Source: an uncultured Bacillota bacterium (lineage in GTDB: Bacteria; Bacillota; DTU025; MWDF01). From it: a stretch of DNA of 64,000 nucleotides. Numbering within the stretch: the stretch's first letter is position 1; each line of letters opens with the position of its first letter. A program made the translations under genes and the position numbers. The notes below the pieces were generated by a model, which was not told where the DNA came from, searched no databases, and worked only from the letters and a program-made list of their open reading frames with translations. The DNA is taken from contig CAWGMK010000013.1 of assembly GCA_963823655.1 (NCBI GenBank), positions 320,001 to 384,000 of the forward strand. The letters run 5' to 3'. Shown in pieces: positions 1 to 64,000 of the stretch.

Positions 1-73
1 ACGCGGGTATGCTATCTGCCTCTTCAAAGGCGGCCGCATTTTCACCCTTATCGCTATCGGGAGCATAACTCAT
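1..73 (-). CDS. 5' end of the gene after mutL (partial), possibly miaA by synteny
   Basis: ATG overlaps the reconstructed mutL stop (ATGA); reads MSYAPDSDKGENAAAFEEADSIPA to the window edge. Identity is from gene order only. Confidence 0.3.
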   Translation of the reverse strand, partial: MSYAPDSDKGENAAAFEEADSIPA

Positions 74-1906
74 CGCCTGCCGACCCCGCGCTCAATGCCG
101 GCAAGGTCCACTTTCAGCAAGAATGGGCCTTCCGTGCGGGCAACGTAACGGGTTGGAAGTCTGGAAAAGCCTCTCTAAGAGATCCTGCATCTGCTCGCGC
201 TCGAGCTTCATGCCCGCCTTCACGGCCCCCTTGCAGGCCATTTCGGTCGCAGCCCTCCTGATTTTGCCGCCTACGTCGACTGCCTCGCGCCTCTCCTCGG
301 CCAGATCCCTAATGGCTGCCAGCAGCAGCGCCTCGGGCGAAGGTTCGCTGCCCCCTACCAGGGGAACTGCCCTGATAATCACGCTCCTCAAGCCGAAAGG
401 CTCAACGTCGAAACCTAAAGCGGCGAGGCTGTCTGCCTCCTGCTTCAATACTGCGGACTCTCCCGGCATCAGCTCAACCGTTTCGCTCATCAGAAGGCTC
501 TGGCTTTGGACGGTGCCCTCCTCCAGCAGCCTCAAAAACCTCTCCACCAATATCCTCTCATGCGCTACATGCTGGTCGATCACAAGAAGCGAACCGTCTT
601 TTTCCGCAAGGATATAGCTGTTCTTGAATTGGCCTATCACAAAAGCCGGGCTCCCCTGCTCGTCTTTTCCTAGCCCCTGCAAAAATTCCTCAGTCGCGCG
701 AGCATCGGTCCTGATATTTCCGCCCGGGCCCTCCTGAGGCCTTCCATAAGCTTGAGGCTTCTGCTTTAGCTGCCAGCCGCCCGACGGCTTTGCGCCTTCG
801 GCGAAATAGCCCATGTAGCGCTCCTTCATGGCGGATCCTGCCGCAGTCGCCCCGTCATGGACCGAGCCGGCGGCATAGACCTCGGCATCCTCGGCTAAAA
901 TCCCTTCGATTCCGGGAGTCGCATCCGGGCTGGTCACCGCCTCTATTACGGCATGATGCACCGCCGAGAAGACCGCACTTTCGTCGGCGAACCTCACTTC
1001 GGCCTTGGCAGGGTGCACATTGACATCAATTCTGGCAGGGTCGATCTCAAGCCAGATTATCACAGGCGGGTATGGCGAATGCATCTGCACTCCCTCAAGC
1101 CCCCGGTCAATAGCCGCATAAAGCTGCCCGGAGGAGACGGGCCTGCCGTTTACGATTATGAATTGGTCCTGCCTCTTCCTCTTCGCCTGTTCGGGCCCTG
1201 CCACGAGCACAAATGCCTCGATGCCGGGCGAGCTGGCCGTTCCTTCAGTCATGTCCTCGGCCGCCCTGCCCAGCACCGCCCTTGCGGCGCTTCTAGGCTC
1301 CCCGTCGCCAGCCGACTCGAATGCCTTCGCGCCGTCCACGGAAAGACTCATCGAAACGCCGGGGTTTGCGAGCGAGAGCCTCTCCATCACCTGCTCTACG
1401 CGCCTTGCCTCCGCAGGCTTGGATTTTAGATACTTCAGCCTTGCCGGCGTATTGAAGAACAGGCTTTCCACCTCGACAGCAGTCCCTTTCCTGCCGGAGG
1501 CGGGCCCCTCTTCCATTATTCTGCCGGCCTCAAGCTCGACCCTCCAGGCGGCGTCCGAGCCTTCCTCCCTGGTGATTAGCCTCATCTTTGAGACGGACGC
1601 AATCGAGGGGAGCGCCTCGCCTCTGAAGCCCAGGGTATTGACATGGAACAGCTCATCGGCGCTTCTAATCTTGCTTGTGGCATGCCTTTCGAAGGCGAGG
1701 GAGGCATCCTCCTTATCCATGCCGCAGCCATCGTCGACCACCCTGATTAGCTCAAGGCCGCCGTCGACTATTTCCACCGCGATGTTGAGGGCGCCTGCGT
1801 CAACAGAGTTTTCCACCAGCTCCTTGACTACCGAGGCCGGCCTTTCGACCACCTCGCCTGCGGCGATCTTGTTTGCGACATCGAGCGGGAGCCTGCCTAT
1901 CTTCAA
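70..1906 (-). CDS. mutL: DNA mismatch repair protein MutL (frameshift near 3' end)
   Basis: KIAAGEVVERP, GFRGEAL, DQHVAHER, ACK and CPHGRP motifs. A shift near 121 gives the ending LLKVDLAGIERGVGRR*. Confidence 0.95.
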
Positions 1907-1969
1907 TGGATATTTCCTCCTGCCATGTTCGCCCCTGAAACAATGCTTTCCTTAGGGCTTGGGATTGCT

Positions 1970-4602
1970 TTACGGCTTCTGGATCTCCTCGGCCTCAAGC
2001 GCCCTTTTCATCTCGAAAACCAGCTCCAGAGCATCTCTTGGGCTCAACTCCTCGGGTTCAGCGTCCCTTAAAAGTGCGAGCGCTGCACTCTCCGGCCTCA
2101 CAACTACCTGGTCCTCCACCTCATCCGGAAGCTCGCTCCAGCCGAAGAGCCTCATCTGGTGCCCGCCCCTGTCGTAGACCTCCTCAAGCTGCTTTAATAT
2201 CTGGTTGGCCCTTCTAACTACGTCTTTGGGCAGCCCTGCCATCTTCGCCACGTTCAGCCCGTAGCTCTTGTCCGTGCCGCCTCTTTGCAGCCGGTACAGG
2301 AACACGACCTCGCCCGGCTTCTCGGCCACGCTCACATGGTAGTTCCTCGCGAAGGGAAGCCTCTCTTCAAGGGCCGCAAGCTCGTGGTAATGCGTGGTGA
2401 ACAGGCAGCGCGCCCTGGTTACATCGTGCAGGTGTTCCGCAACCGCCCAGGCGAGCGCCATTCCATCATATGTTGAAGTCCCCCTGCCCAGCTCATCGAC
2501 CATTACAAGGCTTCTCTCGCCCCCGGTGTTGAGTATCTCCGCCACTTCCAGCAGCTCCACCATGAAAGTGCTCTTGCCGCCGGAGATGTCGTCATATGAG
2601 CCTGCCCTGTAATAGATGCGGTCGGCGATGCCGATTGTAGCCGATGAGCAGGGCACGAAGGAGCCGGCCTGCGCCATAAGCTGAATTATGCCGGTGGTCG
2701 CCAGTATTGTGGATTTGCCGGCCATGTTCGGGCCGGTCAATATCAAAAGCCTTGCGTCGTCGTGCTTGAGCTCAATGTCATTCTCGACGAACCTTCCCGC
2801 GGGCATCGAAGCCTCCATTACGGGATGCCTGGCCGAATAAAGCAGGGTATCCAGGCCGTCCGTTACTTCGGGACGGGTCCATCTGCGACTTGTTGCCGCC
2901 CCAGCGAAGGATTGCAGCACGTCCGCCTCTGCCGCCGCAGCCGCGTCAGCCATGATTGCATCGATAAATCCGGATGCTTTTGCGCAAAGCCCCCTGAAAA
3001 TCTCGGCCTCCAGCTTTACCTGCTTCTCCTCGGCGCCTAGCACCTTGGTTTCAATGCTCTTCAGCTCCTCAGTGAAATACCTCTCGGAGCCGGCAAAGTC
3101 TGCTTCCTTATGAAATCCGAAGGCACGCTGCCGATATTGGATTTGCTGACCTCGAAGTAATATCCGAATACCCCGTTGAAGCCGATTCGCAGGTTTTTTA
3201 TCCCCGAACGCTCCCGCTCCCGAGCCTCTAAAGTAGCCAGCCATCCCCTGCCTCCAGCAGCAGCGTCCCTCAGCTCGTCGACTTCGGCATCGTACCCCTT
3301 CCTGATGTAGCCGCCCGAACTCAAGTCTGCGGGCAGCTCGTCGGCCAGCGCCGCCGAAATCTCCTCGGAAAGCGGCTTCAAAGGATCTATCGCCTTGCCA
3401 AGTGAAGACAGCCTTGCCGATTTGGCATGTGAAGCAAGCGATGCCTTGAGCCTTCCTGCGGCGTCAAGCGACTTGCCCAAAGCTGCGAGATCCCTTGGCA
3501 TTGCATTTCCTATCGCAAGCTTGGAACCCAGCCTCTCCATGTCCTGGATGCCTGAAAGCGAGTCTTTTATGCCGTCGGCCAGCCTCCTTGAGGCCATGAG
3601 CTCCTCTATCGAGTCCTGCCTTTCACCTATGCCCGCAATGTCCAGCAGAGGGGCCTCCAGCCAGGACTTGAGCATCCTTGCGCCCATCTTTGTGAGAGTC
3701 GTGTCCAGCACGTCCAATAGCCCCGCGCCTTTTCCAAGCGCGCGCTCGCTCCCGAAGACCGCCAGGTTCCTCCAGGACCCTCTATCGATGTGCATGAACG
3801 ACGAAAGCCTGTATGCGCCCAGAGAACTGATATGCTCCAGGCCTGATTTCTGTGTCTGCTTGAGATAGGCGAGCAGCGCTCCGGCGGCAGATGCGCCCAA
3901 AGGCATGCCGTCCAGGCCGTACCCCTCAAGCCCCACCGCGCCGAAATGCCCCGAAAGCAGCCGGGCCGCTGCTTTGTGCTCGAACTCGCGCTCGGGCCTT
4001 GGCGTCTGTATGACCAGTGAGCCAGCACTCGCTATCCAGCCGGCAATCCCTGCGCCAAGCGCAGCTCCGGATGGCAGAAGTATCTCGCTGGCAGACAGCC
4101 TCTCCAGCTCCTGCACGGCCTTTACTTCGAAATCCTTGCCTTCGGCTTGCGTCGCTCTGAACTCGCCCGTTGAGACATCGCAGTAGGCAATGCCCACCCC
4201 GTCGTCTGAGGGAAATATGGATGCCATATAGTTGTTCGAACCGCCGTCGCCTTCCAGCACTCCTGGGCTTACCAGCCTGATAATGTCCCTTTTTACCAGC
4301 CCTTTGGCGACCTTCGGGTCTTCAAGCTGCTCCGCTATTGCCACCCTGTAGCCCTTCTTGACCAGCTGCGGCAGGTACTCGTCCAGCGCATGATGGGGGA
4401 CGCCGCACATCGGCATCCTGTTGCCGGTGCCCACTTCCCTGCCGGTAAGGTAAAGCCCAAGCTCGCGTGAGGCGATCTCCGCATCTTCGTTGAAGAACTC
4501 ATAGAAGTCGCCCAGGCGAATCATTAAAAGGGCCTCCGGATAGCGGCCCTTCAGCTCGTTATACTGCTCCATCATGGGCGTCAGGCCCCCGGTCCTGGCC
4601 AT
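1970..4602 (-). CDS. mutS: DNA mismatch repair protein MutS (frameshift near 3090)
   Basis: TPMMEQY and GDFYEFF in ORF 3061..4695; TGPNMAGKS, STFMVE and DELGRGT in ORF 1970..3244. Confidence 0.95.
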
Positions 4603-4619
4603 TTCTCGCCCCTTCCTTC

Positions 4620-5966
4620 CTAGACCCTTGCGCCGTGCAGCACGAATGTCCTTGCCGATTCGATTTTCACGCGGACCAGGTCCCCCCGCACACAAGAGCC
4701 GTCATCCGGCCAGTGCACCATCTTGTTGGTCCTGGATCTTCCGGCCATCGCAGACGCATCCCTGTCGGACTTGCCCTCTACAAGGACCTCCTGTATGCTG
4801 CCGACAAGCGCGCGGTTCACCCTTAACGATATGCTGTTTTGCAGCTCTATCAGCCTTTTTATCCTGTCCTTCTTCTCTTCCTCCGTTACCTGGGCCTCCA
4901 TCGCAGCCGCCCTTGTCCCCTCCCTTGGGGAGTAAACGAAGGTGAATGCCGCATCGAAACTTGCCTTTTCAAGCACGTCGAGCGTATCCTGGAAGTCTCT
5001 TTCGGTCTCGCCGGGGAAGCCTACCATCACATCAGAGGTTATGGCACATCCCGGCACCGCCAGCCTGATCCTCGCCAGCAAGTCCAGGTACTGGGCTGAT
5101 GTATAGCCCCTGTTCATCTGCGCAAGTATCCTGTCGGAACCCGCCTGAAGCGGCAGGTGGTACTGCTCGCAGAGTTTGGGAAGCGTGGAGATCGCGTCTA
5201 TCATCCGCTCGTCGGCAAACCTCGGGTGCGATGTCGTAAACCTGATCCTCAAGGGGTCCGGCAGCTGCTTGTCCAAGAGCCTTAACAGCGACGGGAAATC
5301 GGGTGGCTCGCCACCGTTATCTGCGGCAAGCCCTTTTCCGTATGCGTTCACGTTCTGCCCGAGCAGCGTTATCTCCCTGACGCCGGATTTCGCGGCATCC
5401 ATGCACTCCGCAAGGATTTCTGCCGGCAGCCTGCTTCGCTCGCGCCCGCGCACATAGGGCACTATGCAGTATGTGCAGAAATTGTCGCAGCCATAAGTAA
5501 TATTGACGAAAGCCTTAAGATCATCCTTCCTCAGCACGGGAAGCTGCTCTACGACTTCCTGCGCCGCATCCCAGATCTCAATGACCCTCTCGCCGCCATC
5601 CAGCCTTGCGAGCAGCTCCGGCAGCCTGTGGATGTTGTGGGTGCCAAACGCAAGGTCCAGCCATGAAAGCTTACCGCCAAGTTCGGCCTTCACCCACTCC
5701 TCCTGCACCATGCAGCCGCATATGCCGACTAGAAGCCCGGGGCGCGACTTCTTAAGCCGCTTCGCCTCACCGAGGTTTCCTATCGCCCTGTCCTCTGCAT
5801 TGCCCCTTACGCAGCAAGTCATGTAGAGAATGAGGTCCGCCTTGGATTCATCTTCGGTCATGCAGTAGCCGGCCGACGCCAAATAGCCCGCAACGGTCTC
5901 TGAATCCCTCTCGTTCATCTGGCAGCCGTAGACGGTAAGCTTGGCCAGCTTCCCAACAAATCCCAT
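4620..5966 (-). CDS. miaB: tRNA-2-methylthio-N6-dimethylallyladenosine synthase MiaB
   Basis: YGCQMN, radical SAM motif CDNFCTYC, C-terminal TRAM domain, position upstream of mutS. Confidence 0.95.
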   Translation of the reverse strand: MGFVGKLAKLTVYGCQMNERDSETVAGYLASAGYCMTEDESKADLILYMTCCVRGNAEDRAIGNLGEAKRLKKSRPGLLVGICGCMVQEEWVKAELGGKLSWLDLAFGTHNIHRLPELLARLDGGERVIEIWDAAQEVVEQLPVLRKDDLKAFVNITYGCDNFCTYCIVPYVRGRERSRLPAEILAECMDAAKSGVREITLLGQNVNAYGKGLAADNGGEPPDFPSLLRLLDKQLPDPLRIRFTTSHPRFADERMIDAISTLPKLCEQYHLPLQAGSDRILAQMNRGYTSAQYLDLLARIRLAVPGCAITSDVMVGFPGETERDFQDTLDVLEKASFDAAFTFVYSPREGTRAAAMEAQVTEEEKKDRIKRLIELQNSISLRVNRALVGSIQEVLVEGKSDRDASAMAGRSRTNKMVHWPDDGSCVRGDLVRVKIESARTFVLHGARV

Positions 5967-5980
5967 ATTCCACTCCTAAA

Positions 5981-6445
5981 TCAGTCGAGCCGCAACATGA
6001 ATTTCGACATTATCCTATCGCCCTCGGCGTACATCTCGTCCTGCTCTGGTACGATGGAAGTTCCCACAAACGCAAAGCCGGCAAGTCTTGCTGACTGCTG
6101 GGAGGCGATGTTGTCCGGCTTGGTCGTTATAATGACATACGGCATGTTGAGCTTTCTTGCGAATGCACACACCAGCCTGGTCGCCCTCGCTGCGAAATGC
6201 TTTCCCCTGAAGCTTTCATCTATGCCGTAGCCGATATGGCCCGCGCAGTCCTCAACGTGCGGGTTATAGCCCGCCCTTAGCACAATGCCGCCTGCGTGAA
6301 GCCCTGTTGTCTGCTCTAGGATTTCAAACTCGTAGAAAGGCACGTGGCTCTTTGCTAGATCCACGTCCTCCTGGTATGATTTCAGGGCCAGCCTGACGAA
6401 GCCGTCCGATAGCAGGCCCGGATCTACGAATCCAGACGTTTGCAT
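5981..6445 (-). CDS. GNAT-family N-acetyltransferase
   Basis: GHIGYGIDESFRGKHFA and DNIAS motifs. Confidence 0.8.
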   Translation of the reverse strand: MQTSGFVDPGLLSDGFVRLALKSYQEDVDLAKSHVPFYEFEILEQTTGLHAGGIVLRAGYNPHVEDCAGHIGYGIDESFRGKHFAARATRLVCAFARKLNMPYVIITTKPDNIASQQSARLAGFAFVGTSIVPEQDEMYAEGDRIMSKFMLRLD

Positions 6446-7614
6446 CAGAATGCTATGCCGGCCCCTTTAAGCCTGAGCAAAGCCTGGTCGAGCTTGCCCT
6501 CCTCCACGGTCAGCGAGATGCGGAAATAGCCCTCGCCAGCCTTGCCGTAGCCGTTGCCGGGGGTTATCACAACGCCGCTCTCGTCGAAAACCTTCTCCGC
6601 GAAGCTTGCCGATGTGTAGCCCTTGGGCACTGGCGCCCATATATAGATGCTTCCGTTGGGGGCCGTGAGGTTCCATCCCATGGAGTTGAGGGTGCCGATG
6701 ACCTTGTCGCGGCGCCTCCTGTAGATCTGCCTCATGTTCTCCACCGAATCCCATGAACCCTCGAGAGCGGCGGTCGCTGCGACCTGCACCGCCTGGAAGG
6801 CGCCCAAATCGATATTGGATTTCAAAGCCGCCAGCGTCCCGACCACATCGGGGTTGCCGACCGCCCAGCCGATCCTCCACCCTGTCATGTTGAAGTATTT
6901 CGATAGGGAGCCGAACTCCATGGAAATGTCCATCGCGCCTTCAAAGCCCAGGATGCTCGGCGCAGGCTTGCCGTCGTATGTGATTTCGGCATAGGCCGCG
7001 TCGTGCACCAGGATGATGCCGTGCGACTTGGCGAACTCAATCGCCTCTTTGTAGAAGCTGTCAGGCGCGCACGCGCCTGTGGGGTTGTTGGGATAGTTTA
7101 CGAACATCAGGGCTGAGGACTTCGCAACTTCGGAGGGTATGAGCGAAAAGTCGGGCAGAAAGCCGTTCTTCTCGAGCAGGGGCATGTGATATGGTATGCC
7201 GCCTGCGAAAATCGTGCCCGCCTCGTAGACCGGATAGCCCGGATCGGGTATCAGGTTGTACTTCCCCGGGTCAGTGAAACACAATGATATGTGGCCGATC
7301 CCCTCTTTGGAACCTATCATCGAGCAAACCTGGTTGTCCGGGTTCAGCTCTACGCCGAAGCGCCTCTTGTAATAGGCGGCGACCGCTTTCCTGTATGAGG
7401 CCATGCCCTTTGAAGATGGGTACTGATGGTTTGCGGGATCCTTCATGCCCTCAAGGCCTGCTTTTACTACGTGCTCGGGCGTGGGCATGTCCGGGTCGCC
7501 AATTCCTAGGGAGATTATGTCGCGGCCTTCGCGCCTGGCCTTTTCGATCTTGGCCTCTATCTGCGCGAAAAGGTAGGGTTGCAGGTTTTGTATCCTCATT
7601 GCCCTCTTAATCAT
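6445..7614 (-). CDS. dapL: LL-diaminopimelate aminotransferase
   Basis: [23 protein letters not shown] and MTGWRIG motifs; adjacent to dapF. Confidence 0.88.
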
Positions 7615-7615
7615 T

Positions 7616-8476
7616 CTATCCCTCCAGCCGTTCAAGATATCTGTCGGTGAGCTCGCCTGCGAAGACGAAAGCCGCAGGCCCTGTCATCATTACATGGTTG
7701 TTCTGCGCCCAATCTATGAAGAGCGAGCCTCCCGGAAGGTCAATGCGGCTCTTCCTTCCCGCCCTGCCGGAAATGGATGCTGCCACTGCCACTGCACAAG
7801 CGCCGCTTCCGCAGGCCAATGTGGGGCCTACACCGCGCTCCCATACGAACACCTTGATGCCGCCGTCGGGCAGGATCTGGCAGAACTCCACATTAGTCTT
7901 TCTCGGAAAGTCCGCGTGCTTCTCAAGAAGCGGCCCCAGCGACATCATAAGCTCGTTGCTTGTCTCATCGACGAAGGCGACTGCGTGCGGGTTTCCCATG
8001 TTGACGCAAGTAATCGGAAGGCTCTTGCCCTTCACCTCATATCTTCTGTCAATTACGGAGACCGCATCCCCGGGAGCTGCGACCGGGATAAGCTTGGGGC
8101 TTAGGGCCGGCTCGCCCATGTCCACTTCTACTTTCCAGTCCCTGCCGCCCCTGTCCACTATGCGGGCAAGCTGTATTCCTTTCAGCGTCTCCACTTTAAT
8201 AGGTTCCGCCGCATCGGGGAATTTCTGAGCCCAGAGGACGGCGGCGCACCTTATCGCGTTGCCGCACATCTCCGCCTCGGAGCCATCCGAGTTGAAGATA
8301 ACCATCCTCACGTCGGCTTTCAGCGACGGGACAAGCACGATCAGGCCGTCCGCCCCTACGCCGAAGTTCCTGTCGCAAATGGCCTTCGATATGCCCTGAA
8401 GCGCTTCAAGCTTATCTACTTCTGCGAAAGTGAACACGAAATCATTGCCCAGCCCATGCATTTTGAAGAATTTCAT
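7616..8476 (-). CDS. dapF: Diaminopimelate epimerase
   Basis: [18 protein letters not shown] and [13 protein letters not shown] motifs. Confidence 0.96.
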
Positions 8477-8492
8477 TCCAACACCGTCCATT

Positions 8493-9170
8493 TCAGATTA
8501 TCATCGCCGCCAGGGCCGCGATTAATAGCGCGGGCAGCATATTGCTCGCCTTGATCCCGGCTTTCAGCGCCAGGTTCATGCTAAGTCCCATCAGTATCAG
8601 GCCTCCTGCGGCCGTTATGTGCGCAATCATGGCCTCCGTCATGAGATGTCCGATAGAGCCCGCGGCAAGTGTGATACCGCCCTGCACTATGAATACTACA
8701 ATCGCTGAGAAGCCCACGCCGATGCCCATGGTAGACGCGAGCGCCATCGAGCTTACCCCGTCCATCACCGATTTCATGGCGAGAATCGAATAGTCTCCCC
8801 TGAGTCCGTCGGCGATAGAGCCCATCACTGTCATCGGGCCTATACAAAACAGCAGCGAGGCGGCCATAAGCCCTTCGGTGAACCTTCCCTCGCCAAGCTT
8901 TCCCAGCTTCGATTTCGCAATGTCCCCGAGGCCGTTGAGCCTTTCATCGAACTTGAGGACCATACCGAATATCGTGCCGAGCACCACGCAAATCAAGGTC
9001 ACAAGCAGGTCCGGGGAGGAGCCTGCGTTCTTCAGGCCTATTACAAGCGTGAAAAGCCCCATCACCCTTATGAGCTCGGAGCCGAATTGATCGGGGATCC
9101 TCCTTCTTAGAAGGATGCCGATAGCGGTGCCTGCGAGCACAGTGCCCGTATTCATGAGAGTCCCTATCAT
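8493..9170 (-). CDS. DUF554 family membrane protein
   Basis: MIGTLMN start, LFCIGPM and KSVMDG motifs, multiple TM segments. Confidence 0.85.
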   Translation of the reverse strand: MIGTLMNTGTVLAGTAIGILLRRRIPDQFGSELIRVMGLFTLVIGLKNAGSSPDLLVTLICVVLGTIFGMVLKFDERLNGLGDIAKSKLGKLGEGRFTEGLMAASLLFCIGPMTVMGSIADGLRGDYSILAMKSVMDGVSSMALASTMGIGVGFSAIVVFIVQGGITLAAGSIGHLMTEAMIAHITAAGGLILMGLSMNLALKAGIKASNMLPALLIAALAAMII

Positions 9171-9205
9171 CTGGCACCTCATTCCGGTGGAAATCTTACC
9201 TAATA

Positions 9206-9234
9206 ATTATATCATCTAGCTTCCTGCTCTTTAA
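9206..9234 (-). promoter_or_regulatory. Putative sigmaA promoter for DUF554-dapF-dapL
   Basis: TTAAAG-N17-TATAAT with an extended -10 (TGaTATAAT). Confidence 0.5.
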
Positions 9235-9284
9235 GGGCGAACAAAAACGATAAAGTAAGCGTCAACAGTTGTAGTTTGAGCGAT

Positions 9285-9313
9285 TTGCCCGCATTACGAT
9301 AATTTGTTAAAAT
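9285..9313 (+). promoter_or_regulatory. Putative sigmaA promoter of the cytochrome c gene
   Basis: TTGCCC-N17-TAAAAT with an extended -10 TG, followed by an AAAGGAGG RBS. Confidence 0.55.
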
Positions 9314-9348
9314 ACTTGTGATTTATTATACGAAAGGAGGAACCAACA

Positions 9349-9769
9349 TTGAAGAAGATTCTAGTAGTAGCTTTCGTACTAGCACTCGTCGCGGTGGTTT
9401 CCCTTGCAGTCTACGCAGCGGTACCCACACTAACCGTACCAGGCGTGAATGCCAAGGACGATCTGCCCAAAGGTTGCGTGGATTGCCACGTCAAGTCCGG
9501 TAGCACCGATATCGACGATCCTGGCCGGCATGAAGAAGCTCATCGCCGCAGGCACGCATCCCAAGGCCCCGGATACCATGGTAGACGAGCTCAAGGACTG
9601 CTACGGCTGCCACAAGGCGGGAGCCGCGGCCGGAACCGTAGGTACTGTAGTCCATGTATCGCACTTCACCGGCGCCAACAACGCATTCGTGAAGGCTTAC
9701 AGCGGCAACTGCACCTGGTGCCACAGCGTCGACCTCACAAAGGGTGTCGTCGGAGTCAAGGGCAAGTAA
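9349..9769 (+). CDS. Secreted triheme c-type cytochrome, ~139 aa (frameshift near 9505)
   Basis: Signal peptide and CVDCH in ORF 9349; CYGCH and CTWCH in overlapping ORF 9449..9769; three additional His residues. Confidence 0.8.
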
Positions 9770-9787
9770 CTAGCGTCGCATAAAGAT

Positions 9788-9811
9788 TGGAGGGCGGTTT
9801 TCCGCCCTCCA
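9788..9811. terminator. Intrinsic terminator hairpin between convergent genes
   Basis: TGGAGGGCGG-TTTT-CCGCCCTCCA followed by TTTTCTTT. Confidence 0.8.
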
Positions 9812-9846
9812 TTTTCTTTGTACTTAAGTAGTTGTGCGGCCTCCCT

Positions 9847-12088
9847 CTACGGTGTGACGGGAAGGAATATCGCAACGACGCCCACTATGATTCCCAGCAC
9901 GCCCAGTATCAGGCCGGTTATCCCAAGGCCCTTGATCTTCTTCATCTCCGCTTGCATGCTCTGATTCTGCTCCGCAAGCTGGCCCTCAAGGGACTTTATC
10001 TGGCTGTTGAGCTTGGCTTCCCTCTCCTGGGCCTGTATGTCTATGTCGTCCTTCTGGTCGATTGACGCCTTCTCCAGGTCCTTGAGCTTGGCATCGGTCT
10101 TCACTTGCATATCGGCAAGCTTCGCCTCAAGAGTCTCCTGCTTTATCTTCAGCCTGTTAAGATCGTCGCTCACTAACACCAGGAGCTTCGTCGTCGACTC
10201 GAGGTTGGATTTGAGAACATCAACCGAAGTCTCCAGCCTGGTAAGCCTGGACTCGATTGCCGCCACCTTCTCTTTAAGCGACGTTATGCTCGCGTTGGCG
10301 GTATCCATCGCCACCCTTAAGCCTGCTATCGAGAGGCCCAGCTCCGAATCTGCGTCCTGCAGCTCGATGGCGTTTCTTACTATCATAGCCTTGGAATCGG
10401 AGTCCACCTGGCTTATGGTGGCCTTCAGCTTCGCGATTTCGGACGTGAGCTTAGCATCCGAGTCAGCCCTTGTAGCCTTTTCCGCGTCGAGCAGCTGGAG
10501 CGCATTCTGGTATGATGTGCCCCCTTCCGCCGACAGGGCCGCCTTGAGTGCCGCCGCTTCCGTCTTTCTCTCCTGCTTCTCGTTCTCAAGTGCTAGCTGC
10601 AGGCCTGCCGCCGCCTTCTCTATATCGGCGCCAAGCACTTTGTTCAGCATTTCAAGCCTAGTCGCGGTAAGGACATCGGCATCGGCCCTGAACCTCGCCT
10701 CATCGCTTATCAGACCCTTTAGCGCCTCCACCGCCGATGCCAAATTCCTATCATTTTCTGCATCAGTTGAAGCCAGGTTCTTATCGTTTTCTGCGTCGGT
10801 TGATGCAAGCATCGCTGACAGGGAATCAAGCTTAGCCGACAGAGAATCAAGCTTTACTTCCAAAGCCTTCCTGCTGCTGCTCTCGGTCTCGATATAGGCA
10901 GAGAGGTTGGTGACGGCCTTGTCGATATCCTGCCCTAACGCGGCCTTTATCGCTTCAATCTCCCTGTCCATCGCGGCCAATTTGCTGTCAGTTTCGGCCA
11001 GCGCGGACTTCAGCCCGACTATTGAGGCATCGAGCTTCGCCGCCTTGCCATCGCCTTCTAGTTTGATTGCGTCCATCAGCTTCTGTGCGGCCGTCGCCTC
11101 ATCTGCCATAGCCTTGTTGAGCTCGGCAACCTGCACCTGCAGCGATTTGCCCCAGCTTTCCTCTACAGACTTTGAGGTCGGCATCGAAGCCGGCGGCCAT
11201 CGCGGCATGCTCCGCGCTCGCCCATTCCCTTAGGGACGCGACTGCTGATGCGAGATCCTCGGCCGTCTCGTCCTCCAGGGTTCCGACCCTGGTCTCGAGC
11301 GCCTTCCTGCTTGCAATCTCAGCTTCCAGGTAGTTAGACAGCTCGGTCACTGATTTGTCTATATCGTCGGACATAACCGCTTTAAGGGTTTCAAGCTCGA
11401 CCGACAGGCCGCTTATTACGGCATCAGTCTTGGCCTGCGCGCTCTCCAGCCCCTTAAGGGCTAAGCCTGTCTCTGCCTTGCTCTCATCGCCCTGCTTCTT
11501 CAATGAGTCGATGAGCTTCCTCTCGGCTGCCGCCTCTTCCTGCATGGCGACCATGAGAGCGGCTAACCCTTTCTCGGTGGTCTCAAGCGACTTGTCCATT
11601 GCGACTATACGTTCCGCTTGATCCTCCAGGTCATCCAGGATGCCTGCCGCTTCGGCCTTCCGCTCCTGCCTTTCGGCTGTGAGGGATTTGCCGGCCTCAA
11701 GCTCGGCCTTCTCGAGTTCTTTCACCCTTGTGTCGAGGGCGGCGAGCAGGGGCACCATCTCGCCTCTTAGCTCATTTGCCACCTCGCGCAGCACTCCCAT
11801 ATCCTCTTCGGTTGCCGTAACGGTCCCCTTTTCAAGGTCAGTAAGCATCTTTGATACTACGAATGCCAGCAGGTACCTGCTCACGGGCTCATCGCCCTTG
11901 AACGAGCCGTCATTGTAGACGCCAAGGTACCCCTTCTCTACCAGGCTCATAACCGCTTCATATGCCCAGTGGTCTTTGGTTATGTCGGTGACTACTGGCG
12001 CGGCAGCCGCCCCCAGCGACATGATAATAGCCATCATGATGCTTATGACCGCCACAATGCGGCCCTTTGATGAAAACATTTCAGGCAC
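9847..12088 (-). CDS. SLH domain + long coiled coil + C-terminal hydrophobic anchor protein (Omp-alpha-like; frameshift near 11172)
   Basis: Signal peptide, SLH motif DITKDHWAYEAV...FKGDEPVSRY, ~620 aa of heptad-rich Ala/Glu/Lys/Leu sequence, terminal GITGLILGVLGIIVGVVAIFL. Confidence 0.8.
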
Positions 12089-12097
12089 CTCCGGTCT

Positions 12098-14076
12098 CTA
12101 CTTTATTATCGCCATAAGGCCGTCGTTTTGAACCGGCAGCTGCTTTCCTGCCGCGTCGAAGGCCTTTACGTTCTCCATTCTTATTGTCATCCTGCCCGGT
12201 CCCGCAATTTTGAAATCTATGCTGGCTAACACCCCTGTCGGCTCCCCGCCGGGAAGGAATGAGCAGCTTATACCCCTGATGGCTTTGCCTTCGACCTTGC
12301 CTTGCACAAGTCCCGGGGAAGTGCCGTCGGGCAGTAGCATAAGAGCGCCTGCTGCAACCGGTTTGCGTCCAAGAAGGGCCAATGCCTCGCCCTCCCAGAC
12401 TATGTCGAACTCGATCTTGGCGACTCCTGAGAGCCTTAGGGCCGATACCTTCGCCTCTATGAAGCCGTCGCTGAAGGCGCCCAGCTCCAAGGATATGGAA
12501 CGCGTGGGGGAAGGCACCGATGCCGCCGACTGCGCCGCGACCTGCTTCACATTCGAGGCGGCCGCCTTCGCCTTGAACTGCACCGCCTGGGATCCGGGAA
12601 GTGGGGAAATGAACCAGGCGGATTCGTAGCTCATGCCCGGCAGGAAGTGCCCCAGCTGCCTTCCTTGTGAGTCTCCGGGAAGAAGCCTTGCTCCCGTCAG
12701 CTCCAAGGGAGGCCTCTGTCCAGTAGGCCGCCGAGTCGCCCAGGTTGCTTATCTGGGCTGTGACGGGATAGGATTCTTTCAGCGCTCCAGCTGCGTCAAG
12801 TTTTATCTCCGGGATTATCAACCTTAACGAAAGCCTTGGGGGTGAAAGTACCTCTACGGATCTGGTAATGGAATTGCCCTCAGCATTTGAGGATTCCGCT
12901 TTTAACTTCAGCTGAAGCGCGCCGAACGTCTTGCCGTCGGTCTTCAGCCTCCATGAAAGCTGGGTAATTGCACCCTGCTTCATATCCCCGACTGAGCGTA
13001 CAAGCTCCGATCCTGCCATGGGTTCAAGGCCTTTTGGCAGCTCAAGTGACACTTTAACATCGAGCGCCGGCCCTTTGCCCGTGTTTTGAATATATGCCAC
13101 AACGGTAAATGAGCTCTCCTGCCCCTCCTGAGGCGCCGCCACTTCCGCAGGCGCCGCAAGGCCCAGCGACAGGTTTCCGGGCGCCACTACTATGCCGCCC
13201 AGGCCGTAATAAGTCACAAGCGTTACTTGTGAGCCGGGCTGCAACACATAGCCGTCCCAGTACATCGCGGCCGCCGAGTCCAGGTCGAATTCGCCCTCTC
13301 TTGTGAAATCGCGTCCCGGCACCAAGCCTAACGTCCCACAGGCTGTCGGCGAAAGCTCCCCAGTTGCTGAAGATTACGGAACCCGGAGGAGTAAGCTCTT
13401 TGCCGATAAGCGTTGCCTGAGAAGTGACCGAAGGCTCTGCAAGGGAGTCGAAGGCCTGCCAGAAGTCTGGAAGCGTGCCGCCCGTAAAGTTCCTGTCCGA
13501 GACTATGGTGCTCTCGCCGGCCCTAAGTGGTGCGCCGTCATTCTTGCCCAGCATCGTATCGAGCATTAGCCTCAGCCCGACTGCTGCGGGCACAATTCCC
13601 TCGTTTTTCAGGGTGTAGGCGATCCTGACAGTGTCATTGTAGCCGGTCATGTGGTTCCTGGCGAATGATAGGTCCTGCGTGGCCCTTATATTCCCTAGCA
13701 TGTAGGAAGTCGTAATAGAGCTGCCCTTGGCGGCGGGCGCCACGGCTACTGAGCCGTACTTGCCCCCCGCTCCGGCCCTCTTCGAAGCTTTGCCGCCGAA
13801 TACCCAGTCCTGGCCGTCGATCCTGACAGTCGTATAGCTTGTCCAGGGCACCGGCCGCCCATATATCAGCGGCAGGTTGTCGTCATTCGGGTTTGCGGGG
13901 TCCCCCCCGGTAGTCTCGACGCCGAACCTGCCGTTCTCGCTCGTTTCAGCATTGACTATTATCTTTATGAACTCATTCGAAATCACAACAGACGAAGCGG
14001 CGCTCGCGGATATCGCGACTGCTCCCAGAAGGAGCGCCACCGCCGCTGTAAGTGCCAGGGTCCTTGCTCTGCTCAT
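12098..14076 (-). CDS. Secreted multidomain beta protein: N-terminal beta domain, two Ig-like domains, C-terminal cohesin-like domain (two frameshifts)
   Basis: Joined from ORFs 13054..14076, 12081..13325 and 12098..12706. Ig motifs VAYIQNTG and TAQISNLG; cohesin-like pattern IEFDIVW...GVLASIDFK...VKAFDAAG. Confidence 0.65.
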
Positions 14077-14090
14077 CGGGCATGCCCCTC

Positions 14091-14888
14091 CTAATCCAAG
14101 AATGAAGCACTGATAAAGCGCTGTTCGGTCCTGGCTACCGGCTGCATCCTGAACGACACTTCGATTACAACCTTGTAAGCCCTCTCGGCGCTTTTAAATG
14201 TCCAGTATCTTAATATCGTAAGTTCGGCGTTCTTCTTGAGCCACTCGTCATCCGGGCCGGATAGTATGCCTGTGGAGAGTATCTTGCCGTCAGTGCCTAC
14301 CTTAACTTCCACGACAACATCGCCCTCGCTCGCAGAGCTCTGCGACTCTTTGGGGTAGGCTACCTCCCGTTTGGAGGCCACCATCGCCTCTCCGGTGGGA
14401 TCGTCCCCGGGGAATGCCGGCCTTACCGGCTCGGGCTCCTGCTGAGGTTCCGGTTGGGAGGTTGCGGGGACTTCCGCGGCATTAGTGGCTTCAACCGGTT
14501 CGGTCTGCACCGCGACGCTGCCCGTTGGCGAAGTCAGCAGCTCATCGGCCTCTTGAGTTATTGGCTCCTTCACTACGGGCTTTATGCTGATGATCGGCTT
14601 TGTGCTCGGTTGAACGGCAGTCTGCGGGGGCTTTACCGTCTCCGGTTTCTTGACTTCGGCCTCCGTCACCGGCGGTTTGGGCTCCTCCTGCGGCAGCGCA
14701 TCCTGCTGCGTCGCATCATCCGGCTCGCCCTTCACCTGCTGCAGCTCGGCCAGCTCGACGACACCCGAGCCTTCAAGCGGCATAAGTTCCACGACGGGTG
14801 CCGGCTGCCATGGTATCAGCAGCAGCAGCGCATGGATCCCCAGTGAGACCAATATTGCCAGTATGTTGTTCGCGGCGCTCTTTTGCAT
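14091..14888 (-). CDS. tonB: TonB/TolA-family energy transducer
   Basis: N-terminal TM helix with SLGIH (SxxxH), Pro/Glu/Lys-rich linker, C-terminal YP...EGDVVVEVKVGTDG...WTF domain. Confidence 0.85.
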   Translation of the reverse strand: MQKSAANNILAILVSLGIHALLLLIPWQPAPVVELMPLEGSGVVELAELQQVKGEPDDATQQDALPQEEPKPPVTEAEVKKPETVKPPQTAVQPSTKPIISIKPVVKEPITQEADELLTSPTGSVAVQTEPVEATNAAEVPATSQPEPQQEPEPVRPAFPGDDPTGEAMVASKREVAYPKESQSSASEGDVVVEVKVGTDGKILSTGILSGPDDEWLKKNAELTILRYWTFKSAERAYKVVIEVSFRMQPVARTEQRFISASFLD

Positions 14889-15313
14889 CAGTTGACGCCT
14901 CCAGGCTCCCCTGCCGGTGTCCTTTCGACTGCAAGCGCAAGGTGGACCCCTCCGCCCAGCCTCACAGCATCTACTATGGCTATTAGCTGCTCATACGTTA
15001 CGGATTTATCCGCTTTGATGGCGAAAAGCTCCTCTGCGTCCCTCTCTAACGCCCCTTTGACCTTATCCGCAATTCCTGTGATGTCGGTTGCCTCTTCGCC
15101 GAAGAAGATGCCCCCTTCGGAATCGATCGAGACCATGACGATATCGGAGGCGAGCTCTTTTGGCGTCGCAGCCCTGGGAAGCTCGAGCGGCATTCCTGTG
15201 GTGTTCGTCCTAAACGAGGTGAAGATCATGAAGAAGAAGATCAGGTAGCACATCATATCCACAAGGGGTATGAGGTCCACCCTGGGCTTCCTCTTTCTCC
15301 TTGCGATATTCAT
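14888..15313 (-). CDS. exbD: ExbD/TolR biopolymer transport protein
   Basis: DLIPLVDMM TM segment with the essential Asp, LELPRA and IKADKSV motifs. Confidence 0.92.
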   Translation of the reverse strand: MNIARRKRKPRVDLIPLVDMMCYLIFFFMIFTSFRTNTTGMPLELPRAATPKELASDIVMVSIDSEGGIFFGEEATDITGIADKVKGALERDAEELFAIKADKSVTYEQLIAIVDAVRLGGGVHLALAVERTPAGEPGGVN

Positions 15314-15930
15314 CAGGATTCCCTCCCGCCGTCTTGTATGATGTCCACGATCTCGTGTTCTGAGTTGATCATCATTGCGACATGCCTGTCAATCTGGGCC
15401 GTCAGGAAGCTGTGCCCCAAAACGGTGGGGGCTGCCACTATAAGGCCGGCAGCGGTGGTGATGAGCGCTTCCGCTATTCCGCCTGCCAGCTGTGATGGCG
15501 CCGTTATGCCTCCTAGGGCATTCAGCACGTTGAAGCTTCTGATCATGCCGGTTACAGTGCCCAGCAGCCCCAGTAGAGGGGCGATGGTCGCCGTGGTCTC
15601 AAGCACGAGCATGTTCTTCTCCATGTTGTAGACTTCGTTCTGCGCGGTCCTTTCGAGGATCTCCTTCAGCGCGTCCTTATCGACGTCGTGCGCCTGCAGC
15701 GCCACCCTTGCCATGGCGGCGACCGGGCCTCTGAAGCTTCGAAGCATAGTCAGAGCCTCGAGGCTTCCTCCTTTGAGGTATGAGTTGCGCAAAGTCTTCA
15801 GGACTTTCTCCGGATCGCTGGGCAATATGCCAAGCTGTATTACTTTGATGATAATCACTGCCAGTGAGAATACGGAGCTGAGTAGTATCGGGTACATAAC
15901 CCAGCCGCCCATGCGAAATAGCTCAACCAT
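15313..15930 (-). CDS. exbB: ExbB/TolQ/MotA proton channel protein
   Basis: APLLGLLGTVTGMI and GIAEALITTAAGL motifs. Confidence 0.92.
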   Translation of the reverse strand: MVELFRMGGWVMYPILLSSVFSLAVIIIKVIQLGILPSDPEKVLKTLRNSYLKGGSLEALTMLRSFRGPVAAMARVALQAHDVDKDALKEILERTAQNEVYNMEKNMLVLETTATIAPLLGLLGTVTGMIRSFNVLNALGGITAPSQLAGGIAEALITTAAGLIVAAPTVLGHSFLTAQIDRHVAMMINSEHEIVDIIQDGGRES

Positions 15931-15956
15931 CTCAATACCTCCACAGATAAGATGTG

Positions 15957-17756
15957 CTAGTCGACCCTCTCAAATAAACTAAACGTCGCTTCTTCCCCTT
16001 TAGTCACGTTTCGGGGGCCGTTAACACCAGAAATACTGTTCTTTTCCCAAGCCTTTAACATCGTATTGGCATGTTGCAGCGCTTCTTTACTAACAGAGCC
16101 TGAGAGCATCCTTGCTATCTCCTGCGACCTTGCATCCTCCTCAAGGCTAACTGCTGAGACGAAGGAGCGCTCCCCGTCATCGGATTTTACTATCAGCATG
16201 TGCCTGTTTGCGGCGGCTGCGATCTGGGCGATGTGAGTAACTGCAAGCGCCTGGGCCCCCGCCGAAACCTCTTTCAGCTTGGCTGCGACGTGGTTTGCGG
16301 CGGCACCGCCCACGCCCTGGTCCACCTCATCGAACACCATCACGGTGTCGTTTTCCTGATGCTTCATTCCGGCGACCTTGAATGCCAGCATGAAGCGTGA
16401 AAGCTCGCCTCCGGAGGCCACTTTGGCAAGTGGCTTGGGATCCTCCCCCACATTGGCCGAGAAAAGGAATTCTACCTTCTCCAGGCCCGATAAGGAGGCC
16501 CATTTGCCCTCGCCCGCATCGAAACCTTCCGATCCGGTTCTAGCTGATAACGAGGCTACGAATCTCGCCTTGGGCATCATAAGCTCTGTAAGCTGCCTTT
16601 CGACCAGTCCCGACAGGTCTTGCGAGGCTTTCTGCCTTGCCCCGCTCAACTGGTCCATCAGGCTTAGCATTATTGACCTTTTCAATTCCAGGTCCATCCT
16701 TGCAGAATCGGTGCGGATTTCGAGCTCTCTTAGCTCCGCCGCCTCCGCCTTGCATCTCTGGCAGAAAGCGCCCAGCTCATCGGCCTCAAGCCCGAACTTC
16801 CTCTTCATTTTGCCTATGTCGGCGAGCCTTCCTTCCACCTCGGCGGCCCTGGCGGGGTCCAGGTCCAGTGAATCGCGAATCCTGCGAGCAGCCTCCGCCG
16901 CATCGGTTAGGGCATCCACTGCAGCCGCAAGAGGATCAAGGGCGTCTTTCACATCTAAGCCCAACCTGCCTGCCGAAATGATGCCATCAAGCGCTGACCT
17001 GGCCAAATCAAGGGCAGAATGCTCGTCGGATCCCGTTTCGTAAAGCGCGGAGTATGCCAAAGAGAGCGCCTCGAACAGCTTGCCGGAGTTAGCGAGCACC
17101 TTGGCCTCGGCCAGGAGCTCAACCTCCTCGCCGGGTTTGACGGATGCGTCATCCAGTTCTTTTATCTGATACTCCAGAAAGTCCAGCCTCGACTGCCGGT
17201 CCTTGGCCTTAGCCATAAGTGAGTCCAGCCCGTCTGCCGCCTGCCTCCATGACTTGAATGCCTCAGAAGAGCCTTTCAAGAAACCTTTGCCCTCTTCGGT
17301 GAGGAAAGTGTCAACTGCGGTAAGCTGAGCCGCGGGCCTTGTCATGCCCAGCCCGTCGTGCTGCCCGAAGATGTCGATTAGGCTTTCGGCGACTTGGGCG
17401 AGCTCGCCTGCGCTCACCAGCGTCCCGTCAATCCTGGCCCTCGATTTGCCGTTTTTCTGGACCTCGCGGGAAAGAATCACTATGCCCTGGGCATCTACAT
17501 CCAGCTCCAGGGCCGCAAGGGCGGCTTTGGCCCTTTCGTTATATGTTATGTCGAAAGCCGCCTCTACTGCGGCGGCTTCGGTGCCCCTTTTGACATTTTG
17601 CGCATCGGCCCTGCCCCCGGCGATGAGCGCCAGGCAGTCGACTATGAGCGACTTGCCGGCCCCCGTCTCGCCCGTCAGCACATTCAGGCCTTTTGCGAAT
17701 TCAAGCTCTATGTCGTCAATCAGGGCGAAATCCTTGACTTTCAGCGACTTGAGCAT
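15957..17756 (-). CDS. recN: DNA repair protein RecN
   Basis: TGETGAGKS, ASGGELSR, FDEVD and THIAQIAA motifs. Confidence 0.96.
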   Translation of the reverse strand: MLKSLKVKDFALIDDIELEFAKGLNVLTGETGAGKSLIVDCLALIAGGRADAQNVKRGTEAAAVEAAFDITYNERAKAALAALELDVDAQGIVILSREVQKNGKSRARIDGTLVSAGELAQVAESLIDIFGQHDGLGMTRPAAQLTAVDTFLTEEGKGFLKGSSEAFKSWRQAADGLDSLMAKAKDRQSRLDFLEYQIKELDDASVKPGEEVELLAEAKVLANSGKLFEALSLAYSALYETGSDEHSALDLARSALDGIISAGRLGLDVKDALDPLAAAVDALTDAAEAARRIRDSLDLDPARAAEVEGRLADIGKMKRKFGLEADELGAFCQRCKAEAAELRELEIRTDSARMDLELKRSIMLSLMDQLSGARQKASQDLSGLVERQLTELMMPKARFVASLSARTGSEGFDAGEGKWASLSGLEKVEFLFSANVGEDPKPLAKVASGGELSRFMLAFKVAGMKHQENDTVMVFDEVDQGVGGAAANHVAAKLKEVSAGAQALAVTHIAQIAAAANRHMLIVKSDDGERSFVSAVSLEEDARSQEIARMLSGSVSKEALQHANTMLKAWEKNSISGVNGPRNVTKGEEATFSLFERVD

Positions 17757-17783
17757 GCGCACCTCCTGGTGCGAAGATTATTT

Positions 17784-18236
17784 CTATCTTCTAAGGGAAT
17801 CCAGCTTCCTAACAACCTCGGCGACTGCCTCTTTGGGCTTAACGACCATGAATATGTTGTCGTCGCCGGCAAGCGTCCCCATGATTTCCTTCCAGCTGAG
17901 CTCGTCGAGCACGGCGGCAACCGCATGGGCGGCCCCGATTACGGTCTTAATCACGACCAGGTTCTCGCTGTCTTGAATGCTGACTACGTCGTCCTTCATG
18001 ACTCGCTCGATCCTTTTATTCAGGTTCTCAAGGTTGCGCTCCTCAGGGGCAGTATATTTATACCTGCCGTTGCTTGCGGGCCCCTTGACCAGCTCAAGCT
18101 CCTTAAGGTCCCTGGAGACGGTGGCTTGCGTGACTTCTATGCCGTCTGCTTCAAGCAGCATGGCTAGCTGCTCCTGCGTCTCAACGATATGGGTCCTAAT
18201 CAGCTCAAGTATTTTCTGGTGACGTCTGTGCTTCAT
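17784..18236 (-). CDS. argR: Arginine repressor
   Basis: TQATVSRDLKEL and GTLAGDD motifs. Confidence 0.96.
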   Translation of the reverse strand: MKHRRHQKILELIRTHIVETQEQLAMLLEADGIEVTQATVSRDLKELELVKGPASNGRYKYTAPEERNLENLNKRIERVMKDDVVSIQDSENLVVIKTVIGAAHAVAAVLDELSWKEIMGTLAGDDNIFMVVKPKEAVAEVVRKLDSLRR

Positions 18237-18261
18237 CAGAACACCCCTCAATCAGCGTTTG

Positions 18262-19116
18262 CTATAGACGGCCTTCCTTCAGCCTATCTTTAAGGATACC
18301 GTAAAAATTCCTTTCTCTCAACCGTATAAACAGTGTTGTATATACAGATTTTTTCGCCCTCAGCTCATCGCCTGGCATCAAAGGCAGGTATATCTGCCCG
18401 TCGACCGTCATGACTGCCTCTTCGTTGCACCCCTCCACGACTATCTTTAACCTGCCGTCGCCCTTTACGACTATGGACCGCGAGAAGAGCACATGAGGGC
18501 AGATGAACGTGGCTACCAGCACATCAAGGTCCGGTGAGAGCAGCGGCCCTCCCGCAGAAAGGGAGTACGCCGTGGAGCCGGTGGGAGTAGCTATAATTAT
18601 CCCGTCCCCCGGATACCGCCCGAGATATTCATCGCCGATATACAAACCAAGGGTTATTAGCCTGGACATGCCGCCCTTGCCGATAACTACGTCGTTGAGG
18701 CCCGATATCTCCTCCACTACTTTGCCGCCCCTGATTAGCTGGGCGTCCACCATGGCCCTCTCGTCGATCTGGTACTGGCCCCTGGCGATCATCCTTACCG
18801 CCTCTTTTGGGTCGCCCTCGTGCACTTCGGCAAGGAAGCCCAGATGCCCGAGGTTTATTCCCATCAGCGGGATCTTGTAGTACATCGCCTTCCTCGCGGC
18901 CCCCAGCAGGGTGCCATCGCCGCCGAGCACTATGCAAAAGTCCATGTCTTTGGCGATTTCGGGCTCCCAGTCGAAGGGGATTAGCCCCGCCTCCCCGGCC
19001 ATATGGGAATCACCGAAGACGGCAACGCCCTCCTCTTTGAGGACACTTGCGATGGACCTTGCCAGCTCTATGGAATTCTCCTTGGAAGGATGTGCTATAA
19101 TCGCTGCTTTCGCCAT
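18262..19116 (-). CDS. nadK: NAD(+) kinase
   Basis: LGGDGT, GHLGFL and TPTGSTAYSLSAGG motifs. Confidence 0.96.
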   Translation of the reverse strand: MAKAAIIAHPSKENSIELARSIASVLKEEGVAVFGDSHMAGEAGLIPFDWEPEIAKDMDFCIVLGGDGTLLGAARKAMYYKIPLMGINLGHLGFLAEVHEGDPKEAVRMIARGQYQIDERAMVDAQLIRGGKVVEEISGLNDVVIGKGGMSRLITLGLYIGDEYLGRYPGDGIIIATPTGSTAYSLSAGGPLLSPDLDVLVATFICPHVLFSRSIVVKGDGRLKIVVEGCNEEAVMTVDGQIYLPLMPGDELRAKKSVYTTLFIRLRERNFYGILKDRLKEGRL

Positions 19117-19134
19117 GCTGCACCTCCTTGGTGT

Positions 19135-19950
19135 TCAGATGAGCTCGTGTGATTGGGCGACTACTCTTGAGACTTCCTTTTCTATATCCTCAAGCCCCGA
19201 AAGGCCTGATCCCTTGCCTCCCAGCAGCATCAGGTACTCGATATTTCCCTCCGGCCCTTTCACCGGCGAGTAGGTAAGCCCGCCCACGGTCATGCCCAGC
19301 GCCGAAGCGCCTGCCGCGGCATCCCTTAACACTTGCGAATGCACCAGAGGGTCCCTGACGACCCCGTTCTTGCCTACATTCTCCCTGCCCGCCTCAAACT
19401 GCGGCTTCACAAGTATTACGCAGGTGAGCTCATCCGAGCCGACCTTCATCACTGCAGGCAGGACCTTCTGGAATGAGATGAACGATACGTCCATCGAAGC
19501 GAAGCTTATCCCCGGCTCGAAATTCGCAGGGTCCAGGTACCTGGCATTGGTGCGCTCCATGACTACGACCCTCGGGTCCTCCCTGAGCTTCCACGCAAGC
19601 TGCCCGTAACCCACATCCACCGCATATACCTTGCTTGCGCCGTTTTGGAGCATGCAGTCAGTAAACCCGCCTGTGGAGGCCCCTATGTCCATGGCGATTC
19701 TCCCATTCAGGTCGAGCCCGAACTCCGCAATCGCCTTTTCCAGCTTCAACCCCCCGCGCGATACATACCTTAGCGCAGAACCCGTCGATTCTATGACTGA
19801 GTCCTCATGTACTGATTCGCCCGGCTTGTCTCTCATCTGGCCGTCTACTTTGATAAGGCCAGCTTGTATGAGGCGCCTTGCGTCCTCCCTGCTTTGGGCA
19901 AGCGATCTTTCGAAAACCAGCAAGTCGAGCCTCTTCTTATTCTGAGCCAT
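19135..19950 (-). CDS. tlyA: TlyA-family rRNA 2'-O-methyltransferase
   Basis: S4-like KRLD start, YVSRGGLKL, DIGASTGGFTD and KPQFEAG motifs. Confidence 0.95.
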   Translation of the reverse strand: MAQNKKRLDLLVFERSLAQSREDARRLIQAGLIKVDGQMRDKPGESVHEDSVIESTGSALRYVSRGGLKLEKAIAEFGLDLNGRIAMDIGASTGGFTDCMLQNGASKVYAVDVGYGQLAWKLREDPRVVVMERTNARYLDPANFEPGISFASMDVSFISFQKVLPAVMKVGSDELTCVILVKPQFEAGRENVGKNGVVRDPLVHSQVLRDAAAGASALGMTVGGLTYSPVKGPEGNIEYLMLLGGKGSGLSGLEDIEKEVSRVVAQSHELI

Positions 19951-21836
19951 TCGAAATAGGCCCTCCTTGCAGGAGCTTTCGTGCCATTGCCGCTATGCCT
20001 TCGGCATCTAGCCCTAATTTTTGAAGGACATCCTGCCTTTTGCCGTGTCCGATTGGCTCCTCCGGCATGCCCATCGGGATGATGGTTGCAGAATTGGCGC
20101 CATCTTTCTCGAGCGTCACTGCCGAGAACAGGCCGCCCCTGGAAACGCCCTCCTCAACGGTCAAAACGATTCTGTGAGTCCTAAGCACCTTCGTGACAAC
20201 GCCGCTATCCAGCGGTTTTACGGACCGCACATTGATTACCGTCGGTTCTACGCCATCGCCCTTTAGAAGCAGAGCCGCTTTCATTGCCTCCTTGGCCATG
20301 CTGCCGGCAGCGATTATCGCGATGCCCTTTCCCTGTTGCATAATCTCGGCTTTTCCGGGCCTGAAACGGTTCGGCGGCAGAAGCTGCGACCGAGGCAATT
20401 GCTTCGGCAGCGGCCTTGGGATATCTGATCAGGACAGGCCCCTTCGCCTCTTCTATTGCCCAATGCATCATATCGGCAAGCTCTGTGCCGTCCTTGGGAG
20501 CTAGCACTGTAAAGCCCGGCAGCGCGCAGGCAAGCGACATGTCATATGCGCCCTGGTGCGTCGCCCCGTCCTCGCCGACTACGCCCGCCCTGTCGATGCA
20601 GAAAACCACATGAAGCCCCTGCAAAGCGACGTCGTGTACCATCTGGTCATATGCCCTTTGCAGGAATGTCGAGTAAAGGGCCACTACCGGCACCGCACCC
20701 ATTACCGCAAGGCCGGACGCGAATGTGACGGCATGCTGCTCGGCTATGCCCACATCGAAGTATCTGCCCGGGAACCTGGCCGCAAAGCCCTTCAGCCCTG
20801 TTCCCGACTGCATAGCGGCGGTTATGGCCACTATCCTCATATCCTTTGAGGCAAGCTCCTCGATCTTCTTTGCGAAGACGTCTGTGAAGCTCGTCGCCCC
20901 GTTGCCCAGCTTGATTCCCGTGGCAGGGTCGAACGGGCCCGTGCCGTGGTAGCTATCTGGATCCGCTTCCGCAAATGCGTAGCCCTTGCCCTTCTTCGTA
21001 ACGGCGTGTATGAGCACCGGGCCTCCCAGCTTTTTCGCGTCGCTTATGGCATTTCTCATAAGCTTGATGTTGTGCCCGTCAAGAGGCCCTATGTAGGTGA
21101 AACCCATGTCCTCGAACAGCATCTTGGGAAGAAGCAGGCCCTTCAAAGACCTCTTGATTAGATGCCCGGCCTGCCTGAGGGCGTCGCCTGCGACTGGAAC
21201 GCTGGACAGCATCTGCTTAAGCCCGCTTTCGAACTTGCGCCTTCCCGGGGAGAAGCGCACCCTGCTCAGAAACTCCGAGATGCTTCCCGTGTTATTGGAT
21301 ATCGCCATCTCATTGTCGTTCAGGATGACGATCAAGTCCTCCTTCAGGGTGCCGGCATTGTTCATCGCTTCATAGGCCATGCCCCCGGTAAGAGCGCCAT
21401 CACCGATTACGGCTGCCACGCTGTACTTGGCACCGGAGATCCTCCTTGCGACGGCAAGCCCCAGCGCTGCGGACAGCGAAGTCGACGCATGCCCGGTCCC
21501 GAAGCAGTCGGCGTTGCACTCTTTAAGCGTGGGAAAGCCCGAAGGCCCACCTTCGCATCTAATATTCTTAAGCTGCTCTTTGCGCCCGGTGAACATCTTA
21601 AAAGCATAGGACTGATGCCCGACATCCCAGACTATCCTGTCCGAATCCGGGTCCAGCTCGGAAAGAAGCGCCAGAGTGATCTCGACGGTGCCCAGGTTGG
21701 AGGCAAGGTGCCCGCCGCTTCCGGCAACGCATGAGATTATATAGGCTCTTACCTCCTCGGCAAGGGCTTTCTGCTCATTATTATCAAGTGCGGCGATTTC
21801 CTTGTGCCCGCTTACGCGATCCAGAAGGCCGCCCAT
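19937..21836 (-). CDS. dxs: 1-deoxy-D-xylulose-5-phosphate synthase (frameshift near 20400)
   Basis: GGHLASNLG, WDVGHQ, GDGALTGG, IAEQHAV and DGATHQG motifs; C-terminal domain in ORF 19937..20398. Confidence 0.95.
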
Positions 21837-21837
21837 T

Positions 21838-22392
21838 TCAACGCCTCCCGCTTTCACCCTTTTTCCTGAGGAAGGACGGTACTAAGCCCTTTGCGTAGGC
21901 GATTAGCTTGCCTGCGAGCAATATCACCGGCTCCGCCTCGCTCATGGCGAAGCTCTTGGAGATGTACTTTAAAGTCACCGTAGTCGTTGTGACGACTGCC
22001 ACAGTGATTGCAAACATCAAAGTCACGTTCAAATCGAAGAAATCGGCAAGCGCAGATGCTGAAGCTCCAGCTAGCGCGCCGCTTAGAGTGCCGCACACAT
22101 CCCCGACTATATCATTGCAGAAGTTGGCAACCTGGGGGGCGTTTCTAACTAGCCTGAGAGCCTCGGCGCCGCCTTTGATCTTCCTCGACGCGACTGCATT
22201 GATCGGAGGCTCGGTCGCCGCGGCGACGGCTGTGCCCACTATGTCGAAAGCAACCCCGGTCAGCACGACCAGAAGGAGGAATATCAAGGAAAGAGGCAGC
22301 GAGATGTCCTTTGCGGATCCCGCACCCATGTTAAGCAGAAAAGCGATTATTAGCACGCCCAGGGCGATTCTAACAGCAGTCCTCGTCTTCAA
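21838..22392 (-). CDS. oapA: OLE-associated membrane protein OapA (DUF21-like)
   Basis: Four TM segments, FDIVGTAV and NFCNDIVGDVCGTLSG motifs; lies between OLE RNA and dxs; TTG start after a GGGAAGG RBS. Confidence 0.88.
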   Translation of the reverse strand: MKTRTAVRIALGVLIIAFLLNMGAGSAKDISLPLSLIFLLLVVLTGVAFDIVGTAVAAATEPPINAVASRKIKGGAEALRLVRNAPQVANFCNDIVGDVCGTLSGALAGASASALADFFDLNVTLMFAITVAVVTTTTVTLKYISKSFAMSEAEPVILLAGKLIAYAKGLVPSFLRKKGESGRR

Positions 22393-22438
22393 AGCGCACC
22401 TTCCCTTTAGAATGGGGCCCGGCCGAAGCCGGGCCAAA

Positions 22439-23030
22439 TCGCAAGTGGCAGCATCGCAGGTAAATACTGTGACTTAGGTCCAGTAGGTTTTCCCACCTGT
22501 ACACCTCCTCGTCGCCGAAAGGCGGTTTCCCTTTACGACAGGCTCCCTGCGTCACCGGCAGGGCGACTGGATTGCCACTTAGTTCACACTGCAATCCCTG
22601 CGAAACCAAGCATCCTAGGAGTTTTCCTCAACAGCCCTTAGGGCGGTCCTTAGCCTCTTTTGCAGTTACGGTTTCGGCCCGAACCCTTAGCCGTGGCCGC
22701 GGCGTCGGGCAGGGCTATCCCCCGCATCCGCTTCAAGGCAGGCTACGCTGCATCCAGCGCTTCCTCATACAGACGGGTCGCGCACCGGATTGCAGGTTAA
22801 CCCCAAGCCGTGGGTCTGTTTTCTGTATGGCCCACGTGTTTGGGCCTCCACGTCGCCAGGGTCAACGCCCACATGCCATTGCGGATCGCCCTGGAGACTA
22901 TCCTCCTGCACAAACCCCGGACTGGGCGTCTCGGAGCCCGCACAAGAGGCTTCATCGATGTGCCCTCAACGGAATTTTAACCCCGTTTTCAGGACAGCCG
23001 TGACTGACTAGGATAATGCGCCACCTGCAA
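22439..23030 (-). ncRNA. ole: OLE RNA (ornate, large, extremophilic), ~590 nt
   Basis: Terminal helix UGCAGGUGGCGCAU pairs with AUGCUGCCACUUGCG. Recognisable blocks UAGUCAGUC, AGGGCACAUCGAUGAAG, GGCGAUCCGCAAUGGCAUGUGGGCGUUGACCC and GGGAAAACCUACUGGACCUAAG. Canonical ispA-ole-oapA-dxs-tlyA-nadK-argR-recN context. Confidence 0.92.
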
Positions 23031-23040
23031 TATATATATA

Positions 23041-23478
23041 TCACAATTTGAGCAGTAATGCAGACACGATGACGCCAAGGGCGAGCCCCGCCACTATTTC
23101 CACCATCTCATGTCCCTGGTAATCGCCTATATCCGGATATTTGGCCTTGAACTGCTCCTCGCCGAACAGCTTGATGGCGATCTCCCTTAGCAGCCTGCTC
23201 TGCCTGTGGAATTCCGCCCTCATGCCCATCGCGTCGTAGCTCACGATGACCGCCAACGCAAGTGCCGTGATAAATTCGATGCTCGATGTGCCGTGGATTA
23301 TGCCGGCGCAGAAAGTAAGCGACGATACAAGTGCGGCGTGGGCCGACGGCATGCCGCCGGTCTTCATGGCCCTTCCAGCGAAGAAGTCGCCGTTTTTGAT
23401 TTTCGATATCAGGAACTTCAGAAACTGCGCGGCAAGCCATGATAGAAGTACTGCGAAGAAAGCCCTGTTGCCTGCCAT
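23041..23478 (-). CDS. Divergent PAP2 (DUF212) family protein
   Basis: AQFLK, TGGMPSAH, YDAMGMR and GH motifs; has its own RBS and ATG. Confidence 0.88.
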   Translation of the reverse strand: MAGNRAFFAVLLSWLAAQFLKFLISKIKNGDFFAGRAMKTGGMPSAHAALVSSLTFCAGIIHGTSSIEFITALALAVIVSYDAMGMRAEFHRQSRLLREIAIKLFGEEQFKAKYPDIGDYQGHEMVEIVAGLALGVIVSALLLKL

Positions 23479-23489
23479 GCCGATACCCC

Positions 23490-24369
23490 CTAATCCTGTA
23501 GTAAGCCTACGGCGGCCATAATAGCGTCTTTCCTGCCGGGCATCCGTGAAATTATCGATTCTGGAGCTGTCCAGCAGCGCGGATAGCCTCTGCTTCGCCC
23601 CTTCGAGGCCGTAAGCGGCAACGTAAGTGAATTTTCCCTGTAAGAGGTCCTTGCCTGCCGTCTTGCCCATCTCCTCTGAGGTAGACGTCGCATCAAGGAT
23701 GTCGTCCCTGACCTGGAAAGCCATGCCTATTGAGCTTCCCAAAGCTGTAGCATCCGACACATCGGCGCCAGAAATCAAGGCGCCTGCATGGCAGCAATAC
23801 CTTATTAGGGCCCCCGTCTTCATATTGTGCATTGTCATAAGCTCATCTTCGGTTTCGGCTGCGCACTCCAGGTCCAATGCCTGACCGCCGGCCATGCCCG
23901 AAAGGCCGATGGCCTCAGCCAACCCCGCCGCAAGCTCCAAAGCCAGCGCCGCCCCCGCCGTTTGGGCGTATGATTTTGAACAAAGCACCTCGAAAGCCCT
24001 GCTTTGAAGGGCATCTCCCGCAAGGATCGCGAGCCCCTCCCCGAAGGCCTTGTGATTGGACGGCCTGCCCCTTCTCATGTCGTCGTCATCCATCGCGGGC
24101 AAGTCGTCATGAATCAGCGAATATGTGTGCACCAGCTCGACAGCGCAAGAAGGCACTGCTGCTAAGGCAAGGTCCCCGCCGTAGACGTCGGTCATGGCAT
24201 GGATGAGATAGGGCCTGTACCGCTTTCCTCCCACGCTAACGCTGTAAGACATCGCCTCTGCAAGCCTTAAAGCCGTAGAGCCGCCATTTGATAGCGCATC
24301 ATTCAGGGCCTTTTGGAAAGGGCTTCCCTCACCCAGCCAGGCATCGTACATGGGAAGGGGAAGGCTCAT
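23490..24369 (-). CDS. ispA: Polyprenyl (farnesyl) diphosphate synthase (frameshift near 23555)
   Basis: GGKRYRP, SLIHDDLPAMDDDDMRRG and FQVRDDILD motifs. The probable true end is IISRMPGRKDAIMAAVGLLQD* in another frame. Confidence 0.92.
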
Positions 24370-24605
24370 CTTGCCGCCTCTTTCTCGTCAAGGGGGGCAA
24401 GCCTGCCGTCAGGGCCGATCAGCTTAACCTTCTCCTCTGCCCTGTCGAGTATGGCCCGGACCGCCGCAATGAGCGTATACCCCTCCTCATAAAGGGACAT
24501 CGCCTCCTCGATCGGCACATCCTTGCTCTCCATCTTCTCCACAATATCGGAGAGCCTCTCCATCATCTCTTCGAAGGACCTCTCCGTCTGCTTTCTCTTG
24601 GGCAA
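24366..24605 (-). CDS. xseB: Exodeoxyribonuclease VII small subunit
   Basis: SFEEMMERLSDIVEKMES...YEEG; lies between xseA and ispA. Confidence 0.93.
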   Translation of the reverse strand: MPKRKQTERSFEEMMERLSDIVEKMESKDVPIEEAMSLYEEGYTLIAAVRAILDRAEEKVKLIGPDGRLAPLDEKEAAR

Positions 24606-24628
24606 ACCGTCCACCTCCGTAAATCTTG

Positions 24629-25882
24629 CTATGAAGGGTCGCTCTCTCTTACCGTACATCCGAGGAAGCCTTTGTGAAGCCTCACTCCGACGCTTGCGCC
24701 TGACTTCGCCTGCCTGGAATCCCTCACGACGCTTCCGTCCGGCAGCGTACAGACAGAATAGCCGCGCCTAAGGATGGCGTCCGGGTTCAATGCCTCTACC
24801 GAAACGCGCCTTGAATTGAGCATGGCTTTGGCTTTTTCGACCATTCTCGTCATCGAAGAGCGCAAGCTGTAGGAGAAATCATCCATGGCCTGCCTTCTGA
24901 TCTCTATCATATCCATGGGCCTTGCCATCGGGCCTTTCTGTGATAGGGCCGCGAGAGTCGACCTGCGGCTTGCGATTTCGTCATCCATCCTCGATCTGAG
25001 CCTTCTTGAGACGCCGGCAAGCGCTGAGGCTATTGCCGCGGCGTCCGGTATCGTAAGCTCCGCCGCATTGCTGGGGGTCGATGCCCTCAAATCGGCGACG
25101 TAATCCGCAATGGTGATGTCGATTTCGTGTCCGATGCCCGTCACTACGGGCTTTTTCATAGAAGATATCGCCCTTGCCAGGCCCTCATCGTTGAAGCACC
25201 ACAGATCCTCCGATGAGCCGCCTCCCCTAACAATTGCTACAAGGTCGGCGCTTTGCAAGCCGTCAGCCTGCCTGAGCGCACTTATAATGCTTGCCGGCGC
25301 GCTATTGCCCTGCATGGTAGCCGGCACGATTGTGATTTTCAGGCCCTTCCACCTGGCCCTGGCGACTTTTACGAAGTCCTTTGCCGCGGCGGAGGATGCA
25401 GATGTGACCAAAGCCACCTCGCTTACGAAAGACGGCATGGGCAACTTTTTGGACTGGTCCATGAGCCCCTCATCGGCGAGCTTCTTTTTAAGCTTCAGGA
25501 AGGCGGCGTATTTCGCGCCTTCGCCCGCGGGCCTCATAGCCTGGACTACTATCTGGTAAACGCCATTGGCCTCATATACCCTTATATCACCGAAGGCTAC
25601 CACAAGCATACCGCTCTCAGGGATGAAACCGCTCGCCGCCTGCTTTGCCGCGCTGGAGCGCCACATGACGGCCTTAAGCTGGCTTTTATCGTCCTTGAGG
25701 CTGAAGTACCAATGTCCAGAGTCATAGCGCCTTAGATCCGAGACTTCGCCTAGCACGGAAATGCCTGCCAGGTCCGGTTCGGATTTTATCAGAGCCGATA
25801 TGCGCCCGTTTACCTCGCTTACGGTAACTGGCGGCATCTCCTGCTGTTCCAATAGCTCGCCATCCTCGATGTAGGTTCTCAT
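24629..25882 (-). CDS. xseA: Exodeoxyribonuclease VII large subunit
   Basis: SGHWYFSLKD, RGGGSSEDLWCFN, GIGHEID and TPS motifs. Confidence 0.96.
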   Translation of the reverse strand: MRTYIEDGELLEQQEMPPVTVSEVNGRISALIKSEPDLAGISVLGEVSDLRRYDSGHWYFSLKDDKSQLKAVMWRSSAAKQAASGFIPESGMLVVAFGDIRVYEANGVYQIVVQAMRPAGEGAKYAAFLKLKKKLADEGLMDQSKKLPMPSFVSEVALVTSASSAAAKDFVKVARARWKGLKITIVPATMQGNSAPASIISALRQADGLQSADLVAIVRGGGSSEDLWCFNDEGLARAISSMKKPVVTGIGHEIDITIADYVADLRASTPSNAAELTIPDAAAIASALAGVSRRLRSRMDDEIASRRSTLAALSQKGPMARPMDMIEIRRQAMDDFSYSLRSSMTRMVEKAKAMLNSRRVSVEALNPDAILRRGYSVCTLPDGSVVRDSRQAKSGASVGVRLHKGFLGCTVRESDPS

Positions 25883-26820
25883 CTCCACAGCTCCCCCAGG
25901 TAGGCGACTCCTACTGCATTATCCGTCGAAAGTCCCCCGTCTCCAAAGAGCGTCTCTATGCCTCGCGAGCCCAGTTCCTCCGAAAGGCCGTTCCTAACCC
26001 TGCTGTTGGAAGCCACACCTCCCACGACCAGCACAGTCGAAAGCCCGCTTGCCTCAGAGGCTGGAATGACAGCTTTGGATATGCTGCGCACAACACAGTC
26101 GAGCACTGCCCTTGCCACCTCACTCGGCTCCACACCGTTTTTCAGGCCTCTTGAAGCCGCTTCGCACGGCCCCGAGAAGCTGATTTTGCCGTTTCTTACC
26201 GAGGAGGGCAGCCTGAAATCCGAGGGGCCCTGCTGCATTGCCAGAAGCTCAAGCCCGGGTCCTGCCGGAAACGGGATCCCAATCGAGGTTCCCACCCTGT
26301 CTATCATCTGCCCGGCTGAGATGTCGGTAGTGCTTGCCAGCGGTTCTATATGCATGGAATCTTCATACCAGGCCACTTCCAGCACTTCGGTGGTGCCACC
26401 GGATATGTGCACTGCCAGGAATGAATCTCCGGGAGAGAGCCCGGAATCAGGTGCGCACGCTGCAATGTGCCCCTCCTGGTGGCTTACTTCTATGAGCGGT
26501 GCTCCCAGGCTTGACGCCATAGCAGCAGCGAAACCCCTTCCCGCGTTGAACACGGGCATATAGGAGCCCTCGGCCCTTCTGGGCCAGGCGCTTGCCGCGA
26601 TCGAGTCAACTTCGATGCCAAAATGCCTTGCTTGGGAGAAAGCCTTCTCGATAAGCCCGGGAAGGTTTCTTATATGCTTGAAAAGGGCTTCGGACTGCCT
26701 GAGCCCAAGCCCGCCATGTGCTACTTCAAGTTTTTCCCTGAGGTCTACCACCAGCTCGCCGCCCTGGGTTAGGGCGACGGATGTGGTATAGCAGCTTGTA
26801 TCTATGCCTAATGTGGCCAT
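25879..26820 (-). CDS. TsaD/Kae1-like ASKHA protein (paralogue)
   Basis: LGIDTSCYTTS, SHQEGH, SGGTTE, GGVASN and STDNAVG motifs. Confidence 0.85.
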   Translation of the reverse strand: MATLGIDTSCYTTSVALTQGGELVVDLREKLEVAHGGLGLRQSEALFKHIRNLPGLIEKAFSQARHFGIEVDSIAASAWPRRAEGSYMPVFNAGRGFAAAMASSLGAPLIEVSHQEGHIAACAPDSGLSPGDSFLAVHISGGTTEVLEVAWYEDSMHIEPLASTTDISAGQMIDRVGTSIGIPFPAGPGLELLAMQQGPSDFRLPSSVRNGKISFSGPCEAASRGLKNGVEPSEVARAVLDCVVRSISKAVIPASEASGLSTVLVVGGVASNSRVRNGLSEELGSRGIETLFGDGGLSTDNAVGVAYLGELWR

Positions 26821-26832
26821 GGTGATGGCCCC

Positions 26833-27309
26833 TTACTTGGACTTTAGCTCTTCGGCCAGCTTGCCGACTATTCCGTTTATGAAGCGCGGGCTGTCCTCGC
26901 TTCCGAATGTCTTGCCCATCTCTATGGCCTCATTGATCGCAACAGCCAGGGACATGCCCTCTATATGGGTCATCTCATACACTGCGATTCTCATGATGTT
27001 GCGGTCCGTGAATGCCATCCTGTCCAGGGACCAGTCCTTGGAGATACGGGAGATCACCAGGTCTATCTCGTCGATTTCCTTTTTTACGCCCTGAATTAGC
27101 CTCTTTGCGTAATCCGTGGAAAGCTCGGATACCTCGCCCGCCACCTCCGGGGAAACCGCGTATTTATAGGCCAGCTCCTCATCGCCCCCGGACAAATCGA
27201 GCTGGAACAGCGCCCTTAGCGCGCACTCCCTGGCCTGCCTCGCCTCTTTGGGATTCATCGCCGCCTTCGAGCGGAGTTCACCGACTTCCAGCAATATAGT
27301 TTCACTCAT
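26833..27309 (-). CDS. nusB: Transcription antitermination factor NusB
   Basis: ARECALRALFQ, WSLDRM, AINEAIE and FINGI motifs. Confidence 0.95.
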   Translation of the reverse strand: MSETILLEVGELRSKAAMNPKEARQARECALRALFQLDLSGGDEELAYKYAVSPEVAGEVSELSTDYAKRLIQGVKKEIDEIDLVISRISKDWSLDRMAFTDRNIMRIAVYEMTHIEGMSLAVAINEAIEMGKTFGSEDSPRFINGIVGKLAEELKSK

Positions 27310-27550
27310 CCTCTCCATCGTCCTCGCCGAACATTCCGAACAGTTTGCCCAATGCCCCTTTAATCTCGGAATTGCTGTCTATTAGCACGCCGAGGACGAA
27401 GCCTATGAAGGAGAAGGCAGCTATCACCATGGCCTTCCAGAAGCCGAATATGGCCATGAAAAGGCCGAAAAGCAGGCCCAAAGCCAAGCCTGTCGCCTTG
27501 GCCGAATTCCTCTTGCTCCACCATCTTCCGAAACCGCCGTTTGAGAACAT
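27302..27550 (-). CDS. DUF2273 small membrane protein
   Basis: Two TM helices with FGFWKA; asp23-amaP-DUF2273-nusB synteny. Confidence 0.8.
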   Translation of the reverse strand: MFSNGGFGRWWSKRNSAKATGLALGLLFGLFMAIFGFWKAMVIAAFSFIGFVLGVLIDSNSEIKGALGKLFGMFGEDDGEDE

Positions 27551-27575
27551 GACTTCTTTGCCTCCTTAGATGCGC

Positions 27576-28091
27576 CTAGACAGCGCTTTTGATAAATGTC
27601 CTGACGGACTTTACCGGGAAGCCGCTCTGGGCGGGAAGGGCCTCTTTGATGCGCGCCTCCAGTTTTGATGTCAGCTCGGGCAGTATTGCCCCCTTTGCCG
27701 CGGTGACCTTCAGCGTAATATCCAAGCCTTCCTTGCCCGGCTTCGCGTTCAGGGAGACGTCTTCGACGCCCTCTACCTCTTTGGCGAGGTTCTTGGCAAA
27801 GGCCTCTATCGTTCCTACTGAGACGAATATATCCCCGGTCTCAGTCGTGCGCTTCAACAGCCTGCCCATGCCCTTACTGGTCCTGAAGGCCAGCTCTAAG
27901 AGGTAGACCATCATCAGCATGACGACAACCTGGAATATGAAAGCCGCATACCAAGTTGACATAAGTATCTCGTACAACCAGTCTCCCGCGGCGTAGATCA
28001 GGCCGCCTATATGGCTGGAGAAAGCCATAAGCGACAGAACGGCCAACAGGATTGCAGCGATAAATACCATCAATCTGTCGATAAATTTCAT
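27576..28091 (-). CDS. amaP: Alkaline shock response membrane anchor AmaP-like protein
   Basis: MKFIDR start, two TM helices, Asp23-like C-terminal domain; synteny. Confidence 0.75.
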   Translation of the reverse strand: MKFIDRLMVFIAAILLAVLSLMAFSSHIGGLIYAAGDWLYEILMSTWYAAFIFQVVVMLMMVYLLELAFRTSKGMGRLLKRTTETGDIFVSVGTIEAFAKNLAKEVEGVEDVSLNAKPGKEGLDITLKVTAAKGAILPELTSKLEARIKEALPAQSGFPVKSVRTFIKSAV

Positions 28092-28107
28092 TCTGTCACC
28101 TCCGAAG

Positions 28108-28500
28108 CTATTTCGTTGCCATCGCTGTCTTCATGCCGGCGGGGGCGCATCCGAAATCAACGCCTATTACGTGAACGTTGACCGTGCCCACGGTAAGGCC
28201 GAGCATGCTCTCTATGGAGCGTTTTACGTTCTGCTGAACCTTCGTGGCGACCTCCTTGATATTCTCCCCGAAGTTCACGGAAAGGCTTACGTCGCAGATC
28301 GCGTTATTGTCCTGTATCTTAACCTTGACGCCCTTTGAGATGTTCTTCTTGTTCTTGGGCCCGCTGCCAACATTGTATACGCCCTCTACCTCTATGGCGG
28401 CAAGGGCGGCAACGACGCAGATAACATCGTTGTTAATCTTTACGCCGTCGCTGGTGTAGTCGACCTCCTTGGCAGGCTTTACGGCCTTCTTCTCAGCCAC
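28108..28500 (-). CDS. Asp23/Gls24 envelope stress protein
   Basis: KINNDVI...EVEGV, KGVKV and VNVHV motifs. Confidence 0.9.
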   Translation of the reverse strand: MAEKKAVKPAKEVDYTSDGVKINNDVICVVAALAAIEVEGVYNVGSGPKNKKNISKGVKVKIQDNNAICDVSLSVNFGENIKEVATKVQQNVKRSIESMLGLTVGTVNVHVIGVDFGCAPAGMKTAMATK

Positions 28501-28529
28501 TTGTCATTCCTCCAAATCGCGAGAGTCTG

Positions 28530-29087
28530 CTAGACCCTCTCCAGGTACTTGTTTGTCCTGGTATCGACCCTTACCTTCTCGCCCTGCTGGACGAAAAGGG
28601 GCACTTGTATGACGGCACCTGTCTCAAGCTTCGCAGGCTTAGTCCCGCCAGATGCGGTATCGCCCTTGAGGCCCGGATCAGATTCAACGATAACTAGCTC
28701 TACGAAGTTGGGAAGGTCTATGCCAACGACCTTGCCCTGGTAGAGCTGCACGGCCAATTCCATGTTCTCTTTTAGGTATTTAAGCGCATCGCCCAGTCTT
28801 TCCTCGGTAAGGCCGATCTGCTCGTAGTTCTCCTGGTCCATGAATATATACTGCCCGTCGCTTTCGTACAGGTACTGCATCCTCCTGAAATCGATCTGGG
28901 CTTTGGCAAGCTTCTCGCCTGCGTTGAATGCGTTTTCTATAGTGGAGCCTGATATGATGTTACGAAGCTTCACCCTGACGAATGCCGCGCCCTTGCCGGG
29001 CTTGACATGCTGGAAATCAATAACGGTCCAAATCCCGCCGTCCCATTCTACGGTAAGTCCTGTCCTGAGGTCATTAGTGGAAACCAT
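28530..29087 (-). CDS. efp: Elongation factor P
   Basis: HVKPGKGAAFVR, PGLKGDT and VPLFV motifs. Confidence 0.97.
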   Translation of the reverse strand: MVSTNDLRTGLTVEWDGGIWTVIDFQHVKPGKGAAFVRVKLRNIISGSTIENAFNAGEKLAKAQIDFRRMQYLYESDGQYIFMDQENYEQIGLTEERLGDALKYLKENMELAVQLYQGKVVGIDLPNFVELVIVESDPGLKGDTASGGTKPAKLETGAVIQVPLFVQQGEKVRVDTRTNKYLERV

Positions 29088-29105
29088 GTGCAAAACCCTC
29101 CCGAA

Positions 29106-30167
29106 TTAAAGCTCAATCAAATGTTTGGGGGCCTTGTATAGCACTTCGGCCTCCCCAGCTGTGATGATGACCATATCCTCGATCCTCACGCCGCCCCAGC
29201 CCGGCAGATATATCCCAGGTTCCACTGACAGGACCATGCCCGGTACTATGTCTGTATCGTCGGTTACCGAGAAGCGCGGTTCCTCATGAATCTCCAGGCC
29301 GACCCCGTGTCCGGTTCCATGCCCGAAGTACTGCCCATATCCTTTAGATTCTATCACTTTCCTAGACTTACTGTCCACTTCCTTGCCCTTAATCCCGGCC
29401 CTTGCAGCCTTGATGCCCTCCAATTGCGCTTCAAGCACAATGGAGTATATTTCCTTCTGCTTTGCGTCTGCCTTACCTAGACAAACAGTCCTTGTCATAT
29501 CGGAGGTGTAGTAGTCGAAGAAGCCGCCGAAGTCCATGGTTACCAGCTCGCCCTTGTTCATCACCTTGTCCGATGCCCTGCCGTGCGGCAGCGCCCCTCT
29601 TTCGCCAGAGGCGACTATTGTACCGAAGGATGACCTCATGCCGTTTCTTATCATCCATATGTCTATCTCGGATGCCAGCTGGATTTCGGTCATCCCGGGC
29701 TTCAGGGTATCCAGTATGTGGTCGAAGAGCTTGTCGGTCAGCTTGCAGGATTTCCTTAGAGTGTCGAGCTCGGCCGCTTCCTTGACTACTCTGAGGCCCT
29801 CAACTGCACCTTTTACGGCTACCAGCTCGATGCCATCGGCACATGATTCGAACATGGAGAACTCCTCTACGCTCAAATCGGATGCCTCGAAGCCGAGCTT
29901 CTTAACCCCAAGCGCCTTTGCCTGGCCCATTATCTCCTTGTAATATGCGCCGGCCCCGTGCGTGATGACGTCAAAGCCTTTCGCCTGAGCGCCCGCCTGC
30001 TCCGTATACCTGAAGTCAGTAATAAGCTTCAAGCCGTCGGCAGATACCACAAGGGCGCCCGCCGAACCTGTAAAGCCGCTAAGATACATCCTGTTTACTC
30101 CCTTGGTTACCAGCATGCCGTCGATTTTCAGGCCCTTAAGCCTTTTCTGCAGCTTTTTCGATCTCAT
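29106..30167 (-). CDS. Xaa-Pro aminopeptidase (M24 family)
   Basis: YLSGFTGS, SDMTRT, HGTGHGVGLEIHE and EPGIY...GVRIED motifs. Confidence 0.93.
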   Translation of the reverse strand: MRSKKLQKRLKGLKIDGMLVTKGVNRMYLSGFTGSAGALVVSADGLKLITDFRYTEQAGAQAKGFDVITHGAGAYYKEIMGQAKALGVKKLGFEASDLSVEEFSMFESCADGIELVAVKGAVEGLRVVKEAAELDTLRKSCKLTDKLFDHILDTLKPGMTEIQLASEIDIWMIRNGMRSSFGTIVASGERGALPHGRASDKVMNKGELVTMDFGGFFDYYTSDMTRTVCLGKADAKQKEIYSIVLEAQLEGIKAARAGIKGKEVDSKSRKVIESKGYGQYFGHGTGHGVGLEIHEEPRFSVTDDTDIVPGMVLSVEPGIYLPGWGGVRIEDMVIITAGEAEVLYKAPKHLIEL

Positions 30168-30181
30168 AAGTGCCAACCTCC

Positions 30182-30217
30182 AAAAAATAAGTGGCCCTCA
30201 CCTTGATGAGGGCCACT
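30182..30217 (-). terminator. Intrinsic terminator after the secretin gene
   Basis: 11-bp stem AGTGGCCCTCA/TGAGGGCCACT followed by TATTTTTT on the minus strand. Confidence 0.8.
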
Positions 30218-30230
30218 CCGGGTAATCGCT

Positions 30231-33200
30231 CTAGAGCACGGGGCCCTTGATTTCGACTATACCATCCTTGAGTCCTGTTGTCTGCCCCGGCTTGATTATC
30301 CACGCTGTAATCACGATGATGATCTCCTGGTCCTTGGTATCCGTGCCGCGCTTTGTGAACAGCTCCTTGATAAGAGGGATGTCGCCGAGTATCGGCACCT
30401 TGGTTATGGTCTCGATCTCCTCCTGGCTGAACAGGCCGCCGATTATCGCCGATTTGCCGTTCTTGACCGTGACTATAGTCTCAAGCTCCCTGGTCCTTAT
30501 CTGAGGGTAGTTCTGCGGCGTCCAGCCGATGATAGAGCTTATTATCGGCTTCACTTCTGCCGTTATGCTGCCGTCGTAGCTGACCTTAGGCAGTATGGTA
30601 AGCTCGATGCCGGCGTTGATGTACTCAACTGTGTTGACTACCTGTCCTTGATCGACGTTCTGCACAATGACTGGTATCCTGTCGCCGATCAGCATCCTGC
30701 CTGCCTTGCCGTCCACAGTATAGGTGTGCTGCTTGGATATCAGCTTGGCCTTGCCCTCATTGGCGAGAGCGGCAATCTTATTGTCGAAGTCCAGGCTCAC
30801 TGTTGCCAGCTGGGACAGCGTATTGTAGCCGAATACCAGCTTGTTGATCGTCCAATCGATGCCCAACCTCTTGGTAGCGTCACCCGACAGCTCGTAGAGG
30901 CTTGCTTCGAAGAACACCTGGGCGAGTTCCTGGTCCAGCTGATCGATGATTTCGACCAATTGAGCCTGCTCGCTGGCCTTGGCCGTGACGATTAGCGAGG
31001 AGGTCCTGGTATCGATCGAGACCTTGCCTGTGGTCACTTCGCCCAGTGCCGCCTTGAGGTCCGCGGGCTCGGCGTGGTTGAGCTTGTATACTCTTGTGAC
31101 CGATGCGTCTGCGTCCACCGATACCTGCGTTACGCTCTTTACATCAAGGGTGGCAATCACTTCTGCCGCCAGCTTCTGAATCTCGGGAACGGCCTTGATG
31201 ATAAGAGTTCCGCTCCTGTCGTCAGGCAACATCGAGCTTGCGGGAAGCAGTATGGTAAGCGCTGAGCTTATCTCAGTCGGAGAGGCATTGTTAAGCTTGT
31301 AGGTCTTGTATTCGGCAGAGCTCCGCCGAGACGTCCTCGGGCGACTTGATGTCGATGTCCAGCTTGGATATTACCTCTTCGATGAGTGCCAGCTCGCTTT
31401 CGGTGCCGTACACTATCATGCTGTTCGTTCTCTCAGCCACCTGAATTTTGGCAGAGGACGCTACCAGCTTCACCGGCGCTTCCATATCTTTTGCGCTGGC
31501 GTACTTGAGCTGGAAGAAGCCCAACCTGACAGGATCGCTAAGTAGAACTGCCGCTTGAGCGACCGGAACGTCCAAGGCCGAGATTATGGTCATAGCCTGG
31601 GATTTTAGCTCCGGTGTGACTATCAGCATAACCTTATTGGTGCGCTCGTTGATGGAGATCTTCGAAGCGGGAAGCAGTACTGACAGCGAGGCCCTTACAT
31701 CGGCAGCACTGGCGTTTGTAAGCTGTACGACTTCAAGGGTCTCTCTCACAGCCGCTGCCACGGCCCCTCTTTCAATAGGAGCTACATCAAGCTTGGCTAT
31801 GAGGCTTTCAATCATCTTGAGCTCCATGGAAGTCCCATATGCCGTTATGCTTGAAGTCGGGTCGGCCGCCTGGATCTTGGCTTCACCAGCTACCACTTTG
31901 ACGGAAGCTTCGATGTCAGAAGGCTTTACATTATATAGCTTGTAGAAGCCCATCGACACCGTCTCGGTAGTCTGGGCGACTTCTCCGTCGAGCCTTATGT
32001 CCAGCTCGGCGATGATCGCCATTGCCTGTGAGAACTCCTCGTCCGTGACGTTCATTATTATCTTGTTGGTCCTGGCGTCTACGTTGATCTTGGCGCCAGA
32101 TATCACGGCTTCAAGGGCCTTGCCTACTTCTACGGCGGGGGCGTACTTCAGCTGTACTATCTGCAGAGCCTCGACTCCGGTCGCCAAGGCGACTACTGGC
32201 TGCACTTTTGGTGCAACTTCGACGTCCAGGTTGCCGATTATGTCCAGGGCTACTGCCTTGCCTGCAGGAGTCACCATGACGATGACCTTGTTGGTGCGCT
32301 CGTCGATGTTGACGTTGGCGGCGCCCAGCACCCCGTCCAGGACTCTCTTCACGTCCGCTGCGACGGCGTATTTCAGCTGTACCATTTCGAGAGTAGGCTC
32401 GATAGTCGCAACCGCAGTGGTGGCGACGGGCACGTCGAGGGCGCTGATGATGCTCATGGCAAGCTGCTTCTTCGCCGGTGTTACGATCATCAGTACCTTA
32501 TTGCTGCGATCGTCTACGCTTACCTTGCCCTGTCCAAGGGCTGCGTCCAGCGCCGGTTTCACGTCAGCAACTTTAGCGAACTTAAGCTCTACTACCTCAA
32601 GGTTTTCAACCTCGACCGGAGCTACCGCTGTATCTATCCTTACATCCAGTTCATTGATGACGGCCATAGCAAGCAGCTTTTCCTCCGGGGTGACCTTCAA
32701 AAGCAGCTTGTTGGTCCTCTGGTCTATTGATATGCTCGACGGCGCAAGTACTGCGGCAAGTGCCTTTTGTACGTCGGCGGCCTGAGCGTACTTGAGCTGC
32801 ACTACTTCAAGCGAGCTTATGGCTGGCTTGACGGATACTGAAGCCATCTCTATGTCCAGGTTCTGTATGATCTGGGCTGCTAGGGCTCTCTCATCAGGAG
32901 TGCCCAGTATGATTACCTTGTTGGTGCGCTCGTCGATGTTGACCTTGTCTGGGCCTAGAACACCGTCTAATACCTTCTTGGCGTCAGCGGCGTTGGCGTA
33001 TGTTAGGTTCATCACCTCAAGGCTGGGAACCACTGCAATAACGGCCGGCTGGTCCACCTTTACATCGATTGCGCCGATTATCTCCATAGCCATCAGCATC
33101 TCAGCCGGTGTTACCTTAAGCAGGACCTTATTTGTCCTCTCATCAATAGTCACATTCTCGGCGGGAAGCACTGATGCCAATGCCTTCTGTACGTCGGCGG

Positions 33201-34650
33201 CCATTGCGTGCTTGAGCTCAACGACCTCCATGGACACTGCCGGTTGTATTGCTGCAGCGTTCTTCACTGAGAGCGCCTCTTCGTCGAGCTTCTTGAGAGC
33301 CTCAGCAATTAGCGCATGGTCGGCATCTGTGCCGTAGGCTACAAGGCTGTTGTTGCTTTCGATCACCTGCAGCTTGGCTCCGGATGCGACAAGCCTCACG
33401 ACTGCTTCGATATCCTGGGCTTTGGCGTGCACCGGGCTGTAATAGCCGAGCCTTAGGATAGGAGCTGCCACGGACGCAACAGCAGCTACATCTGCGACTT
33501 TGACGTCCAGCTCCTTTATTAGGGCCATTGCCTCGGCGCTTTTTGCGGCGTCGACGAGCATCACTATCTTGTTTGTGCGCTCATCTATCGCGATCTTATT
33601 TGCGGGCAGGACGACGGTCATGGCTTCCGCCACATCCGCGACTTTCGCATATAGAAGAGTCACTACTTCAAGCTTCTCCTGGACAGTAGCCACGGCGGCT
33701 GATTTCGGTGTAGCGGCCTCAATGTTCTTCACAAGGTCGCTTACCCTGGTGTATTCCTCAGGAGTCGCTTTGATGATTAGCGTATTGCTCTTTGCGTCCG
33801 CCTGTATCCTATCGGCGGGGATTATTAGTGAAGCTACAGCCTTTACTTCGGCTGCGGCAGCGTTAGTCAGTTGTATGACGCGGATCTCCACCGGTTGAGT
33901 AGTGACTGATTCAGCTTTCTTTACGATGTCAAGTTTCTCAATGATGCTCCTGGCAGCCTTTACGTCAGTCAGCTTGCCGCCGGCGAGTATCGCATTGAGC
34001 CTTGTATCAACCGCAAGCGACGCCTTCAGCAGCTTGGATACTGCGTCAAATACGCCCTGTGCCTCTGCGTTCGAAAGCTGGATTATATCGATTACTTCCT
34101 CTTCGGAGACGGTCATCTTGGTTACAGGCAAAGGCGCATCTACCTTGGCGAGGAACGCCTTGGCGAGCGCGATATCCGCCTGATTGCCCCTTATGAGCAG
34201 CGTGCCGGACTTGTCGTCTGGCTGGGCCGCTATTCCGGGGATGGCGAATGATAGCTTGGTCGCGGCATCAGTTGCGGAGATGTTCAACAGCTCTACTTTC
34301 TCCACTACTGCCTTGTCCATAAGCTTGCTGACAGTCCCCTTGGGGCCTACCATAATCGTTCCGTTCATATATATGTACTCAAGGTCTGACACGGAGCAGA
34401 TTATATCGAGTGCCTCTTCAACGGGTACGTTTGTCAGCTTGACCGTAATTTTGCCCGATACCGCCGGGCTTACTACTATATTGGATCCGCCTACTTGTGC
34501 GAGGACCCTGAATACTTCAGCTAGCTCCGCAAATTTCAAATCAAGGCTTACCTTGGCGGGCGAGCTCGCTGCGAATGAGCGCACGCCCAGCGTTAGCATC
34601 GCAAGTACCAGGGTTAGCGCAAATATCGCCCTAATCTTACTTGGCTTCAA
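30231..34650 (-). CDS. pilQ: Giant PilQ-like secretin, ~1470 aa, N0 plus 16 N-domain repeats (frameshift near 31315)
   Basis: Signal peptide, N0 (VSLDLKFAEL...VSGKITVKL), repeated LKYAxAxDV...IDERTNK...LD units, secretin domain (IGDRIPV, KVPILGDIPLI). The frames join as ...SAEYKTYKLNNASPTEI. Confidence 0.9.
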
Positions 34651-35231
34651 TTGGACTCACCCCCCAAGACGAATTCCTTCTGGAACCCTTTATATGATAG
34701 TGTAAGTTTGCTTTCATTAATCTTAGTGACTACAATGTCTCCAACTAGTATGTCTCCTGGCCTTGCGCTGTATGTGGTCTGTTCGACTTCAATAATCGCG
34801 TATATCTTGTTGCTAGCCCTGATGATACCCGCATACCTTATGTTGGGCCATTCAGGCTCTGGCGGCAGGGGCTCCGGCATCAGATTATCGAAAGGATCCC
34901 ATCTTCCTATTGTCAGTGCAGATAGCGCTTGATCCTTCCTGTCTCCTGATGTGTCCTCGGCATCCTTGAGGCTGCTGTTGAGAGTATCGCCGATCTTCTG
35001 CTGCAGCTTATATTTGGCCTCGATCAACAGCGAGTCGTCCGAAGCCGGTTTTGCATATGGCAGAATATACCTAACAAAACCGACTGAAAGTGCTGCTAGG
35101 ATAATTATTAGCAGTACGACGATCAGTATTATCTGATTCCTGAGGTTTTTCCGGGCTCTTTCGGCAGGCGTCAGAGGCATCTTGCCGCGAGGCAGCTCCG
35201 GGCGCGGACTTACGCTATTGGGCACTGCCAT
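34647..35231 (-). CDS. PilP-like pilus assembly protein
   Basis: TM helix, GRWDPF motif, beta domain YAGII...AIIE...PGD; sits between pilO and the secretin. Confidence 0.7.
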   Translation of the reverse strand: MAVPNSVSPRPELPRGKMPLTPAERARKNLRNQIILIVVLLIIILAALSVGFVRYILPYAKPASDDSLLIEAKYKLQQKIGDTLNSSLKDAEDTSGDRKDQALSALTIGRWDPFDNLMPEPLPPEPEWPNIRYAGIIRASNKIYAIIEVEQTTYSARPGDILVGDIVVTKINESKLTLSYKGFQKEFVLGGESN

Positions 35232-35823
35232 TCTGAGCACCTCCCTTCGGACGAATGAACAGGCTTAAGTTGCATATCGAGTGAAGCTTGTCAATTTGCT
35301 TTGTAGTACCATCTTCAGCGATCTTCGTTTCGGCCTGTAAGTCGAAGCTGTAGCTATTGACGGCAAGTTTCCTGTTCAGAATCTCTAATGAAATCATAGA
35401 AAGCTTTGATACCAGCATAGCTTCCTGTGATTTCGACATATGTGCCAACATCTAGGAATCTGCCAAGGGGTTTTGCATTATTGAACCTGACTGAACCGAG
35501 CTCAACTCCGGCCCTCTTCGCCATTGACTCAAGATCCCGAATGAAGAATGCTTGTTTCTCCTCGTCGGCGATGAACGTTTCCTCATTTCTGAGTTGCTCC
35601 AAAGCCAGTCTTTAAGGAAGCATCTGCTTCATCAGCCTTATTCAGCTTATTCAAATCGGCTCTAAGCTGCATTTCTGAAGTCTTGAGCTCTTCGCGCGCC
35701 AGTTCGAGCCTTTCTTGCTGAGGCGCAAAAACGTACACATATAACGCCACCAAGCCCGCCAAGACTAGAAAGACCCCTAAGTATCTTAAGTGCTCTGATA
35801 TCTCTGCTACCTAGCTTTGCCAA
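35215..35823 (-). CDS. pilO: PilO-like protein (about three frameshifts)
   Basis: Reconstructed TM GVFLVLAGLVALYVYVFAPQ, coiled coil, FIRDLESMAKRAGVEL and ITGSYAGIKAF. Confidence 0.7.
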
Positions 35824-35828
35824 ACCCC

Positions 35829-36383
35829 TCACCTCCTCCTTTCAAGGGCTCCGGTGATAACGAAGTCCTCATAGGAAGTAGCGGTTTCTCTATCCTCTGT
35901 TGTTGTTACTGAGCTGATCTTTATATCCTTATAGGCATTTGATGATTCAAGCGAGAATACAGATCTGGCTACTGACTGATAGCTGTATGTCACTCCATTA
36001 ATTGTAATTGTTTCCTGAGGGTTGACATTGGCACTGGTGAGCCAGACGTCAGCAGGAACTTTTGCCTTTAACTCTGCCAAAAACATGGCAGGACTCAAGT
36101 GCGGATTCTCTAAAGCAATTACCTCGTCATACAACTTCTTAATTTCCAGAGTCCTTGCTTCCACGTTTGCAACTGCCTGAACATCCTTCTTAATCATTGC
36201 TATGGATGTCTTGACTTCCTCTGTCCTCTCTTGAGTCTTGATTATTGCCAGCCGCCTGTAGGAATAGAGCCCTGAGAGGCAGGCAATGAGCACAACACCT
36301 AGGATTATCAGTGCAAGCGCTATAGGTCCCAGCGATTGCCTTATTTTTGGTCTAGCGGGAAGAAGGTTGATGTTGTTCCTCAT
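35829..36383 (-). CDS. pilN: PilN
   Basis: INLLP motif, TM helix, VPADVWLTS. Confidence 0.9.
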   Translation of the reverse strand: MRNNINLLPARPKIRQSLGPIALALIILGVVLIACLSGLYSYRRLAIIKTQERTEEVKTSIAMIKKDVQAVANVEARTLEIKKLYDEVIALENPHLSPAMFLAELKAKVPADVWLTSANVNPQETITINGVTYSYQSVARSVFSLESSNAYKDIKISSVTTTEDRETATSYEDFVITGALERRR

Positions 36384-37508
36384 TCCTCCACCACCTCCCT
36401 AAGTGCCAGCCCTACAGCCACTGACATTACAGGGGACATCTTTTCTACATCTAGCCCGTCTACCATTGTAGAAGAGACCTTTATAAGTTTATAGGGATTG
36501 CCTAAGCCTACGGGAAGCCCTGTTACATTGCTTAATAGTTCTCCAAATCCCTTAAGTTTAGAGCCCCCTCCTGCAAGTACTATCTCTTTCACAGCCAAGT
36601 TTTCGACTTTGCTTTGTAGTTGAGCGTCATGGTATGTGATGCTTCTCTTGCATTCTAGGCACAGCCCGTGAGCTACATCATAGATACCCTCAAGTAGCGC
36701 TCTCCTCTTTGGGCTTTGCTCCGATATATACTCTTCTTCGGCAGAAACCACTTCAGCTTCGGCAATTTTCAGTGCCTCAGCTTCATCTGCTTCTAATTGC
36801 ATTGTCTTCATGACCACTTCAGTAAAGTGATTACCGCCGATTTGCACAATTCTTGTCATCCTGAGATTTTCTCCATTGCAGATGACAAGATCCGTCGTGC
36901 CGCCCCCGATGTCAATGTATGCAGTGCTGCCGGTCTCATCTGAACCACTTAATCCATAAGCCCTCATCATGCAGAAAGGCTGGATATCTATTGCTATCGG
37001 ATTTAGGCCCGCAAGCTCAAGTGCCGCAGCGAAGCTCTCAACTTTACTTTTGAGCGCCGCAACTAAGCATAACTTCTACGTCCGCAGTTGCATCCTGAAG
37101 GAGCAATGTCGGATCAGGCATGACTACATCAATTACTGCTTCTTCAGCCGGGAATGGCAGATACTTGTCCGCTTCCCACTTGATTGCTTCCTTTAACTCG
37201 TCATACGGCATGTGAGGGAATACGACGGGGCGAACGATTACGTCCTGCCCTGCAATCGCACATGATACATCTCTGCTTCTGAAACCTGCTTCCCGCCACA
37301 TCTTCCTGATTACATCTGCTACTGCTGCTGTATCGATGACCGAACCTTCTCTTACACCTTCAAAAGGAGTTTTCGCAGAAGCAATGCCTACCAATTCGAT
37401 ATCGCCATGCAAATTCGCAACCTCAGCGATTTTTATCGAGGTAGTGCCTATGTCAACACCAATTGCTGTCGAACCTTTTCTAATGAATGGTTTTCGGGTT
37501 GGGCTCAA
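36380..37508 (-). CDS. pilM: PilM (frameshifted)
   Basis: GVDIGTTSIK, YLPFP, IDIGGGTT, LAGGGS and AVGLALR motifs. Confidence 0.9.
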
Positions 37509-37554
37509 GCAGCTCACCTCCGAATTTCTAGGAATTAACTATAACTGATACATT

Positions 37555-37581
37555 ATTCTACCCACATATGCTTTCACCTGC
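37555..37581 (-). promoter_or_regulatory. sigmaH-like promoter upstream of pilM
   Basis: GCAGGT-N17-GAAT, an imperfect match to AGGA-N17/18-GAAT. Confidence 0.35.
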
Positions 37582-38359
37582 TAATGTGGGAAAATTATCG
37601 CACTTATTGATATATTCGAAACAATAATTGCAGCTACTGCAAGGTACGGGCCAAATGGTACAGGTTGTCCTTTGCTCGCTTTGCCCAGCTTAATAAGTAT
37701 AAATGTCCCAATTAGTCCGAGTATAGAGCCTAAAAGCAAAACAATGACCGTTTGATACCATCCCAAGTAGGCGCCTACCGCTGCGATATACTTGATGTCA
37801 CCTCCGCCCATTTTTCCGTTGGAAATTTCGGCAAGTATAAGAAGAAAACCCCCACATGATACTGCACCGAGAATTGCATTCAGGAGTAATTTTACCCCTG
37901 GATCAGCCCAGATATAAAGGCTAAAGGGTTGATGAATGGAATTCCTAAAAGGTGAGGCTAAGATAAAAATAGACATAAGAGGAATCGTTATTATATCGGG
38001 TATCATTTGTGTTCTAAGTCAGTAAGCGCGATTATTAATGATGCCGACATGAAAATATAAAGAAGCGCCATCTCCAAACCCATTCCATATTTGTAATAAG
38101 CGATCAAGGCAAATAGCGCTGAAGCAATCTCAACCAAAGGATACTGGATGCTAATTTTAACCTCGCAGTATCTGCATCTTCCTTTAAGCATCAGCCAGCT
38201 GAAAACTGGTATAAGGTCTCGGGGAGCTAAGACTGTTTTGCACTTCGGACATATGGACCTTTCACCCTTGAGATCCATATCTCCAGGAAGACGGTAAATT
38301 AGAACGTTGTAGAAACTGCCAAGCAGGACTCCCAGAATAACAAGAAAAATATACATCAT
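37581..38359 (-). CDS. pilD: Prepilin peptidase PilD (frameshift near 38005)
   Basis: GSFYNVLIYRLP, CPKC and CRYC, TDLE/IPD, MGGGDIK and PFGPYL motifs. Confidence 0.93.
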
Positions 38360-38501
38360 ATATGAAGGTTTACCCCTCTAATTAATCGCAGAGTAATTCC
38401 CGCTCTGCGTTTATTCCCCCTAACACTCATAAGGATTATCTAAAAACCATAAATCCTAAAATCCATGTATAAATACCAACAATAAAACTACTCCCATTAA
38501 T

Positions 38502-38542
38502 AAAAACACACCTGAGGAAACCTTGGCTTCCTCAGGTGTGTT
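38502..38542 (-). terminator. Intrinsic terminator after the major pilin
   Basis: 15-bp stem AACACACCTGAGGAA/TTCCTCAGGTGTGTT ending in a T-run on the minus strand. Confidence 0.85.
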
Positions 38543-38549
38543 AACAATA

Positions 38550-38896
38550 TTAGTGCACGCTGCAGTCAACTAATCCTGTAGTAGCAGAAATTGATAAAGT
38601 ACCGGTAGTTGAGCAAAGTATAGCTGCATCGAGATACTTTTGACCTGGGACAGCACCGTAGCCGGAGTTGTCGTCCATAAATCGGCAATAGCAGTTGGCC
38701 ACGCACCTTGATCTGCAAAGTAAATGCCCGCAGCAGAGTAAATAGTCCGACGATTTGCGTCGCAGGCAGCTTGTTGAGCTCTCGTTCTGAAGCTTTGATA
38801 AGCCGGTACTGCTATTGCGATTAGAATACCGATAATGATGATTACAATCATAAGTTCCATAATGGTAAAGCCTTTTTGATTCCTAGTCTTTCTCAT
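38550..38896 (-). CDS. pilA: Type IVa major pilin (frameshift near 38660)
   Basis: Class III signal QKG|FTIMELMIV with E5 and P22. The alternative frame restores a Cys-bracketed end KYLDAAILCSTTGTLSISATTGLVDCSVH*. Confidence 0.88.
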
Positions 38897-38934
38897 TTTC
38901 TGCACCTCCATATAAATTGGTATAACGCGAATAA

Positions 38935-40147
38935 TTACACGAAACTCGCCATTGAAAACATAGGCAACATTATCGATGCTACTAGTATTCCGGCAATTCC
39001 GCCTATGAACAGGATCATTATCGGTTCTATCATTGATGTCATTGCTTTTAGCGCTACATCGGTCTCTTCGTCGTAGAAGTCGGCCACCTTCTCTAACATT
39101 GTATCCAAAGCTCCGGTTTCTTCACCTATTGCCACCATATGTCCTAACATAGGCGGGAATATCGTAGACTGTTTCAGAGGTTTTCCTAAGCCTGATCCTT
39201 CTTTAACACCTAATCTTGCAGCTTCAATATCCTTCCTCATTACATAGTTGCCAGCTGTTTTCTCAAGCAACTCAAGTCCTTGAAGCATTGGGACTCCACT
39301 TTGCACCATCATTCCAAATGTTCTTGAGAACATCGCTGTACTACTCTTTCTAATAACTGGTCCAATGATAGGTACTCTGATTATTAGCCTATCAAACCAT
39401 GGCTTTAATGGCTTTGTTATTAGCCATCTAACACTAAAGAATAGAGCTACGAGTCACTATTGCAATAACATACCAATAATTCTGCATAAACTCCGCGGCT
39501 CCGAATACAACTTTCGTAATCGTCGGTAACTCAGTATCGAAGCTATCGAACATGTCTACAAAGGCCGGAAGCACAAAAGTCATTAATATTCCTACTGCAA
39601 TGATTGCCACTCCAACTAGGAAAAAGTGGATATGCCAAAGCCCCTTTACCTTGTTGATATTCTTATTGCTGTTCTCATAATATCTAGCTGTTCTATCAAG
39701 TACTCTATCAAGAGCTCCGGCAGTCTCACCAGCTTCTACCAAATTCGTAAACATGGGTGGGAATATTCCAGGATAGTTCCTAATAGCATTTGAAAACGAT
39801 TCTCCACCTTCTACTCTTTTCCTAACATCATTAATAACTGCAGCCAAATTTTTTCTTTCCACTTGGGCAGCAAGTACATTTAAGGCACTCACTAACGGAA
39901 GGCCTGCTTCAATCATTGTTGCCAACTGTCTGCTAAGAAGCGAAAGCTCTTTAACACTAACTTTCTTCGCCTTTGGACGTTATCAGAGCTGGAAGTGGCT
40001 GTTTTAGTTGCCTCCGCCTGAAGTAATGCTTATCGGGATATTGCCCTGCTGACGAAGTCGATCAACAACAATCTGCCTCGATTCAACATCCATAACGCCT
40101 TCAATGGAATGACCTTTGCTGTCTCTAGCCTTATAGGTGAACTGCAA
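38935..40147 (-). CDS. pilC: PilC/GspF platform protein (multiple frameshifts)
   Basis: QFTYKARD start, ATMIEAGLPL, AGETAGALD, LPTITK, IGEETGALD and IEP motifs. Confidence 0.92.
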
Positions 40148-40195
40148 TTTCTCACCTCCTGTTTGTTGGCAGATTGTCCCCTCAAGTACTTACTA

Positions 40196-40224
40196 ATTCT
40201 TCAAGTTACTCGAAATATCCTTCT
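40196..40224 (-). promoter_or_regulatory. sigmaH-like promoter upstream of pilC-pilA
   Basis: GAAGGATAT-N12-GAAGAAT matches RnAGGAwww-N11/12-RnnGAAT. Confidence 0.55.
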
Positions 40225-40236
40225 TTGTTAACTGTA

Positions 40237-41294
40237 TTAACTGCCAATCATTCTTTTAAGCTCTTCTTGATCAATTGCCCTACCCATAGCCTCTTCCTTA
40301 CTAATTTGTCTATTGAGGAAGAGATCCCTAAGTGAGCTGTCCATCGACTGCATACCATATTTGCCACCAGTTTGAATAACCGAATATATCTGATGAGTCT
40401 TGCCTTCCCTAATAAGGTTTCTGGCGGCAGCTGTCGCCATCATCACTTCCACTGCAACACACCTGCCGCTATTATCCTTATTGGGCATGAGCTGCTGAGA
40501 AAGGACCCCAATAATACTCCGGCAAGCTGTATCCTTATCTGCCCCTGCTGGTTCCCCGGGAACTGGTCGATAATCCTGTCAATTGTCTGGACTGTATCCA
40601 CCGTATGAAGAGTTGCCAGAACCAAATGCCCAGTTTCAGCTGCAGTGACAGCAATCGAAGTAGTTTCTGGATCTCGCATTTCTCCTACGAGTATCACATC
40701 CGGATCCTCACGAAGAGCAGCCCTCAATCCATTTGCAAAGGTCTCTGTATCATTGCCAACCTCTCGCTGGTTGACCATCGCCTTCTTATGCTTATGCAAG
40801 TACTCTATAGGGTCCTCGAGAGTGATGATATGGCACGCTCTAGTGTTATTTATGATATCGATAATTGAGGCCAGAGTAGTCGACTTGCCGCTGCCAGTAG
40901 GGCCAGTGACCAGGAACAAGCCTCTTTGCTTCTCGGCTATGGCATTTACGGAAGCAGGAATACCCAACTCCCTCAATGTCCTGATTTCCGTCGGTATAGT
41001 CCTGAATGCTCCTGCCAATGTCCCTCTTTGGTGGTATATGTTCACCCTGAAGCGGCCGACTCCGGCAATAGAATAAGAAAGGTCGACTTCGCCTTTCGAA
41101 TCTAAGCGCTTCTTCTGTTCCTCATTCAGCAATCCCATGAAAAGCTGCCTGATATCGTTCGGAAGAAGCTTCGGCAAATCGCCAACTGGCATGAGGTCGC
41201 CAACGTTCCTGGCCATAGGCGGAAGGCCTACGGTGAAGTGAACATCCGAGGCACCCATGGAAAACCCCTGTGTCAAGATGTCATCCAGTTCCAT
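40237..41294 (-). CDS. pilT: Retraction ATPase PilT (frameshift near 40500)
   Basis: GPTGSGKSTT, EDPIEY, ALREDPD, AAETGHLV and AARNLIRE motifs. Confidence 0.95.
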
Positions 41295-41320
41295 TTCGCA
41301 CCTCCATGCCTATTTAAATG

Positions 41321-43149
41321 TTACTCGGCAATCATGGACACCCTTAATATCTCCTGCATCGTAGTTATACCCATCGTAGCTTTTATTGCGCCATCCACTA
41401 TCATGGGTTTCATGCCATTTCTCATGGCAACCTCTATGATCTGGTCCGACGTAGCCCTGGCATTGATGAGCTTCCTAATCTCCTCAGTAGTAATCATTAT
41501 CTCGAAAACGCCGGTTCGGCCGGAGTAACCGAGGCCGTTGCAGAACTGGCATCCGACCGGGTTGTACATCTTGACCGGCTCGGCCGGGTCGAATCCGGAT
41601 GACATTCCCAAGCTTCTTGACCCAGTTCCTCCACACTGCAAGGTCCGGAGTGTATTCTTTCCTGCAATGCTTGCACAAGAACGCGAACAAGCCTCTGCGC
41701 AAGGACCCCTAAGATAGAGCTGGACACCAAGAAGGGCTCGACTCCCATGTCGACAAGCCTGATCGGCGCGCCGCACGAATCGTTCGTATGCAATGTAGAA
41801 AGGACCAAATGCCCTGTCAATGCTGCATTTATCGCGATTCCGGCAGTCTCGCCGTCTCTTATCTCGCCGACCATTATGATGTCAGGGTCCTGCCTTAGAA
41901 TTGACCTCAAGCCGTTTGCGAAGTTCAATCCCGCCCTGGCGTTGGTCTGCACCTGGTTGATGCCGTCCAGCCTGTACTCAACAGGGTCTTCTACTGTAAT
42001 GATATTCAATGACGAGTCATTTATCTTGTTTAAACTGGAGTACAGCGTTCTCGTTTTTCCGGATCCTGTAGGGCCCGTAACCAGGATTATCCCGTAAGGC
42101 TTCTCCAACAGGTACCTCCACTGCTCCATGTTATCCTGCAGGAAGCCAAGCTGCTCAAGCTGCGTCTTCGCGCCTTTCTTAACCAAAAGCCTGCAGACGA
42201 CCTTCTCGCCGTAGATCGTAGGCAGCGTCGATACGCGAAGGTCCAGCTCCTCGTTCTCAATGACCAGCTGTATCCTGCCGTCCTGCGGCACACGCTTTTC
42301 AGCGATGTCCATGTTCGACATGACCTTGAACCTGGAAGCTATCGCATACCTCAGGTTTCTGGGCAGCTTCATCTGCTCGTGCAGTATGCCATCCACCCTG
42401 AAGCGCACTATAACAAAGTCCTGCCTCGGTTCCACATGTATGTCGGATGCGCCTTGTTTGTAGGCCTCGGATATGAGGGAGTTTACTATCCTGACAACTG
42501 GTCCCTCATCCCCGGCCACGTAGGAGGCCATATCGGTATCCTCATCCGCTGCTATGGTAGATACGCGCTCGTCGGATATCGACTTTATGATATCCTCAAG
42601 CCCTGATTCAGGATAATACCTGTTCAGGGCCATGCGCACATCCTCCTCCTTGGCGATGTAGGGGATTATGTTCATGCCCGTGATTATCTTTACATCATCG
42701 ATGGCGAAAACATTGATGGGATCCGCCATCGCGAGCTTCAGCTTGTCATTCACTATATCGATGGGGATTACCAGGTGTTTTCTGGCGATAGAACCGGGTA
42801 CAAGATCGAGGACGTCTGTAGGTATGATCTTATCCTTGAACGCGAACACCTCGAGGCCGAGCTGTTCTTTGAGGATTTCGACGATATCATCCTCAGTAAC
42901 CAGGTTTAAGGAGAGCAGGACTTTGCCTATCCTCTCCTTGGTTTTCTTCTGTTCCTCCATGGCGTTTTTAAGCTGATCATCAGTGATGACGCCCGTGGCG
43001 ACAAGAGCTTCACCAAGCCGCATCCTCTTATGGAAACCGGCGTATGCCTGCTTGCCGTTGGATCCGTTTCCGTTTACAGCCGATTTGGTCGCGCTGCCAT
43101 TTGGATCCTGCTCTTTGCCGGTAAACATCTTGCTATCGTTTTCAGGCAC
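41321..43149 (-). CDS. pilB: Assembly ATPase PilB (two frameshifts at 41600-41700)
   Basis: MshEN-like RLGEALV, ASDIHVEP, GPTGSGKT, LRQDPD and Zn-binding CKHC/CQFC motifs. Confidence 0.95.
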
Positions 43150-43197
43150 TGTGCCACCCCCTGACTGAAAGCCTTGTGCGGGTCGCGTGCTTCTATC

Positions 43198-44409
43198 TTA
43201 GCCCTGAATTTCCATCATCCTGTCCAGTATGATGTGTGATAGCTCCGCCTTGCTCATCCTGGGAAGGGATTCTACATTGCCCTCACCCCTGATAATGCTC
43301 ACAAGATTGTCCTCAGAGCCAAAAGGCTGATTTGCAGGCCCAATCTCGTTTACAACTATCATATCGAGCCCCTTGCGGGAATATTTCTTGAATGCGTTGT
43401 CGATCGCATCCTCCGTCTCGGCAGCAAAACCCACCATCAACTGGTTGGATTTCCTCCCTGACAGGGATTTTAGTATATCCGGGTTCTCAGTGAGTTGTAA
43501 ATCGATATCTTCAGAAAAACCCTTCTTCATCTTGCCTTTTCGGTTCTCGGCCGGCCTGTAGTCAGCCACCGCCGCCGTCGCTATGAAAGCGTCGCAGCCA
43601 TCGAAACCGGAGGAGAGTGCATCCATCATCTGGATTGCAGTTTCGACTCTGATCACCGACATGCCGAGCGGGTCTTTTAATGCAGTAGGCCCCGAAACGA
43701 GCGTTACCTCAGCTCCCCTGGCAGCCGCTGCGCTTGCCATGGCGTAGCCCATCTTGCCGGACGACCTGTTTGCGATATATCTTACCGGGTCTATCGGCTC
43801 GACAGTCGGCCCAGCCGATACTAAAACCTTCATGCCCTTAAGAGAGGGCCTGCCGTTTGCGAAATATGCGTGCCTTACGACTTCGAAAATCTCTTCCGGC
43901 TCCGCCATGCGTCCGGGGCCCTCTGTGCCGCAGGCAAGCCTGCCCTGCACCGGCCCTGCGAATACATATCCGAGCCCTCTCAGCTTATCAACGTTGCCGC
44001 GCACAACGGCGTTCTCCCACATCGCATCGTTCATCGCGGGAGCCACTACCACAGGGCACCTGGATGCCATGAGCGTCGTCGTGAGCATATCGTCCGCGAT
44101 GCCGTTTGCCGCCTTGCCCAGGAAGTTCGCAGTCGCCGGGCAGACGAGGAAAAGCTGCGCCCTCTTGGCCAGGGACACATGCCTTACATCCCATTCCTCC
44201 GGCTCATCGAACATGTCGGTGACGACGGGGTTTCCGGTCAGGCTCCTGAAAGTAAGGGGCGCCACGAACTTCTGGGCGTTCGCGCTCATAATCACATGTA
44301 CATCGAAGCCGGCCTTGTTAAGCCGGCTTGCGAGCAGGGTCGACTTCGCAGCAGCTATGCCGCCTGTCACTCCCATGATTATTGAAGGTCTCGTTTTATC
44401 TTCAGTCAT
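43198..44409 (-). CDS. coaBC: Bifunctional CoaBC
   Basis: GVTGGIAA, PATAN, PAMN, DPVRYIANRSSGKMG and GFAAET motifs. Confidence 0.96.
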   Translation of the reverse strand: MTEDKTRPSIIMGVTGGIAAAKSTLLASRLNKAGFDVHVIMSANAQKFVAPLTFRSLTGNPVVTDMFDEPEEWDVRHVSLAKRAQLFLVCPATANFLGKAANGIADDMLTTTLMASRCPVVVAPAMNDAMWENAVVRGNVDKLRGLGYVFAGPVQGRLACGTEGPGRMAEPEEIFEVVRHAYFANGRPSLKGMKVLVSAGPTVEPIDPVRYIANRSSGKMGYAMASAAAARGAEVTLVSGPTALKDPLGMSVIRVETAIQMMDALSSGFDGCDAFIATAAVADYRPAENRKGKMKKGFSEDIDLQLTENPDILKSLSGRKSNQLMVGFAAETEDAIDNAFKKYSRKGLDMIVVNEIGPANQPFGSEDNLVSIIRGEGNVESLPRMSKAELSHIILDRMMEIQG

Positions 44410-44716
44410 TCGGCTCAGCGCCATCCTCCATGTCGGTAGCGCCTTCCTCGGACCCTTCCTCGAACTCCTCGAGAAGCTCTACCTGTTCTTCAGCGATGTC
44501 CGGGATCTGCTCGTCGGCCGCGGGCGCATAGGATATAAGATCCTCTGCGATCTCGCGGAAGGCTCTGGAGACGGGCTTCTCCTGTATCCAGTCATCGTTG
44601 GGCGCATCGGGGCTCTTCACAAGGTTTCTCGCCCGCTTTGAGGCCATGACGACCAGCGTGTACTTGTTCTCGGCCTTTGGCATCAATTCTTCGATGGAGG
44701 GCTTTATCATAGACAT
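44402..44716 (-). CDS. rpoZ: RNA polymerase omega subunit
   Basis: KPSIEEL...NKYTLVVMASKRAR...KPVSRAFREI. Confidence 0.93.
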   Translation of the reverse strand: MSMIKPSIEELMPKAENKYTLVVMASKRARNLVKSPDAPNDDWIQEKPVSRAFREIAEDLISYAPAADEQIPDIAEEQVELLEEFEEGSEEGATDMEDGAEPND

Positions 44717-44771
44717 GTATCTAACCACCTCATAGACATATTAGGCCGGTCTTCCGGCTTTGCAACTATAT

Positions 44772-44780
44772 ATTATAACA
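44772..44780 (-). promoter_or_regulatory. Extended -10 element upstream of rpoZ
   Basis: TGTTATAAT in the gmk-rpoZ intergenic region. Confidence 0.45.
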
Positions 44781-44793
44781 CGGCGCAAGGCCC

Positions 44794-45399
44794 TTATTCC
44801 GCAGGCTTCTCAAGCCTCGATACTTTTAGCCTCTCCGCGCCGATAATGTTCCTGACCAAGCCGACCGCCTTCTGGAGGTAGTCGTTGATGACGTAGTAAT
44901 CGTAGCCGTAGATCTCCTTCATCTCCTGCTCGGCCTTCCTGATGCGCATCTCAATCACTTCCATGGAGTCTGTGCTCCTGGCGATGAGGCGCGATTTCAG
45001 TTCGTCGAAGGAAGGAGGCGTAAGGAAGATGAGCACGGCCCCGGGCATCTGCCTTTTGATCTCTGCCGCCCCGCGGCACTCGATATCGAGGACGACGTCC
45101 TTGCCCTCCTCGACCATCCTCTCGATGTAGTCCTTAGGGGTTCCGTAAAGGTTTCCCACATATTCCTGGTACTCGAAGAATTGGCCCTCGGCGGCCTTCT
45201 TAAGGAAGTCCTCACGGCTGAGGAAGAAATAGTTGATGCCGTCCGCTTCGCCCTTCCTGGGCTTTCTTGTTGTCGCGGATATCGAATAACAAAGTTCGAG
45301 GTCCTCCTTCAGGAGTGAGGCAAGCACTGAGTTCTTTCCCACCCCTGAAGGCCCCGAAATGACGAAAAGTATGCCCTTTTTGCGCTTTAGTCCCTGCAT
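44794..45399 (-). CDS. gmk: Guanylate kinase
   Basis: SGPSGVGK, SATTRKPR and YGTP motifs. Confidence 0.97.
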   Translation of the reverse strand: MQGLKRKKGILFVISGPSGVGKNSVLASLLKEDLELCYSISATTRKPRKGEADGINYFFLSREDFLKKAAEGQFFEYQEYVGNLYGTPKDYIERMVEEGKDVVLDIECRGAAEIKRQMPGAVLIFLTPPSFDELKSRLIARSTDSMEVIEMRIRKAEQEMKEIYGYDYYVINDYLQKAVGLVRNIIGAERLKVSRLEKPAE

Positions 45400-45446
45400 A
45401 GCCTCTACCTCAAAGTTTTCGCGGCTATGCCGCGGACAGATGGATG

Positions 45447-45761
45447 CTATTTCTTCGCAAAATGCTCCCTCAGAGCTTCGATCTGACGCGTGCCGAGGCC
45501 CTGTACCCTGCGGTTCTCGTCGATTCCGATCTCATACATGATCTTCGCGGCGCGGACCTTGCCTATCCTGGGCAGGGACTGGAGTACATAGGAGACCCTC
45601 ATCTTTCCGATGACTTCGTCTCCCGTCTTCTTGAGGATCTGGTCGAGGGTTATCTTGCCCTTTTTCAGCTCGGCACGGATCTTGGCCCTCTCGGATCTGA
45701 CCTTCTGTGCCTTCATCAAGGCCTTTTTCTTCTGCTCCGGTGTCAGTTTGGGAAGCGGCAT
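45447..45761 (-). CDS. mihF: Integration host factor, actinobacterial type (mIHF/sIHF-like)
   Basis: LPKLTPEQ...ALMKA...LKKG...LQSLPRIGKVRAAKIM...RRVQGLG (H2TH fold pattern). Confidence 0.88.
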   Translation of the reverse strand: MPLPKLTPEQKKKALMKAQKVRSERAKIRAELKKGKITLDQILKKTGDEVIGKMRVSYVLQSLPRIGKVRAAKIMYEIGIDENRRVQGLGTRQIEALREHFAKK

Positions 45762-45819
45762 TCTAAGCACCTCCATTTTCTTATATCGCATTATCGACGG
45801 TTCGTTCCGCCGTACGCGC

Positions 45820-46692
45820 CTATTCGATGTTCTGGATCTGCTCTCTTATCTTCTCTATCTCGCTTTTGAGATCCAAAACTATGCCCGTTATCCTGATATC
45901 CTGCGATTTGGACCCTATTGTGTTCGTCTCCCTGTTCATCTCCTGCACAAGGAAATCCATCTTGCGGCCAATGGGACCGTCCACTCTCAGCATCCCGGTA
46001 AATTGCGAAAGGTGGCTTCTGAGCCTTACGGTCTCCTCGGTGCAGTCGCACTTCTCCGCCATGAGGGCCGCCTCCTGGGCGAACCTCTGCTCATCCACGG
46101 TGAGCTTGATCTCCTCGAGCTTCTTCATGAGCTTCTCTCTGTATGCGGGAGCTCCTTCAGGCATGACCCTTTCGATTTCCGTAAGGCCTTCCTTTATAAG
46201 CCCAAGCCTGGACTCGATATCCTTTACGAGGGACTTGCCCTCGGACGATCTCATTACTATCAGGCTTTCAAGCGCTTCCTTGGCGGCGGCCGACAGGACC
46301 TCCCAGATAAGCTCGACGTCAGCGGGAATGTCCTTCAGGCTGATTACATCCGGAAACGATGCCAACCTGGATACTCCGGCATCTGACTCCTGACCCAGCT
46401 CCTCAGCTATTTCAAGCAGTGCCTCATGGTAAGCCTTGGCAAGAGCCTTATCGACTACGACTTTCCTAGGGGCGCCTGCAAGCCAGTCGACAGTGACGTA
46501 CATGTCTATCTTGCCGCGGTCTAGCATCTGCGTAATGAGCTTTCTTAGTCTGTCCTCAAGCGCCGAGAGCTCACGCGGCATCCTTATGTTCGTGTCAAGG
46601 AACTTGTTGTTGACCGCCTTGATCTCCACGAGGATGTCGATCAAATCGGACCGGGACTCCCCTCTTCCGTATCCGGTCATGCTTCTTGGCAC
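45820..46692 (-). CDS. yicC: YicC/YloC-family endoribonuclease
   Basis: SMTGYGR, GRKMDFLVQEMNRETNTIGSK and IREQIQNIE motifs. Confidence 0.95.
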   Translation of the reverse strand: MPRSMTGYGRGESRSDLIDILVEIKAVNNKFLDTNIRMPRELSALEDRLRKLITQMLDRGKIDMYVTVDWLAGAPRKVVVDKALAKAYHEALLEIAEELGQESDAGVSRLASFPDVISLKDIPADVELIWEVLSAAAKEALESLIVMRSSEGKSLVKDIESRLGLIKEGLTEIERVMPEGAPAYREKLMKKLEEIKLTVDEQRFAQEAALMAEKCDCTEETVRLRSHLSQFTGMLRVDGPIGRKMDFLVQEMNRETNTIGSKSQDIRITGIVLDLKSEIEKIREQIQNIE

Positions 46693-46840
46693 TCGTACAC
46701 TCTCCTGTTCAAAGCCTTATTTACGCTTATCATAGACACGACTTCACTTATTTGTAAATGCATAATCCTTCACGCTGCGCTTTAGTGGCCCTTATGCCCC
46801 GTTTACTGCCTCTTAGCAAATACCGCATTATGCTGTCATT

Positions 46841-46868
46841 ATTCAACCCATTCAGTAAAAATCCTTCT
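46841..46868 (-). promoter_or_regulatory. sigmaH-like promoter upstream of yicC
   Basis: GAAGGATTT-N11-GTTGAAT. Confidence 0.45.
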
Positions 46869-46929
46869 TTGTGGGGACAAAATACATTAAAATATAGATA
46901 ATTCTTGATTTTAGCGGGTTTTTACCGGG

Positions 46930-48630
46930 ATGGAGGGCGAAATGAGGCTTGACGGCCTTACCTTGAACGAACTTGCCAAGGAGATCGACCTTCGATGCAA
47001 GGGCTTAAGAGTCGAGAAGGTCACTTCCGCGGGCAGGCATGCGGTGCTCATAAGCCTTCAGAGGGGAAACGACCTTCTGGTAAGCTCTTCCCCCAATGGG
47101 GCAAGGGCGGTGCTCACATCCGCAAAGACCGGGGCAAGGGCCGAGTCCGTGGGCTTCGTAATGGTGCTGAGGAAATATATCGAGGGCGGAAGGTTCCTCA
47201 GGGCTTCGAAGAGAAGCCAGGAGAACGCGATAGAGCTATGGTTGCAGGGATGGGACGACGACGAGGGCATTAAGCCCAAGTTGCTTCTGCTCGAGGCAGT
47301 GGGGCCGAAGTCCAACATCTTCTTCCTCGATGAAAACAATACCATCCTTGGCTCCCTGAAGGGCACGGATGACAGAAGGGCAGGCGCCCCCGGCCAGATT
47401 TTCGAGCCCCTGCCGCCTTTCGATATGCCGGACGCGCTAAGCTGCACAAAAGACGCCTTCATCGCCTCAGCACTGCGCAGAAAGGCTGAGAAGGGCGATA
47501 TTGGCCCCGCCAAGGCGATCGCTGGCGGGCTTTATGGGCTATCTGTGGAACATGCGGCCGATTTGATCGCCGCATCGGGCGTTCGCGGCGCGGACGTCTC
47601 TGCCGCTGCTGAAAGCGCATACTTGCTTCTCAGAAGAAGGCAGGAGGAGTTCGGTTCGGATGTGTGGCCTTGCTGCGAGGCATCCGGTGAAAAGGGACCT
47701 CGGGCATCTCTTATCCTTTGCGCAAGGGGCGCGGGATCGGGGCCATCGGAATGCGTTGAGGGCATTCTCGGAAGGCTGGAGAAGGACGATCAGGTATCGC
47801 AAAGGAAAGCGAAGCTCTTAAAGACCGTGGAATCTGCCCTTTCAAGGGCTGTCGGGAAATCCCATGCGAGGCGCACGGAGCTGGCATCTTCCAAGAAAAG
47901 CGACACTTACCGCATATGGGCGGACGCGATACTCTCCTCCATGCACGAGCTGCCCAAGATGCTGCCTGCTACCGCAACCCTTCCCGATTACTCAGTTGAC
48001 GGTGACAAGCTCATTGAAGTCCCCCTGGATGCAAGGTTTGGCGCTTCGCAGAACGCCGAGCGCTACTATCAGATGTACAACAGGGGCAGGCGCGCCGAAA
48101 AGGCACTCGCTGAGCTTATTAGCTCGGCAGATGCCGAATGCGAATACCTGGCAGGTGTAAAGGATGCCTGCGAAAGGGCGGAGGATGAGATAGTGCTCGA
48201 CCAGATCCGGGAGGAGCTGGAGATGGCGGGCTACTTGAAGCGCGAGGGGGGCAAACCGGGCAAGAAGCAGGATAAGAAAGCCGCGCAACCCGTGCAATAC
48301 CCGCTCTCTACCGGACATAAGGCGCTAGTGGGCAGGAACAATGTGCAGAATGAGGAGCTTACTTTCAAGATAGCCAACCCCTGGGACATTTGGCTTCACA
48401 TAAAAGGCGCCCCTGGCTCTCATGTTGTAATAAGGCTCGACAAGGGCGAAAAGGTGCCGGAGGCGGCGCTTGAGCAGGCAGCAAGCCTTGCCGTCATGAG
48501 CTCGTCGCTCAAGGGCAAAGGCAGGGCCGAGGTGGATTACACAGAGGTTCGCAAAGTGAAGAAGATAAAAGGCGGGTTGCCTGGGGCAGTAACCTATACT
48601 GACCAGCGCACGATTAATGTAAAGCCTTAG
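46930..48630 (+). CDS. rqcH: RqcH/FbpA (NFACT family) ribosome quality control factor
   Basis: LDGLTL, LRKYIEG, QNAERYY, VGRNNVQNE, WLHIKGAPGSHV and VDYT motifs. Confidence 0.92.
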   Translation: MEGEMRLDGLTLNELAKEIDLRCKGLRVEKVTSAGRHAVLISLQRGNDLLVSSSPNGARAVLTSAKTGARAESVGFVMVLRKYIEGGRFLRASKRSQENAIELWLQGWDDDEGIKPKLLLLEAVGPKSNIFFLDENNTILGSLKGTDDRRAGAPGQIFEPLPPFDMPDALSCTKDAFIASALRRKAEKGDIGPAKAIAGGLYGLSVEHAADLIAASGVRGADVSAAAESAYLLLRRRQEEFGSDVWPCCEASGEKGPRASLILCARGAGSGPSECVEGILGRLEKDDQVSQRKAKLLKTVESALSRAVGKSHARRTELASSKKSDTYRIWADAILSSMHELPKMLPATATLPDYSVDGDKLIEVPLDARFGASQNAERYYQMYNRGRRAEKALAELISSADAECEYLAGVKDACERAEDEIVLDQIREELEMAGYLKREGGKPGKKQDKKAAQPVQYPLSTGHKALVGRNNVQNEELTFKIANPWDIWLHIKGAPGSHVVIRLDKGEKVPEAALEQAASLAVMSSSLKGKGRAEVDYTEVRKVKKIKGGLPGAVTYTDQRTINVKP

Positions 48631-49766
48631 TGCATGTAGCCGCTGCTTTCCGAAAGCAGCCTTTCGATTAGCATACCGGGCGTTTCGGAAGCAGCCGAAA
48701 TGTAACCCCACCCCATATGAGTAAACAGGTCGGTCCCAAGCTTGCCGGTGTCCTTCCTCAATGCCGCAATCGACGTGCGCGCATCCTTCAGGCTCATCGG
48801 GGCGGGCCGTCCATCTGTTATCCTCAAAGGCGTAATCTCGGCCTCGGGCCGCTCTCCGAGGCTCAGCTTGATGCGCGCTATCATGCTTTCTGTGGTGTTT
48901 CCGAAAGCCTGGTCGAATACGAAGTTTCCGAGCGAGTAGAATATGAGCCCTCCCTTGTAGGCCTCGAAGGGCTGAAGAACATGCGGGTGATGCCCCAGCA
49001 CGATGTCCGCGCCCGCTTCTATTGCCGCGTGCGCCCGCTCTATCTGCGCTTTTTCCGGCATCCTCATGTATTCCTGCCCCCAATGTATAGACACGACCAC
49101 GAAATCGGCAGTCCTTTTCATGCGGGAGATGTCCTCCTGCATCATCCAAATGAGTGCCGGCGCCATGCCGGGCACGTTCTTACCTGCGGCGAAGGTCCTG
49201 GTGTAAAAAAAGGACCAGAATATGTCGTGGAAGTCCGAGTAGGCAAGAAAGCCCACCTTCACACCGCCTGCCGTGATCACTCTGCCCATACGCGCAGATG
49301 CAATATCTGCTCCTGCGCCAACATAAGCGATGCCGGCATCATCCAGGTGGGACATCGTATCCAAGAGCGAAATCTCATCGTAATCCATGATGTGGTTGTT
49401 GGCGGCGGATACAATGTCGATGCCGGCGTCCTTGAGCAGGCCCAGCCTCTCCGGCTTCGTCCTGAACCATATGCCCTTGCCGGGCATCCTGCGCCCTCTG
49501 TTTGAAACCGACGTCTCTAAGTTCACGAAGGCGATGTCGGCGCCCTCAAGAATGCCCGAAACTGCAGAAAACGGCCAGCTTTCGCCATGCTTGAGCATAG
49601 CTGTTGCCACGCCCCTGTCAAGCATGACGTCCCCCGCCGCGGCAAGGATTATGCCTTCAGCTTTGCTTGCTTCATAAGGCAGGCTCTGCAAAGGCGCTGC
49701 AATAGAAATCCCCGCCGCAAGAAGAGCGGCGAGGATCGATGAAATTAGGATCCTTATTTTCAACAT
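48627..49766 (-). CDS. CapA (PGA_cap) family secreted metallophosphatase-fold protein
   Basis: AGDVML, NLET, ANNHIMD, HWGQEY, GHHPHV and YSLGNF motifs. Confidence 0.9.
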   Translation of the reverse strand: MLKIRILISSILAALLAAGISIAAPLQSLPYEASKAEGIILAAAGDVMLDRGVATAMLKHGESWPFSAVSGILEGADIAFVNLETSVSNRGRRMPGKGIWFRTKPERLGLLKDAGIDIVSAANNHIMDYDEISLLDTMSHLDDAGIAYVGAGADIASARMGRVITAGGVKVGFLAYSDFHDIFWSFFYTRTFAAGKNVPGMAPALIWMMQEDISRMKRTADFVVVSIHWGQEYMRMPEKAQIERAHAAIEAGADIVLGHHPHVLQPFEAYKGGLIFYSLGNFVFDQAFGNTTESMIARIKLSLGERPEAEITPLRITDGRPAPMSLKDARTSIAALRKDTGKLGTDLFTHMGWGYISAASETPGMLIERLLSESSGYMH

Positions 49767-49770
49767 GGAC

Positions 49771-51064
49771 CTATTCTTCGAACCTTGAGAATATTTCGTC
49801 TACGAAAGCAAGGTGCCTGTCGTAACCGAAGCACTCGTCAAGCTTATCCGATGAGAGCCTGCCGCTCACCTCCGGATCCTGCTCGCACAGCTTCCTGAAG
49901 GATGATCCCTCGTCCCAAGCCTTAAGGGCGTTTCTCTGCACTATTGCGTAGGCGGCGTCCCTCATAAGCCCCGAAATCTACTAGGGCGAGCATAACAGAT
50001 CCCGAGAAGACCAGGCCTCCTGTGGATTCCAGATTTCTTATCATCCTGTCCGGCCTAATGACTAACCCCTCTACTATCCAGGTGAACTTCCTGATTATAT
50101 AGTCGGCGATTATGGTGCTGTCGGGGATGATCACCCTCTCCACTGAGGAATGGGAGATGTCCCTCTCGTTCCAAAGCGCTACGTCCTCAAGGGCCGCCAT
50201 GTGGTTCGACCTCAGAAGGCGCGCCATGCCGCAGACCCTCTCGCAAGTTATGGGGTTCTTCTTGTGGGGCATCGCCGATGAGCCCTTCTGGCCTTTGCCG
50301 AAAGGCTCCATGAGCTCGGAGATCTCGGTCCTTTGCAGGGATCTGATCTCCGTTGCGAACTTCTCAAGCGAGCTTCCCAGAAGCGCTAAGGAGCCGGTAT
50401 AGGCCGCATACCTGTCGCGCTGTATAACCTGGGACGACACCTTGGCAGGGCTAAGGCCCAGCCTTGTGCAGACATACTCCTCCACGTAAGGCGGCACGCC
50501 GGCGTAAGTGCCCACCGGGCCCGAAATCTTGCCCACCGATATTTCGATGCTAGCGGCCTCGAGCCTCTCCTTTGCCCGTAGAAGCTCCGAGTACCAATTG
50601 ATCAACTTCAGGCCCAAAGTGATGGGCTCCGCGTGTATGCCGTGCGTCCTTCCCACCATAATGGTCTTCTTGTGCTCATCCGCCTTTATCTTGACTGCGT
50701 CTAGCAGCCTGTCGAGCGAGCCCAGGATTATGCCCATAGCCTCTTGCATGTTGACCGCCATCGCCGTATCAAGCATGTCCGAGCTTGTCATGCCAAGATG
50801 CAAGTGCTTAGCGGGCTCGCCTACCTGTTCTGCGACCGCACTGAGGAACGCTATTACGTCGTGGTTCGTCGTGCGCTCGATTTCGGCAACCCTTTTGGGG
50901 TCTATCCTTATGGGATCCTTGAAGGCACGAAGCTCGTCCTTCGGCACCCTGCCCAGATTGCTCCAGGCCTCGGCTGACAGCACCTCCACTTTAAGCCATG
51001 TCTCGAACCTGTGCTCATCGCCCCAAATAGCCTTCATCTCGGCGTAGCCGTATCTGTCAATCAT
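49771..51064 (-). CDS. purB: Adenylosuccinate lyase (frameshift near 49970)
   Basis: MIDRY, GRTHGIHAEP and GSSAMPHKKNP motifs; C-terminus in ORF 49771..49965. Confidence 0.96.
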
Positions 51065-51990
51065 CTTTTGGCACCCCCCTGGTACTGCCTGAGAATCGAT
51101 AATGCTTTCTTGAACTCGGCGCCCGGCTCGGAATTGAACTCCATCGCCCGCCCGTCGGCAGGATGGCTCAGCTGCAGCTTCACGGCGTGCAGTGCCTGCG
51201 AGCTCAAGGCCAATTCCCCGCTCGTCCCGCCGTACTGCAAGTCCCCTGCGACTGGATGGCCAATATAGCTCATGTGCGCCCTGATCTGGTGCGTCCGGCC
51301 CGTCTGCAGTTTAAGCTCCACCAGCGTATAGCCCTGGAACCTCTCGAGAACCTTGAAGAAGGTAACGGCGCTTCGCCCGTCGGGTTTTGCCGACATCTTC
51401 TTCCTGTCATTTGTGTTTCTACCTAAGGGCACGTCAATCCTTCCCGATTCCTCCCCAAAGCCGCCCTTTACTATCGCATGGTAGGTCCTGCCCATCCTGC
51501 GCGCCGCAAGATCTGCCGAAAGCTTGATATGGGAGTTGTCGTTCTTGGCTACGACCATCAGGCCGGATGTGTCCTTGTCCAAGCGGTGGACGATTCCGGG
51601 CCTTGCCACCCCGCCGATGGAAGAAAGGCCGCCCTCCCTGCCCAAAAGCAGGTTCACGAGAGTCCCCGTGCTTCTGCCGGCCCCCGGGTGCACCGTAAGC
51701 CCTTTAGGCTTGTCGACGACTATGATATCCTCATCTTCATACACTACGGCCAGCTCGCCGGATTCTGCCGCTAATTCTGACTTTCCAGGCACGTCAGGGA
51801 AGTCCACCAGGACCTCATCCCCTGTTTGCATCCTGTATGAAGCCTTCTCTGCCCTGCCGTTTACGCCCACTTTGCCGGTTTCGATAAGCTTTGCTGCAAA
51901 AGAGCGCGAAGGGGCCAAAGACCCCTTCGCAAGGAAAGTATCCAACCTTGTCCCCGAATCCTCGGAGGCTGCGGTTGCGTTGCGGAACAT
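51061..51990 (-). CDS. rluD: RluA/RluD-family pseudouridine synthase
   Basis: S4 domain, HRLDKDTSG and TGRTHQIR motifs. Confidence 0.9.
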   Translation of the reverse strand: MFRNATAASEDSGTRLDTFLAKGSLAPSRSFAAKLIETGKVGVNGRAEKASYRMQTGDEVLVDFPDVPGKSELAAESGELAVVYEDEDIIVVDKPKGLTVHPGAGRSTGTLVNLLLGREGGLSSIGGVARPGIVHRLDKDTSGLMVVAKNDNSHIKLSADLAARRMGRTYHAIVKGGFGEESGRIDVPLGRNTNDRKKMSAKPDGRSAVTFFKVLERFQGYTLVELKLQTGRTHQIRAHMSYIGHPVAGDLQYGGTSGELALSSQALHAVKLQLSHPADGRAMEFNSEPGAEFKKALSILRQYQGGAKR

Positions 51991-52742
51991 TATCCCCTAG
52001 CCTTCCTCTTCCCCAGCTCGATTACTATCACGCCCACTGCGGCCAGGAAAGTCACCACTGTGAATACCTGTGTCAGCGTAAGCGGAGAGAAGTAGTCCCT
52101 AGGCCCCACCCTGAAGAATTCTATCGCGAACCTTCCGGCGGAGTATATTGCGACGTACAGCCAAATGAGCAGTCCCTTGAACTTCTCGGACTTCTTAAGG
52201 AACAGGAACAGGAGCACTGCGAACATCAAGAATCCCAGTATCGATGCATACAGCTGGGTAGGATGCCTTAGCACCTCGCCGGGTCCGCAGGCAAGCGCCC
52301 ACGAGACGTCGGAAGGAAGGCCATAGCAGCAGCCATTGGCAAGACAGCCGAGCCTTACGATGCCGTAGCCTAGCGTAAGTACTACTGCGCCGACATCGGA
52401 TCCGTCGGCGAAGCTTACCTTACGCACCCTTGTGAACAGCCAGCCGGTCAGGATGCCGCCTATCGCGCCACCTATGAAGGAAAGGCCGCCGTCACGAAGG
52501 TATATGATGCTAATCGGGTCCGAGCTGTACTGGTCGAAGTTGAGGATGACGTACAGAAGCCTTGCGGTAAGTATCGAGACGATGCATATTATCAGGGCAG
52601 CGTCTATCACCGTGTCGCTCTTAAGGCCCCTCTTCTTGCCTATGATGGCCGCCACCAGCGTACAGACTATGAATGCGAGCGCAAGCGATACGCCCCAGGT
52701 AAGGATGGGATAACCTGCTACTTTGAACAAGGTCGGGAACAA
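51990..52742 (-). CDS. lgt: Prolipoprotein diacylglyceryl transferase
   Basis: ARLLYV, GGLSFIGG, RLGCLANGCCYG, HPTQLY and RFAIEFFR motifs. Confidence 0.93.
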   Translation of the reverse strand: MFPTLFKVAGYPILTWGVSLALAFIVCTLVAAIIGKKRGLKSDTVIDAALIICIVSILTARLLYVILNFDQYSSDPISIIYLRDGGLSFIGGAIGGILTGWLFTRVRKVSFADGSDVGAVVLTLGYGIVRLGCLANGCCYGLPSDVSWALACGPGEVLRHPTQLYASILGFLMFAVLLFLFLKKSEKFKGLLIWLYVAIYSAGRFAIEFFRVGPRDYFSPLTLTQVFTVVTFLAAVGVIVIELGKRKARG

Positions 52743-52760
52743 TGAAACTCCTCCTCTCGA

Positions 52761-53270
52761 CTACGAAGCACGAAATATTGCATAGATGAATACGATCGAT
52801 CCGAGAACTATGAATGCGTCCGCGAAGTTGAACACCTGGAACAGCGGTACAATAGGGACTTCGATGAAATCAATAACGCTGCCCAGCCTGATCCTGTCTA
52901 TCATATTCCCCACGGATCCTGCCAATACCACAGCAGCAGAAACCCTTGCGACCTTTCCCATGTTCCACAGGCTCCGCCAGAAGATCAGCGCCCCTGCCGC
53001 CATAAGGACCGCTATCGCAATGATCAGCCACCTTTTCCCGGACATTATCCCGAAGGCCGCCCCGTCATTGAAGATGAGCGTGAACCTCAAGAGCCTGCCC
53101 AAAGGGGTCGCAACCGTCTGATACGGCCTGATAAGCTGCAGTGCCGCGAACTTCGACAGCTGGTCCGCCGCGAGGAGCATTCCAGAGACTATCGCAAGCC
53201 ACCTGTAAGCCCTGCCGACAACGAAATCTTCATTGCCCTTGGCACTACCGCACGAATTCGATTCTATCAC
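52761..53270 (-). CDS. lspA: Lipoprotein signal peptidase
   Basis: DQLSK, NDGAAFG, GNMIDR, VIDF and FNFAD motifs. Confidence 0.94.
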   Translation of the reverse strand: MIESNSCGSAKGNEDFVVGRAYRWLAIVSGMLLAADQLSKFAALQLIRPYQTVATPLGRLLRFTLIFNDGAAFGIMSGKRWLIIAIAVLMAAGALIFWRSLWNMGKVARVSAAVVLAGSVGNMIDRIRLGSVIDFIEVPIVPLFQVFNFADAFIVLGSIVFIYAIFRAS

Positions 53271-53299
53271 ACGCTTGCCTGCCCTTCAATAAAGCCGTA

Positions 53300-53902
53300 C
53301 TAAAGGCTGTAATCAATTCCTGATGTCGCCTCGAAATCGTCAATCAGCTGCTTGTAGACTTCCAAATATCCCTTCATCCTCGCCCTGAGGGCCGATTCCT
53401 GCGCCGAAAGGTCTGCTAGCCTGCGCTCTGCAGCCTTGATCTTCTCGTCCGCATCCTTGGCTATTCCTGCTGCCTCGCGGGTGGCCTCGTTGATTATCGA
53501 GGACGCCTCCTTTGATGCAGTGGACCTTGCATCCTCTGCCGCCTTCTGGGCCATGGCAAGGATCTCTTTGATGCTCTTTGCGGCATCGTCCCAGTCCGGG
53601 CCGCTATATTGTACAGGTTCGGCCAGCACGGGCTCTTGCATCCTGACCGGCATCCGCTCCTGGGCCGCCGGTTTGTCTGCGATCCTGTCTGCGGCCTCGG
53701 CAGAGCGTGCTGGAGCAGCCGGTGCCGGGGGGGCCATCTCGGGCGCCTCCTGGTCGGCAGATCCCGAATTCTTCCTGTAGAACCTGTACAGCGCCTCATA
53801 ATCGCCTATGAGAAGGCCCAGGAAATCGTCCACTTCATTGCGGTCGTACCCGCGCATCCTGACCGAGAACTCCTTGTTTTTCAGCTCAAGGGGAGATATC
53901 AT
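53300..53902 (-). CDS. divIVA: DivIVA
   Basis: MISPLELKNKEF...RGYDRNEVDDFL; own AGGAGG RBS; Pro/Ala linker followed by a coiled coil. Confidence 0.9.
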   Translation of the reverse strand: MISPLELKNKEFSVRMRGYDRNEVDDFLGLLIGDYEALYRFYRKNSGSADQEAPEMAPPAPAAPARSAEAADRIADKPAAQERMPVRMQEPVLAEPVQYSGPDWDDAAKSIKEILAMAQKAAEDARSTASKEASSIINEATREAAGIAKDADEKIKAAERRLADLSAQESALRARMKGYLEVYKQLIDDFEATSGIDYSL

Positions 53903-53913
53903 CGGCAACCCTC

Positions 53914-54694
53914 CTATATCACGGAGTATCTGGAAATCCTTATCGACAGGCGCCCCTTCTTGGTGATCGGGCCCTCTTCGTCCACTGTGAGCCTGCCCCT
54001 GCCGCGCATCACGATTACATCGCCCTAGTTTGATCTTGGCAGCAGAATCTGTTACAACCCTGCCGTTGAGCTTCGCCCTGCCAAGCTCGATCTCGGCTGC
54101 AAGGCGCGTCCTGCTAGCCGGAAAGCCGCATGCCGCCACCGCATCGAACCTCATGGAATTCACCGTGGCCCTGATGGGCTTAGCCTGTTGGCCTGGCAAT
54201 GCTATATCGTAAGGGTCGACGACCTTCACCGCGAACGGCAGCCCCCTGACGTCAATACCTTTGGATGCCAGCTTCTCCGCCGCCTGAATGCTAGCTACGC
54301 CGCAGACATCGGCACCAGAGAGGAACAGGTCGCCCAGCTCGGATTCCTGTACGCCCGCCGCCTTCACATAAGTAAGCATCTCATCGACTCCGGCATCGGG
54401 CGCCTTGATGCAGAAATATCCTATCTCCGGCTCGAACCCTTCCCAGTCGTACCCAACCGGGGCGATTGCCACTTTTGCCCTGCTGGAACCGCGGTACCCG
54501 CCATAGGTCCTGTATACTGCCTCAGACGATTTAAATAGCGCGGACTTTACGGCATCGCACGATTTCGAATCAAGAAACTGGGTGAGCGCCGGCCTGTTGT
54601 GCGCCAATGCCCTGTCGAAGGCCGCCTGGGCCGCTCCCGCCGCCTGTTCGCCTGCAATTGCCGCTACCCTGTCGTAAAGTTTCAAACCGATCAC
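53914..54694 (-). CDS. ylmH: YlmH-like S4 RNA-binding protein (frameshift near 54025)
   Basis: TQFLD, GGY and SMRFDAV motifs; the alternative frame ends GDVIVMRGRGRL...TKKGRL...*. Confidence 0.85.
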
Positions 54695-55383
54695 CTCTGC
54701 CCGAAAATGGCCCTTCCTATCCTGACCATGGTGGCGCCCTCAATGATGGCCTCCTCGAAGTCCGAGGACATGCCCATCGAAAGCACCTTCATGTCGGTAT
54801 TTGCAAAACCTGCGGCTCGCGCCCTCTCGAATACTTCCCTTGCCCTGGGAAAATAGGAGCTTGAGTCCTCGGCGGGCGGTATCACCATAATCCCTGCACA
54901 AGTGAGGCTTTTAAGCTCTGCGAAATGGGCAAGGAGCTCACCCAGCACATCCGGTCCGAGGCCGGATTTTCCCTGTTCTCCGGCTATATTTACTTCGACT
55001 AGCACTTCCATGCGCTTGCCCATGTCAGCGCAAGCACTATTCAGCGCATCCGCAAGTCCCGTCGAATTTACGCTTTGCACCATGCTGAAGATTTTAGCGG
55101 CCTTTTTGGCCTTGTTCCTCTGTAATCCTCCGACCATATGCAGAAGGGCGCCTTCGGGCATTAAAGGGGCCTTCGCCTCGGCCTCCTGCACATAATTCTC
55201 CCCGAACTCCCTAATTCCTGCATCAAAGGCCTTTAGTATGGCTTCGGCCGGCTTTCTCTTGCTGATGCCGATCAGCCGGATCTCGCCGGGCTTCCTGCCG
55301 GAGCTGATGGCCGCGCGCCTGACCCTTTCCATTACCTCGGCGGCGTTCCTGCCGACTTGGGCCAGCTCATGCTCATCCATCAT
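54691..55383 (-). CDS. yggS: PLP homeostasis protein YggS
   Basis: FGENYVQE, LSMGMSSD and GATMVRIG motifs. Confidence 0.95.
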   Translation of the reverse strand: MMDEHELAQVGRNAAEVMERVRRAAISSGRKPGEIRLIGISKRKPAEAILKAFDAGIREFGENYVQEAEAKAPLMPEGALLHMVGGLQRNKAKKAAKIFSMVQSVNSTGLADALNSACADMGKRMEVLVEVNIAGEQGKSGLGPDVLGELLAHFAELKSLTCAGIMVIPPAEDSSSYFPRAREVFERARAAGFANTDMKVLSMGMSSDFEEAIIEGATMVRIGRAIFGQR

Positions 55384-56629
55384 ATCTCACCTTGTCGCCC
55401 TGCCTTAGGGAATTGGACCTTACGGCGGCCTCCCCGTCCACAATCCCCAGGACCTCAACTTCCACTTCTATGAAGCGGTCCTGCCTCATGACCCTGACCA
55501 CGGACTTGCCGTCCCCTGTGGAAATCGCCCTGGCGGGCACTATCAGGCCGGAGTAGCTTTCCAAAAGCAGCTCCACTTCGACTGTCCTCATGCCGGTCAT
55601 TGAGGTCACATACCTGTCCAGCGAGAGGTATGCCCTTACGGTGCCGTCGTCTGCCGTCTTGCTGGCTTTAAGCTTGGCTGCCACTTTCTCGGACGACATC
55701 CTGGTGAACCTGAGCCTGTGCATGCTGCCGGGCAATAGGAACTCAGGGTCAACGCCCTGCAGGTACAAAAGCACATCGGTGCTGAGGCTGCCCACCTCCC
55801 TGAAGACTATGTCCCCAGCTAATAGGGCATCTCCCGGCTTTCTGACATTTTCCGAGGCCTCTTCCGAAATGGAGTAGTCCATGTCCAGGAGAGTGAGATT
55901 GGCAGGGGACAGCTCGTCCTCCAGCCCGTCCCATTCAAAGCTTACAACTGCCTGCCGGCCCGTCCTCACCTTTACTCCGCCCAGCTCTGCGTCCGCGGAC
56001 ACCGGAGACGGGGCGTCCATCGCCGCCTCAAGCTTCGCGTCATATTCCTCGGATGCTGCCACTTTTGCGGCAATTGCCTCCGCTACCCTGTCCTTTGAAT
56101 CCTGGACTTCCTTTTTCAGCCTCTCGGCGCTTCTGCTGTCCCCCCGGTTCAGGTAGATGGCAAGCTCAGCCTCCTTGGCGGAAAGGAATATCCTCGCATC
56201 GCTAAGTGCAGCATCCGCTTTCTCCAAAAGAAGCAGCGCCAAATCAGCCTCGTCCTTCAGCTTCTGGGCGACGTCCACCACCTCGGCCGGCTCAGGCAGG
56301 CCGCCGATTCTTGCCGCTACCCCGCCTTTGGCCAGCCTTTCGCCCTCTTTAGCAACGGGATTGAAGCTTCCGGGGGCTGATGCCGGCACCAGCCTCTCGT
56401 CTCTGATGACAAGCGCGTTGCAGGAGGCAAACCTCTCCACAGTGCCCTCCTGGACGATGATGGTAGGCGTTACCCTGCCTATGAGCGAGTCATATACCAT
56501 GGAGTAAGCCACGGTCAGGAAGATCAGGGCCAGGGCGATAAGCACCCACAACCCGAACCTTCTCATATATTCCCCGCCTGAGCTACGGTTTTCGACGCCG
56601 TGCCCGCCCGATTGCGCCTTATCGTCCAT
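55373..56629 (-). CDS. HlyD/membrane-fusion-like protein
   Basis: N-terminal TM helix, LVIRDE, EGERL, helical hairpin, DGLE and GLIVPARAI; position upstream of yggS. Confidence 0.7.
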   Translation of the reverse strand: MDDKAQSGGHGVENRSSGGEYMRRFGLWVLIALALIFLTVAYSMVYDSLIGRVTPTIIVQEGTVERFASCNALVIRDERLVPASAPGSFNPVAKEGERLAKGGVAARIGGLPEPAEVVDVAQKLKDEADLALLLLEKADAALSDARIFLSAKEAELAIYLNRGDSRSAERLKKEVQDSKDRVAEAIAAKVAASEEYDAKLEAAMDAPSPVSADAELGGVKVRTGRQAVVSFEWDGLEDELSPANLTLLDMDYSISEEASENVRKPGDALLAGDIVFREVGSLSTDVLLYLQGVDPEFLLPGSMHRLRFTRMSSEKVAAKLKASKTADDGTVRAYLSLDRYVTSMTGMRTVEVELLLESYSGLIVPARAISTGDGKSVVRVMRQDRFIEVEVEVLGIVDGEAAVRSNSLRQGDKVRYDG

Positions 56630-57444
56630 TAGCCTTGCAGCGAGGCGGCAATCGCCGCCGAACGCCCCGTCCTTCCCTTATCTCTCCTGTGCGAGAAGAA
56701 CATGCCCTCCTCGCAGGAAGTGCACCCTTCATAGCTGGATATATGGCTCTTGGTAAAACCGAGGGATAACAGCTGAAGCTCGTTGGCATACCCAAGGTCG
56801 GCCCTTATGATGCCCGCTTCCCTGCTGATCGCAGGCGCGCAGAATTCCATCGAGGATATTGCGTCTGCGACTTCCTCCCCCACTTCATAGCAGCACGGCC
56901 TGATATGAGGGCCGATGGCGGCTATGCAGTCGGCGGCATTCTCTTTTGTGATGCCCATTGAATCTGCCAGGGCCAGGCACGCGCCAAGCGCCGTCCCTCG
57001 CCAACCCGCATGCACTACGCCTATGCGCCCTGTCTTTGGGTTTGCAATCACAATCGGCACGCAGTCAGCGAAAGTGCCAATCAGGGACACTCCCGGACGG
57101 CTTGTGAATATCCCGTCCGTCCCTGGGATCGAGCCTTCCGGCAGCATACCGCCGCCGATGGCGCCATCCTCGACTTCTTGAATCCTTACGCCATGGATCT
57201 GCCTCATGGAGGCGGCCTTTGACGGATCCAAACCCAGCTCGGTAAGCACAAGCTCCCTGTTCTTTATGACATTCGAGGGATCGTCCGGAACGCCAAAGCC
57301 CATGTTCAGCCCGTCGAAAGGAGGAGGGCTCCACCCGCCCTTCCTGGTAGTAAAGGCCGCGATGAAGCCCTCTTCGGCGAATATCCTCGATTTCAGCAGG
57401 ACCAGGCCTTCCCGGCCCTCACAAAGCTTAAAATCGCCGCCCAC
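56629..57444 (-). CDS. pgeF: PgeF/YlmD (YfiH family)
   Basis: FTTRKGG, QIHG, ADCVP, HAGWRG, CCYEVG and FFSHRR motifs. Confidence 0.94.
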   Translation of the reverse strand: MGGDFKLCEGREGLVLLKSRIFAEEGFIAAFTTRKGGWSPPPFDGLNMGFGVPDDPSNVIKNRELVLTELGLDPSKAASMRQIHGVRIQEVEDGAIGGGMLPEGSIPGTDGIFTSRPGVSLIGTFADCVPIVIANPKTGRIGVVHAGWRGTALGACLALADSMGITKENAADCIAAIGPHIRPCCYEVGEEVADAISSMEFCAPAISREAGIIRADLGYANELQLLSLGFTKSHISSYEGCTSCEEGMFFSHRRDKGRTGRSAAIAASLQG

Positions 57445-57447
57445 TTT

Positions 57448-58005
57448 TCATTCCCTGCCAGTATAGGCTACTATTCCATCGGCGATTATGTCGCCGGACG
57501 CCGTCTTGATGAAGTAAAGTTTTGACCCTTCCGCGGGGTTCTTCTTCTTCTCCATGACCCCCTGATGCCTTACGATGACCTGCTTCTTGGGGTCGATATG
57601 CCCGTTTCTGAGCATCATGTAATCATGCATTATGACTGTGTCTCCGGCAGAAAGGCGCTCCACTTCTGTGCAGACTTCCTTCCCGCCCCTGATGATGGGG
57701 ATTATGGTTCCGCAGGCGAACTTCGCCTTGCCCTTCCTTACCGCAACCGTAACGGTCGTTTCGTGCTCCCAGAAGCTCCTTCTGGCAAGCTCCTCGATTT
57801 CCGTCCAGCCCGAAGCGCTAAGGACCTTTATGTTGAGCTGAGGCCAGCCTTCGGGGCACCCTTCAGCGTCAAGATAGGCATCGAACCAGCTGACATCCGT
57901 CTTCAGTATTTCCGCCCCGTCTTTTAGCAGTACGACCTCGGCCCCTTCGGGCAATCCGCCTGCAAAATTGGGATCGGCCTGCGTGATCCTGTTTTCCTGT
58001 GGCAT
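57448..58005 (-). CDS. Free-standing degenerate Hint (intein-like) domain protein
   Basis: AAGGAG RBS right after the ftsZ stop. Block A-like GLPEGAEVVL, VLSASGW, VERLSAGDTV, and block F/G-like LYFIKTASGDIIADGIVAYT. Confidence 0.65.
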   Translation of the reverse strand: MPQENRITQADPNFAGGLPEGAEVVLLKDGAEILKTDVSWFDAYLDAEGCPEGWPQLNIKVLSASGWTEIEELARRSFWEHETTVTVAVRKGKAKFACGTIIPIIRGGKEVCTEVERLSAGDTVIMHDYMMLRNGHIDPKKQVIVRHQGVMEKKKNPAEGSKLYFIKTASGDIIADGIVAYTGRE

Positions 58006-58019
58006 TGATTATGCTCCTT

Positions 58020-59129
58020 CTATCGCCTGAGAAACGGCGGGATATCCTCGTCGTCTTCCTGTACGGGCCCGCTGGGCGCCCTGGGTGCCTGCACCGGCTT
58101 TACATCGGCGTTATAGGTGGGCGCCTGCCTTTGCGGCGCCGTGCGCCTTTGCATGATGCCCCTCATGTTAGCCGACTGGTCGCTGAAGCCCGCGGCGATT
58201 ACGGTGATTTTCACTTTGCCCTCCATGGTAGGGTCCACGACGGATCCGAAAATGACCATGGCATCAGGGTCTACGCTGTCATGTATGTGTCCGGCTGCCT
58301 GATACACTTCGCTGAGCGTCAGGTCGTCGCCGCCCGTGACGTTGAAAAGAACGCCCTTGGCGCCTTGAATGGAGGCTTCCAGCAGAGGGCTCGAGATGGC
58401 CTCCTTGGCGGCCACAAGCGCCCTGTCCTCGCCCTCGGCGATGCCGATTCCCATAAGGGCCGAGCCCGCGTTGGTCATGATGGTCTTCACGTCCGCGAAG
58501 TCCACGTTCACCTCGCCGGCCTTCACGATTACGTCGGTGATGCCCTGTATGCCCTGCCTGAGCACGTCGTCGGCTACCCTGAAAGCTTCCGACAGCCTGG
58601 TGTTCTTCTCGACCACCGTCAAGAGCCTCTCGTTCGGTATTATTATCAGGGTGTCTACCTTGCTTCTGAGCTCCTCAATGCCTTTTATGGCGAAGTCGGA
58701 CCTTCTGGCACCCTCGAAGTTGAACGGCTTGGTAACTACGCCGACCGTCAAAGCGCCGGTCTGCCGGGCTATCTCGGCGATGAGTGGGCTTGCCCCCGTG
58801 CCGGTGCCGCCGCCCATGCCTGCAGTCACAAAGACCATGTCCGCGCCGGACAGGGCCTCAGTTATGTTATCCCTGCTCTCTTCGGCCGCCTGTTTGCCCA
58901 CCTCGGGGTTCGCGCCTGCGCCCAAACCCTTTGTGAGGTTCGCGCCCAGCTGGACTTTCTTGGGCGCCAGGCTCCTTGAGAGCGCCTGGGCATCCGTATT
59001 CATGCTTATGAATTCGACGCCGTCTATGCCTGCTTCTACCATCCTGTTTACGGCATTGCATCCGGCGCCGCCAACACCTACTACTTTTATCTTCGCCGAT
59101 CCGAGGCCCTCAGCTTCTACTACGAACAT
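58020..59129 (-). CDS. ftsZ: Cell division protein FtsZ
   Basis: [23 protein letters not shown] and C-terminal DIPPFLRR motifs. Confidence 0.98.
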
Positions 59130-59148
59130 TAGACTGTCCCCCTCATGC

Positions 59149-60405
59149 TCAGTTAAGGTCTATCAATCCTTTTAATAGGTTCTTCATTCCCCTGCCGGGG
59201 CTCTTTTCGCGCTTCTGGTTCGACGAATCCCCGCCTGATCTCTGATCCATAAGGCACGTCCTCACAAGGCCGGCCACTGCCGACATCTGCGGGTAGTCGA
59301 TCTCCTTCGGGAGGCTCAATGTCGCAGACGGCCTTGCCAGCCTCGCCGGGACTTTGAGGTTCTCCTGTATGTATTCCGGCAGGTAGGGCATCAGGCTTCC
59401 GCCGCCCGTAAGCACTATGCCAGAGGGGAGCCTTCCCAAAAGCCCCTCCTGCTCAAGCATCAATGCCACCTGCTCAACAATCTCGTATACCCTCGCCTCT
59501 ATGACGCGGCACAGCTCGCACCTCGAAATCGCGGATCCCAACGATGCGTCCGCACCCACCGCCATGCTAGTGGAGTCTATGATCTCGTCCTTGTCCACCA
59601 TGGCTGGCCTTGCGGTGCCGAACTTGACCTTCAGGTTCTCGGCATGCGTCACCGGCACTTGCAGCACCTGGGCGATGTCCCTGGTTATGTTGGAGCTGCC
59701 TATCGGAATTATCCCGAGGCGGATAAGGCTCTTCTCTGTATAAATCGCTATGTCTGTGGTCCCCGCACCGATGTCCACGACAGCAGCGCCCCATTCTTTC
59801 TCCTCAGGCGTAAGGACCGCTTCAGCTGAGCAGATCGCGTTTGCATATTTGCCGGCAAGCTCCGTCCTAAGGGGGCGAATCGCCGCCTCGCAGGCCTCAA
59901 GCTGGGAGGTCCCTGCGGTAAGGACAATCGCGTCCACTTCGAGCCTGACTGCGCCCATGCCTATTGGCCTGTCAATGCCTCTTTGCCCGTCGACGATGAT
60001 GTCCCTGGGCACTATGCCAAGCAGGGAGGAATCCTCAGGAAGCCTCACAACGCCGGCGTAGCCTATCACCTTGTCCAAGTCCTCCTGGGTGATGCGCCTC
60101 GGCCCCTTTTCCAGGGGGATCATGCCGTTGGACCTCTGGGAGCCGATATGCTTCCCGCCTATGCCGACGACAGCCTGTCCTGCAAGCATGCCGCTCTTAT
60201 CCTCAGCTTTGGTAACGGCCGCGGAAATTGCGGCGGCTGCGGCTTCCACGTCCGTGATCATGCCCTTTTTCACGCCCTCGGACGCGACAACCCCGAATCC
60301 TTCAACGACGGGGTTGCCAGCCAGGTCGGCTGTGAACATCAATGCCGCTATCTTCGATGAGCCTATATCGATGGCGATTATTCCGTTCTTATCGTTTCTG
60401 CCCAT
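59149..60405 (-). CDS. ftsA: Cell division protein FtsA
   Basis: [16 protein letters not shown] and LTGGGS motifs; amphipathic C-terminus. Confidence 0.96.
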
Positions 60406-60424
60406 TCCACCAAAAGCCACAAGC

Positions 60425-61207
60425 CTACTTGGTACCAAGCACCGGCCTGTCGGCTATCCTCACATCTATATACTTAAATGCCTGCTTCCTGGCCCTTGCG
60501 CCTGATAGGATGTCGACGGCCATGGCCAGCTTTTCCTCTATGCCGTCAGCGGCGCCAAGCAATATTCTGGAACCCTCATTAGTAATTATAACAATATCCT
60601 GCATGTCTTTCACATTAACTTCGGAGATGTTGGGCACGTTCTTCTGGCGAAGTTGCGCGCCGAGGCTGCATGCTGCCTCGATCCTGCTTGCCGGTTTGAC
60701 CTTCTCGCCAAGCAGCGCGAAGGTGGGGACGAAGCCCGTGATTATGGGCAGGTTAGGATCGGTTATCGCCTCTGAGACTCCAATTGCGAGGCCTCCCGCG
60801 TCCAGCTCCATGAAGAATCCCCCGTAGGGCAAGTAGGCCACAGTCTGCCTTTCGACTATTGTGATCTCAAGTTTCGAGGGGTAGCTCTTCCTGATGATCG
60901 CAGACTCAATCCGGGGCGCCATCATAAGGCGCTCGGCTATGCCCTTCGATCTTATAAGCAACATGTTCCTGTCGCGCGGCACCCTGGCGAGCTCCTCGAC
61001 TTCCATGGCCGAGAAATGCAAGTTGCCGGCAACTCCTACTTCCCTTACGTCGAACGCAGGCGAATACAGGAATGTGATTACGGCGATCATGGCGAAGGCA
61101 AGGAGTATTGGCAACGCCGCAGGCCTGGGCAAAGCCCTCTGCCTGCCTCCCACCGAGAACGTGCTATTCCCTTTGCCCGCTGGCATTCCTGCCGGGCTAT
61201 CGCTCAT
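60425..61207 (-). CDS. ftsQ: FtsQ/DivIB
   Basis: Single TM helix, POTRA domain (VAGN...YPSKLEITIVER), YIDVR motif. Confidence 0.9.
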   Translation of the reverse strand: MSDSPAGMPAGKGNSTFSVGGRQRALPRPAALPILLAFAMIAVITFLYSPAFDVREVGVAGNLHFSAMEVEELARVPRDRNMLLIRSKGIAERLMMAPRIESAIIRKSYPSKLEITIVERQTVAYLPYGGFFMELDAGGLAIGVSEAITDPNLPIITGFVPTFALLGEKVKPASRIEAACSLGAQLRQKNVPNISEVNVKDMQDIVIITNEGSRILLGAADGIEEKLAMAVDILSGARARKQAFKYIDVRIADRPVLGTK

Positions 61208-62130
61208 CCCAATCACCGACGAGCCTTACTTCAGGCTCCAGCCTCTCTCCGAATCTCTCGAACACTTCTTGCCTCACCTTGTCGATGAGAGCGCGTACTT
61301 CGGATGATTTCGCGTTCGCCGCGTTCACTATGAAGTTCGCATGCTTCAAGGAGACCATCGCTCCTCCGAGCCTGCTGCCCTTAAGTCCGCAGGAATCTAA
61401 TAAGCCTGCCAGCCCCCGCGCCTGTCGGGTTTCTGAAGATGCAGCCGGCATTTGGAAGCTCCAGTGGCTGCTTCGATGCCCTGTCCTTAAGAAGCTCCGA
61501 TGCTTTCGCCCTCATCGCGTCCTTGTCTGCTTTCTCGATATGGGCATGCATCGACAGGGCGATGTAGCCTTGCTTCATTAACGCGCTGGTCTTCGGGCCG
61601 AACTCCATCTGCTCGCAGTCGAGCTCGAGGCCCTCCCCCGCTGCATTCACAGCAATTACCCTCTTAGTCACCTTAGAGATGTTCCATCCATAGGCACCGG
61701 CGTTCATATGAAGGCCGCCTCCGATGGAACCGGGTATCCCGCACGCCTCGACGAAACCGGAGAAACCCTCATCCACAAGGGCCTTTGAAAGGGCCGGCAT
61801 GAAGACGCCGGATTCGGCGACAAGCGTATCGCCATCGATGCTCCATCTCTTCAAAGATGTGGTCGCAAGAACAAGGCCCCTAATGCCGGCATCTGCAACT
61901 AGCAGGTTGCTTCCGGCCCCCAGGACTAGATGCTCTATGGCATTTGCATGGGCCCAGCGTATGCAAGCGGCGAAGCTTTCGGCGTCAGCGGGGGCCGTGA
62001 ATATGTCTGCTGGGCCTCCGAGCCTGAAAGTGGTATGCAGGCTCATTGGCTCATCCATAAGCACAGGCGAGCCCGACAGGCTTTCCAGCTCCCTTTGCGC
62101 CTTATCCGAAAGCATCAGCTTAGCGCCCAT
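61197..62130 (-). CDS. murB: MurB (frameshift near 61400)
   Basis: HTTFRLGG, GAGSNLL, IPGSIGG, MNAGAYG, HANFIVN and LEPEV motifs. Confidence 0.95.
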
Positions 62131-63506
62131 CCTCGCCCTCCTTGAGGCGTTCTGCCATAATCCTTGTAGCCTTCCAGATGTCGCCGGCGCCCATTGTAAC
62201 TACCGTATCTCCCCTTCTGGCGATGGAAAGCGCCCAAACGGCCGCGGCCTCGGCGCCTTCCGCGAAGTCCACAGTGCTCCCTCTGACCATGGAAATCCTT
62301 CCGGCCAGCACTCTTCCGTTGACCCCTTCTATGGGCTCCTCACCGGTGCCTTTGTAGTAGACTTCCGTCACAAGCAGGTAATCGGCGTCGGAGAAAGCCG
62401 TGGCGAACCGGTCCATAAGCAGCTTGGTCCTTGAGAACCTCTGTGGCTGGAAGATAGCGATAAGCCTTCCTGGCGTCGCGGATTTAAGAGCTGACAGGGT
62501 CGCCTTTACTTCTTCGGGATGGTGGGCGTAGTCATCGATCACTTCGATGCCGGCCGAAACCGATATCCTCTGGCATCTCCTGTCCGCGCCTTTATAGGCA
62601 AAAATGCCATCCCTGATCTTGTCGAAGGGCACGCCTATTTCCAAAGCCACGGCGGCCGCCCCCAAAGCGTTTGCTATGTTGTGCATGCCCGGCACTGCCA
62701 GCTTGAGCCTTCCCAGGGCAGCCCCGTGCTGAATTACCGTAAACTCCGAGCCGAAGCCCGAAACGACGACGTCCTTTGAGCCATAGCCGTTCGCCTCCGT
62801 CAGCCCGTAGCGTACCGTTTTGCATGTGGCCTTTTGCGCGGCCTCAACGGCGTCCGGAGAATTCTGAACATACAACTAGCAAGCCATCCTGCCTGATGCT
62901 TGCCGAATATGAGCCGAATGCTTCCTTGATGGCCTCATAAGTGCCGTAGTGGTCCCTGTGGTCATCGTCGACATTGGTGATTATCGCAGCATAGGGCCTG
63001 AGCTTTAGAAATGTGCCGTAGGCTTCGTCAGCCTCCACTACCATGTAGGGACCGGCCCCATACCTGCCTCCTGTGGGCATATCGGGAAGCCCGGAGCCCA
63101 CTAGAGCCATTGGGTCTAATCCTGCCTCTATGAGTATGTATGTAAGCATTGCCGTGGTGGTCGTCTTGCCATGTGTGCCTGTGACTCCAATCCCGCAAGT
63201 CGAGTTGAAGAGCATGGCCAGCAGGTCGGCCCTTGGCAGCACCTTTATACCAAGCCTTCTTGCCTCACTCAGCTCCGGATCATCCTCTGGCACGGCATTC
63301 GAGTAAATCACAGCCGTGGATGAGGCGATTCCTTCCGGGTTGTGCCCGAGCCAGACCTGCGCGCCCATCCCTTCCAGCTCCCTGAGCCCGGCGCTGTCCT
63401 TGATGTCCGAACCGGAGACCTGGTTTCCCAGCTTGAGGAGTATGGCCGCCAGCGGCCTCATGCCGTAGCCTCCAGCGCCTATGAAATGCACCCTGCCTTC
63501 TATCAT
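62120..63506 (-). CDS. murC: MurC (frameshift near 62860)
   Basis: HFIGAGGYGM, GTHGKTTT, EADE, DDYAHHP and MGAGD motifs. Confidence 0.95.
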
Positions 63507-64000
63507 CAGGCATTGCCCCCTTTCATATGGCGCAGGACAAGCTCTGCGACCGCAGGCGCTGCCGCCGGCATGGCAAGGGCTAACGCTGCCTCAGACATTC
63601 GTTTGAGCCTCGCCGGATCTGCCAGGAGGCCGTCAGCAGCGCTTTTCAAAGCAGCGCCGCCTAAAGCGTCGTTTTCTATCATTACCGCAGCTCCGGCCCC
63701 TTGCATGGCCGATGCGTTCTTCCGCTGGACATCATCGGGTACAATGGGTGCGGTATTAGTATCGAAGGAAGGCCCTTCGCCGTTATCTCAGCGAGAGTCA
63801 AAGCCCCCGAGCGGCTGACTACCAGATCGCAAACGGCAAGCGCCGAGCCCATATCATGCAGGTAGGGCACTATATAGAACTTGTGGCCCTTCTTTTCGAA
63901 GCTGTCAGCGAAAGGCAGTCCCTTCGACTTAGCCTCCACGGCTGAAGCGGTGAAGTTGGACTTTCCGGTGGCAAGAATCACCCTTATATCGTCATCAACG
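63506..64000 (-). CDS. murG: MurG, 3' part (partial, frameshifted)
   Basis: [11 protein letters not shown]...GLPSILIP motif; upstream of murC. Confidence 0.9.

Follow-up and report, generated by a model that had tools for sequence, protein, structure and literature searches.

A five-gene ExbB-ExbD-TonB block with a secreted beta protein and an SLH rod: a candidate envelope-tether machine of two-membraned Bacillota

Gene content and reading frames of the block

The window, the 64,000-nucleotide stretch of DNA that was analyzed, carries five genes on the minus strand, closed by a terminator. The features are as follows:

15313-15930, minus strand: ExbB/TolQ-type proton-channel subunit, 205 aa (Pfam MotA_ExbB, 1e-31)
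14888-15313, minus strand: ExbD/TolR-type subunit, 141 aa (Pfam ExbD, 1.5e-24)
14091-14888, minus strand: TonB-like force transducer, 265 aa (Pfam TonB_C, 1.9e-9)
12098-14076, minus strand: secreted four-domain beta protein, ~659 aa if read through (homology, structure model)
9847-12079, minus strand: Omp-alpha-like SLH/coiled-coil tether, ~743 aa if read through (Pfam SLH, 1.3e-7)
10739-10775, minus strand: length difference within the rod of the tether, 33 nt or one 11-residue repeat copy (contigs of 3 runs)
9788-9811, acting both ways: hairpin terminator, 10 pairs, T-rich tails on both strands

The exbB stop and exbD start codons share one base at 15313 (TGATG), as do the exbD stop and the start of the TonB-like gene at 14888 (TGATG). 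The two remaining intergenic gaps measure 14 and 18 nt, with a GGAGG-type site before each next gene. The terminator hairpin, in which 8 of the pairs are G-C, lies between the tether gene and a convergent cytochrome gene, while recN (15957-17762), argR and an NAD kinase gene are found upstream of the block. The original prediction, which had described five tightly packed genes at these coordinates, located beside recN, ending at a hairpin terminator and free of TonB-dependent receptor, TolB and Pal genes, was borne out in these respects, the domains being recognized by Pfam.

In the window sequence, the beta gene is spread over three frames and the tether gene over two, a splitting that the original prediction had not mentioned. 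Extra single bases are located near 13324 and 12707 in the beta gene and near 11169 in the tether gene; a fourth is found at 9511 in the adjoining cytochrome gene. All contigs of related strains covering these sites (4 runs from 3 studies) lack exactly one base, including those of the 3 runs that cover site 11169. Moreover, relatives of the beta protein have unbroken frames of 653-677 aa, one of which, of 658 aa, is matched from end to end by the three window frames, and relatives of the tether have single unbroken frames, of 216-946 aa in a first set and of 200-1433 aa over all relatives compared. OmpM and pilus genes elsewhere in the same genome carry the same kind of break. Taken together, these observations indicate that the three insertions in the beta and tether genes are most likely assembly errors. 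Less probably, both genes, which the window shows out of frame, may truly have decayed in this one strain, since the contigs compared come from related strains.

ExbB scores 85.5 bits with the NCBIfam tolQ model and 59.9 bits with exbB, both far under the equivalog cut-offs; ExbD scores 54.2 bits with tolR and 43.3 bits with ExbD_1, again under the cut-offs. The TonB-like protein, in which a Pro/Glu/Lys-rich linker joins an N-terminal membrane helix containing Ser...His to a C-terminal TonB domain, reaches 31.6 bits with tonB_Cterm, over the cut-off of 27.1. Across 64 TonB homologues, the consensus retains a helix motif, SxxxH, and a C-domain motif, YPK...SSG..LD. The N-terminal membrane segment of ExbD contains an Asp (IPLVDMM), which we take to be the proton-relay residue. 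Judged by these retained motifs, the motor looks intact. In its genome, the block's ExbB is the one match to MotA_ExbB and the block's TonB-like protein the one match to TonB_C.

Conservation, distribution and missing partners

Conservation of the five-gene order across Bacillota, a check suggested with the original prediction, was confirmed in two surveys. In the first, which took one locus from each of 14 genomes, 13 of the 14 show the order ExbB-ExbD-TonB-beta-SLH. Among the best 80 of 438 loci in named MAGs, ExbB and ExbD are found upstream of the beta gene in 70 of 70 testable loci, with TonB detected by BLAST in 66 of these, and an SLH protein is found downstream in 73 of 73. The genes flanking the module are varied housekeeping genes that differ by family.

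In a survey of 201 genomes of the phylum, with E ≤ 1e-60 as the mark of a strong match, the beta gene was present in 44, all of which carry Omp85 (BamA). This corresponds to 44 of the 50 Omp85-positive and 0 of the 151 Omp85-negative genomes, in a sample whose BamA-bearing members may form few clades. The six Omp85-positive genomes without the beta gene indicate that the module is not universal in these diderms. BamA is present in the genome under study as well, and relatives bear Limnochordia-type names; the organism belongs to the two-membraned Bacillota of Limnochordia type, in line with the diderm Firmicutes setting initially supposed. The module probably occurs in Halanaerobiales also.

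No TonB-dependent receptor barrel, Plug domain, TolB (TolB_N), OmpA/Pal or dockerin was found in the organism's own genome (2.31 Mb, 97.1% complete). The search for receptors and pal/tolB had likewise been proposed beforehand, and for receptors its outcome extends to most carriers: of the 44 genomes in which the beta gene is present, 35 show no receptor barrel and the other 9 have one. Five of the six Omp85-positive genomes without the beta gene have 1 to 8 receptor barrels. No paper describing this module was found in the literature.

The secreted beta protein and the SLH tether

Behind its signal peptide, the beta protein has a supersandwich N-domain resembling galactose mutarotase, a pair of Ig domains of the CARDB/NEW3 kind and a C-terminal cohesin; Pfam reports CARDB/NPCBM_assoc and, in a relative, Cohesin (3.6e-10). 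In a structure model of the 658-aa relative (pLDDT 82), the N-domain (residues 25-307) aligned with Z 17.4 and an rmsd of 2.8 Å over 219 residues using VIA-align, its structural matches being GH94, cyclic-glucan-synthase and aldose-epimerase domains (Z 15-17). The cohesin matched a non-cellulosomal cohesin with Z 14.0 and cellulosomal ones with Z 13.2-13.8.

Prediction of complexes of the TonB C-domain, a further check suggested at the outset, supports contact with the beta protein. The model of the TonB C-domain with the beta N-domain scored 0.74 versus 0.54 for the best of 3 controls, a lead of no more than the +0.20 that is required; 116 of 157 solved complexes attain the score mark, as against 2 of 215 mismatched pairs, counts that are rough with the alignments used here. 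At least 94% of contacts are shared between runs, and the pLDDT of the partner is at least 87. The 0.54 control paired the same TonB domain with another partner, suggesting that this domain is sticky in the model. At the predicted interface, P187 and K188 of TonB are the sole invariants besides Met1 among 64 homologues, and T79, W239, R259, E262 and D266 are invariant in the beta protein; as conservation fed both, the model and the interface conservation are not independent. Binding between these two domains is supported as a prediction.

TonB systems are classically import systems, and the N-domain shares its fold with the carbohydrate-handling domains named above. The module could therefore serve glycan capture and uptake, in which the N-domain would bind an external or periplasmic polysaccharide and the TonB-like protein would energize its passage through a non-classical channel such as OmpM, the tether merely holding the apparatus in place. 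OmpM is reported in PMC10628300 to let nutrients pass in addition to tethering. On the other hand, the block's neighbors are varied housekeeping genes, with no linked gene for a sugar transporter or glycoside hydrolase, a Plug/barrel partner was not found in the organism's own genome, and the module, present once per genome, tracks BamA and not any catabolic trait. In addition, the match in length between rod and OmpM described below points to a structural role. We consider glycan uptake unlikely.

In the tether, a signal peptide precedes one SLH domain, which is followed by a conserved neck helix and by a long alpha-helical rod with a hydrophobic helix at its C-terminal end; there are additional profile matches to coiled-coil families. 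A model of a 228-aa relative (pLDDT 74) comprises the SLH domain and two long helices (88-159 and 165-227). At 10739-10775, 35 letters are replaced by 2 in the contigs of 3 runs (net -33 nt), the related strains lacking, in-frame, one copy of the 11-residue rod repeat ASTDAENDKNL / ASTDAENDRNL. A CsaB-type pyruvyl transferase is present, making a pyruvylated wall polymer a plausible SLH ligand.

Tether length follows the length of OmpM up to its barrel (Pearson 0.965, Spearman 0.945, slope 0.92; n = 23 genomes, which are kin), with poor fits in G002 (732 vs 507) and G021 (452 vs 294), and is not significantly correlated with the barrel part (r = 0.32). Among hand-picked sister pairs from the first 14 genomes, tether and stalk lengths changed in a common direction in 5 of 6, a result that alone is not significant. 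There is no scaling of TonB length with tether length (r = -0.21, n = 40). The rod is a ruler matched to the OmpM stalk, which fits a tether from peptidoglycan to outer membrane.

OmpM/SlpA of diderm Terrabacteria also has an N-terminal SLH domain, but the module's tether lacks a barrel and has its own conserved neck motif (55 of 75 tethers, 0 of 15 OmpM). In most genomes, the two resemble each other only around the signal peptide and SLH domain, over ~80 aa with 34-41% identity in 8 of 14 genomes; in the others of these 14, matches are weaker (24-31%) and extend into the rod. By architecture, with its signal peptide, single SLH, long alpha-helical rod and terminal hydrophobic helix, the tether resembles Omp-alpha of Thermotoga maritima as described in PMC10160955 and the Witwinowski preprint. 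It differs in that its neighbor is a soluble multidomain protein and not a beta-barrel (Omp-beta), its gene lies within a putative motor operon, and the genome additionally encodes a full OmpM that has a barrel of its own.

By standard design, type I inner-membrane proteins combine a signal peptide with a hydrophobic helix at the C-terminus, and such a helix after a Sec signal peptide normally remains in the inner membrane. The motor resides there likewise, and the helix could join the ExbB/ExbD complex to form an inner membrane-wall link (MotB- or stator-like) that leaves the outer membrane untouched. The independence of TonB and rod lengths, by which any contact would have to lie near the wall or the inner membrane, favors such a link, and the length match fits an inner-membrane anchor too if both periplasmic gaps scale together. 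However, rod length tracks a stalk that runs from wall to outer membrane. Lys and Arg are more numerous before the C-terminal helix than after it in 74 of 79 tethers, placing positive charges on the exported side, opposite to the usual inner-membrane stop-transfer anchor; the very C-terminus is uncharged for 13-33 residues in every tether examined. Furthermore, the module is absent from all 151 Omp85-negative genomes, where such a link would be equally useful, and the same architecture occurs in Thermotoga Omp-alpha, described as a toga component in PMC10160955. An inner-membrane rod is improbable to a similar degree as glycan uptake.

Comparison with known systems and a proposed role

All three motor and transducer families of the Ton system, with their characteristic motifs, are present in the module. 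An ordinary Ton system, with receptors encoded elsewhere or missed and two unrelated downstream neighbors, would accord with the single receptor barrel in 9 of 44 carriers and with a genome that is 97% and not 100% complete. It is nevertheless very improbable, given that neither barrel nor Plug was found in the organism's own genome and no barrel in 35 of the 44 carriers, that families with differing flanks strictly share the order of all five genes, and that consecutive genes overlap at their stop and start codons or are at most 18 nt apart: the motor appears hard-wired to two non-barrel partners. A cellulosome-type anchoring scaffold, suggested by the cohesin (Z 14.0; Pfam 3.6e-10 in a relative) and by the public annotation of the fourth protein as 'cellulosome anchor protein', is hardly credible, as no dockerin was found in the organism's own genome, the SLH domain sits on a separate polypeptide, and the beta protein is linked to a motor and not to glycoside hydrolases.

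The genes match those of Tol-Pal (tolQ-tolR-tolA-tolB-pal-cpoB) in logic and order: a pair of motor genes is followed by a transducer of TonB/TolA type, an all-beta adaptor in the periplasm and a membrane-anchored protein that binds the wall. ExbB and ExbD of the module score somewhat higher with the TolQ/TolR than with the ExbB/ExbD models, the module occurs in diderms where Tol-Pal parts were not found, and the transducer C-domain is predicted to bind the adaptor. Homology is, however, limited to the motor. The adaptor is a supersandwich/Ig/cohesin protein, whereas TolB is a beta-propeller; an SLH coiled-coil rod takes the place of an OmpA-type lipoprotein as wall binder; and the transducer, which does not match TolA, combines a TonB_C domain with a Pro-rich linker of the TonB type, its predicted contact being a domain surface and not an N-terminal strand.

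We hold it moderately probable that the block encodes a proton-driven envelope-tether machine of two-membraned Bacillota, analogous to Tol-Pal. In this model, the inner-membrane ExbB/ExbD proton motor would power the TonB-like protein, whose C-domain would dock on the glycan-binding-type N-domain of the beta protein and not on a barrel receptor. The four-domain periplasmic beta protein would act jointly with the Omp-alpha-like rod, the SLH domain of which would hold the wall while its C-terminal hydrophobic helix would reach the outer membrane. Proton motive force would be spent at the level of the wall, where tethers would be engaged, released or repositioned during growth and division, a task that in Gracilicutes falls to Tol-Pal. 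We infer the location of the tether's C-terminal helix, the ligand of the N-domain and the functional cycle as a whole, and, in this scheme, the motor would remodel outer membrane-peptidoglycan tethering rather than perform another envelope task. The module may thus serve two-membraned Firmicutes as Tol-Pal serves ordinary Gram-negative bacteria.

Composition, integrity and conservation of the block

The best-supported reading of the five minus-strand genes located downstream of NAD kinase, argR and recN is a proton-driven envelope module working on tethers between the wall and the outer membrane. The genes, their neighbours and two further loci of the same genome to which we refer are as follows.

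15313-15930, minus strand, exbB (MotA_ExbB, PF01618, 1e-31)
14888-15313, minus strand, exbD (ExbD, PF02472, 1.5e-24)
14091-14888, minus strand, tonB-like gene (TonB_C, PF03544, 1.9e-9; tonB_Cterm, TIGR01352, 31.6 bits, exceeding the cut-off of 27.1)
12098-14076, minus strand, fourth gene, encoding a secreted all-beta protein (the adaptor)
9847-12079, minus strand, fifth gene, encoding an SLH/coiled-coil protein (the tether; SLH, PF00395, 1.3e-7 at residues 34-71)
9788-9811, hairpin of 10 pairs, closing the block against the convergent cytochrome gene
9349-9783, plus strand, gene for a small exported cytochrome c, converging on the block and split by an extra base at 9511
31291-43149, minus strand, type IV pilus cluster (PilM in two pieces, PilN, T2SS-F and T2SS-E ATPases)
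G000:C10:450100-453719 (contig C10 of the whole genome), OmpM-like SLH-stalk-barrel gene separate from the tether, about 1206 aa from its coordinates, with two frame shifts

The original prediction described a tightly packed block of five genes ending at a hairpin, and gene calls, profile matches and junctions bear this out. The exbB/exbD and exbD/tonB-like junctions both read TGATG, with a one-base overlap each, and the remaining two intergenic gaps (14 and 18 nt) each carry a GGAGG-type site. As genes, overlaps, gaps and hairpin are all seen in the window, the observation was correct. The place after recN would hint at a link to sporulation; in one family of relatives, f4, three redox genes separate recN from exbB.

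As written in the window, the fourth gene occupies three frames and the fifth gene two, and the proteins of relatives align through the breaks without loss. Single extra bases are located near 13324 and 12707, both reading CTTGG where relatives imply CTTG, and further ones near 11169 in the fifth gene and near 9511 in the cytochrome gene. Contigs from four public runs of three studies were compared with window positions 9300-13400; these contigs represent related strains (shares of words of 0.25 or less). Exactly one base is absent at all four sites in all covering contigs; apart from these sites, a single-base difference is listed at 9846 only, in one contig of one run. Since the related contigs lack the inserted bases, and since the OmpM gene of the same genome is also broken twice and its pilus genes are split, the five genes are read as intact in nature and the frame breaks are most likely assembly errors. 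Decay private to the strain of the window may nevertheless account for them, the compared contigs being from related strains. The rod additionally carries, at window positions 10739-10775, a tandem 11-residue repeat (ASTDAENDKNL/ASTDAENDRNL) of which the related strains have one copy, an in-frame difference of 33 nt.

Using the N-terminal piece of the fourth protein as query, matches were found in 24 of 41 relatives. Conservation of the gene order, on which the original prediction depended, is extensive: all five genes follow in the same order at 13 of 14 fetched loci. The product of the fourteenth, L029 (G035:C29, 8064-14705), has 2214 aa and three SLH domains at its C-terminus, and no motor adjoins it. 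In a larger set, comprising the best 80 of 438 loci in named genomes, ExbB and ExbD are found upstream in 70/70 loci having enough upstream DNA, with a BLAST-recognisable TonB in 66 of these, and an SLH protein is found downstream in 73/73 loci having enough downstream DNA. Flanking genes vary by family (redox enzymes, acetyltransferase, glutamate dehydrogenase, methyltransferase), and this change of flanks around a constant order indicates that the block moves as a unit. The related loci belong to MAGs labelled Bacillota, Clostridia or Limnochordia, including Candidatus Darwinibacter acetoxidans; public sources also name homologues of the fourth protein for Limnochorda pilosa and several Halanaerobiales, the gene order itself having been seen in MAG loci only. 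At some of the related loci (L028, at 11375-12064, and L074, L086, L091 and L097), a second short gene encoding an SLH domain, coiled coil and hydrophobic tail is located just upstream of exbB.

The fourth protein and its predicted contact with the TonB-like arm

The fourth protein was modelled through a 70%-identical relative (658 aa) with a 13-row alignment, giving a mean pLDDT of 82. Residues 25-307 form a supersandwich resembling, by VIA-align, the N-domains of GH94 phosphorylases, cyclic-glucan synthase and aldose epimerases (best match Z 17.4, rmsd 2.8 A over 219 residues; many further matches at Z 14-17). It is followed by two CARDB/NEW3 Ig domains and a terminal cohesin (Z 14.0 to 2xdh and 13.2-13.8 to cellulosomal cohesins; PF00963 at 3.6e-10 in a relative). 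Two other searches were set aside: Foldseek with the whole 658-aa model returned multi-Ig look-alikes only, such as integrin legs, at an uninformative TM of at most 0.26, and for the N-domain the nearest ESM Atlas clusters were hypothetical proteins, the named leads (0.80-0.88) being too weak for use.

The TonB-like protein retains SxxxH in its membrane helix and a YPK...SSG..LD consensus in its C-domain, motifs that matter in E. coli TonB. The original prediction called for complex models of this C-domain with the two downstream proteins. A model of the C-domain (residues 160-273 of the relative) and the full-length fourth protein, built on alignments of 63 and 64 rows, scored 0.74 against 0.54 for the best of three controls, a margin exactly equal to the minimum required. 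Of 157 solved complexes 116 reach this mark, as do 2 of 215 mismatched pairs; with custom alignments these rates are only rough. The runs share at least 94% of contacts, with a partner pLDDT of at least 87. The predicted interface lies on the supersandwich (residues 74-75, 78-79, 97-100, 103, 239, 259, 261-263 and 266), does not involve the N-terminal strand and takes in five invariant residues of the fourth protein, Trp, Arg, Glu and Asp among them. TonB contributes Pro187 and Lys188, its sole invariant residues besides Met1. These residues are retained in the window's own proteins. The model thus supports, but does not show, binding of the TonB C-domain to the N-domain of the fourth protein.

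A less probable rival reading, glycan uptake, would sit well with the glycan-enzyme resemblance of this N-domain and less well with the own genome, where neither barrel nor Plug was found. Under the preferred reading, a module acting on tethers, ExbB and ExbD would energise the TonB-like arm. Near the wall this arm would grip the glycan-binding-type adaptor, which would act together with Omp-alpha-like rods joining wall and outer membrane.

The tether and its length relation to OmpM

In every relative, the fifth protein (200-1433 aa in total) consists of a signal peptide, a single SLH domain, a long helical rod of widely differing length and a C-terminal uncharged run. In 79/79 tethers this run measures 13-33 residues (median 18), with no more than 0-4 residues of tail behind it. 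A modelled relative of 228 aa shows the SLH domain and helices at 88-159 and 165-227 (pLDDT 74), and 520 rod residues of another contain 3.8% Gly+Pro and 1.2% aromatics. Heptad periodicity, at 6.4 for the rod and 6.2 for a barrel, does not tell the two apart; the rod is a long helix and a putative coiled coil. Directly behind the SLH domain lies a short conserved helix: 55 of 75 tethers fit a strict pattern for it and the remaining ones carry close variants, while 0/15 OmpM proteins have it.

Signal peptide, single N-terminal SLH domain, long helical rod and C-terminal hydrophobic segment together make the tether resemble Omp-alpha of Thermotoga in architecture, as this protein is described in PMC10160955 and the Witwinowski preprint. 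From OmpM/SlpA it differs in ending in a single hydrophobic helix, where those proteins carry a barrel on the same polypeptide.

A rod and an OmpM stalk that bridge one and the same gap should change in length together. Tether length and OmpM length up to the barrel, taken from 23 genomes of at least 15 families, are closely related (Pearson 0.965, Spearman 0.945, slope 0.92, intercept -43; n = 23, kinship uncorrected), while tether length and the length of the barrel part are not significantly so (r = 0.32). Within family f4 the order of lengths is fully monotonic over six genomes; two genomes, G002 and G021, fit the relation poorly. In 8 of 14 genomes the part common to tether and OmpM comprises only about 80 residues (signal peptide and SLH domain, 34-41% identity), and in the other six a weaker match (24-31%) extends 128-412 residues into the rod. 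Because the similarity is mostly confined to signal peptide and SLH domain, recent copying does not explain the length match.

The stalk/barrel junction was placed by a two-segment change point, which overshoots in G023 and failed in G013 (outside the set). A density rule, which called some junctions too early, and a window rule, which broke at Pro-rich stalk inserts, were discarded; in the OmpM of the own genome a motif search for the junction gave nothing. Among ten further genomes OmpM lies within 20 kb of BamA in one, and the others were located through SLH matches. SLH matches and the BamA neighbourhood yielded no clear OmpM in G062, G083 and G090, and three genomes were left out of the length set, one whose OmpM runs over the edge of its contig (G046) and two with OmpM cut by a contig end (G004 and G011).

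The terminal hydrophobic helix could also suit a rod anchored in the inner membrane, a second and less probable rival reading. Lys and Arg are commoner before this helix than after it in 74 of 79 tethers, which is unusual for an inner-membrane stop-transfer anchor. Together with the length match to the OmpM stalk, this charge distribution provides indirect evidence that the tether may be anchored in the outer membrane or toga. The length of TonB does not change with that of the tether (r = -0.21, n = 40). Where rods are longest, TonB would therefore scarcely extend to the outer membrane, and its target is expected close to the wall.

The pilus cluster may offer a second ruler of the envelope. 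Its secretin is a giant 1119-aa frame with 11 Secretin_N repeats and STN/N0 domains, and relatives with long tethers have 11-21 such repeats versus 0-4 in those with short ones. Over 18 genomes the repeat count gives a Spearman coefficient of 0.78 and is monotonic within the genus (five genomes); within family f4 the trend is absent (rho 0.09, n = 7, some assemblies fragmented), making the count only a hint. Giant secretin and repeat counts suggest that the periplasm is very wide in this order. G+C content falls to 0.41-0.46 at window positions 36001-40000, overlapping part of the pilus cluster, versus about 0.57 elsewhere.

Relation to the outer membrane and to the Ton and Tol-Pal systems

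The own genome (2.31 Mb, 13 contigs, 97.1% complete) encodes one Omp85/BamA. BamA, the OmpM-like gene and a CsaB-type pyruvyl transferase (G000:C10 at 474208) share an outer-membrane gene neighbourhood at G000:C10:441658-475020. LpxC, the sole lipopolysaccharide gene searched, has no match in the genome although BamA is present, and the outer membrane of the lineage may be one without classical lipopolysaccharide.

The only MotA_ExbB and TonB_C matches in the own genome are the motor genes of the block. The original prediction had found no TonB-dependent receptor, TolB or Pal within the block, and the same holds genome-wide: receptor barrel and Plug (PF00593 and PF07715) gave 0 matches in this 97.1% complete genome with control profiles matching, as did Pal (PF00691, the OmpA-type wall-binding domain) and TolB (PF04052, TolB_N).

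From the phylum, 201 genomes of 85% completeness or more were sampled, and a genome counted as a carrier solely by a strong match to the fourth gene (E ≤ 1e-60, with frames of about 640-750 aa). As these genomes are kin rather than independent, the counts describe the sample and do not amount to a statistical test. Omp85 is present in 50 genomes and the strong match in 44, all within those 50; 0/151 Omp85-negative genomes have one. Weak matches occur in 9 of these 151, in some cases to giant proteins of at least 2000 aa. Giant proteins (2000-2600 aa) that begin with the supersandwich N-domain are thus seen in Omp85-negative genomes (L029, with further weak matches in G145 and G211). The domain also serves in surface proteins of single-membraned relatives. 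Receptor barrels are found in 14 genomes, all Omp85-positive. Nine of the 44 carriers have one barrel each and 35 have none, whereas five of the six Omp85-positive genomes without the fourth gene have 1-8. In the sampled genomes, the module follows the outer membrane and not the receptors.

These counts bear on a third, unlikely rival, an ordinary Ton system. In its favour, ExbB (MotA/TolQ/ExbB family) and ExbD are present, and the block's TonB has the N-terminal membrane helix, Pro-rich linker and TonB_C domain known from Ton; the receptor (Plug and 22-strand barrel), however, was not found in the own genome, nor its barrel in 35/44 carriers, and membership in Ton fails for this reason. The block parallels Tol-Pal gene for gene, with common homology limited to the motor. 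Its motor proteins score 85.5 bits against a tolQ cut-off of 221 and 54.2 against a tolR cut-off of 127.3, which is family-level membership only. At E ≤ 0.01 the third protein matches TonB_C (Pfam) and the tonB_Cterm and TonB-like equivalog models (NCBIfam) rather than TolA, supersandwich, Ig domains and cohesin stand in place of the TolB propeller, and Pal has no match in the genome; without TolA, TolB or Pal, membership in Tol-Pal fails as well. The weakest rival, a cellulosome anchoring scaffoldin, shares the cohesin and is rejected on 0 matches to dockerin (PF00404) in the own genome, making the public name 'cellulosome anchor protein' misleading.

Diderm Terrabacteria reportedly have no Tol-Pal. 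According to a 2025 survey of how TolA and TonB evolved, Tol-Pal occurs in Gracilicutes only, and Negativicutes are the one group of Firmicutes in which Ton systems were detected; the words SLH, OmpM and Limnochordia are absent from this survey (PMC12204202). No description of the module was found in a full-text literature search, subscription journals and supplements lying outside its reach. Tentatively, at somewhat less than an even chance, the block could join Ton and Tol as a third class of periplasmic force transducers of the ExbB/ExbD type. It would then be the missing proton-powered outer-membrane tether machine of diderm Firmicutes, its TonB-like arm holding on to a glycan-binding adaptor at the wall and setting in motion Omp-alpha-like rods matched in length to OmpM.

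How energy is coupled to the outer membrane, and how this membrane is attached during division, in diderm Terrabacteria are questions tied to the diderm-to-monoderm transition. The module offers a concrete candidate: its motor is conserved, residues can be named for the predicted contact between motor and adaptor, and the length of its rod predicts the spacing of the envelope. The cultured carriers named for the fourth protein make experiments possible. If ancestral, it would bear on how Firmicutes held, and then lost, their outer membrane.

Follow-up and report, generated by a model that had tools for sequence, protein, structure and literature searches.

Lpp, 58 residues long, is a lipoprotein attached covalently to the cell wall, and it is mainly through its engineering in enterobacteria that the control of membrane spacing has been tested. 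According to two reports (PMC8824477, PMC5771553), the length of this trimeric coiled coil sets the membrane-wall spacing in Escherichia coli, and the envelope machines must fit within it. In SlpA of Deinococcus radiodurans and Thermus thermophilus and in OmpM of Veillonella parvula, an SLH domain and a coiled-coil stalk are followed by a barrel, and stalk length has been read as matching the thickness of the periplasm (PMC9388160); in D. radiodurans the stalk measures ~28 nm, or ~190 residues, whereas that of Veillonella has ~85 residues (PMC9388160, PMC10628300). In Thermotoga maritima, as described in PMC10160955, Omp-alpha fibres of ~50 nm run from the wall to the toga in a periplasm of ~70 nm, which also holds tubes of ~80 nm resembling pilus machines. 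As for secretins, the six-ring PilQ of Thermus thermophilus (757 aa) is called one of the largest in PMC5745081, and the Thermus PilQ channel, as given in PMC4463427, is ~35 nm long and spans a wide periplasm.

The locus studied here lies in a stretch of 64,000 nucleotides (GCA_963823655.1, CAWGMK010000013.1:320001-384000; hereafter the window) from the genome (G000) of an uncultured bacterium labelled Bacillota in public records. It encodes a long SLH-anchored tether and a long type IV pilus secretin (Table 1), and a third long protein is encoded on another contig, C10. Our preferred reading, to which we assign a probability of roughly 0.6 from the sequence evidence, is that the distance from wall to outer membrane, ~65-125 nm depending on the species, is set by a pair of SLH-anchored trimeric coiled coils, and that the secretin stack has been extended to match. 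As part of this reading, the lineage would be double-membraned, with an LPS-free envelope like that of Thermotoga. The first spacer would be the window's rod, an SLH trimer held on a pyruvylated wall polymer, with ~630 helical residues (~94 nm if straight) and its C-terminal helix at the outer-membrane end; the second would be the SlpA/OmpM-like protein of C10, and both would form parallel, three-stranded coiled coils. The sole type IV pilus secretin would have grown to 17 rings (~65-90 nm) and would extend inward from the outer membrane in the direction of the inner-membrane platform. We propose that the lengths of rod, stalk and secretin shift together because all three must fit one gap. The sequences show the domain layouts, the shared changes in length and the gene content; how the rod is oriented, how straight the rods are and how wide the gap is are inferred from them.

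Table 1. Features of the window, in positions counted from its first nucleotide.
Feature	Position	Strand	Evidence or remarks
Omp-alpha-like tether gene	9847..12088	-	ORFs, translation, Pfam, landmarks; alignment to the G001 orthologue continuous across the break
Tether C-terminal hydrophobic helix, small-xxx-small pattern	9856..9912	-	Best 19-residue hydrophobic window, residues 727-745, tail TP
Extra base splitting the tether gene	11169	.	Absent from every covering contig, runs X1, X2, X3; X4 without coverage
Tether SLH domain	11876..11989	-	PF00395, 35.1 bits, above cut-off; G000:C13:331876-331989
Large secreted CARDB-domain protein	12081..14076	-	Directly upstream of the tether gene, overlaps tether start; split by two single-base insertions (12707, 13324)
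TonB-like (265 aa), ExbD, ExbB, ordinary length	14091..15930	-	Pfam and family searches
Type IV pilus secretin (PilQ-like)	30231..34650	-	Two frames as assembled; 1470 residues with X
Secretin C-terminal pore domain	30291..30770	-	PF00263, E=1.6e-38; G000:C13:350291-350770
Periplasmic stack, N0/STN + 16 N1-like (Secretin_N) domains, contiguous, ~72-75 residues each	30902..34572	-	Pfam and own HMM
Secretin frameshift, approximate	31330..31345	.	Frame 1 ends ...SPEDVSAE; frame 2 resumes as a regular N-domain start
Remaining type IV pilus cluster: 197-aa protein, PilN, PilM (split), prepilin peptidase, PilC (split), PilT-like ATPase, PilB (split)	34647..43149	-	Pfam scan

The assembly splits the single tether gene into two reading frames, ORF 11099-12088 (329 aa) and ORF 9847-11208 (453 aa); read through with an X at the break, they give 747 residues. 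These comprise, in order, a signal peptide, one SLH domain, a coiled-coil rod of ~630 residues containing one proline, and a C-terminal membrane helix, which agrees well with the coiled-coil tether of ~620 residues described by the first-pass annotation. The N-terminus is a hydrophobic signal-like segment ending in an Ala-rich motif, and a search of the translation for a lipobox found no cysteine within or beyond it; the SLH domain occupies residues 34-71 (PF00395, E=1.3e-7 in the Pfam scan), and the stretch from the DHWAY motif to the C-terminal hydrophobic helix measures 688 residues, with a 2-residue tail after the helix. The likeness to Lpp is functional only, the rod being without a lipobox cysteine, SLH-bound and ~10 times longer. 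Its neighbours are the CARDB-domain gene and a small cytochrome gene, and no barrel gene is adjacent.

That earlier annotation had read across two frameshifts, in the rod and in the secretin. The base at 11169, the exact site of the rod frameshift, is absent in the three public runs that cover it (3/3), and single bases are also absent in other runs' contigs at 12707, 13324 and 20363, the first two in 4/4 runs. Breaks of this kind interrupt many other genes of the window, namely dxs, pilM, pilC, pilB and the one for the CARDB protein. Because the contigs of other runs are without those bases, the breaks look like 1-base insertion errors, and the break in the rod gene is probably such an error of assembly. 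This comparison covered the rod break and the sites up to 20363. As regards the secretin break at ~31335, the order has 16 other genomes with a match at E<=1e-40, and in 12 of them the secretin runs in one uninterrupted frame of 1204-1775 codons, the remaining four being fragments at contig ends.

The rods of the class are helical and show coiled-coil periodicity: the hydrophobic period is 3.56-3.65 in five of them, their heptad scores are 0.37-0.42 (0.24-0.26 for shuffles), and the rods read across species contain 0-1 proline. In an AlphaFold2 monomer model of the intact orthologue from the relative G001, 514 of the 524 residues between 68 and 591 are helical (helices 68-176, 184-398 and 402-591), with breaks of only 7 and 3 residues; these might be hinges, in a model whose confidence is low (pLDDT 63.7, pTM 0.20). 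A model of three copies of the mature rod, restricted to residues 1-280, supports a parallel in-register trimer: it gave an ipSAE of 0.64 (best control 0.00), which passes a mark that 20 of 30 solved pairs, but also 1 of 23 single chains, attained, and its runs share at least 69% of contacts with a partner pLDDT of at least 81. The predicted contacts are in register (i to i) over about residues 77-279, with SLH-SLH contacts in addition, and the model is straight over 200 residues. Since solved SlpA and OmpM trimers exist, the pass may reflect likeness to them. The rod profile matches D. radiodurans SlpA in the PDB (7zgx, E=1.5e-20, profile positions 4-256, covering SLH and coiled coil) and Veillonella OmpM (8bys and 8bym, ~1e-10). 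No NCBIfam family scored above its cut-off for the rod, and the ESM Atlas held no entry for it. It had also been claimed that both long proteins were extended by internal duplication, and for the rod we found residues 175-271 again at 321-417 (38-49% identity, E 1e-15 and 7e-10). This repeat emerged from a search with 80-residue segments, whereas self-BLAST of whole proteins gave the diagonal only; the segment search found no recent internal repeats in the rods.

In architecture the tether resembles Omp-alpha (OmpA1), with an export signal, a single N-terminal SLH domain, a coiled-coil rod and a C-terminal hydrophobic helix, although sequence homology is shown to SlpA/OmpM only. At ~630 coiled-coil residues the window's rod has roughly double the length of Omp-alpha (~320, as estimated from the ~45 kDa given in PMC10160955), and its gene does not stand beside a barrel (omp-beta) gene. 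Compared with SlpA and OmpM, the SLH domain and the coiled coil correspond, but the rod ends in a single membrane helix, with no barrel at its C-terminus, where theirs end in a barrel.

The barrel is found in the protein encoded on contig C10 (G000:C10:450094-453719), which, in addition to the Omp-alpha-like tether, follows the full tripartite SlpA/OmpM plan: an SLH domain, a stalk of ~570 residues and a C-terminal region, ending in F, that is predicted to form a barrel of ~28 strands. In the predicted structure of the C-terminal 565 aa of the G001 orthologue (pLDDT 79.9) there are ~28 long beta strands, and every Foldseek match to it was a large outer-membrane barrel, SlpA entries ranking 2nd, 3rd and 9th; no NCBIfam family scored above its cut-off for this protein. 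Stalks in the class are ~420-750 residues long, well beyond those of D. radiodurans and Veillonella. A phylum-wide search with the G001 barrel found it in 4 of 151 genomes, all of the same class, and the sample cannot be extended through the barrel because it is too divergent.

Tether lengths were compared across the 21 species genomes of the class (the same 21 make up the order), a set of related MAGs in which several genes are cut by contig ends. The coiled-coil length of the rod spans ~440 to ~830 residues and is tightly correlated with that of the stalk (n=14, r=0.93; phylogenetic contrasts r=0.94, with sign agreement in 13/13). Without G002 and G004 the correlation rises to r=0.994 (n=12), and with two outgroups added it is r=0.986 (n=15) with a slope of 0.91 and an intercept of ~0. 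The stalk of G002 holds a run of N (this genome is dropped in the n=12 and n=15 sets), and the N-terminus of the G004 stalk was estimated. Left out of this comparison were G006, where no stalk was found; G013, where no rod was found; G011 and G017, whose stalks are split or cut; and G016, G019 and G020, whose rods are fragmentary. We set aside gene conversion between the two proteins as a source of the co-variation, given an identity of only ~25% outside the SLH domain.

The C-terminal helix of the rod admits another placement. In textbook topology, a Sec signal peptide together with a hydrophobic helix at the C-terminus marks a protein held in the cytoplasmic membrane by a stop-transfer anchor, and we know of no pathway that inserts an alpha-helical C-terminus into the outer membrane. 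The rod might then set the distance from inner membrane to wall and the stalk that from wall to outer membrane, in a periplasm close to their sum whose two compartments scale together. We regard this arrangement as unlikely. Basic residues stand just N-terminal of the helix, with only 2 residues beyond it, and in each of the 17 rods read the 19-residue hydrophobic window is followed by a tail of 1-8 residues, most of them uncharged, which is the reverse of the positive-inside rule; the hydrophobic window and short tail recur in 5/5 outgroup rod homologues. Proportionality of rod and stalk with an intercept near zero is expected for one gap, with no reason to arise from two independent ones, and Omp-alpha, of the same architecture, has been imaged between wall and toga (PMC10160955). 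Finally, the summed gap of 170-230 nm would lie far above the 65-110 nm estimated for the secretin tube, although a secretin shorter than rod plus stalk need not span everything. The rod probably spans the distance from wall to outer membrane and not the whole envelope.

The secretin is likewise one gene in two frames (ORFs 31291-34650, 1119 aa, and 30231-31232, 333 aa). Pfam recognises STN/GspD_N0, 14 + 2 Secretin_N stretches and one Secretin domain (PF00263 at residues 155-314 of the second ORF, E=9.9e-38 in the ORF scan), the only match to that domain in the G000 genome. With our own repeat HMM we counted 17 N-type domains, N0 and 16 others, in agreement with the 17 previously reported. The 16 N1-like domains share a mean identity of 29% (best pair 57%), which bears out the duplication claimed for this protein too. 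The intact G001 orthologue scores 284.5 bits against TIGR02515 (cut-off 284.35, a marginal pass) and 263.3 bits against the GspD model, below its cut-off of 351.35; from the window, the 333-aa piece only was scored against TIGR02515 (139.5 bits). The ESM Atlas returned ordinary secretin clusters only. Relatives' secretins carry 12-21 rings, and recent growth is visible in G004, where a 1092-nt block of five domains is repeated at 100% identity, and in G012, where a 462-nt block is repeated at 98.7%. The sequences indicate that the secretin is lengthened by tandem block duplication of N1-like domains. As in Thermus, this is a pilus secretin whose stacked N-rings would reach deep into a wide periplasm, with pilMN and pilBTC alongside (Pfam hits PilM_2, PilN, T2SSF, T2SSE and Peptidase_A24 at 35.8-43.1 kb); it differs in its ring count, 17 against six, and in its contiguous, block-duplicated N1-like units of ~73 residues. 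The 197-aa protein in the PilO/P position had no family match in Pfam, nor in NCBIfam above cut-off.

Tether and secretin lengths, whose correlation across related genomes with phylogenetic contrasts had been suggested as a check, are positively related (rod length and residues in the periplasmic part of the secretin: r=0.81, p=0.003, n=11; phylogenetic contrasts r=0.93, sign agreement 8/10; genus only, n=5, r=0.997). The value falls to r=0.73 without G004 and to r=0.68 when its perfect five-domain duplicate is counted once, and families f2 and f4 alone give r=0.80 (n=6, p=0.057). This comparison leaves out G015 and G020, whose secretins are cut by a contig end; G006, G013 and G014, which gave fragments; G005 and G017, in which no secretin was found; G008, with a short secretin only; and G016 and G019, whose rods are fragmentary. 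The correlation appears moderate and fragile, coming from few and related genomes. Moreover, G021 and G023, with rods of 384 and 460 residues, have PilQ-like secretins of merely 409 and 402 codons, the only secretin recovered from G008 (rod 594, stalk 533) is 499 aa long, and short second secretins (483-535 aa) accompany long rods in G001, G004 and G012. Scaling of the secretin with the rod is not general, and this counts against strict coupling. The proposal that the lengths co-evolved as rulers of a wide envelope is supported, within these limits: the co-variation, the stalk (r=0.99) and the Thermotoga-like genes favour it, and the short secretins of G008, G021 and G023 speak against it.

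The slope amounts to one ring per ~45 rod residues, or 6.7 nm if the rod is straight, which exceeds a ring pitch of 3.5-5 nm, where 3.5 nm is the lower figure for secretins. The upper figure of 5 nm is derived from the Thermus PilQ channel (PMC4463427), and with it the tubes of G001, G000 and G004 would measure 75, 90 and 110 nm, beside rods of 78, 94 and 124 nm. The slope, nearly twice the straight-rod prediction, fits a periplasm of ordinary width, in which the coiled coils would be tilted, folded at hinges or spread flat along the wall in a sub-membrane mesh, side-by-side packing or co-assembly would account for the co-variation of rod and stalk, and the extra rings would serve DNA or pilus handling or form a vestibule. 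Also consistent with it are the two short helix breaks of the monomer model, the Veillonella OmpM stalk, tilted and mobile with a compact form (PMC10628300), the fixed-length LptF/G-LptD fusion, the 265-aa TonB and the short secretins of relatives. We nonetheless judge it improbable. Three proteins of unrelated fold co-vary in length; N-domain rings are stacked along the channel axis in all solved secretins (PMC5745081), and a gap of ~25 nm therefore has no room for 17-21 of them; over 200 residues the modelled trimer runs straight with its chains in register, and the rods hold at most one proline. TolC/OEP, TamB, Plug-domain (TonB-dependent) receptors and flagellar rod genes, which would be fixed-length bridges, were not found in the G000 genome, and the TonB is a weak argument against a wide gap because no Plug-domain receptor was found.

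It is important to consider that every genome here is a MAG with non-independent kin, and that the G004 duplicate comes from a short-read assembly and may be an assembly loop counted twice. Together with genes cut at contig ends and the run of N inside the G002 stalk, this could mean that repeat-rich genes drift or are mis-assembled, and that the correlations reflect ancestry or chance with no functional coupling. We give this explanation very little credence. All 13 rod-stalk contrasts share their sign, and r=0.99 holds across two families and two outgroups; assembly loops cannot inflate the rods because these are without recent internal repeats, and G012, a long-read genome, fits the trend. 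Controls keep their length: the LptF/G-LptD fusion, matched in 21 genomes, has 1084-1142 codons in the 14 uninterrupted frames off contig ends (shorter frames being the split copy of G000, contig-end pieces and a broken match in G007), and the barrel and pore domains are constant as well. The constancy of the fusion also argues against our length-matching reading, as it seems too short to bridge ~100 nm, the same puzzle that Thermotoga presents.

The envelope gene set of G000 resembles that of Thermotoga, because BamA and CsaB are present and LpxC, TamB, TolC, TonB-dependent receptors and the flagellar rod were not found in its genome. BamA, the LptF/G-LptD fusion (a split copy in G000) and a CsaB-type pyruvyl transferase are shared with T. 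maritima, whose control genome likewise gave no LpxC or TamB match; G000 differs in having the full SlpA/OmpM-type fusion too and in its Bacillota label. Our literature search, mostly without subscription journals, found no account of quantitative co-variation of two tethers and a secretin, and no description of Omp-alpha homologues in Firmicutes.

More broadly, we suggest as possible, at somewhat less than even odds, that periplasm width is a fast-evolving species trait of ~65-125 nm, held by two SLH coiled-coil rulers matched in length within ~10%, with the secretin catching up by ring-block duplication; the perfect five-domain copy of G004 may capture one such duplication as it happens. On this view, if correct, a toga-like, LPS-free envelope would exist in a Bacillota-labelled lineage, and the Omp-alpha plan would be an old Terrabacterial route and not a speciality of Thermotogota. 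The class offers a natural series, with near two-fold differences in tether length between close species and a changing ring count, and since two unrelated-looking tethers are proportional, the ruler idea can be tested by imaging a few species or enrichment cultures. This would be the longest predicted SLH tether system, with a secretin among the longest linked to a pilus machine. If true, the Thermotoga-type envelope (Omp-alpha, LptF/G-LptD fusion, no LPS) extends to a lineage labelled Bacillota, which bears on the debate over outer-membrane tethering and loss in Terrabacteria.

Read through its frame break with an X, the SLH-anchored coiled-coil protein encoded in the window, here called the rod, has 747 residues, and its parts are listed with the other features in the table below. 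Without the SLH domain it is a coiled-coil rod of ~630 residues with one proline; the hydrophobic periodicity in five rods is 3.56-3.65 residues, between heptads and hendecads, and the heptad score of the rods is far above that of shuffles. The rod family profile matches D. radiodurans SlpA (7zgx, E=1.5e-20) across the SLH domain and the coiled coil, and also Veillonella OmpM. In all 17 rods read, the terminal helix is preceded by basic residues and followed by 1-8 mostly uncharged tail residues, a charge pattern that is not that of a cytoplasmic-membrane stop-transfer anchor. The intact rod of a related genome (G001) was modelled as a monomer from a 14-row alignment as a single long helix with breaks of 7 and 3 residues, at low confidence (pLDDT 63.7, pTM 0.20) and with an untrustworthy tertiary arrangement. 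When three chains comprising mature residues 1-280 were modelled together, they were predicted to form an in-register parallel three-stranded coiled coil over residues ~77-279, with the SLH domains forming a trimer atop it. The ipSAE of this model was 0.64, versus 0.00 for the best control; among solved pairs 20 of 30 reached the mark, among single chains one of 23. The runs of the model shared at least 69% of contacts, with partner pLDDT of at least 81. These values back a rod trimer, short of proof; as SlpA and OmpM trimers are already solved, the pass may reflect likeness to them.

Features in the window and in other contigs (window positions unless prefixed; G000 is the source genome and the window is G000:C13:320001-384000)
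Feature	Location	Strand	Remarks
Rod gene	9847-12088	-	
Rod N-terminus			hydrophobic, Ala-rich motif at its end
Rod SLH domain	residues 34-71		PF00395 (Pfam)
Rod body	conserved DHWAY motif to C-terminal 19-residue hydrophobic helix		688 residues, then only 2 residues
Tandem repeat in rod	10700-10800 (residues ~440-465)	-	11-residue unit, near-perfect
CARDB-domain protein gene	12081-14076	-	
TonB-like, ExbD, ExbB genes	14091-15930	-	
dxs	19937-21857		split
PilQ-like secretin gene	30231-34650	-	N0 + 16 N1-like domains; frame break at ~31335
pilM-pilD-pilC part	36000-41000		G+C 41-49%
SlpA/OmpM-like protein gene	G000:C10:450094-453719 (L068)		outside window; two frameshifts
Duplicated block, G004 secretin	L005:2388-4575		
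Second short secretins	L111 (G001:C29), L113 (G004:C58), L112 (G012:C3)		

The first-pass annotation had described both the rod and the secretin as extended by internal duplication. For the rod this holds, although the event is old: residues 175-271 match 321-417 at 38-49% identity. The near-perfect 11-residue tandem repeat listed in the table marks a small recent length change. Beside the rod gene, its start overlapped by the stop of its neighbour, lies the gene of a large, secreted CARDB-domain protein, and the two may be co-transcribed.

Beyond the rod, SLH domains occur in five further frames of the source genome, spread over four loci. One of these, on contig C10 (8 kb from BamA and 6 kb from an LptF/G gene), encodes a protein with a signal peptide and an SLH domain, followed by a ~570-residue stalk and a C-terminal part of ~550 residues ending in F; the stalk is built from Pro-rich linkers and coiled-coil segments and contains tandem repeats of 37-47 residues. 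In the G001 orthologue, the last 565 residues were modelled with ~28 long beta strands (pLDDT 79.9, pTM 0.67), and every structure that Foldseek returned for this predicted barrel was a large outer-membrane barrel; SlpA entries ranked 2, 3 and 9, and TM-scores were low (0.38-0.48). The C10 protein is a SlpA/OmpM-type tether and, to our knowledge, its stalk is by far the longest of that type.

The secretin, read through, has 1470 residues, in which Pfam identified STN/N0, 14 + 2 Secretin_N stretches and one Secretin domain, and our custom repeat HMM found 17 N-type domains that directly follow one another, each ~72-75 residues long, the number counted in the first-pass annotation. No other gene of the source genome matched the secretin domain, and the pilB, pilT, pilC, pilD, pilM and pilN genes lie directly upstream of this one; the intact G001 secretin passes the NCBI PilQ model marginally (284.5 bits, cut-off 284.35). 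Growth of the secretin by recent block duplication is seen in two relatives. In G004, a 1092-nt block of five domains is tandemly duplicated at 100% DNA identity inside an 89-kb short-read contig, and this copy reflects a very recent expansion or, alternatively, the assembler's loop count; in G012, a long-read genome, a 462-nt block is repeated at 98.7% identity. Over the pilM-pilD-pilC part of the cluster the G+C content is down from ~57%, which could point to replaced or imported DNA, or to pilin genes.

It is necessary to consider the quality of the source assembly (2.3 Mb, 13 contigs, 97% complete), in which the window genes lie almost throughout on the minus strand, with overlapping ORFs in different frames and many split genes (dxs, pilM, pilC, pilB, the CARDB gene, the rod and the secretin). 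We aligned contigs from four other public metagenome runs, representing related populations 90-99% alike for most pieces, to positions 11001-31000. Base 11169 is missing in all three covering runs, bases 12707 and 13324 in all four, and base 20363 in two, being present in a third covering run; single bases at 17781 and 23558 are likewise missing in contigs of other runs. The missing bases fall where the reading frames of the rod gene, the CARDB gene and dxs break, so that these breaks most probably represent 1-base insertion errors in the assembly, or at most a strain peculiarity, and not gene decay. The source assembly has a systematic indel problem, which splits these three and other genes.

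We compared the lengths of the three proteins across the 21 species genomes that our collection contains for the class, the same set as for its order, taking each gene wherever it was found. Rods were measured from the DHWAY motif to the terminal helix (498-888 residues), stalks from the HWA motif up to the first strand of the barrel (465 to ~800), and secretins both by the number of N1-like domains (11-20) and by the residue span that begins with N0 and runs to the last N-domain; Pfam and custom domain counts agree (G001 13/13, G004 19/20, G000 16/16). The results are given below.

Length correlations among rod, stalk and secretin (G021 and G023 are outgroups; f2 and f4 are families of the class)
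Comparison	Set	n	r	Remarks
Rod vs stalk	all pairs	14	0.93	
Rod vs stalk	contrasts, RecN tree		0.94	13/13 same sign
Rod vs stalk	without G002 and G004	12	0.994	
Rod vs stalk	with G021 and G023, without G002	15	0.986	slope 0.91, intercept ~0
Rod vs secretin periplasmic residues	all pairs	11	0.81	p=0.003
Rod vs secretin	without G004	10	0.73	p=0.017
Rod vs secretin	genus only	5	0.997	
Rod vs secretin	other families, f2+f4	6	0.80	p=0.057
Rod vs secretin	G004 duplicate counted once	11	0.68	p=0.02

The G002 stalk contains a run of N, and the first 89 residues of the G004 stalk, lost at a contig end, were estimated. The positive correlation of rod with secretin length that the first-pass annotation had expected was found both directly (r=0.81, n=11) and with phylogenetic contrasts (r=0.93, 8 of 10 of the same sign), where the G002-G004 pair dominates; since the G004 copy is possibly a loop count, the comparison was rerun with the duplicate counted once. 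Rod lengths are not assembly loops, because no recent repeats were seen in the rods. Rod sequences evolve fast: the G004 and G002 rods share 44-50% identity despite close RecN proteins. As a control, the LptF/G family match lies in frames of 1084-1142 codons independent of rod length, and the barrel and pore domains are also constant in length.

Several genomes argue against strict coupling. The PilQ-like secretin has only 409 codons in the outgroup G021 (rod 384, stalk 284) and only 402 in G023 (rod 460, stalk 403), and in G008 (rod 594, stalk 533) the only secretin found has 499 aa. In addition, G001, G004 and G012 carry an additional short secretin of 483-535 aa with one Secretin_N, whose gene directly adjoins that of a DUF6531 (Rhs-associated) protein and which may be a separate export device; none was found genome-wide in the source genome. 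Because these secretins are short beside long tethers, a secretin can do without a long ring stack even in a long-tether cell. Within the class, the slope is one ring per ~45 rod residues; for a straight rod this amounts to 6.7 nm, more than the ring pitch derived from Thermus (~5 nm, from 35 nm and seven tiers) or the ~3.5 nm of T2SS secretins. At 5 nm per tier, tube and rod would measure 75 and 78 nm in G001, 90 and 94 nm in G000, and 110 and 124 nm in G004, so that tube and rod lengths agree within about 15%, which is not a proof.

Regarding other envelope genes, the source genome has BamA, a CsaB-type pyruvyl transferase and an LptF/G-LptD fusion, with which the LptF/G frames in all relatives are consistent. 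A fixed-length fusion across a wide gap is a puzzle common to this class and Thermotoga. LpxC, TamB, TolC/OEP, a Plug-domain receptor and a flagellar rod protein were not found in this 97% complete genome, a negative result that does not prove their absence; they include fixed-length bridges, which would be useless across ~100 nm. The same searches in a T. maritima control genome gave the same pattern except for TolC and flagella. TonB-like, ExbD and ExbB genes are present in the window of this genome, where no TonB-dependent receptor was found.

The rod, the stalked barrel and the secretin are each variants of known proteins, namely Omp-alpha, SlpA/OmpM and PilQ. Thermotoga Omp-alpha has the same layout as the rod, with a signal peptide, a single SLH domain, a long coiled coil and a C-terminal membrane helix (PMC9388160), and has been imaged as fibres between the wall and the toga (PMC10160955). 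The C10 stalk compares with stalks of 28 nm in D. radiodurans (PMC9388160) and ~85 residues in Veillonella (PMC10628300). Thermus PilQ, with six rings and a channel of ~35 nm (PMC4463427), has been termed one of the largest secretins, and is said to bridge the greater part of a wide periplasm (PMC5745081). The association of long stalks and numerous rings with a wide periplasm has been published for Deinococcus-Thermus and Thermotoga (PMC9388160, PMC10160955, PMC5745081). Our search of the accessible literature found no such system in a lineage labelled Bacillota, no report of both tether types coexisting and no quantitative co-variation of tethers and secretin; stalk architectures are tabulated with PMC9388160 (Table S2) and PMC10160955 (Dataset S3), and these lists might include relatives of these proteins. 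The gap predicted here from sequence is wider than the ~50 nm fibres of Thermotoga (PMC10160955).

The N-terminal trimers of both SLH proteins should bind the wall polymer, and the outer membrane must be where the stalked barrel ends. The rod is 1.1 times the stalk length across a 2.3-fold range, and given this constant ratio it would most simply span the same gap as the stalk, its terminal helix lying where the gap meets the outer membrane; we infer the width of that gap, the straightness of the rod past the first 200 residues and the membrane receiving its helix. At the established coiled-coil rise of 0.1485 nm per residue, the predicted wall-to-outer-membrane gap would measure ~94 nm here and, over the class as a whole, 66-124 nm, and the secretin ring stack would be the conduit letting the pilus machine work across it.

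Follow-up and report, generated by a model that had tools for sequence, protein, structure and literature searches.

How far can a type IV pilus secretin be extended by the repetition of its ring-forming domains, and does the locus considered here encode such a protein in one piece? The stretch analysed (hereafter the window, 64,000 nucleotides, whose numbering is used throughout) carries on its minus strand, in the position expected for pilQ, two open reading frames in different frames: ORF A (31291-34650, 1119 aa, TTG start) and ORF B (30231-31232, 333 aa). A sequence-only reading of this DNA had joined them across a frameshift near 31315 into one protein of about 1470 residues, composed of an N0 domain, 16 further N-domains and a secretin pore, with no AMIN domains. 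The features of the locus are collected in Table 1.

Table 1. Features of the secretin gene and the pilus operon in the window (G001 is a related genome).
Feature	Position	Strand	Basis or remark
Whole secretin (PilQ-type) gene	30231..34650	-	1472 aa with the surplus base skipped
Signal peptide	34567..34650	-	residues 1-28, by eye; N-terminus conserved in same-genus orthologues
N0 domain (STN / GspD_N0)	34321..34548	-	residues ~35-110, Pfam
N1-N3, three unique N-domains	33697..34317	-	one-to-one orthologous across the genus, 72-86% identity to G001
N4 (A-type unit)	33484..33684	-	repeat HMM, unit identity comparison
N5 (B-type unit)	33262..33456	-	repeat HMM, unit identity comparison
N6-N11, central block, six A-type units	31978..33243	-	unit number varies between species: 3, 5, 6, 10
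N12 (B-type)	31768..31965	-	repeat HMM, unit identity comparison
N13 (A-type)	31549..31749	-	repeat HMM, unit identity comparison
N14 (B-type)	31336..31536	-	repeat HMM, unit identity comparison
Surplus base, +1 frameshift	31317..31318	-	in N14-N15 linker; orthologue alignment, contigs, codon arithmetic
N15, in second reading frame	31122..31319	-	repeat HMM, orthologue alignment
N16	30912..31109	-	Pfam and repeat HMM
Secretin pore domain PF00263	30291..30770	-	profile 1-169 of 169; ~19 residues after it
PilP-like gene	34647..35240	-	197 aa: TM segment, GRWDPF motif, Pro-rich linker, C-terminal beta domain
Fragments at pilO-like position	35215..35602	-	G001 counterpart unbroken, 204 aa
pilN	35829..36383	-	Pfam
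pilM, in two ORFs	36380..37517	-	PilM_2 profile 1-118 and 174-339; G001 unbroken, 380 aa
Prepilin peptidase pilD, in two ORFs	37581..38359	-	profile matches
Pilin with N-terminal methylation motif	38570..38911	-	profile matches
pilC	38935..39925	-	two T2SSF domains in two ORFs
pilT	40237..41294	-	TIGR01420 372.2 bits vs cut-off 319.1; C-terminus in another ORF
pilB with MshEN / c-di-GMP-binding N-domain, in two ORFs	41321..43149	-	profile matches

One gene across a frameshift

Same-genus orthologues align with frame A up to the last residue before the shift and with frame B from the next orthologue residue onwards, so that the alignment runs colinearly across the site with no gap. Codon arithmetic points to a single surplus base at 31317/31318, and base 31318 is absent from all six contigs that cross the site and from all four public runs; these contigs represent related populations at 90-99% identity rather than reads of the source sample, and the best-matching public run contained just 0.24 of the sampled words. 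Reading through gives 1111 + 361 = 1472 aa, which bears out both the joining of the frames and the length proposed from the letters. Two separate genes, the alternative, find no counterpart among the relatives: in 11 of them a single secretin ORF runs unbroken from its start to its stop codon (1212-1773 aa), and in two more it is cut only by contig ends. Contigs of an RNA library (run X3) give depth in 29 of 30 bins of 30000-35300, although such depth is no proof of transcription.

Domain architecture

The protein belongs to the secretin superfamily: its pore domain matches PF00263 in ORF B at 129.8 bits against a gathering score of 27.5 (132.4 bits in the genome search), and it is preceded by N0 and then by Secretin_N domains. 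In ORF A, Pfam recognizes STN (41 bits vs cut-off 28.4), GspD_N0 (27.7 vs 27) and 14 stretches of Secretin_N (PF03958; 375.1 bits, E 1.1e-114), and in ORF B two more stretches (64.3 bits). A profile built from the repeats themselves divides them identically, with 14 domains in A and two in the upstream-extended frame of B, so that the sequence-only count of N0 plus 16 stands by either method. The lack of AMIN domains noted in that reading is likewise upheld, the Pfam scan of both secretin ORFs giving no match at E<=0.01; Pfam did find AMIN in another secretin, the public protein P0041.

The repeats have a period of 210 nt, the central units share 36-59% amino-acid identity, and the gaps between the HMM domain envelopes are 2-9 residues long. 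Among PDB sequences, N0 is best matched by PilQ N0 domains (6w6m, 3jc8, 4ar0) and the pore domain by GspD-type secretins (E 1.3e-26). An AF2 monomer of N6-N10 consists of five beta-alpha-beta-beta-alpha units (pLDDT 62-85 per domain) joined by low-confidence linkers of about 14 residues; with a pTM of 0.24 the packing between domains is undefined, and only the fold of each domain is usable. The best Foldseek matches of this model are GspD structures (5wq8, 6i1y, 5zdh) and the Deinococcus radiodurans secretin 8co1, with E from 7.5e-12 to 7.5e-10, TM-scores of just 0.2-0.25 and large rmsd.

A secretin of the type IVa pilus

Judged by gene content and order, the secretin is the PilQ of a type IVa pilus, because it follows pilM, pilN, pilO-like and pilP-like genes in one operon with pilB, pilT, pilC, pilD and a pilin; the upstream genes confirm the pilQ position from which the sequence-only reading had started. 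PilM scores 215.3 bits against a cut-off of 133, and the PilO-like protein gives a weak GspM-type match (28.7 vs cut-off 60). On the PilQ model TIGR02515 (cut-off 284.35) the two window ORFs score 160.6 and 139.5 separately, and the intact G001 orthologue reaches 284.7, barely above the cut-off. Identity with GspD of the type II secretion system was considered and rejected, since the same orthologue stays at 263.3 on the GspD equivalog TIGR02517 (cut-off 351.35) and the operon has PilT and PilM/N; no GspC/L/K-type genes occur among the window ORFs scanned. The G+C content of the operon is 41-49%, compared with about 57% in its surroundings.

The PilP-like gene has no Pfam or NCBIfam match and is present in all 11 relatives examined; we assign it, provisionally, from its position, its conservation and a predicted complex. 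In that complex its C-terminal domain binds N0 with an ipSAE of 0.77, compared with 0.00 for the best control, at least 98% of contacts recur between runs, and the partner pLDDT is at least 80; among 80 solved complexes 58 attain the mark used, among 110 mismatched pairs 2 do. Complexes of N0 with PilP and with GspC are already known, and the pass may therefore reflect likeness to them. The PilP-like protein is thus predicted to dock on N0, which would keep N0 at the inner-membrane side.

Gain and loss of N-domains among relatives

Was the sequence-only reading right to treat this secretin as singular? The comparison does not support uniqueness, as long secretins are the rule in the order: between 9 and 20 N-domains occur in full-length relatives, from the order and among public proteins. 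Still larger secretins exist in other metagenomic lineages, where Secretin_N has likewise been multiplied in tandem between N0 and the pore: two public proteins, of 3927 and 4404 aa, combine 36 and 44 Pfam Secretin_N stretches with a Secretin domain, giants of a class that shares 22-28% identity with the window secretin. Outside the order, no secretin listed in a 401-genome sample of the phylum exceeds about 1060 aa. A literature search, with subscription journals outside its coverage, returned no paper on secretins with 10 or more N-domains or on the envelope of this lineage, which is known from metagenomes only (for example digesters, wastewater and sediments).

The multi-domain architecture is kept across the order, and within the genus the change in copy number is confined to the central block: N1-N5 and, at the other end, N12-N16 are orthologous throughout, with 61-86% identity to their counterparts in other species, and the middle block comprises 3, 5, 6 or 10 units. 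Ring number varies by up to seven inside one genus. The sister family has longer linkers between its N-domains (10-30 residues). Tandem changes are visible in the DNA of individual loci, with a near-exact 462-nt duplication in the secretin gene of L016 and an exact 1092-nt tandem duplication in that of L014, the latter perhaps an assembly artefact.

Indications of a wide envelope

An outer membrane is indicated by one gene cluster encoding BamA with POTRA domains, Skp, LptF/G, LptC, LptA and LptB; a search of the 97%-complete genome gave no LpxC, despite the Lpt genes. Relatives encode an SlpA-like tether of 1050-1334 aa, with an SLH domain, a stalk and a barrel ending in Phe, in which 403-738 residues separate SLH from barrel. 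The SLH domain is well recognized (Pfam 40 bits vs 20.8; PDB matches OmpM 8bys/8bym and SlpA 7zgx), and the C-terminal Phe is present in all 10 complete C-termini. The coiled coil and barrel are suggested by composition, by weak matches to SMC models, by the terminal Phe and by a low-confidence AF2 model, whose mean pLDDT of 32.8 from a five-row alignment makes it unreliable and a rough guide to secondary structure, so that the helical length is an estimate. Repeats of 37 aa with coiled-coil character occur in the tether stalks of the sister family and in the adjoining DNA. An Ompα-like protein with SLH, coiled coil and TM segment, of at least 649 aa, is present in all five relatives searched. 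At 265 aa, the TonB-like protein encoded in the window has an ordinary length.

Together, the predicted PilP-N0 contact, the long SlpA-like stalk and the Ompα-like spacer provide moderately strong, if indirect, support for a wide envelope. The covariation of secretin and stalk lengths was discarded as a further argument: the Spearman coefficient of 0.72 (n=9, p=0.03, relatedness ignored) drops to 0.52 (p=0.15) when the exact duplication in genome G004 is counted as artefactual; leaving G004 out altogether gives 0.60 (p=0.12), and the result thus depends on one doubtful point. For the number of N-domains against stalk length it is only 0.46, and G002 has 15 rings to the 13 of its congener G001, yet a shorter stalk. 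D. radiodurans has an SlpA stalk of about 28 nm and a periplasm of 121 nm, according to PMC9388160, and its PilQ has only 740 aa (8co1), so that the length of a secretin does not have to follow the width of the envelope.

A long conduit and its alternatives

What could be the purpose of so many N-domains in a single secretin? We hypothesize, and consider it probable, that the locus encodes one type IVa pilus secretin, intact by design, in an outer-membrane-bearing Bacillota, with an assembly error as the source of the frameshift and with 17 rings forming a long conduit. By analogy with Thermus PilQ and GspD, some 13-15 protomers would assemble with one ring per N-domain; the PilP-like protein would fix N0 to the inner-membrane platform, and the pore would lie in the outer membrane. 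At 3.5-4.5 nm per ring plus the pore, 17 rings would span about 70-85 nm, through which the pilus, probably used for DNA uptake as well, would cross an unusually wide periplasm. Very long SLH-coiled-coil spacers would determine how wide this periplasm is, and in the course of evolution the number of rings would change as units are gained and lost in tandem. More tentatively, and with some doubt on our part, the whole order may possess a toga- or Deinococcus-like envelope with a periplasm of about 60-100 nm, in which PilQ rings (9-20), the SlpA-like stalk (400-740 residues) and the Ompα-like spacer are kept in step with that width, all three being built of short modules (70-aa N-domains, 37-aa coiled-coil repeats) that tandem duplication adds or removes. 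On this reading the width of the envelope would be modular and able to evolve, and the ring count of the secretin would be its genomic read-out.

Another possibility, which we regard as unlikely and nonetheless deserving of attention, is that the N-domains are real and mostly form no rigid continuous stack, behaving instead as a flexible or partly ordered chain. Such a chain could serve as an extensible leash between platform and pore; its modules could bind DNA, peptidoglycan or polymers of the wall; or the stack could shorten and lengthen together with the envelope. The low-confidence linkers of the AF2 model, which leave the geometry between domains unfixed, and the long linkers of the sister family are consistent with it, as are the differences of up to seven rings within a genus where the tether changes less regularly, and the hinge and conformational changes in the N-rings of Thermus PilQ described in PMC5745081. 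The short gaps between the HMM domain envelopes of the window secretin, however, speak against it, and the high conservation of N1-N5 and N12-N16 between species indicates that the domains are clearly constrained; moreover, every characterised Secretin_N domain in an assembled secretin is ring-forming, as stated in the same paper.

Could the frameshift instead mark a true pseudogene, with the type IV pilus operon decaying in this strain and the two ORFs no longer making one protein? At least six operon genes are broken (pilB, pilC, pilD, pilM, pilQ and probably pilT), the operon differs from its surroundings in G+C content, and a private mutation in the source strain is conceivable because the contigs over the site derive from related populations. 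The breakage, however, extends beyond the operon: mutS, murB and murC, the latter two essential, are split in the same manner as pilB, pilC, pilD and pilM, with adjacent ORFs carrying complementary parts of one Pfam profile, and pilM is whole in G001. The lesion in the secretin gene is a clean one-base insertion in a linker, missing from every contig and run that covers the site, and damage occurs nowhere else in the gene. We therefore consider decay improbable and read the frameshift, from its likeness to the splits in the housekeeping genes, as most likely an error of an indel-prone assembly. That the repeat number itself is an artefact, produced by expansion of a shorter array or collapse of a longer one, is highly improbable. 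Assemblies do err in repeat arrays, as the duplication in L014 may exemplify, but no 40-mer is repeated in the window gene, its units have diverged to 61-72% DNA identity, which rules against an expansion during assembly, and independent public assemblies also contain arrays of 9-16 units.

If the long-conduit reading holds, a 17-ring pilus secretin would be the longest PilQ-type conduit so far, the characterised secretins compared having at most six periplasmic rings. Taken with the two very long SLH-coiled-coil spacers, it makes a measurable prediction: the inner and outer membranes would lie several tens of nanometres apart, and subtomogram averages would show a stack of about 17 rings. The prediction concerns the envelope of a poorly known diderm branch of the Bacillota, a group at the heart of the debate on the relationship between one- and two-membrane bacteria. 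With their natural series of 9-20 rings, the close relatives lend themselves to studying what determines the number of rings and what steers a pilus across so long a distance.

Comparison with known secretins

The usual number of ring-building N repeats is two to five, and AMIN domains are typical of proteobacterial PilQ without defining the family. The GspD/PulD/XcpQ group (5wq7, 5wq8, 6i1y, 5zdh, 6hcg, 5wln) supplies the best sequence matches of the pore and the best structural matches of the repeats; these proteins, however, have N0-N3, that is, three N-domains after N0 where the window secretin has 16, and in many of them an S-domain. Proteobacterial PilQ (Neisseria 4av2, Pseudomonas 6ve2, Vibrio 6w6m, Myxococcus 3jc8) is closest in N0 and shares the pilMNOPQ order and the predicted PilP-N0 contact, whereas its AMIN domains and its mere N0 + N1 set it apart from the window protein.

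A close parallel in overall design is Thermus PilQ, a type IV pilus and competence secretin that likewise lacks AMIN domains and whose periplasmic part, stacked from beta-alpha-beta-beta-alpha N-domains, crosses a wide periplasm in a diderm Terrabacteria lineage with an SlpA-type tether; the Thermus operon has PilW where that of the window has the PilP-like gene. The PDB sequence search with the window secretin detected no Thermus sequences. Thermus thermophilus PilQ, with 757 aa, is a 13-mer of six stacked rings, N0-N5, measuring 350 A, and among the largest secretins characterised, according to PMC5745081, in agreement with the unusual length ascribed to it in the sequence-only reading; it is about half as long as the window protein, which would have 17 rings. 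One of the top structural matches, D. radiodurans DR_0774 (8co1, 740 aa, 15 chains), aligns through its N region with residues 105-326 of ORF A (E 1e-06) and comes from an organism with a very wide periplasm and an SlpA tether (PMC9388160), but is far shorter. A survey of six type IV filament (TFF) systems with secretins in diderm Firmicutes described these secretins as being without distinctive domain architecture (PMC6668835), a statement to which the present lineage is an exception.

Architecture of the secretin

The sequence-only reading described one frameshifted gene in the pilQ position, encoding a giant secretin of ~1470 aa with N0, 16 N-domain repeats, a compact pore and no AMIN domains, and this description is borne out by profile searches. 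The first part of the gene (ORF A) carries an STN/GspD-type N0 domain and 14 Secretin_N stretches (375 bits, Pfam), the second (ORF B) two Secretin_N stretches, making 16, together with the full Secretin pore domain at 129.8 bits. Neither ORF gave an AMIN hit at E ≤ 0.01 in Pfam. An HMM made from the secretin's own repeats likewise returned 14 + 2 domains, and from this agreement the layout reads as signal peptide (called by eye), N0, N1–N16 and pore.

The repeat unit is 210 nt long. Copies share 61–72% DNA identity, units of the central block 36–59% protein identity, and no 40-mer recurs within the gene, so that the array does not stem from expansion during assembly; judged by its sequence, it is old and diverged. 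The AF2 model of N6–N10 (mean pLDDT 70.3, pTM 0.24) consists of five beta-alpha-beta-beta-alpha units, the classical fold of secretin N-domains, joined by ill-defined linkers and packed without a fixed arrangement. In Foldseek it matches best to structures of GspD and to the Deinococcus radiodurans secretin 8co1.

Features of the secretin locus and of the envelope and reference genes (window coordinates unless a locus is named)
Feature	Location	Strand	Remarks
ORF A, first part of secretin	31291-34650	minus	1119 aa, TTG start
ORF B, second part of secretin	30231-31232	minus	333 aa, frame differs from ORF A
Pilus operon upstream of secretin	34000-42000		G+C 41–49%, surroundings ~57%
PilB	41497-43149	minus	
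Ompα-like protein	9847-12088	minus	frameshift-split; signal peptide, SLH, ~600 coiled-coil-like residues, C-terminal membrane helix
ExbB-ExbD-TonB-like gene set	14091-15930	minus	
Polyprenyl synthetase-DUF212 ORF	23041-24369	minus	442 aa
mutS	1970-4695		two neighbouring ORFs
murB	61197-63506		two neighbouring ORFs
murC	20205-22437		two neighbouring ORFs
SlpA/OmpM-like tether gene	G000:C10, L066:16101-19308 (source genome)	plus	frameshifted; adjoins BamA-Skp-Lpt cluster
Secretin of relative G004	L014:1266-6587		1773 aa

The frameshift

Frame A aligns to same-genus orthologues until the residue preceding the shift and frame B resumes at the next orthologue residue; exactly one base is therefore surplus, at 31317/31318 in the N14–N15 linker. 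At this locus we compared contigs from four public runs (three DNA libraries and one RNA library), which represent populations 90–99% identical to the window, other than the source sample. Base 31318 is absent in all four runs and in each of the six contigs crossing the site, and no two runs have a further frame-changing difference in common there. There is a small chance that the surplus base is a private mutation of this strain. The assembly is in general prone to such errors: mutS, murB, murC, pilB, pilC, pilD and pilM are each split over adjacent ORFs that between them cover complementary stretches of a single Pfam profile. The splits in mutS, murB and murC, and the loss of the C-terminal domain from dxs, point to many single-base indel errors, roughly one per 5–8 kb in this window. 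The relative G001 has intact copies of pilM (380 aa), pilN and the pilO-like gene, as well as an intact 197-aa gene and an intact secretin of 1260 aa. Taken together, these observations make the frameshift almost certainly an artefact, and the two ORFs, read jointly, give one protein of 1472 aa. Elsewhere in the window, polyprenyl synthetase and DUF212 (divergent PAP2) domains share one 442-aa ORF, which may be a true fusion or two genes merged through an indel error.

Secretin type and the pilus genes

The secretin is preceded by pilM, pilN, pilO-like fragments and the conserved 197-aa gene, with pilD, pilin, pilC, pilT and pilB farther upstream. The intact G001 orthologue scores 284.7 bits against the NCBIfam PilQ subfamily, barely above the cut-off of 284.35, and 263.3 bits against GspD, under the cut-off of 351.35; PilT and PilM exceed theirs. 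The nearest solved structures to N0 are the N0 domains of PilQ proteins, residues 105–326 align to 8co1, and the pore domain has matches among both GspD and PilQ structures. The protein is thus a PilQ-type secretin with N0 and 16 N-domains. At its N-terminus PilB has a c-di-GMP-binding domain of the MshEN type (NF053729, 64.7 bits, cut-off 38), a sequence feature that suggests piliation under c-di-GMP control.

The 197-aa gene is present in all 11 relatives examined, and its product, which has no family match in Pfam or NCBIfam, combines a membrane segment and an invariant motif, GRWDPF, with a linker rich in proline and a small beta domain at the C-terminus. Complex prediction places this C-domain on N0 with an ipSAE of 0.77; the highest value among three controls is 0.00. 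Of 80 solved complexes 58 attain the mark used, as do 2 of 110 mismatched pairs. Between runs at least 98% of contacts agree, and partner pLDDT is at least 80. Since PilP–N0 and GspC–N0 complexes are already known, the predicted contact speaks for a likeness to PilP and falls short of proving binding. If it holds, N0 would be located at the platform in the inner membrane, and the distance to the outer membrane would have to be bridged by the 16 N-domains.

Distribution and growth of the repeat array

Among 41 genomes searched, members of the same genus and order have secretin open frames of 1200–1775 aa. The 14 long genes extracted from relatives encode 11–20 N-domains by our HMM (10–19 Pfam stretches), and public proteins of the family add members with 9, 11, 13, 14, 15 and 16. 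In a phylum sample 90 of 401 genomes have a secretin; outside the order none exceeds ~1060 aa among the matches listed (59 are unlisted), and the 14 longest of these have at most five Secretin_N stretches or are Tad-type with BON domains. Among 1.84 billion protein representatives the family is small, with about seven clusters nearer than the next group, and many far bigger proteins of 2000–5100 aa also match; two of ten scanned hits have N0 and a Secretin domain, with 36 Secretin_N stretches in the one of 3927 aa and 44 in the one of 4404 aa. The supposed exceptional length therefore stands for the phylum and among pilus secretins; within its order the protein is typical, and it is exceeded by other secretins. 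N0 followed by many N-domains is a lineage-wide trait with variable copy number. The literature searched holds no account of secretins with at least 10 N-domains or of this lineage's envelope; in one study, secretins of the six systems found in diderm Firmicutes are said to lack a distinctive domain architecture (PMC6668835).

Across four species of the genus, N1–N5 and the final five domains each have a one-to-one orthologue (61–86% identity), and all length differences are confined to a central block of one class of unit (A-type), numbering 3 (G001), 5 (G002), 6 (window) and 10 (G004); three units of another class (B-type: N5, N12, N14) hold fixed places in the array. The surplus in G004 is an exact 1092-nt tandem duplication of five units at 100% DNA identity. 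Either it arose very recently or it is an artefact of assembly, and its status sets that species at 20 or 15 N-domains. Together with a near-exact 462-nt repeat of two units in the secretin locus L016 of relative G012, it makes unit gain through tandem duplication plausible, and the process is probably ongoing. Three sister-family loci of the SlpA/OmpM-like tether (L097, L100 and L102, stretches including flanks) show exact repeats offset by 111 nt (37 aa), in L100 also by 222 and 333 nt. From the two-unit repeat and these 111-nt offsets, secretin and tether both seem to grow by duplication of modules.

A proposed long conduit across a wide periplasm

Three lines of evidence, all of them indirect, concern the width of the envelope: the predicted anchoring of N0 at the inner membrane, the SlpA/OmpM-like tether and the Ompα-like spacer. 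The source genome (2.3 Mb in 13 contigs, 97% complete, with a single secretin) contains a BamA, Skp, LptF/G, LptC, LptA (LptA-like) and LptB cluster, which makes an outer membrane very probable; LpxC (PF03331) was not found in this genome despite the Lpt genes. The tether adjoining this cluster comprises SLH, ~560 stalk residues and a beta-rich C-terminal part. Relatives encode it in a single frame of 1050–1334 aa, with a stalk of 403–738 residues poor in Pro/Gly, rich in Ala/Glu/Leu/Lys and with proline-rich breaks; the last residue is Phe in all intact relatives. The best PDB matches of its SLH domain are Veillonella-type OmpM (8bys/8bym) and SlpA (7zgx). The AF2 model of the tether is unreliable (pLDDT 32.8), so stalk length is our own estimate: 400–560 residues, if helical, would extend roughly 55–85 nm. 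The Ompα-like protein is intact in G001 (649 aa), with matches in five of five relatives searched.

At 3.5–4.5 nm per ring, derived from Thermus PilQ (350 Å for six rings plus pore), 17 rings and a pore would form a conduit of ~70–85 nm, a range matching the spacers. A long conduit across a wide periplasm is the inference that we consider the best explanation, and it has the support of three independent elongated envelope components. Several results count against it. Secretin length and stalk length correlate with a Spearman coefficient of 0.72 (n=9), which becomes 0.52 with G004 corrected and 0.60 with G004 removed; for ring number the value is 0.46, and G002 has more rings than G001 yet a shorter stalk. 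The TonB-like protein, of ordinary length (265 aa, ~150-residue Pro/Glu/Lys-rich linker), fits poorly with a very wide periplasm and counts against this explanation.

The secretin of D. radiodurans has 740 aa despite a 121-nm periplasm, which also counts against the wide-envelope interpretation. According to PMC9388160, the SlpA coiled coil of that species (~28 nm) sets the distance between outer membrane and wall, and OmpM of other lineages has much shorter coiled-coil segments; a figure legend there (Fig. 5) gives Thermotoga Ompα the same layout of SLH, coiled coil and membrane helix as the window's protein. Compared with D. radiodurans SlpA, the tether stalk of this lineage is, by our estimate, far longer.
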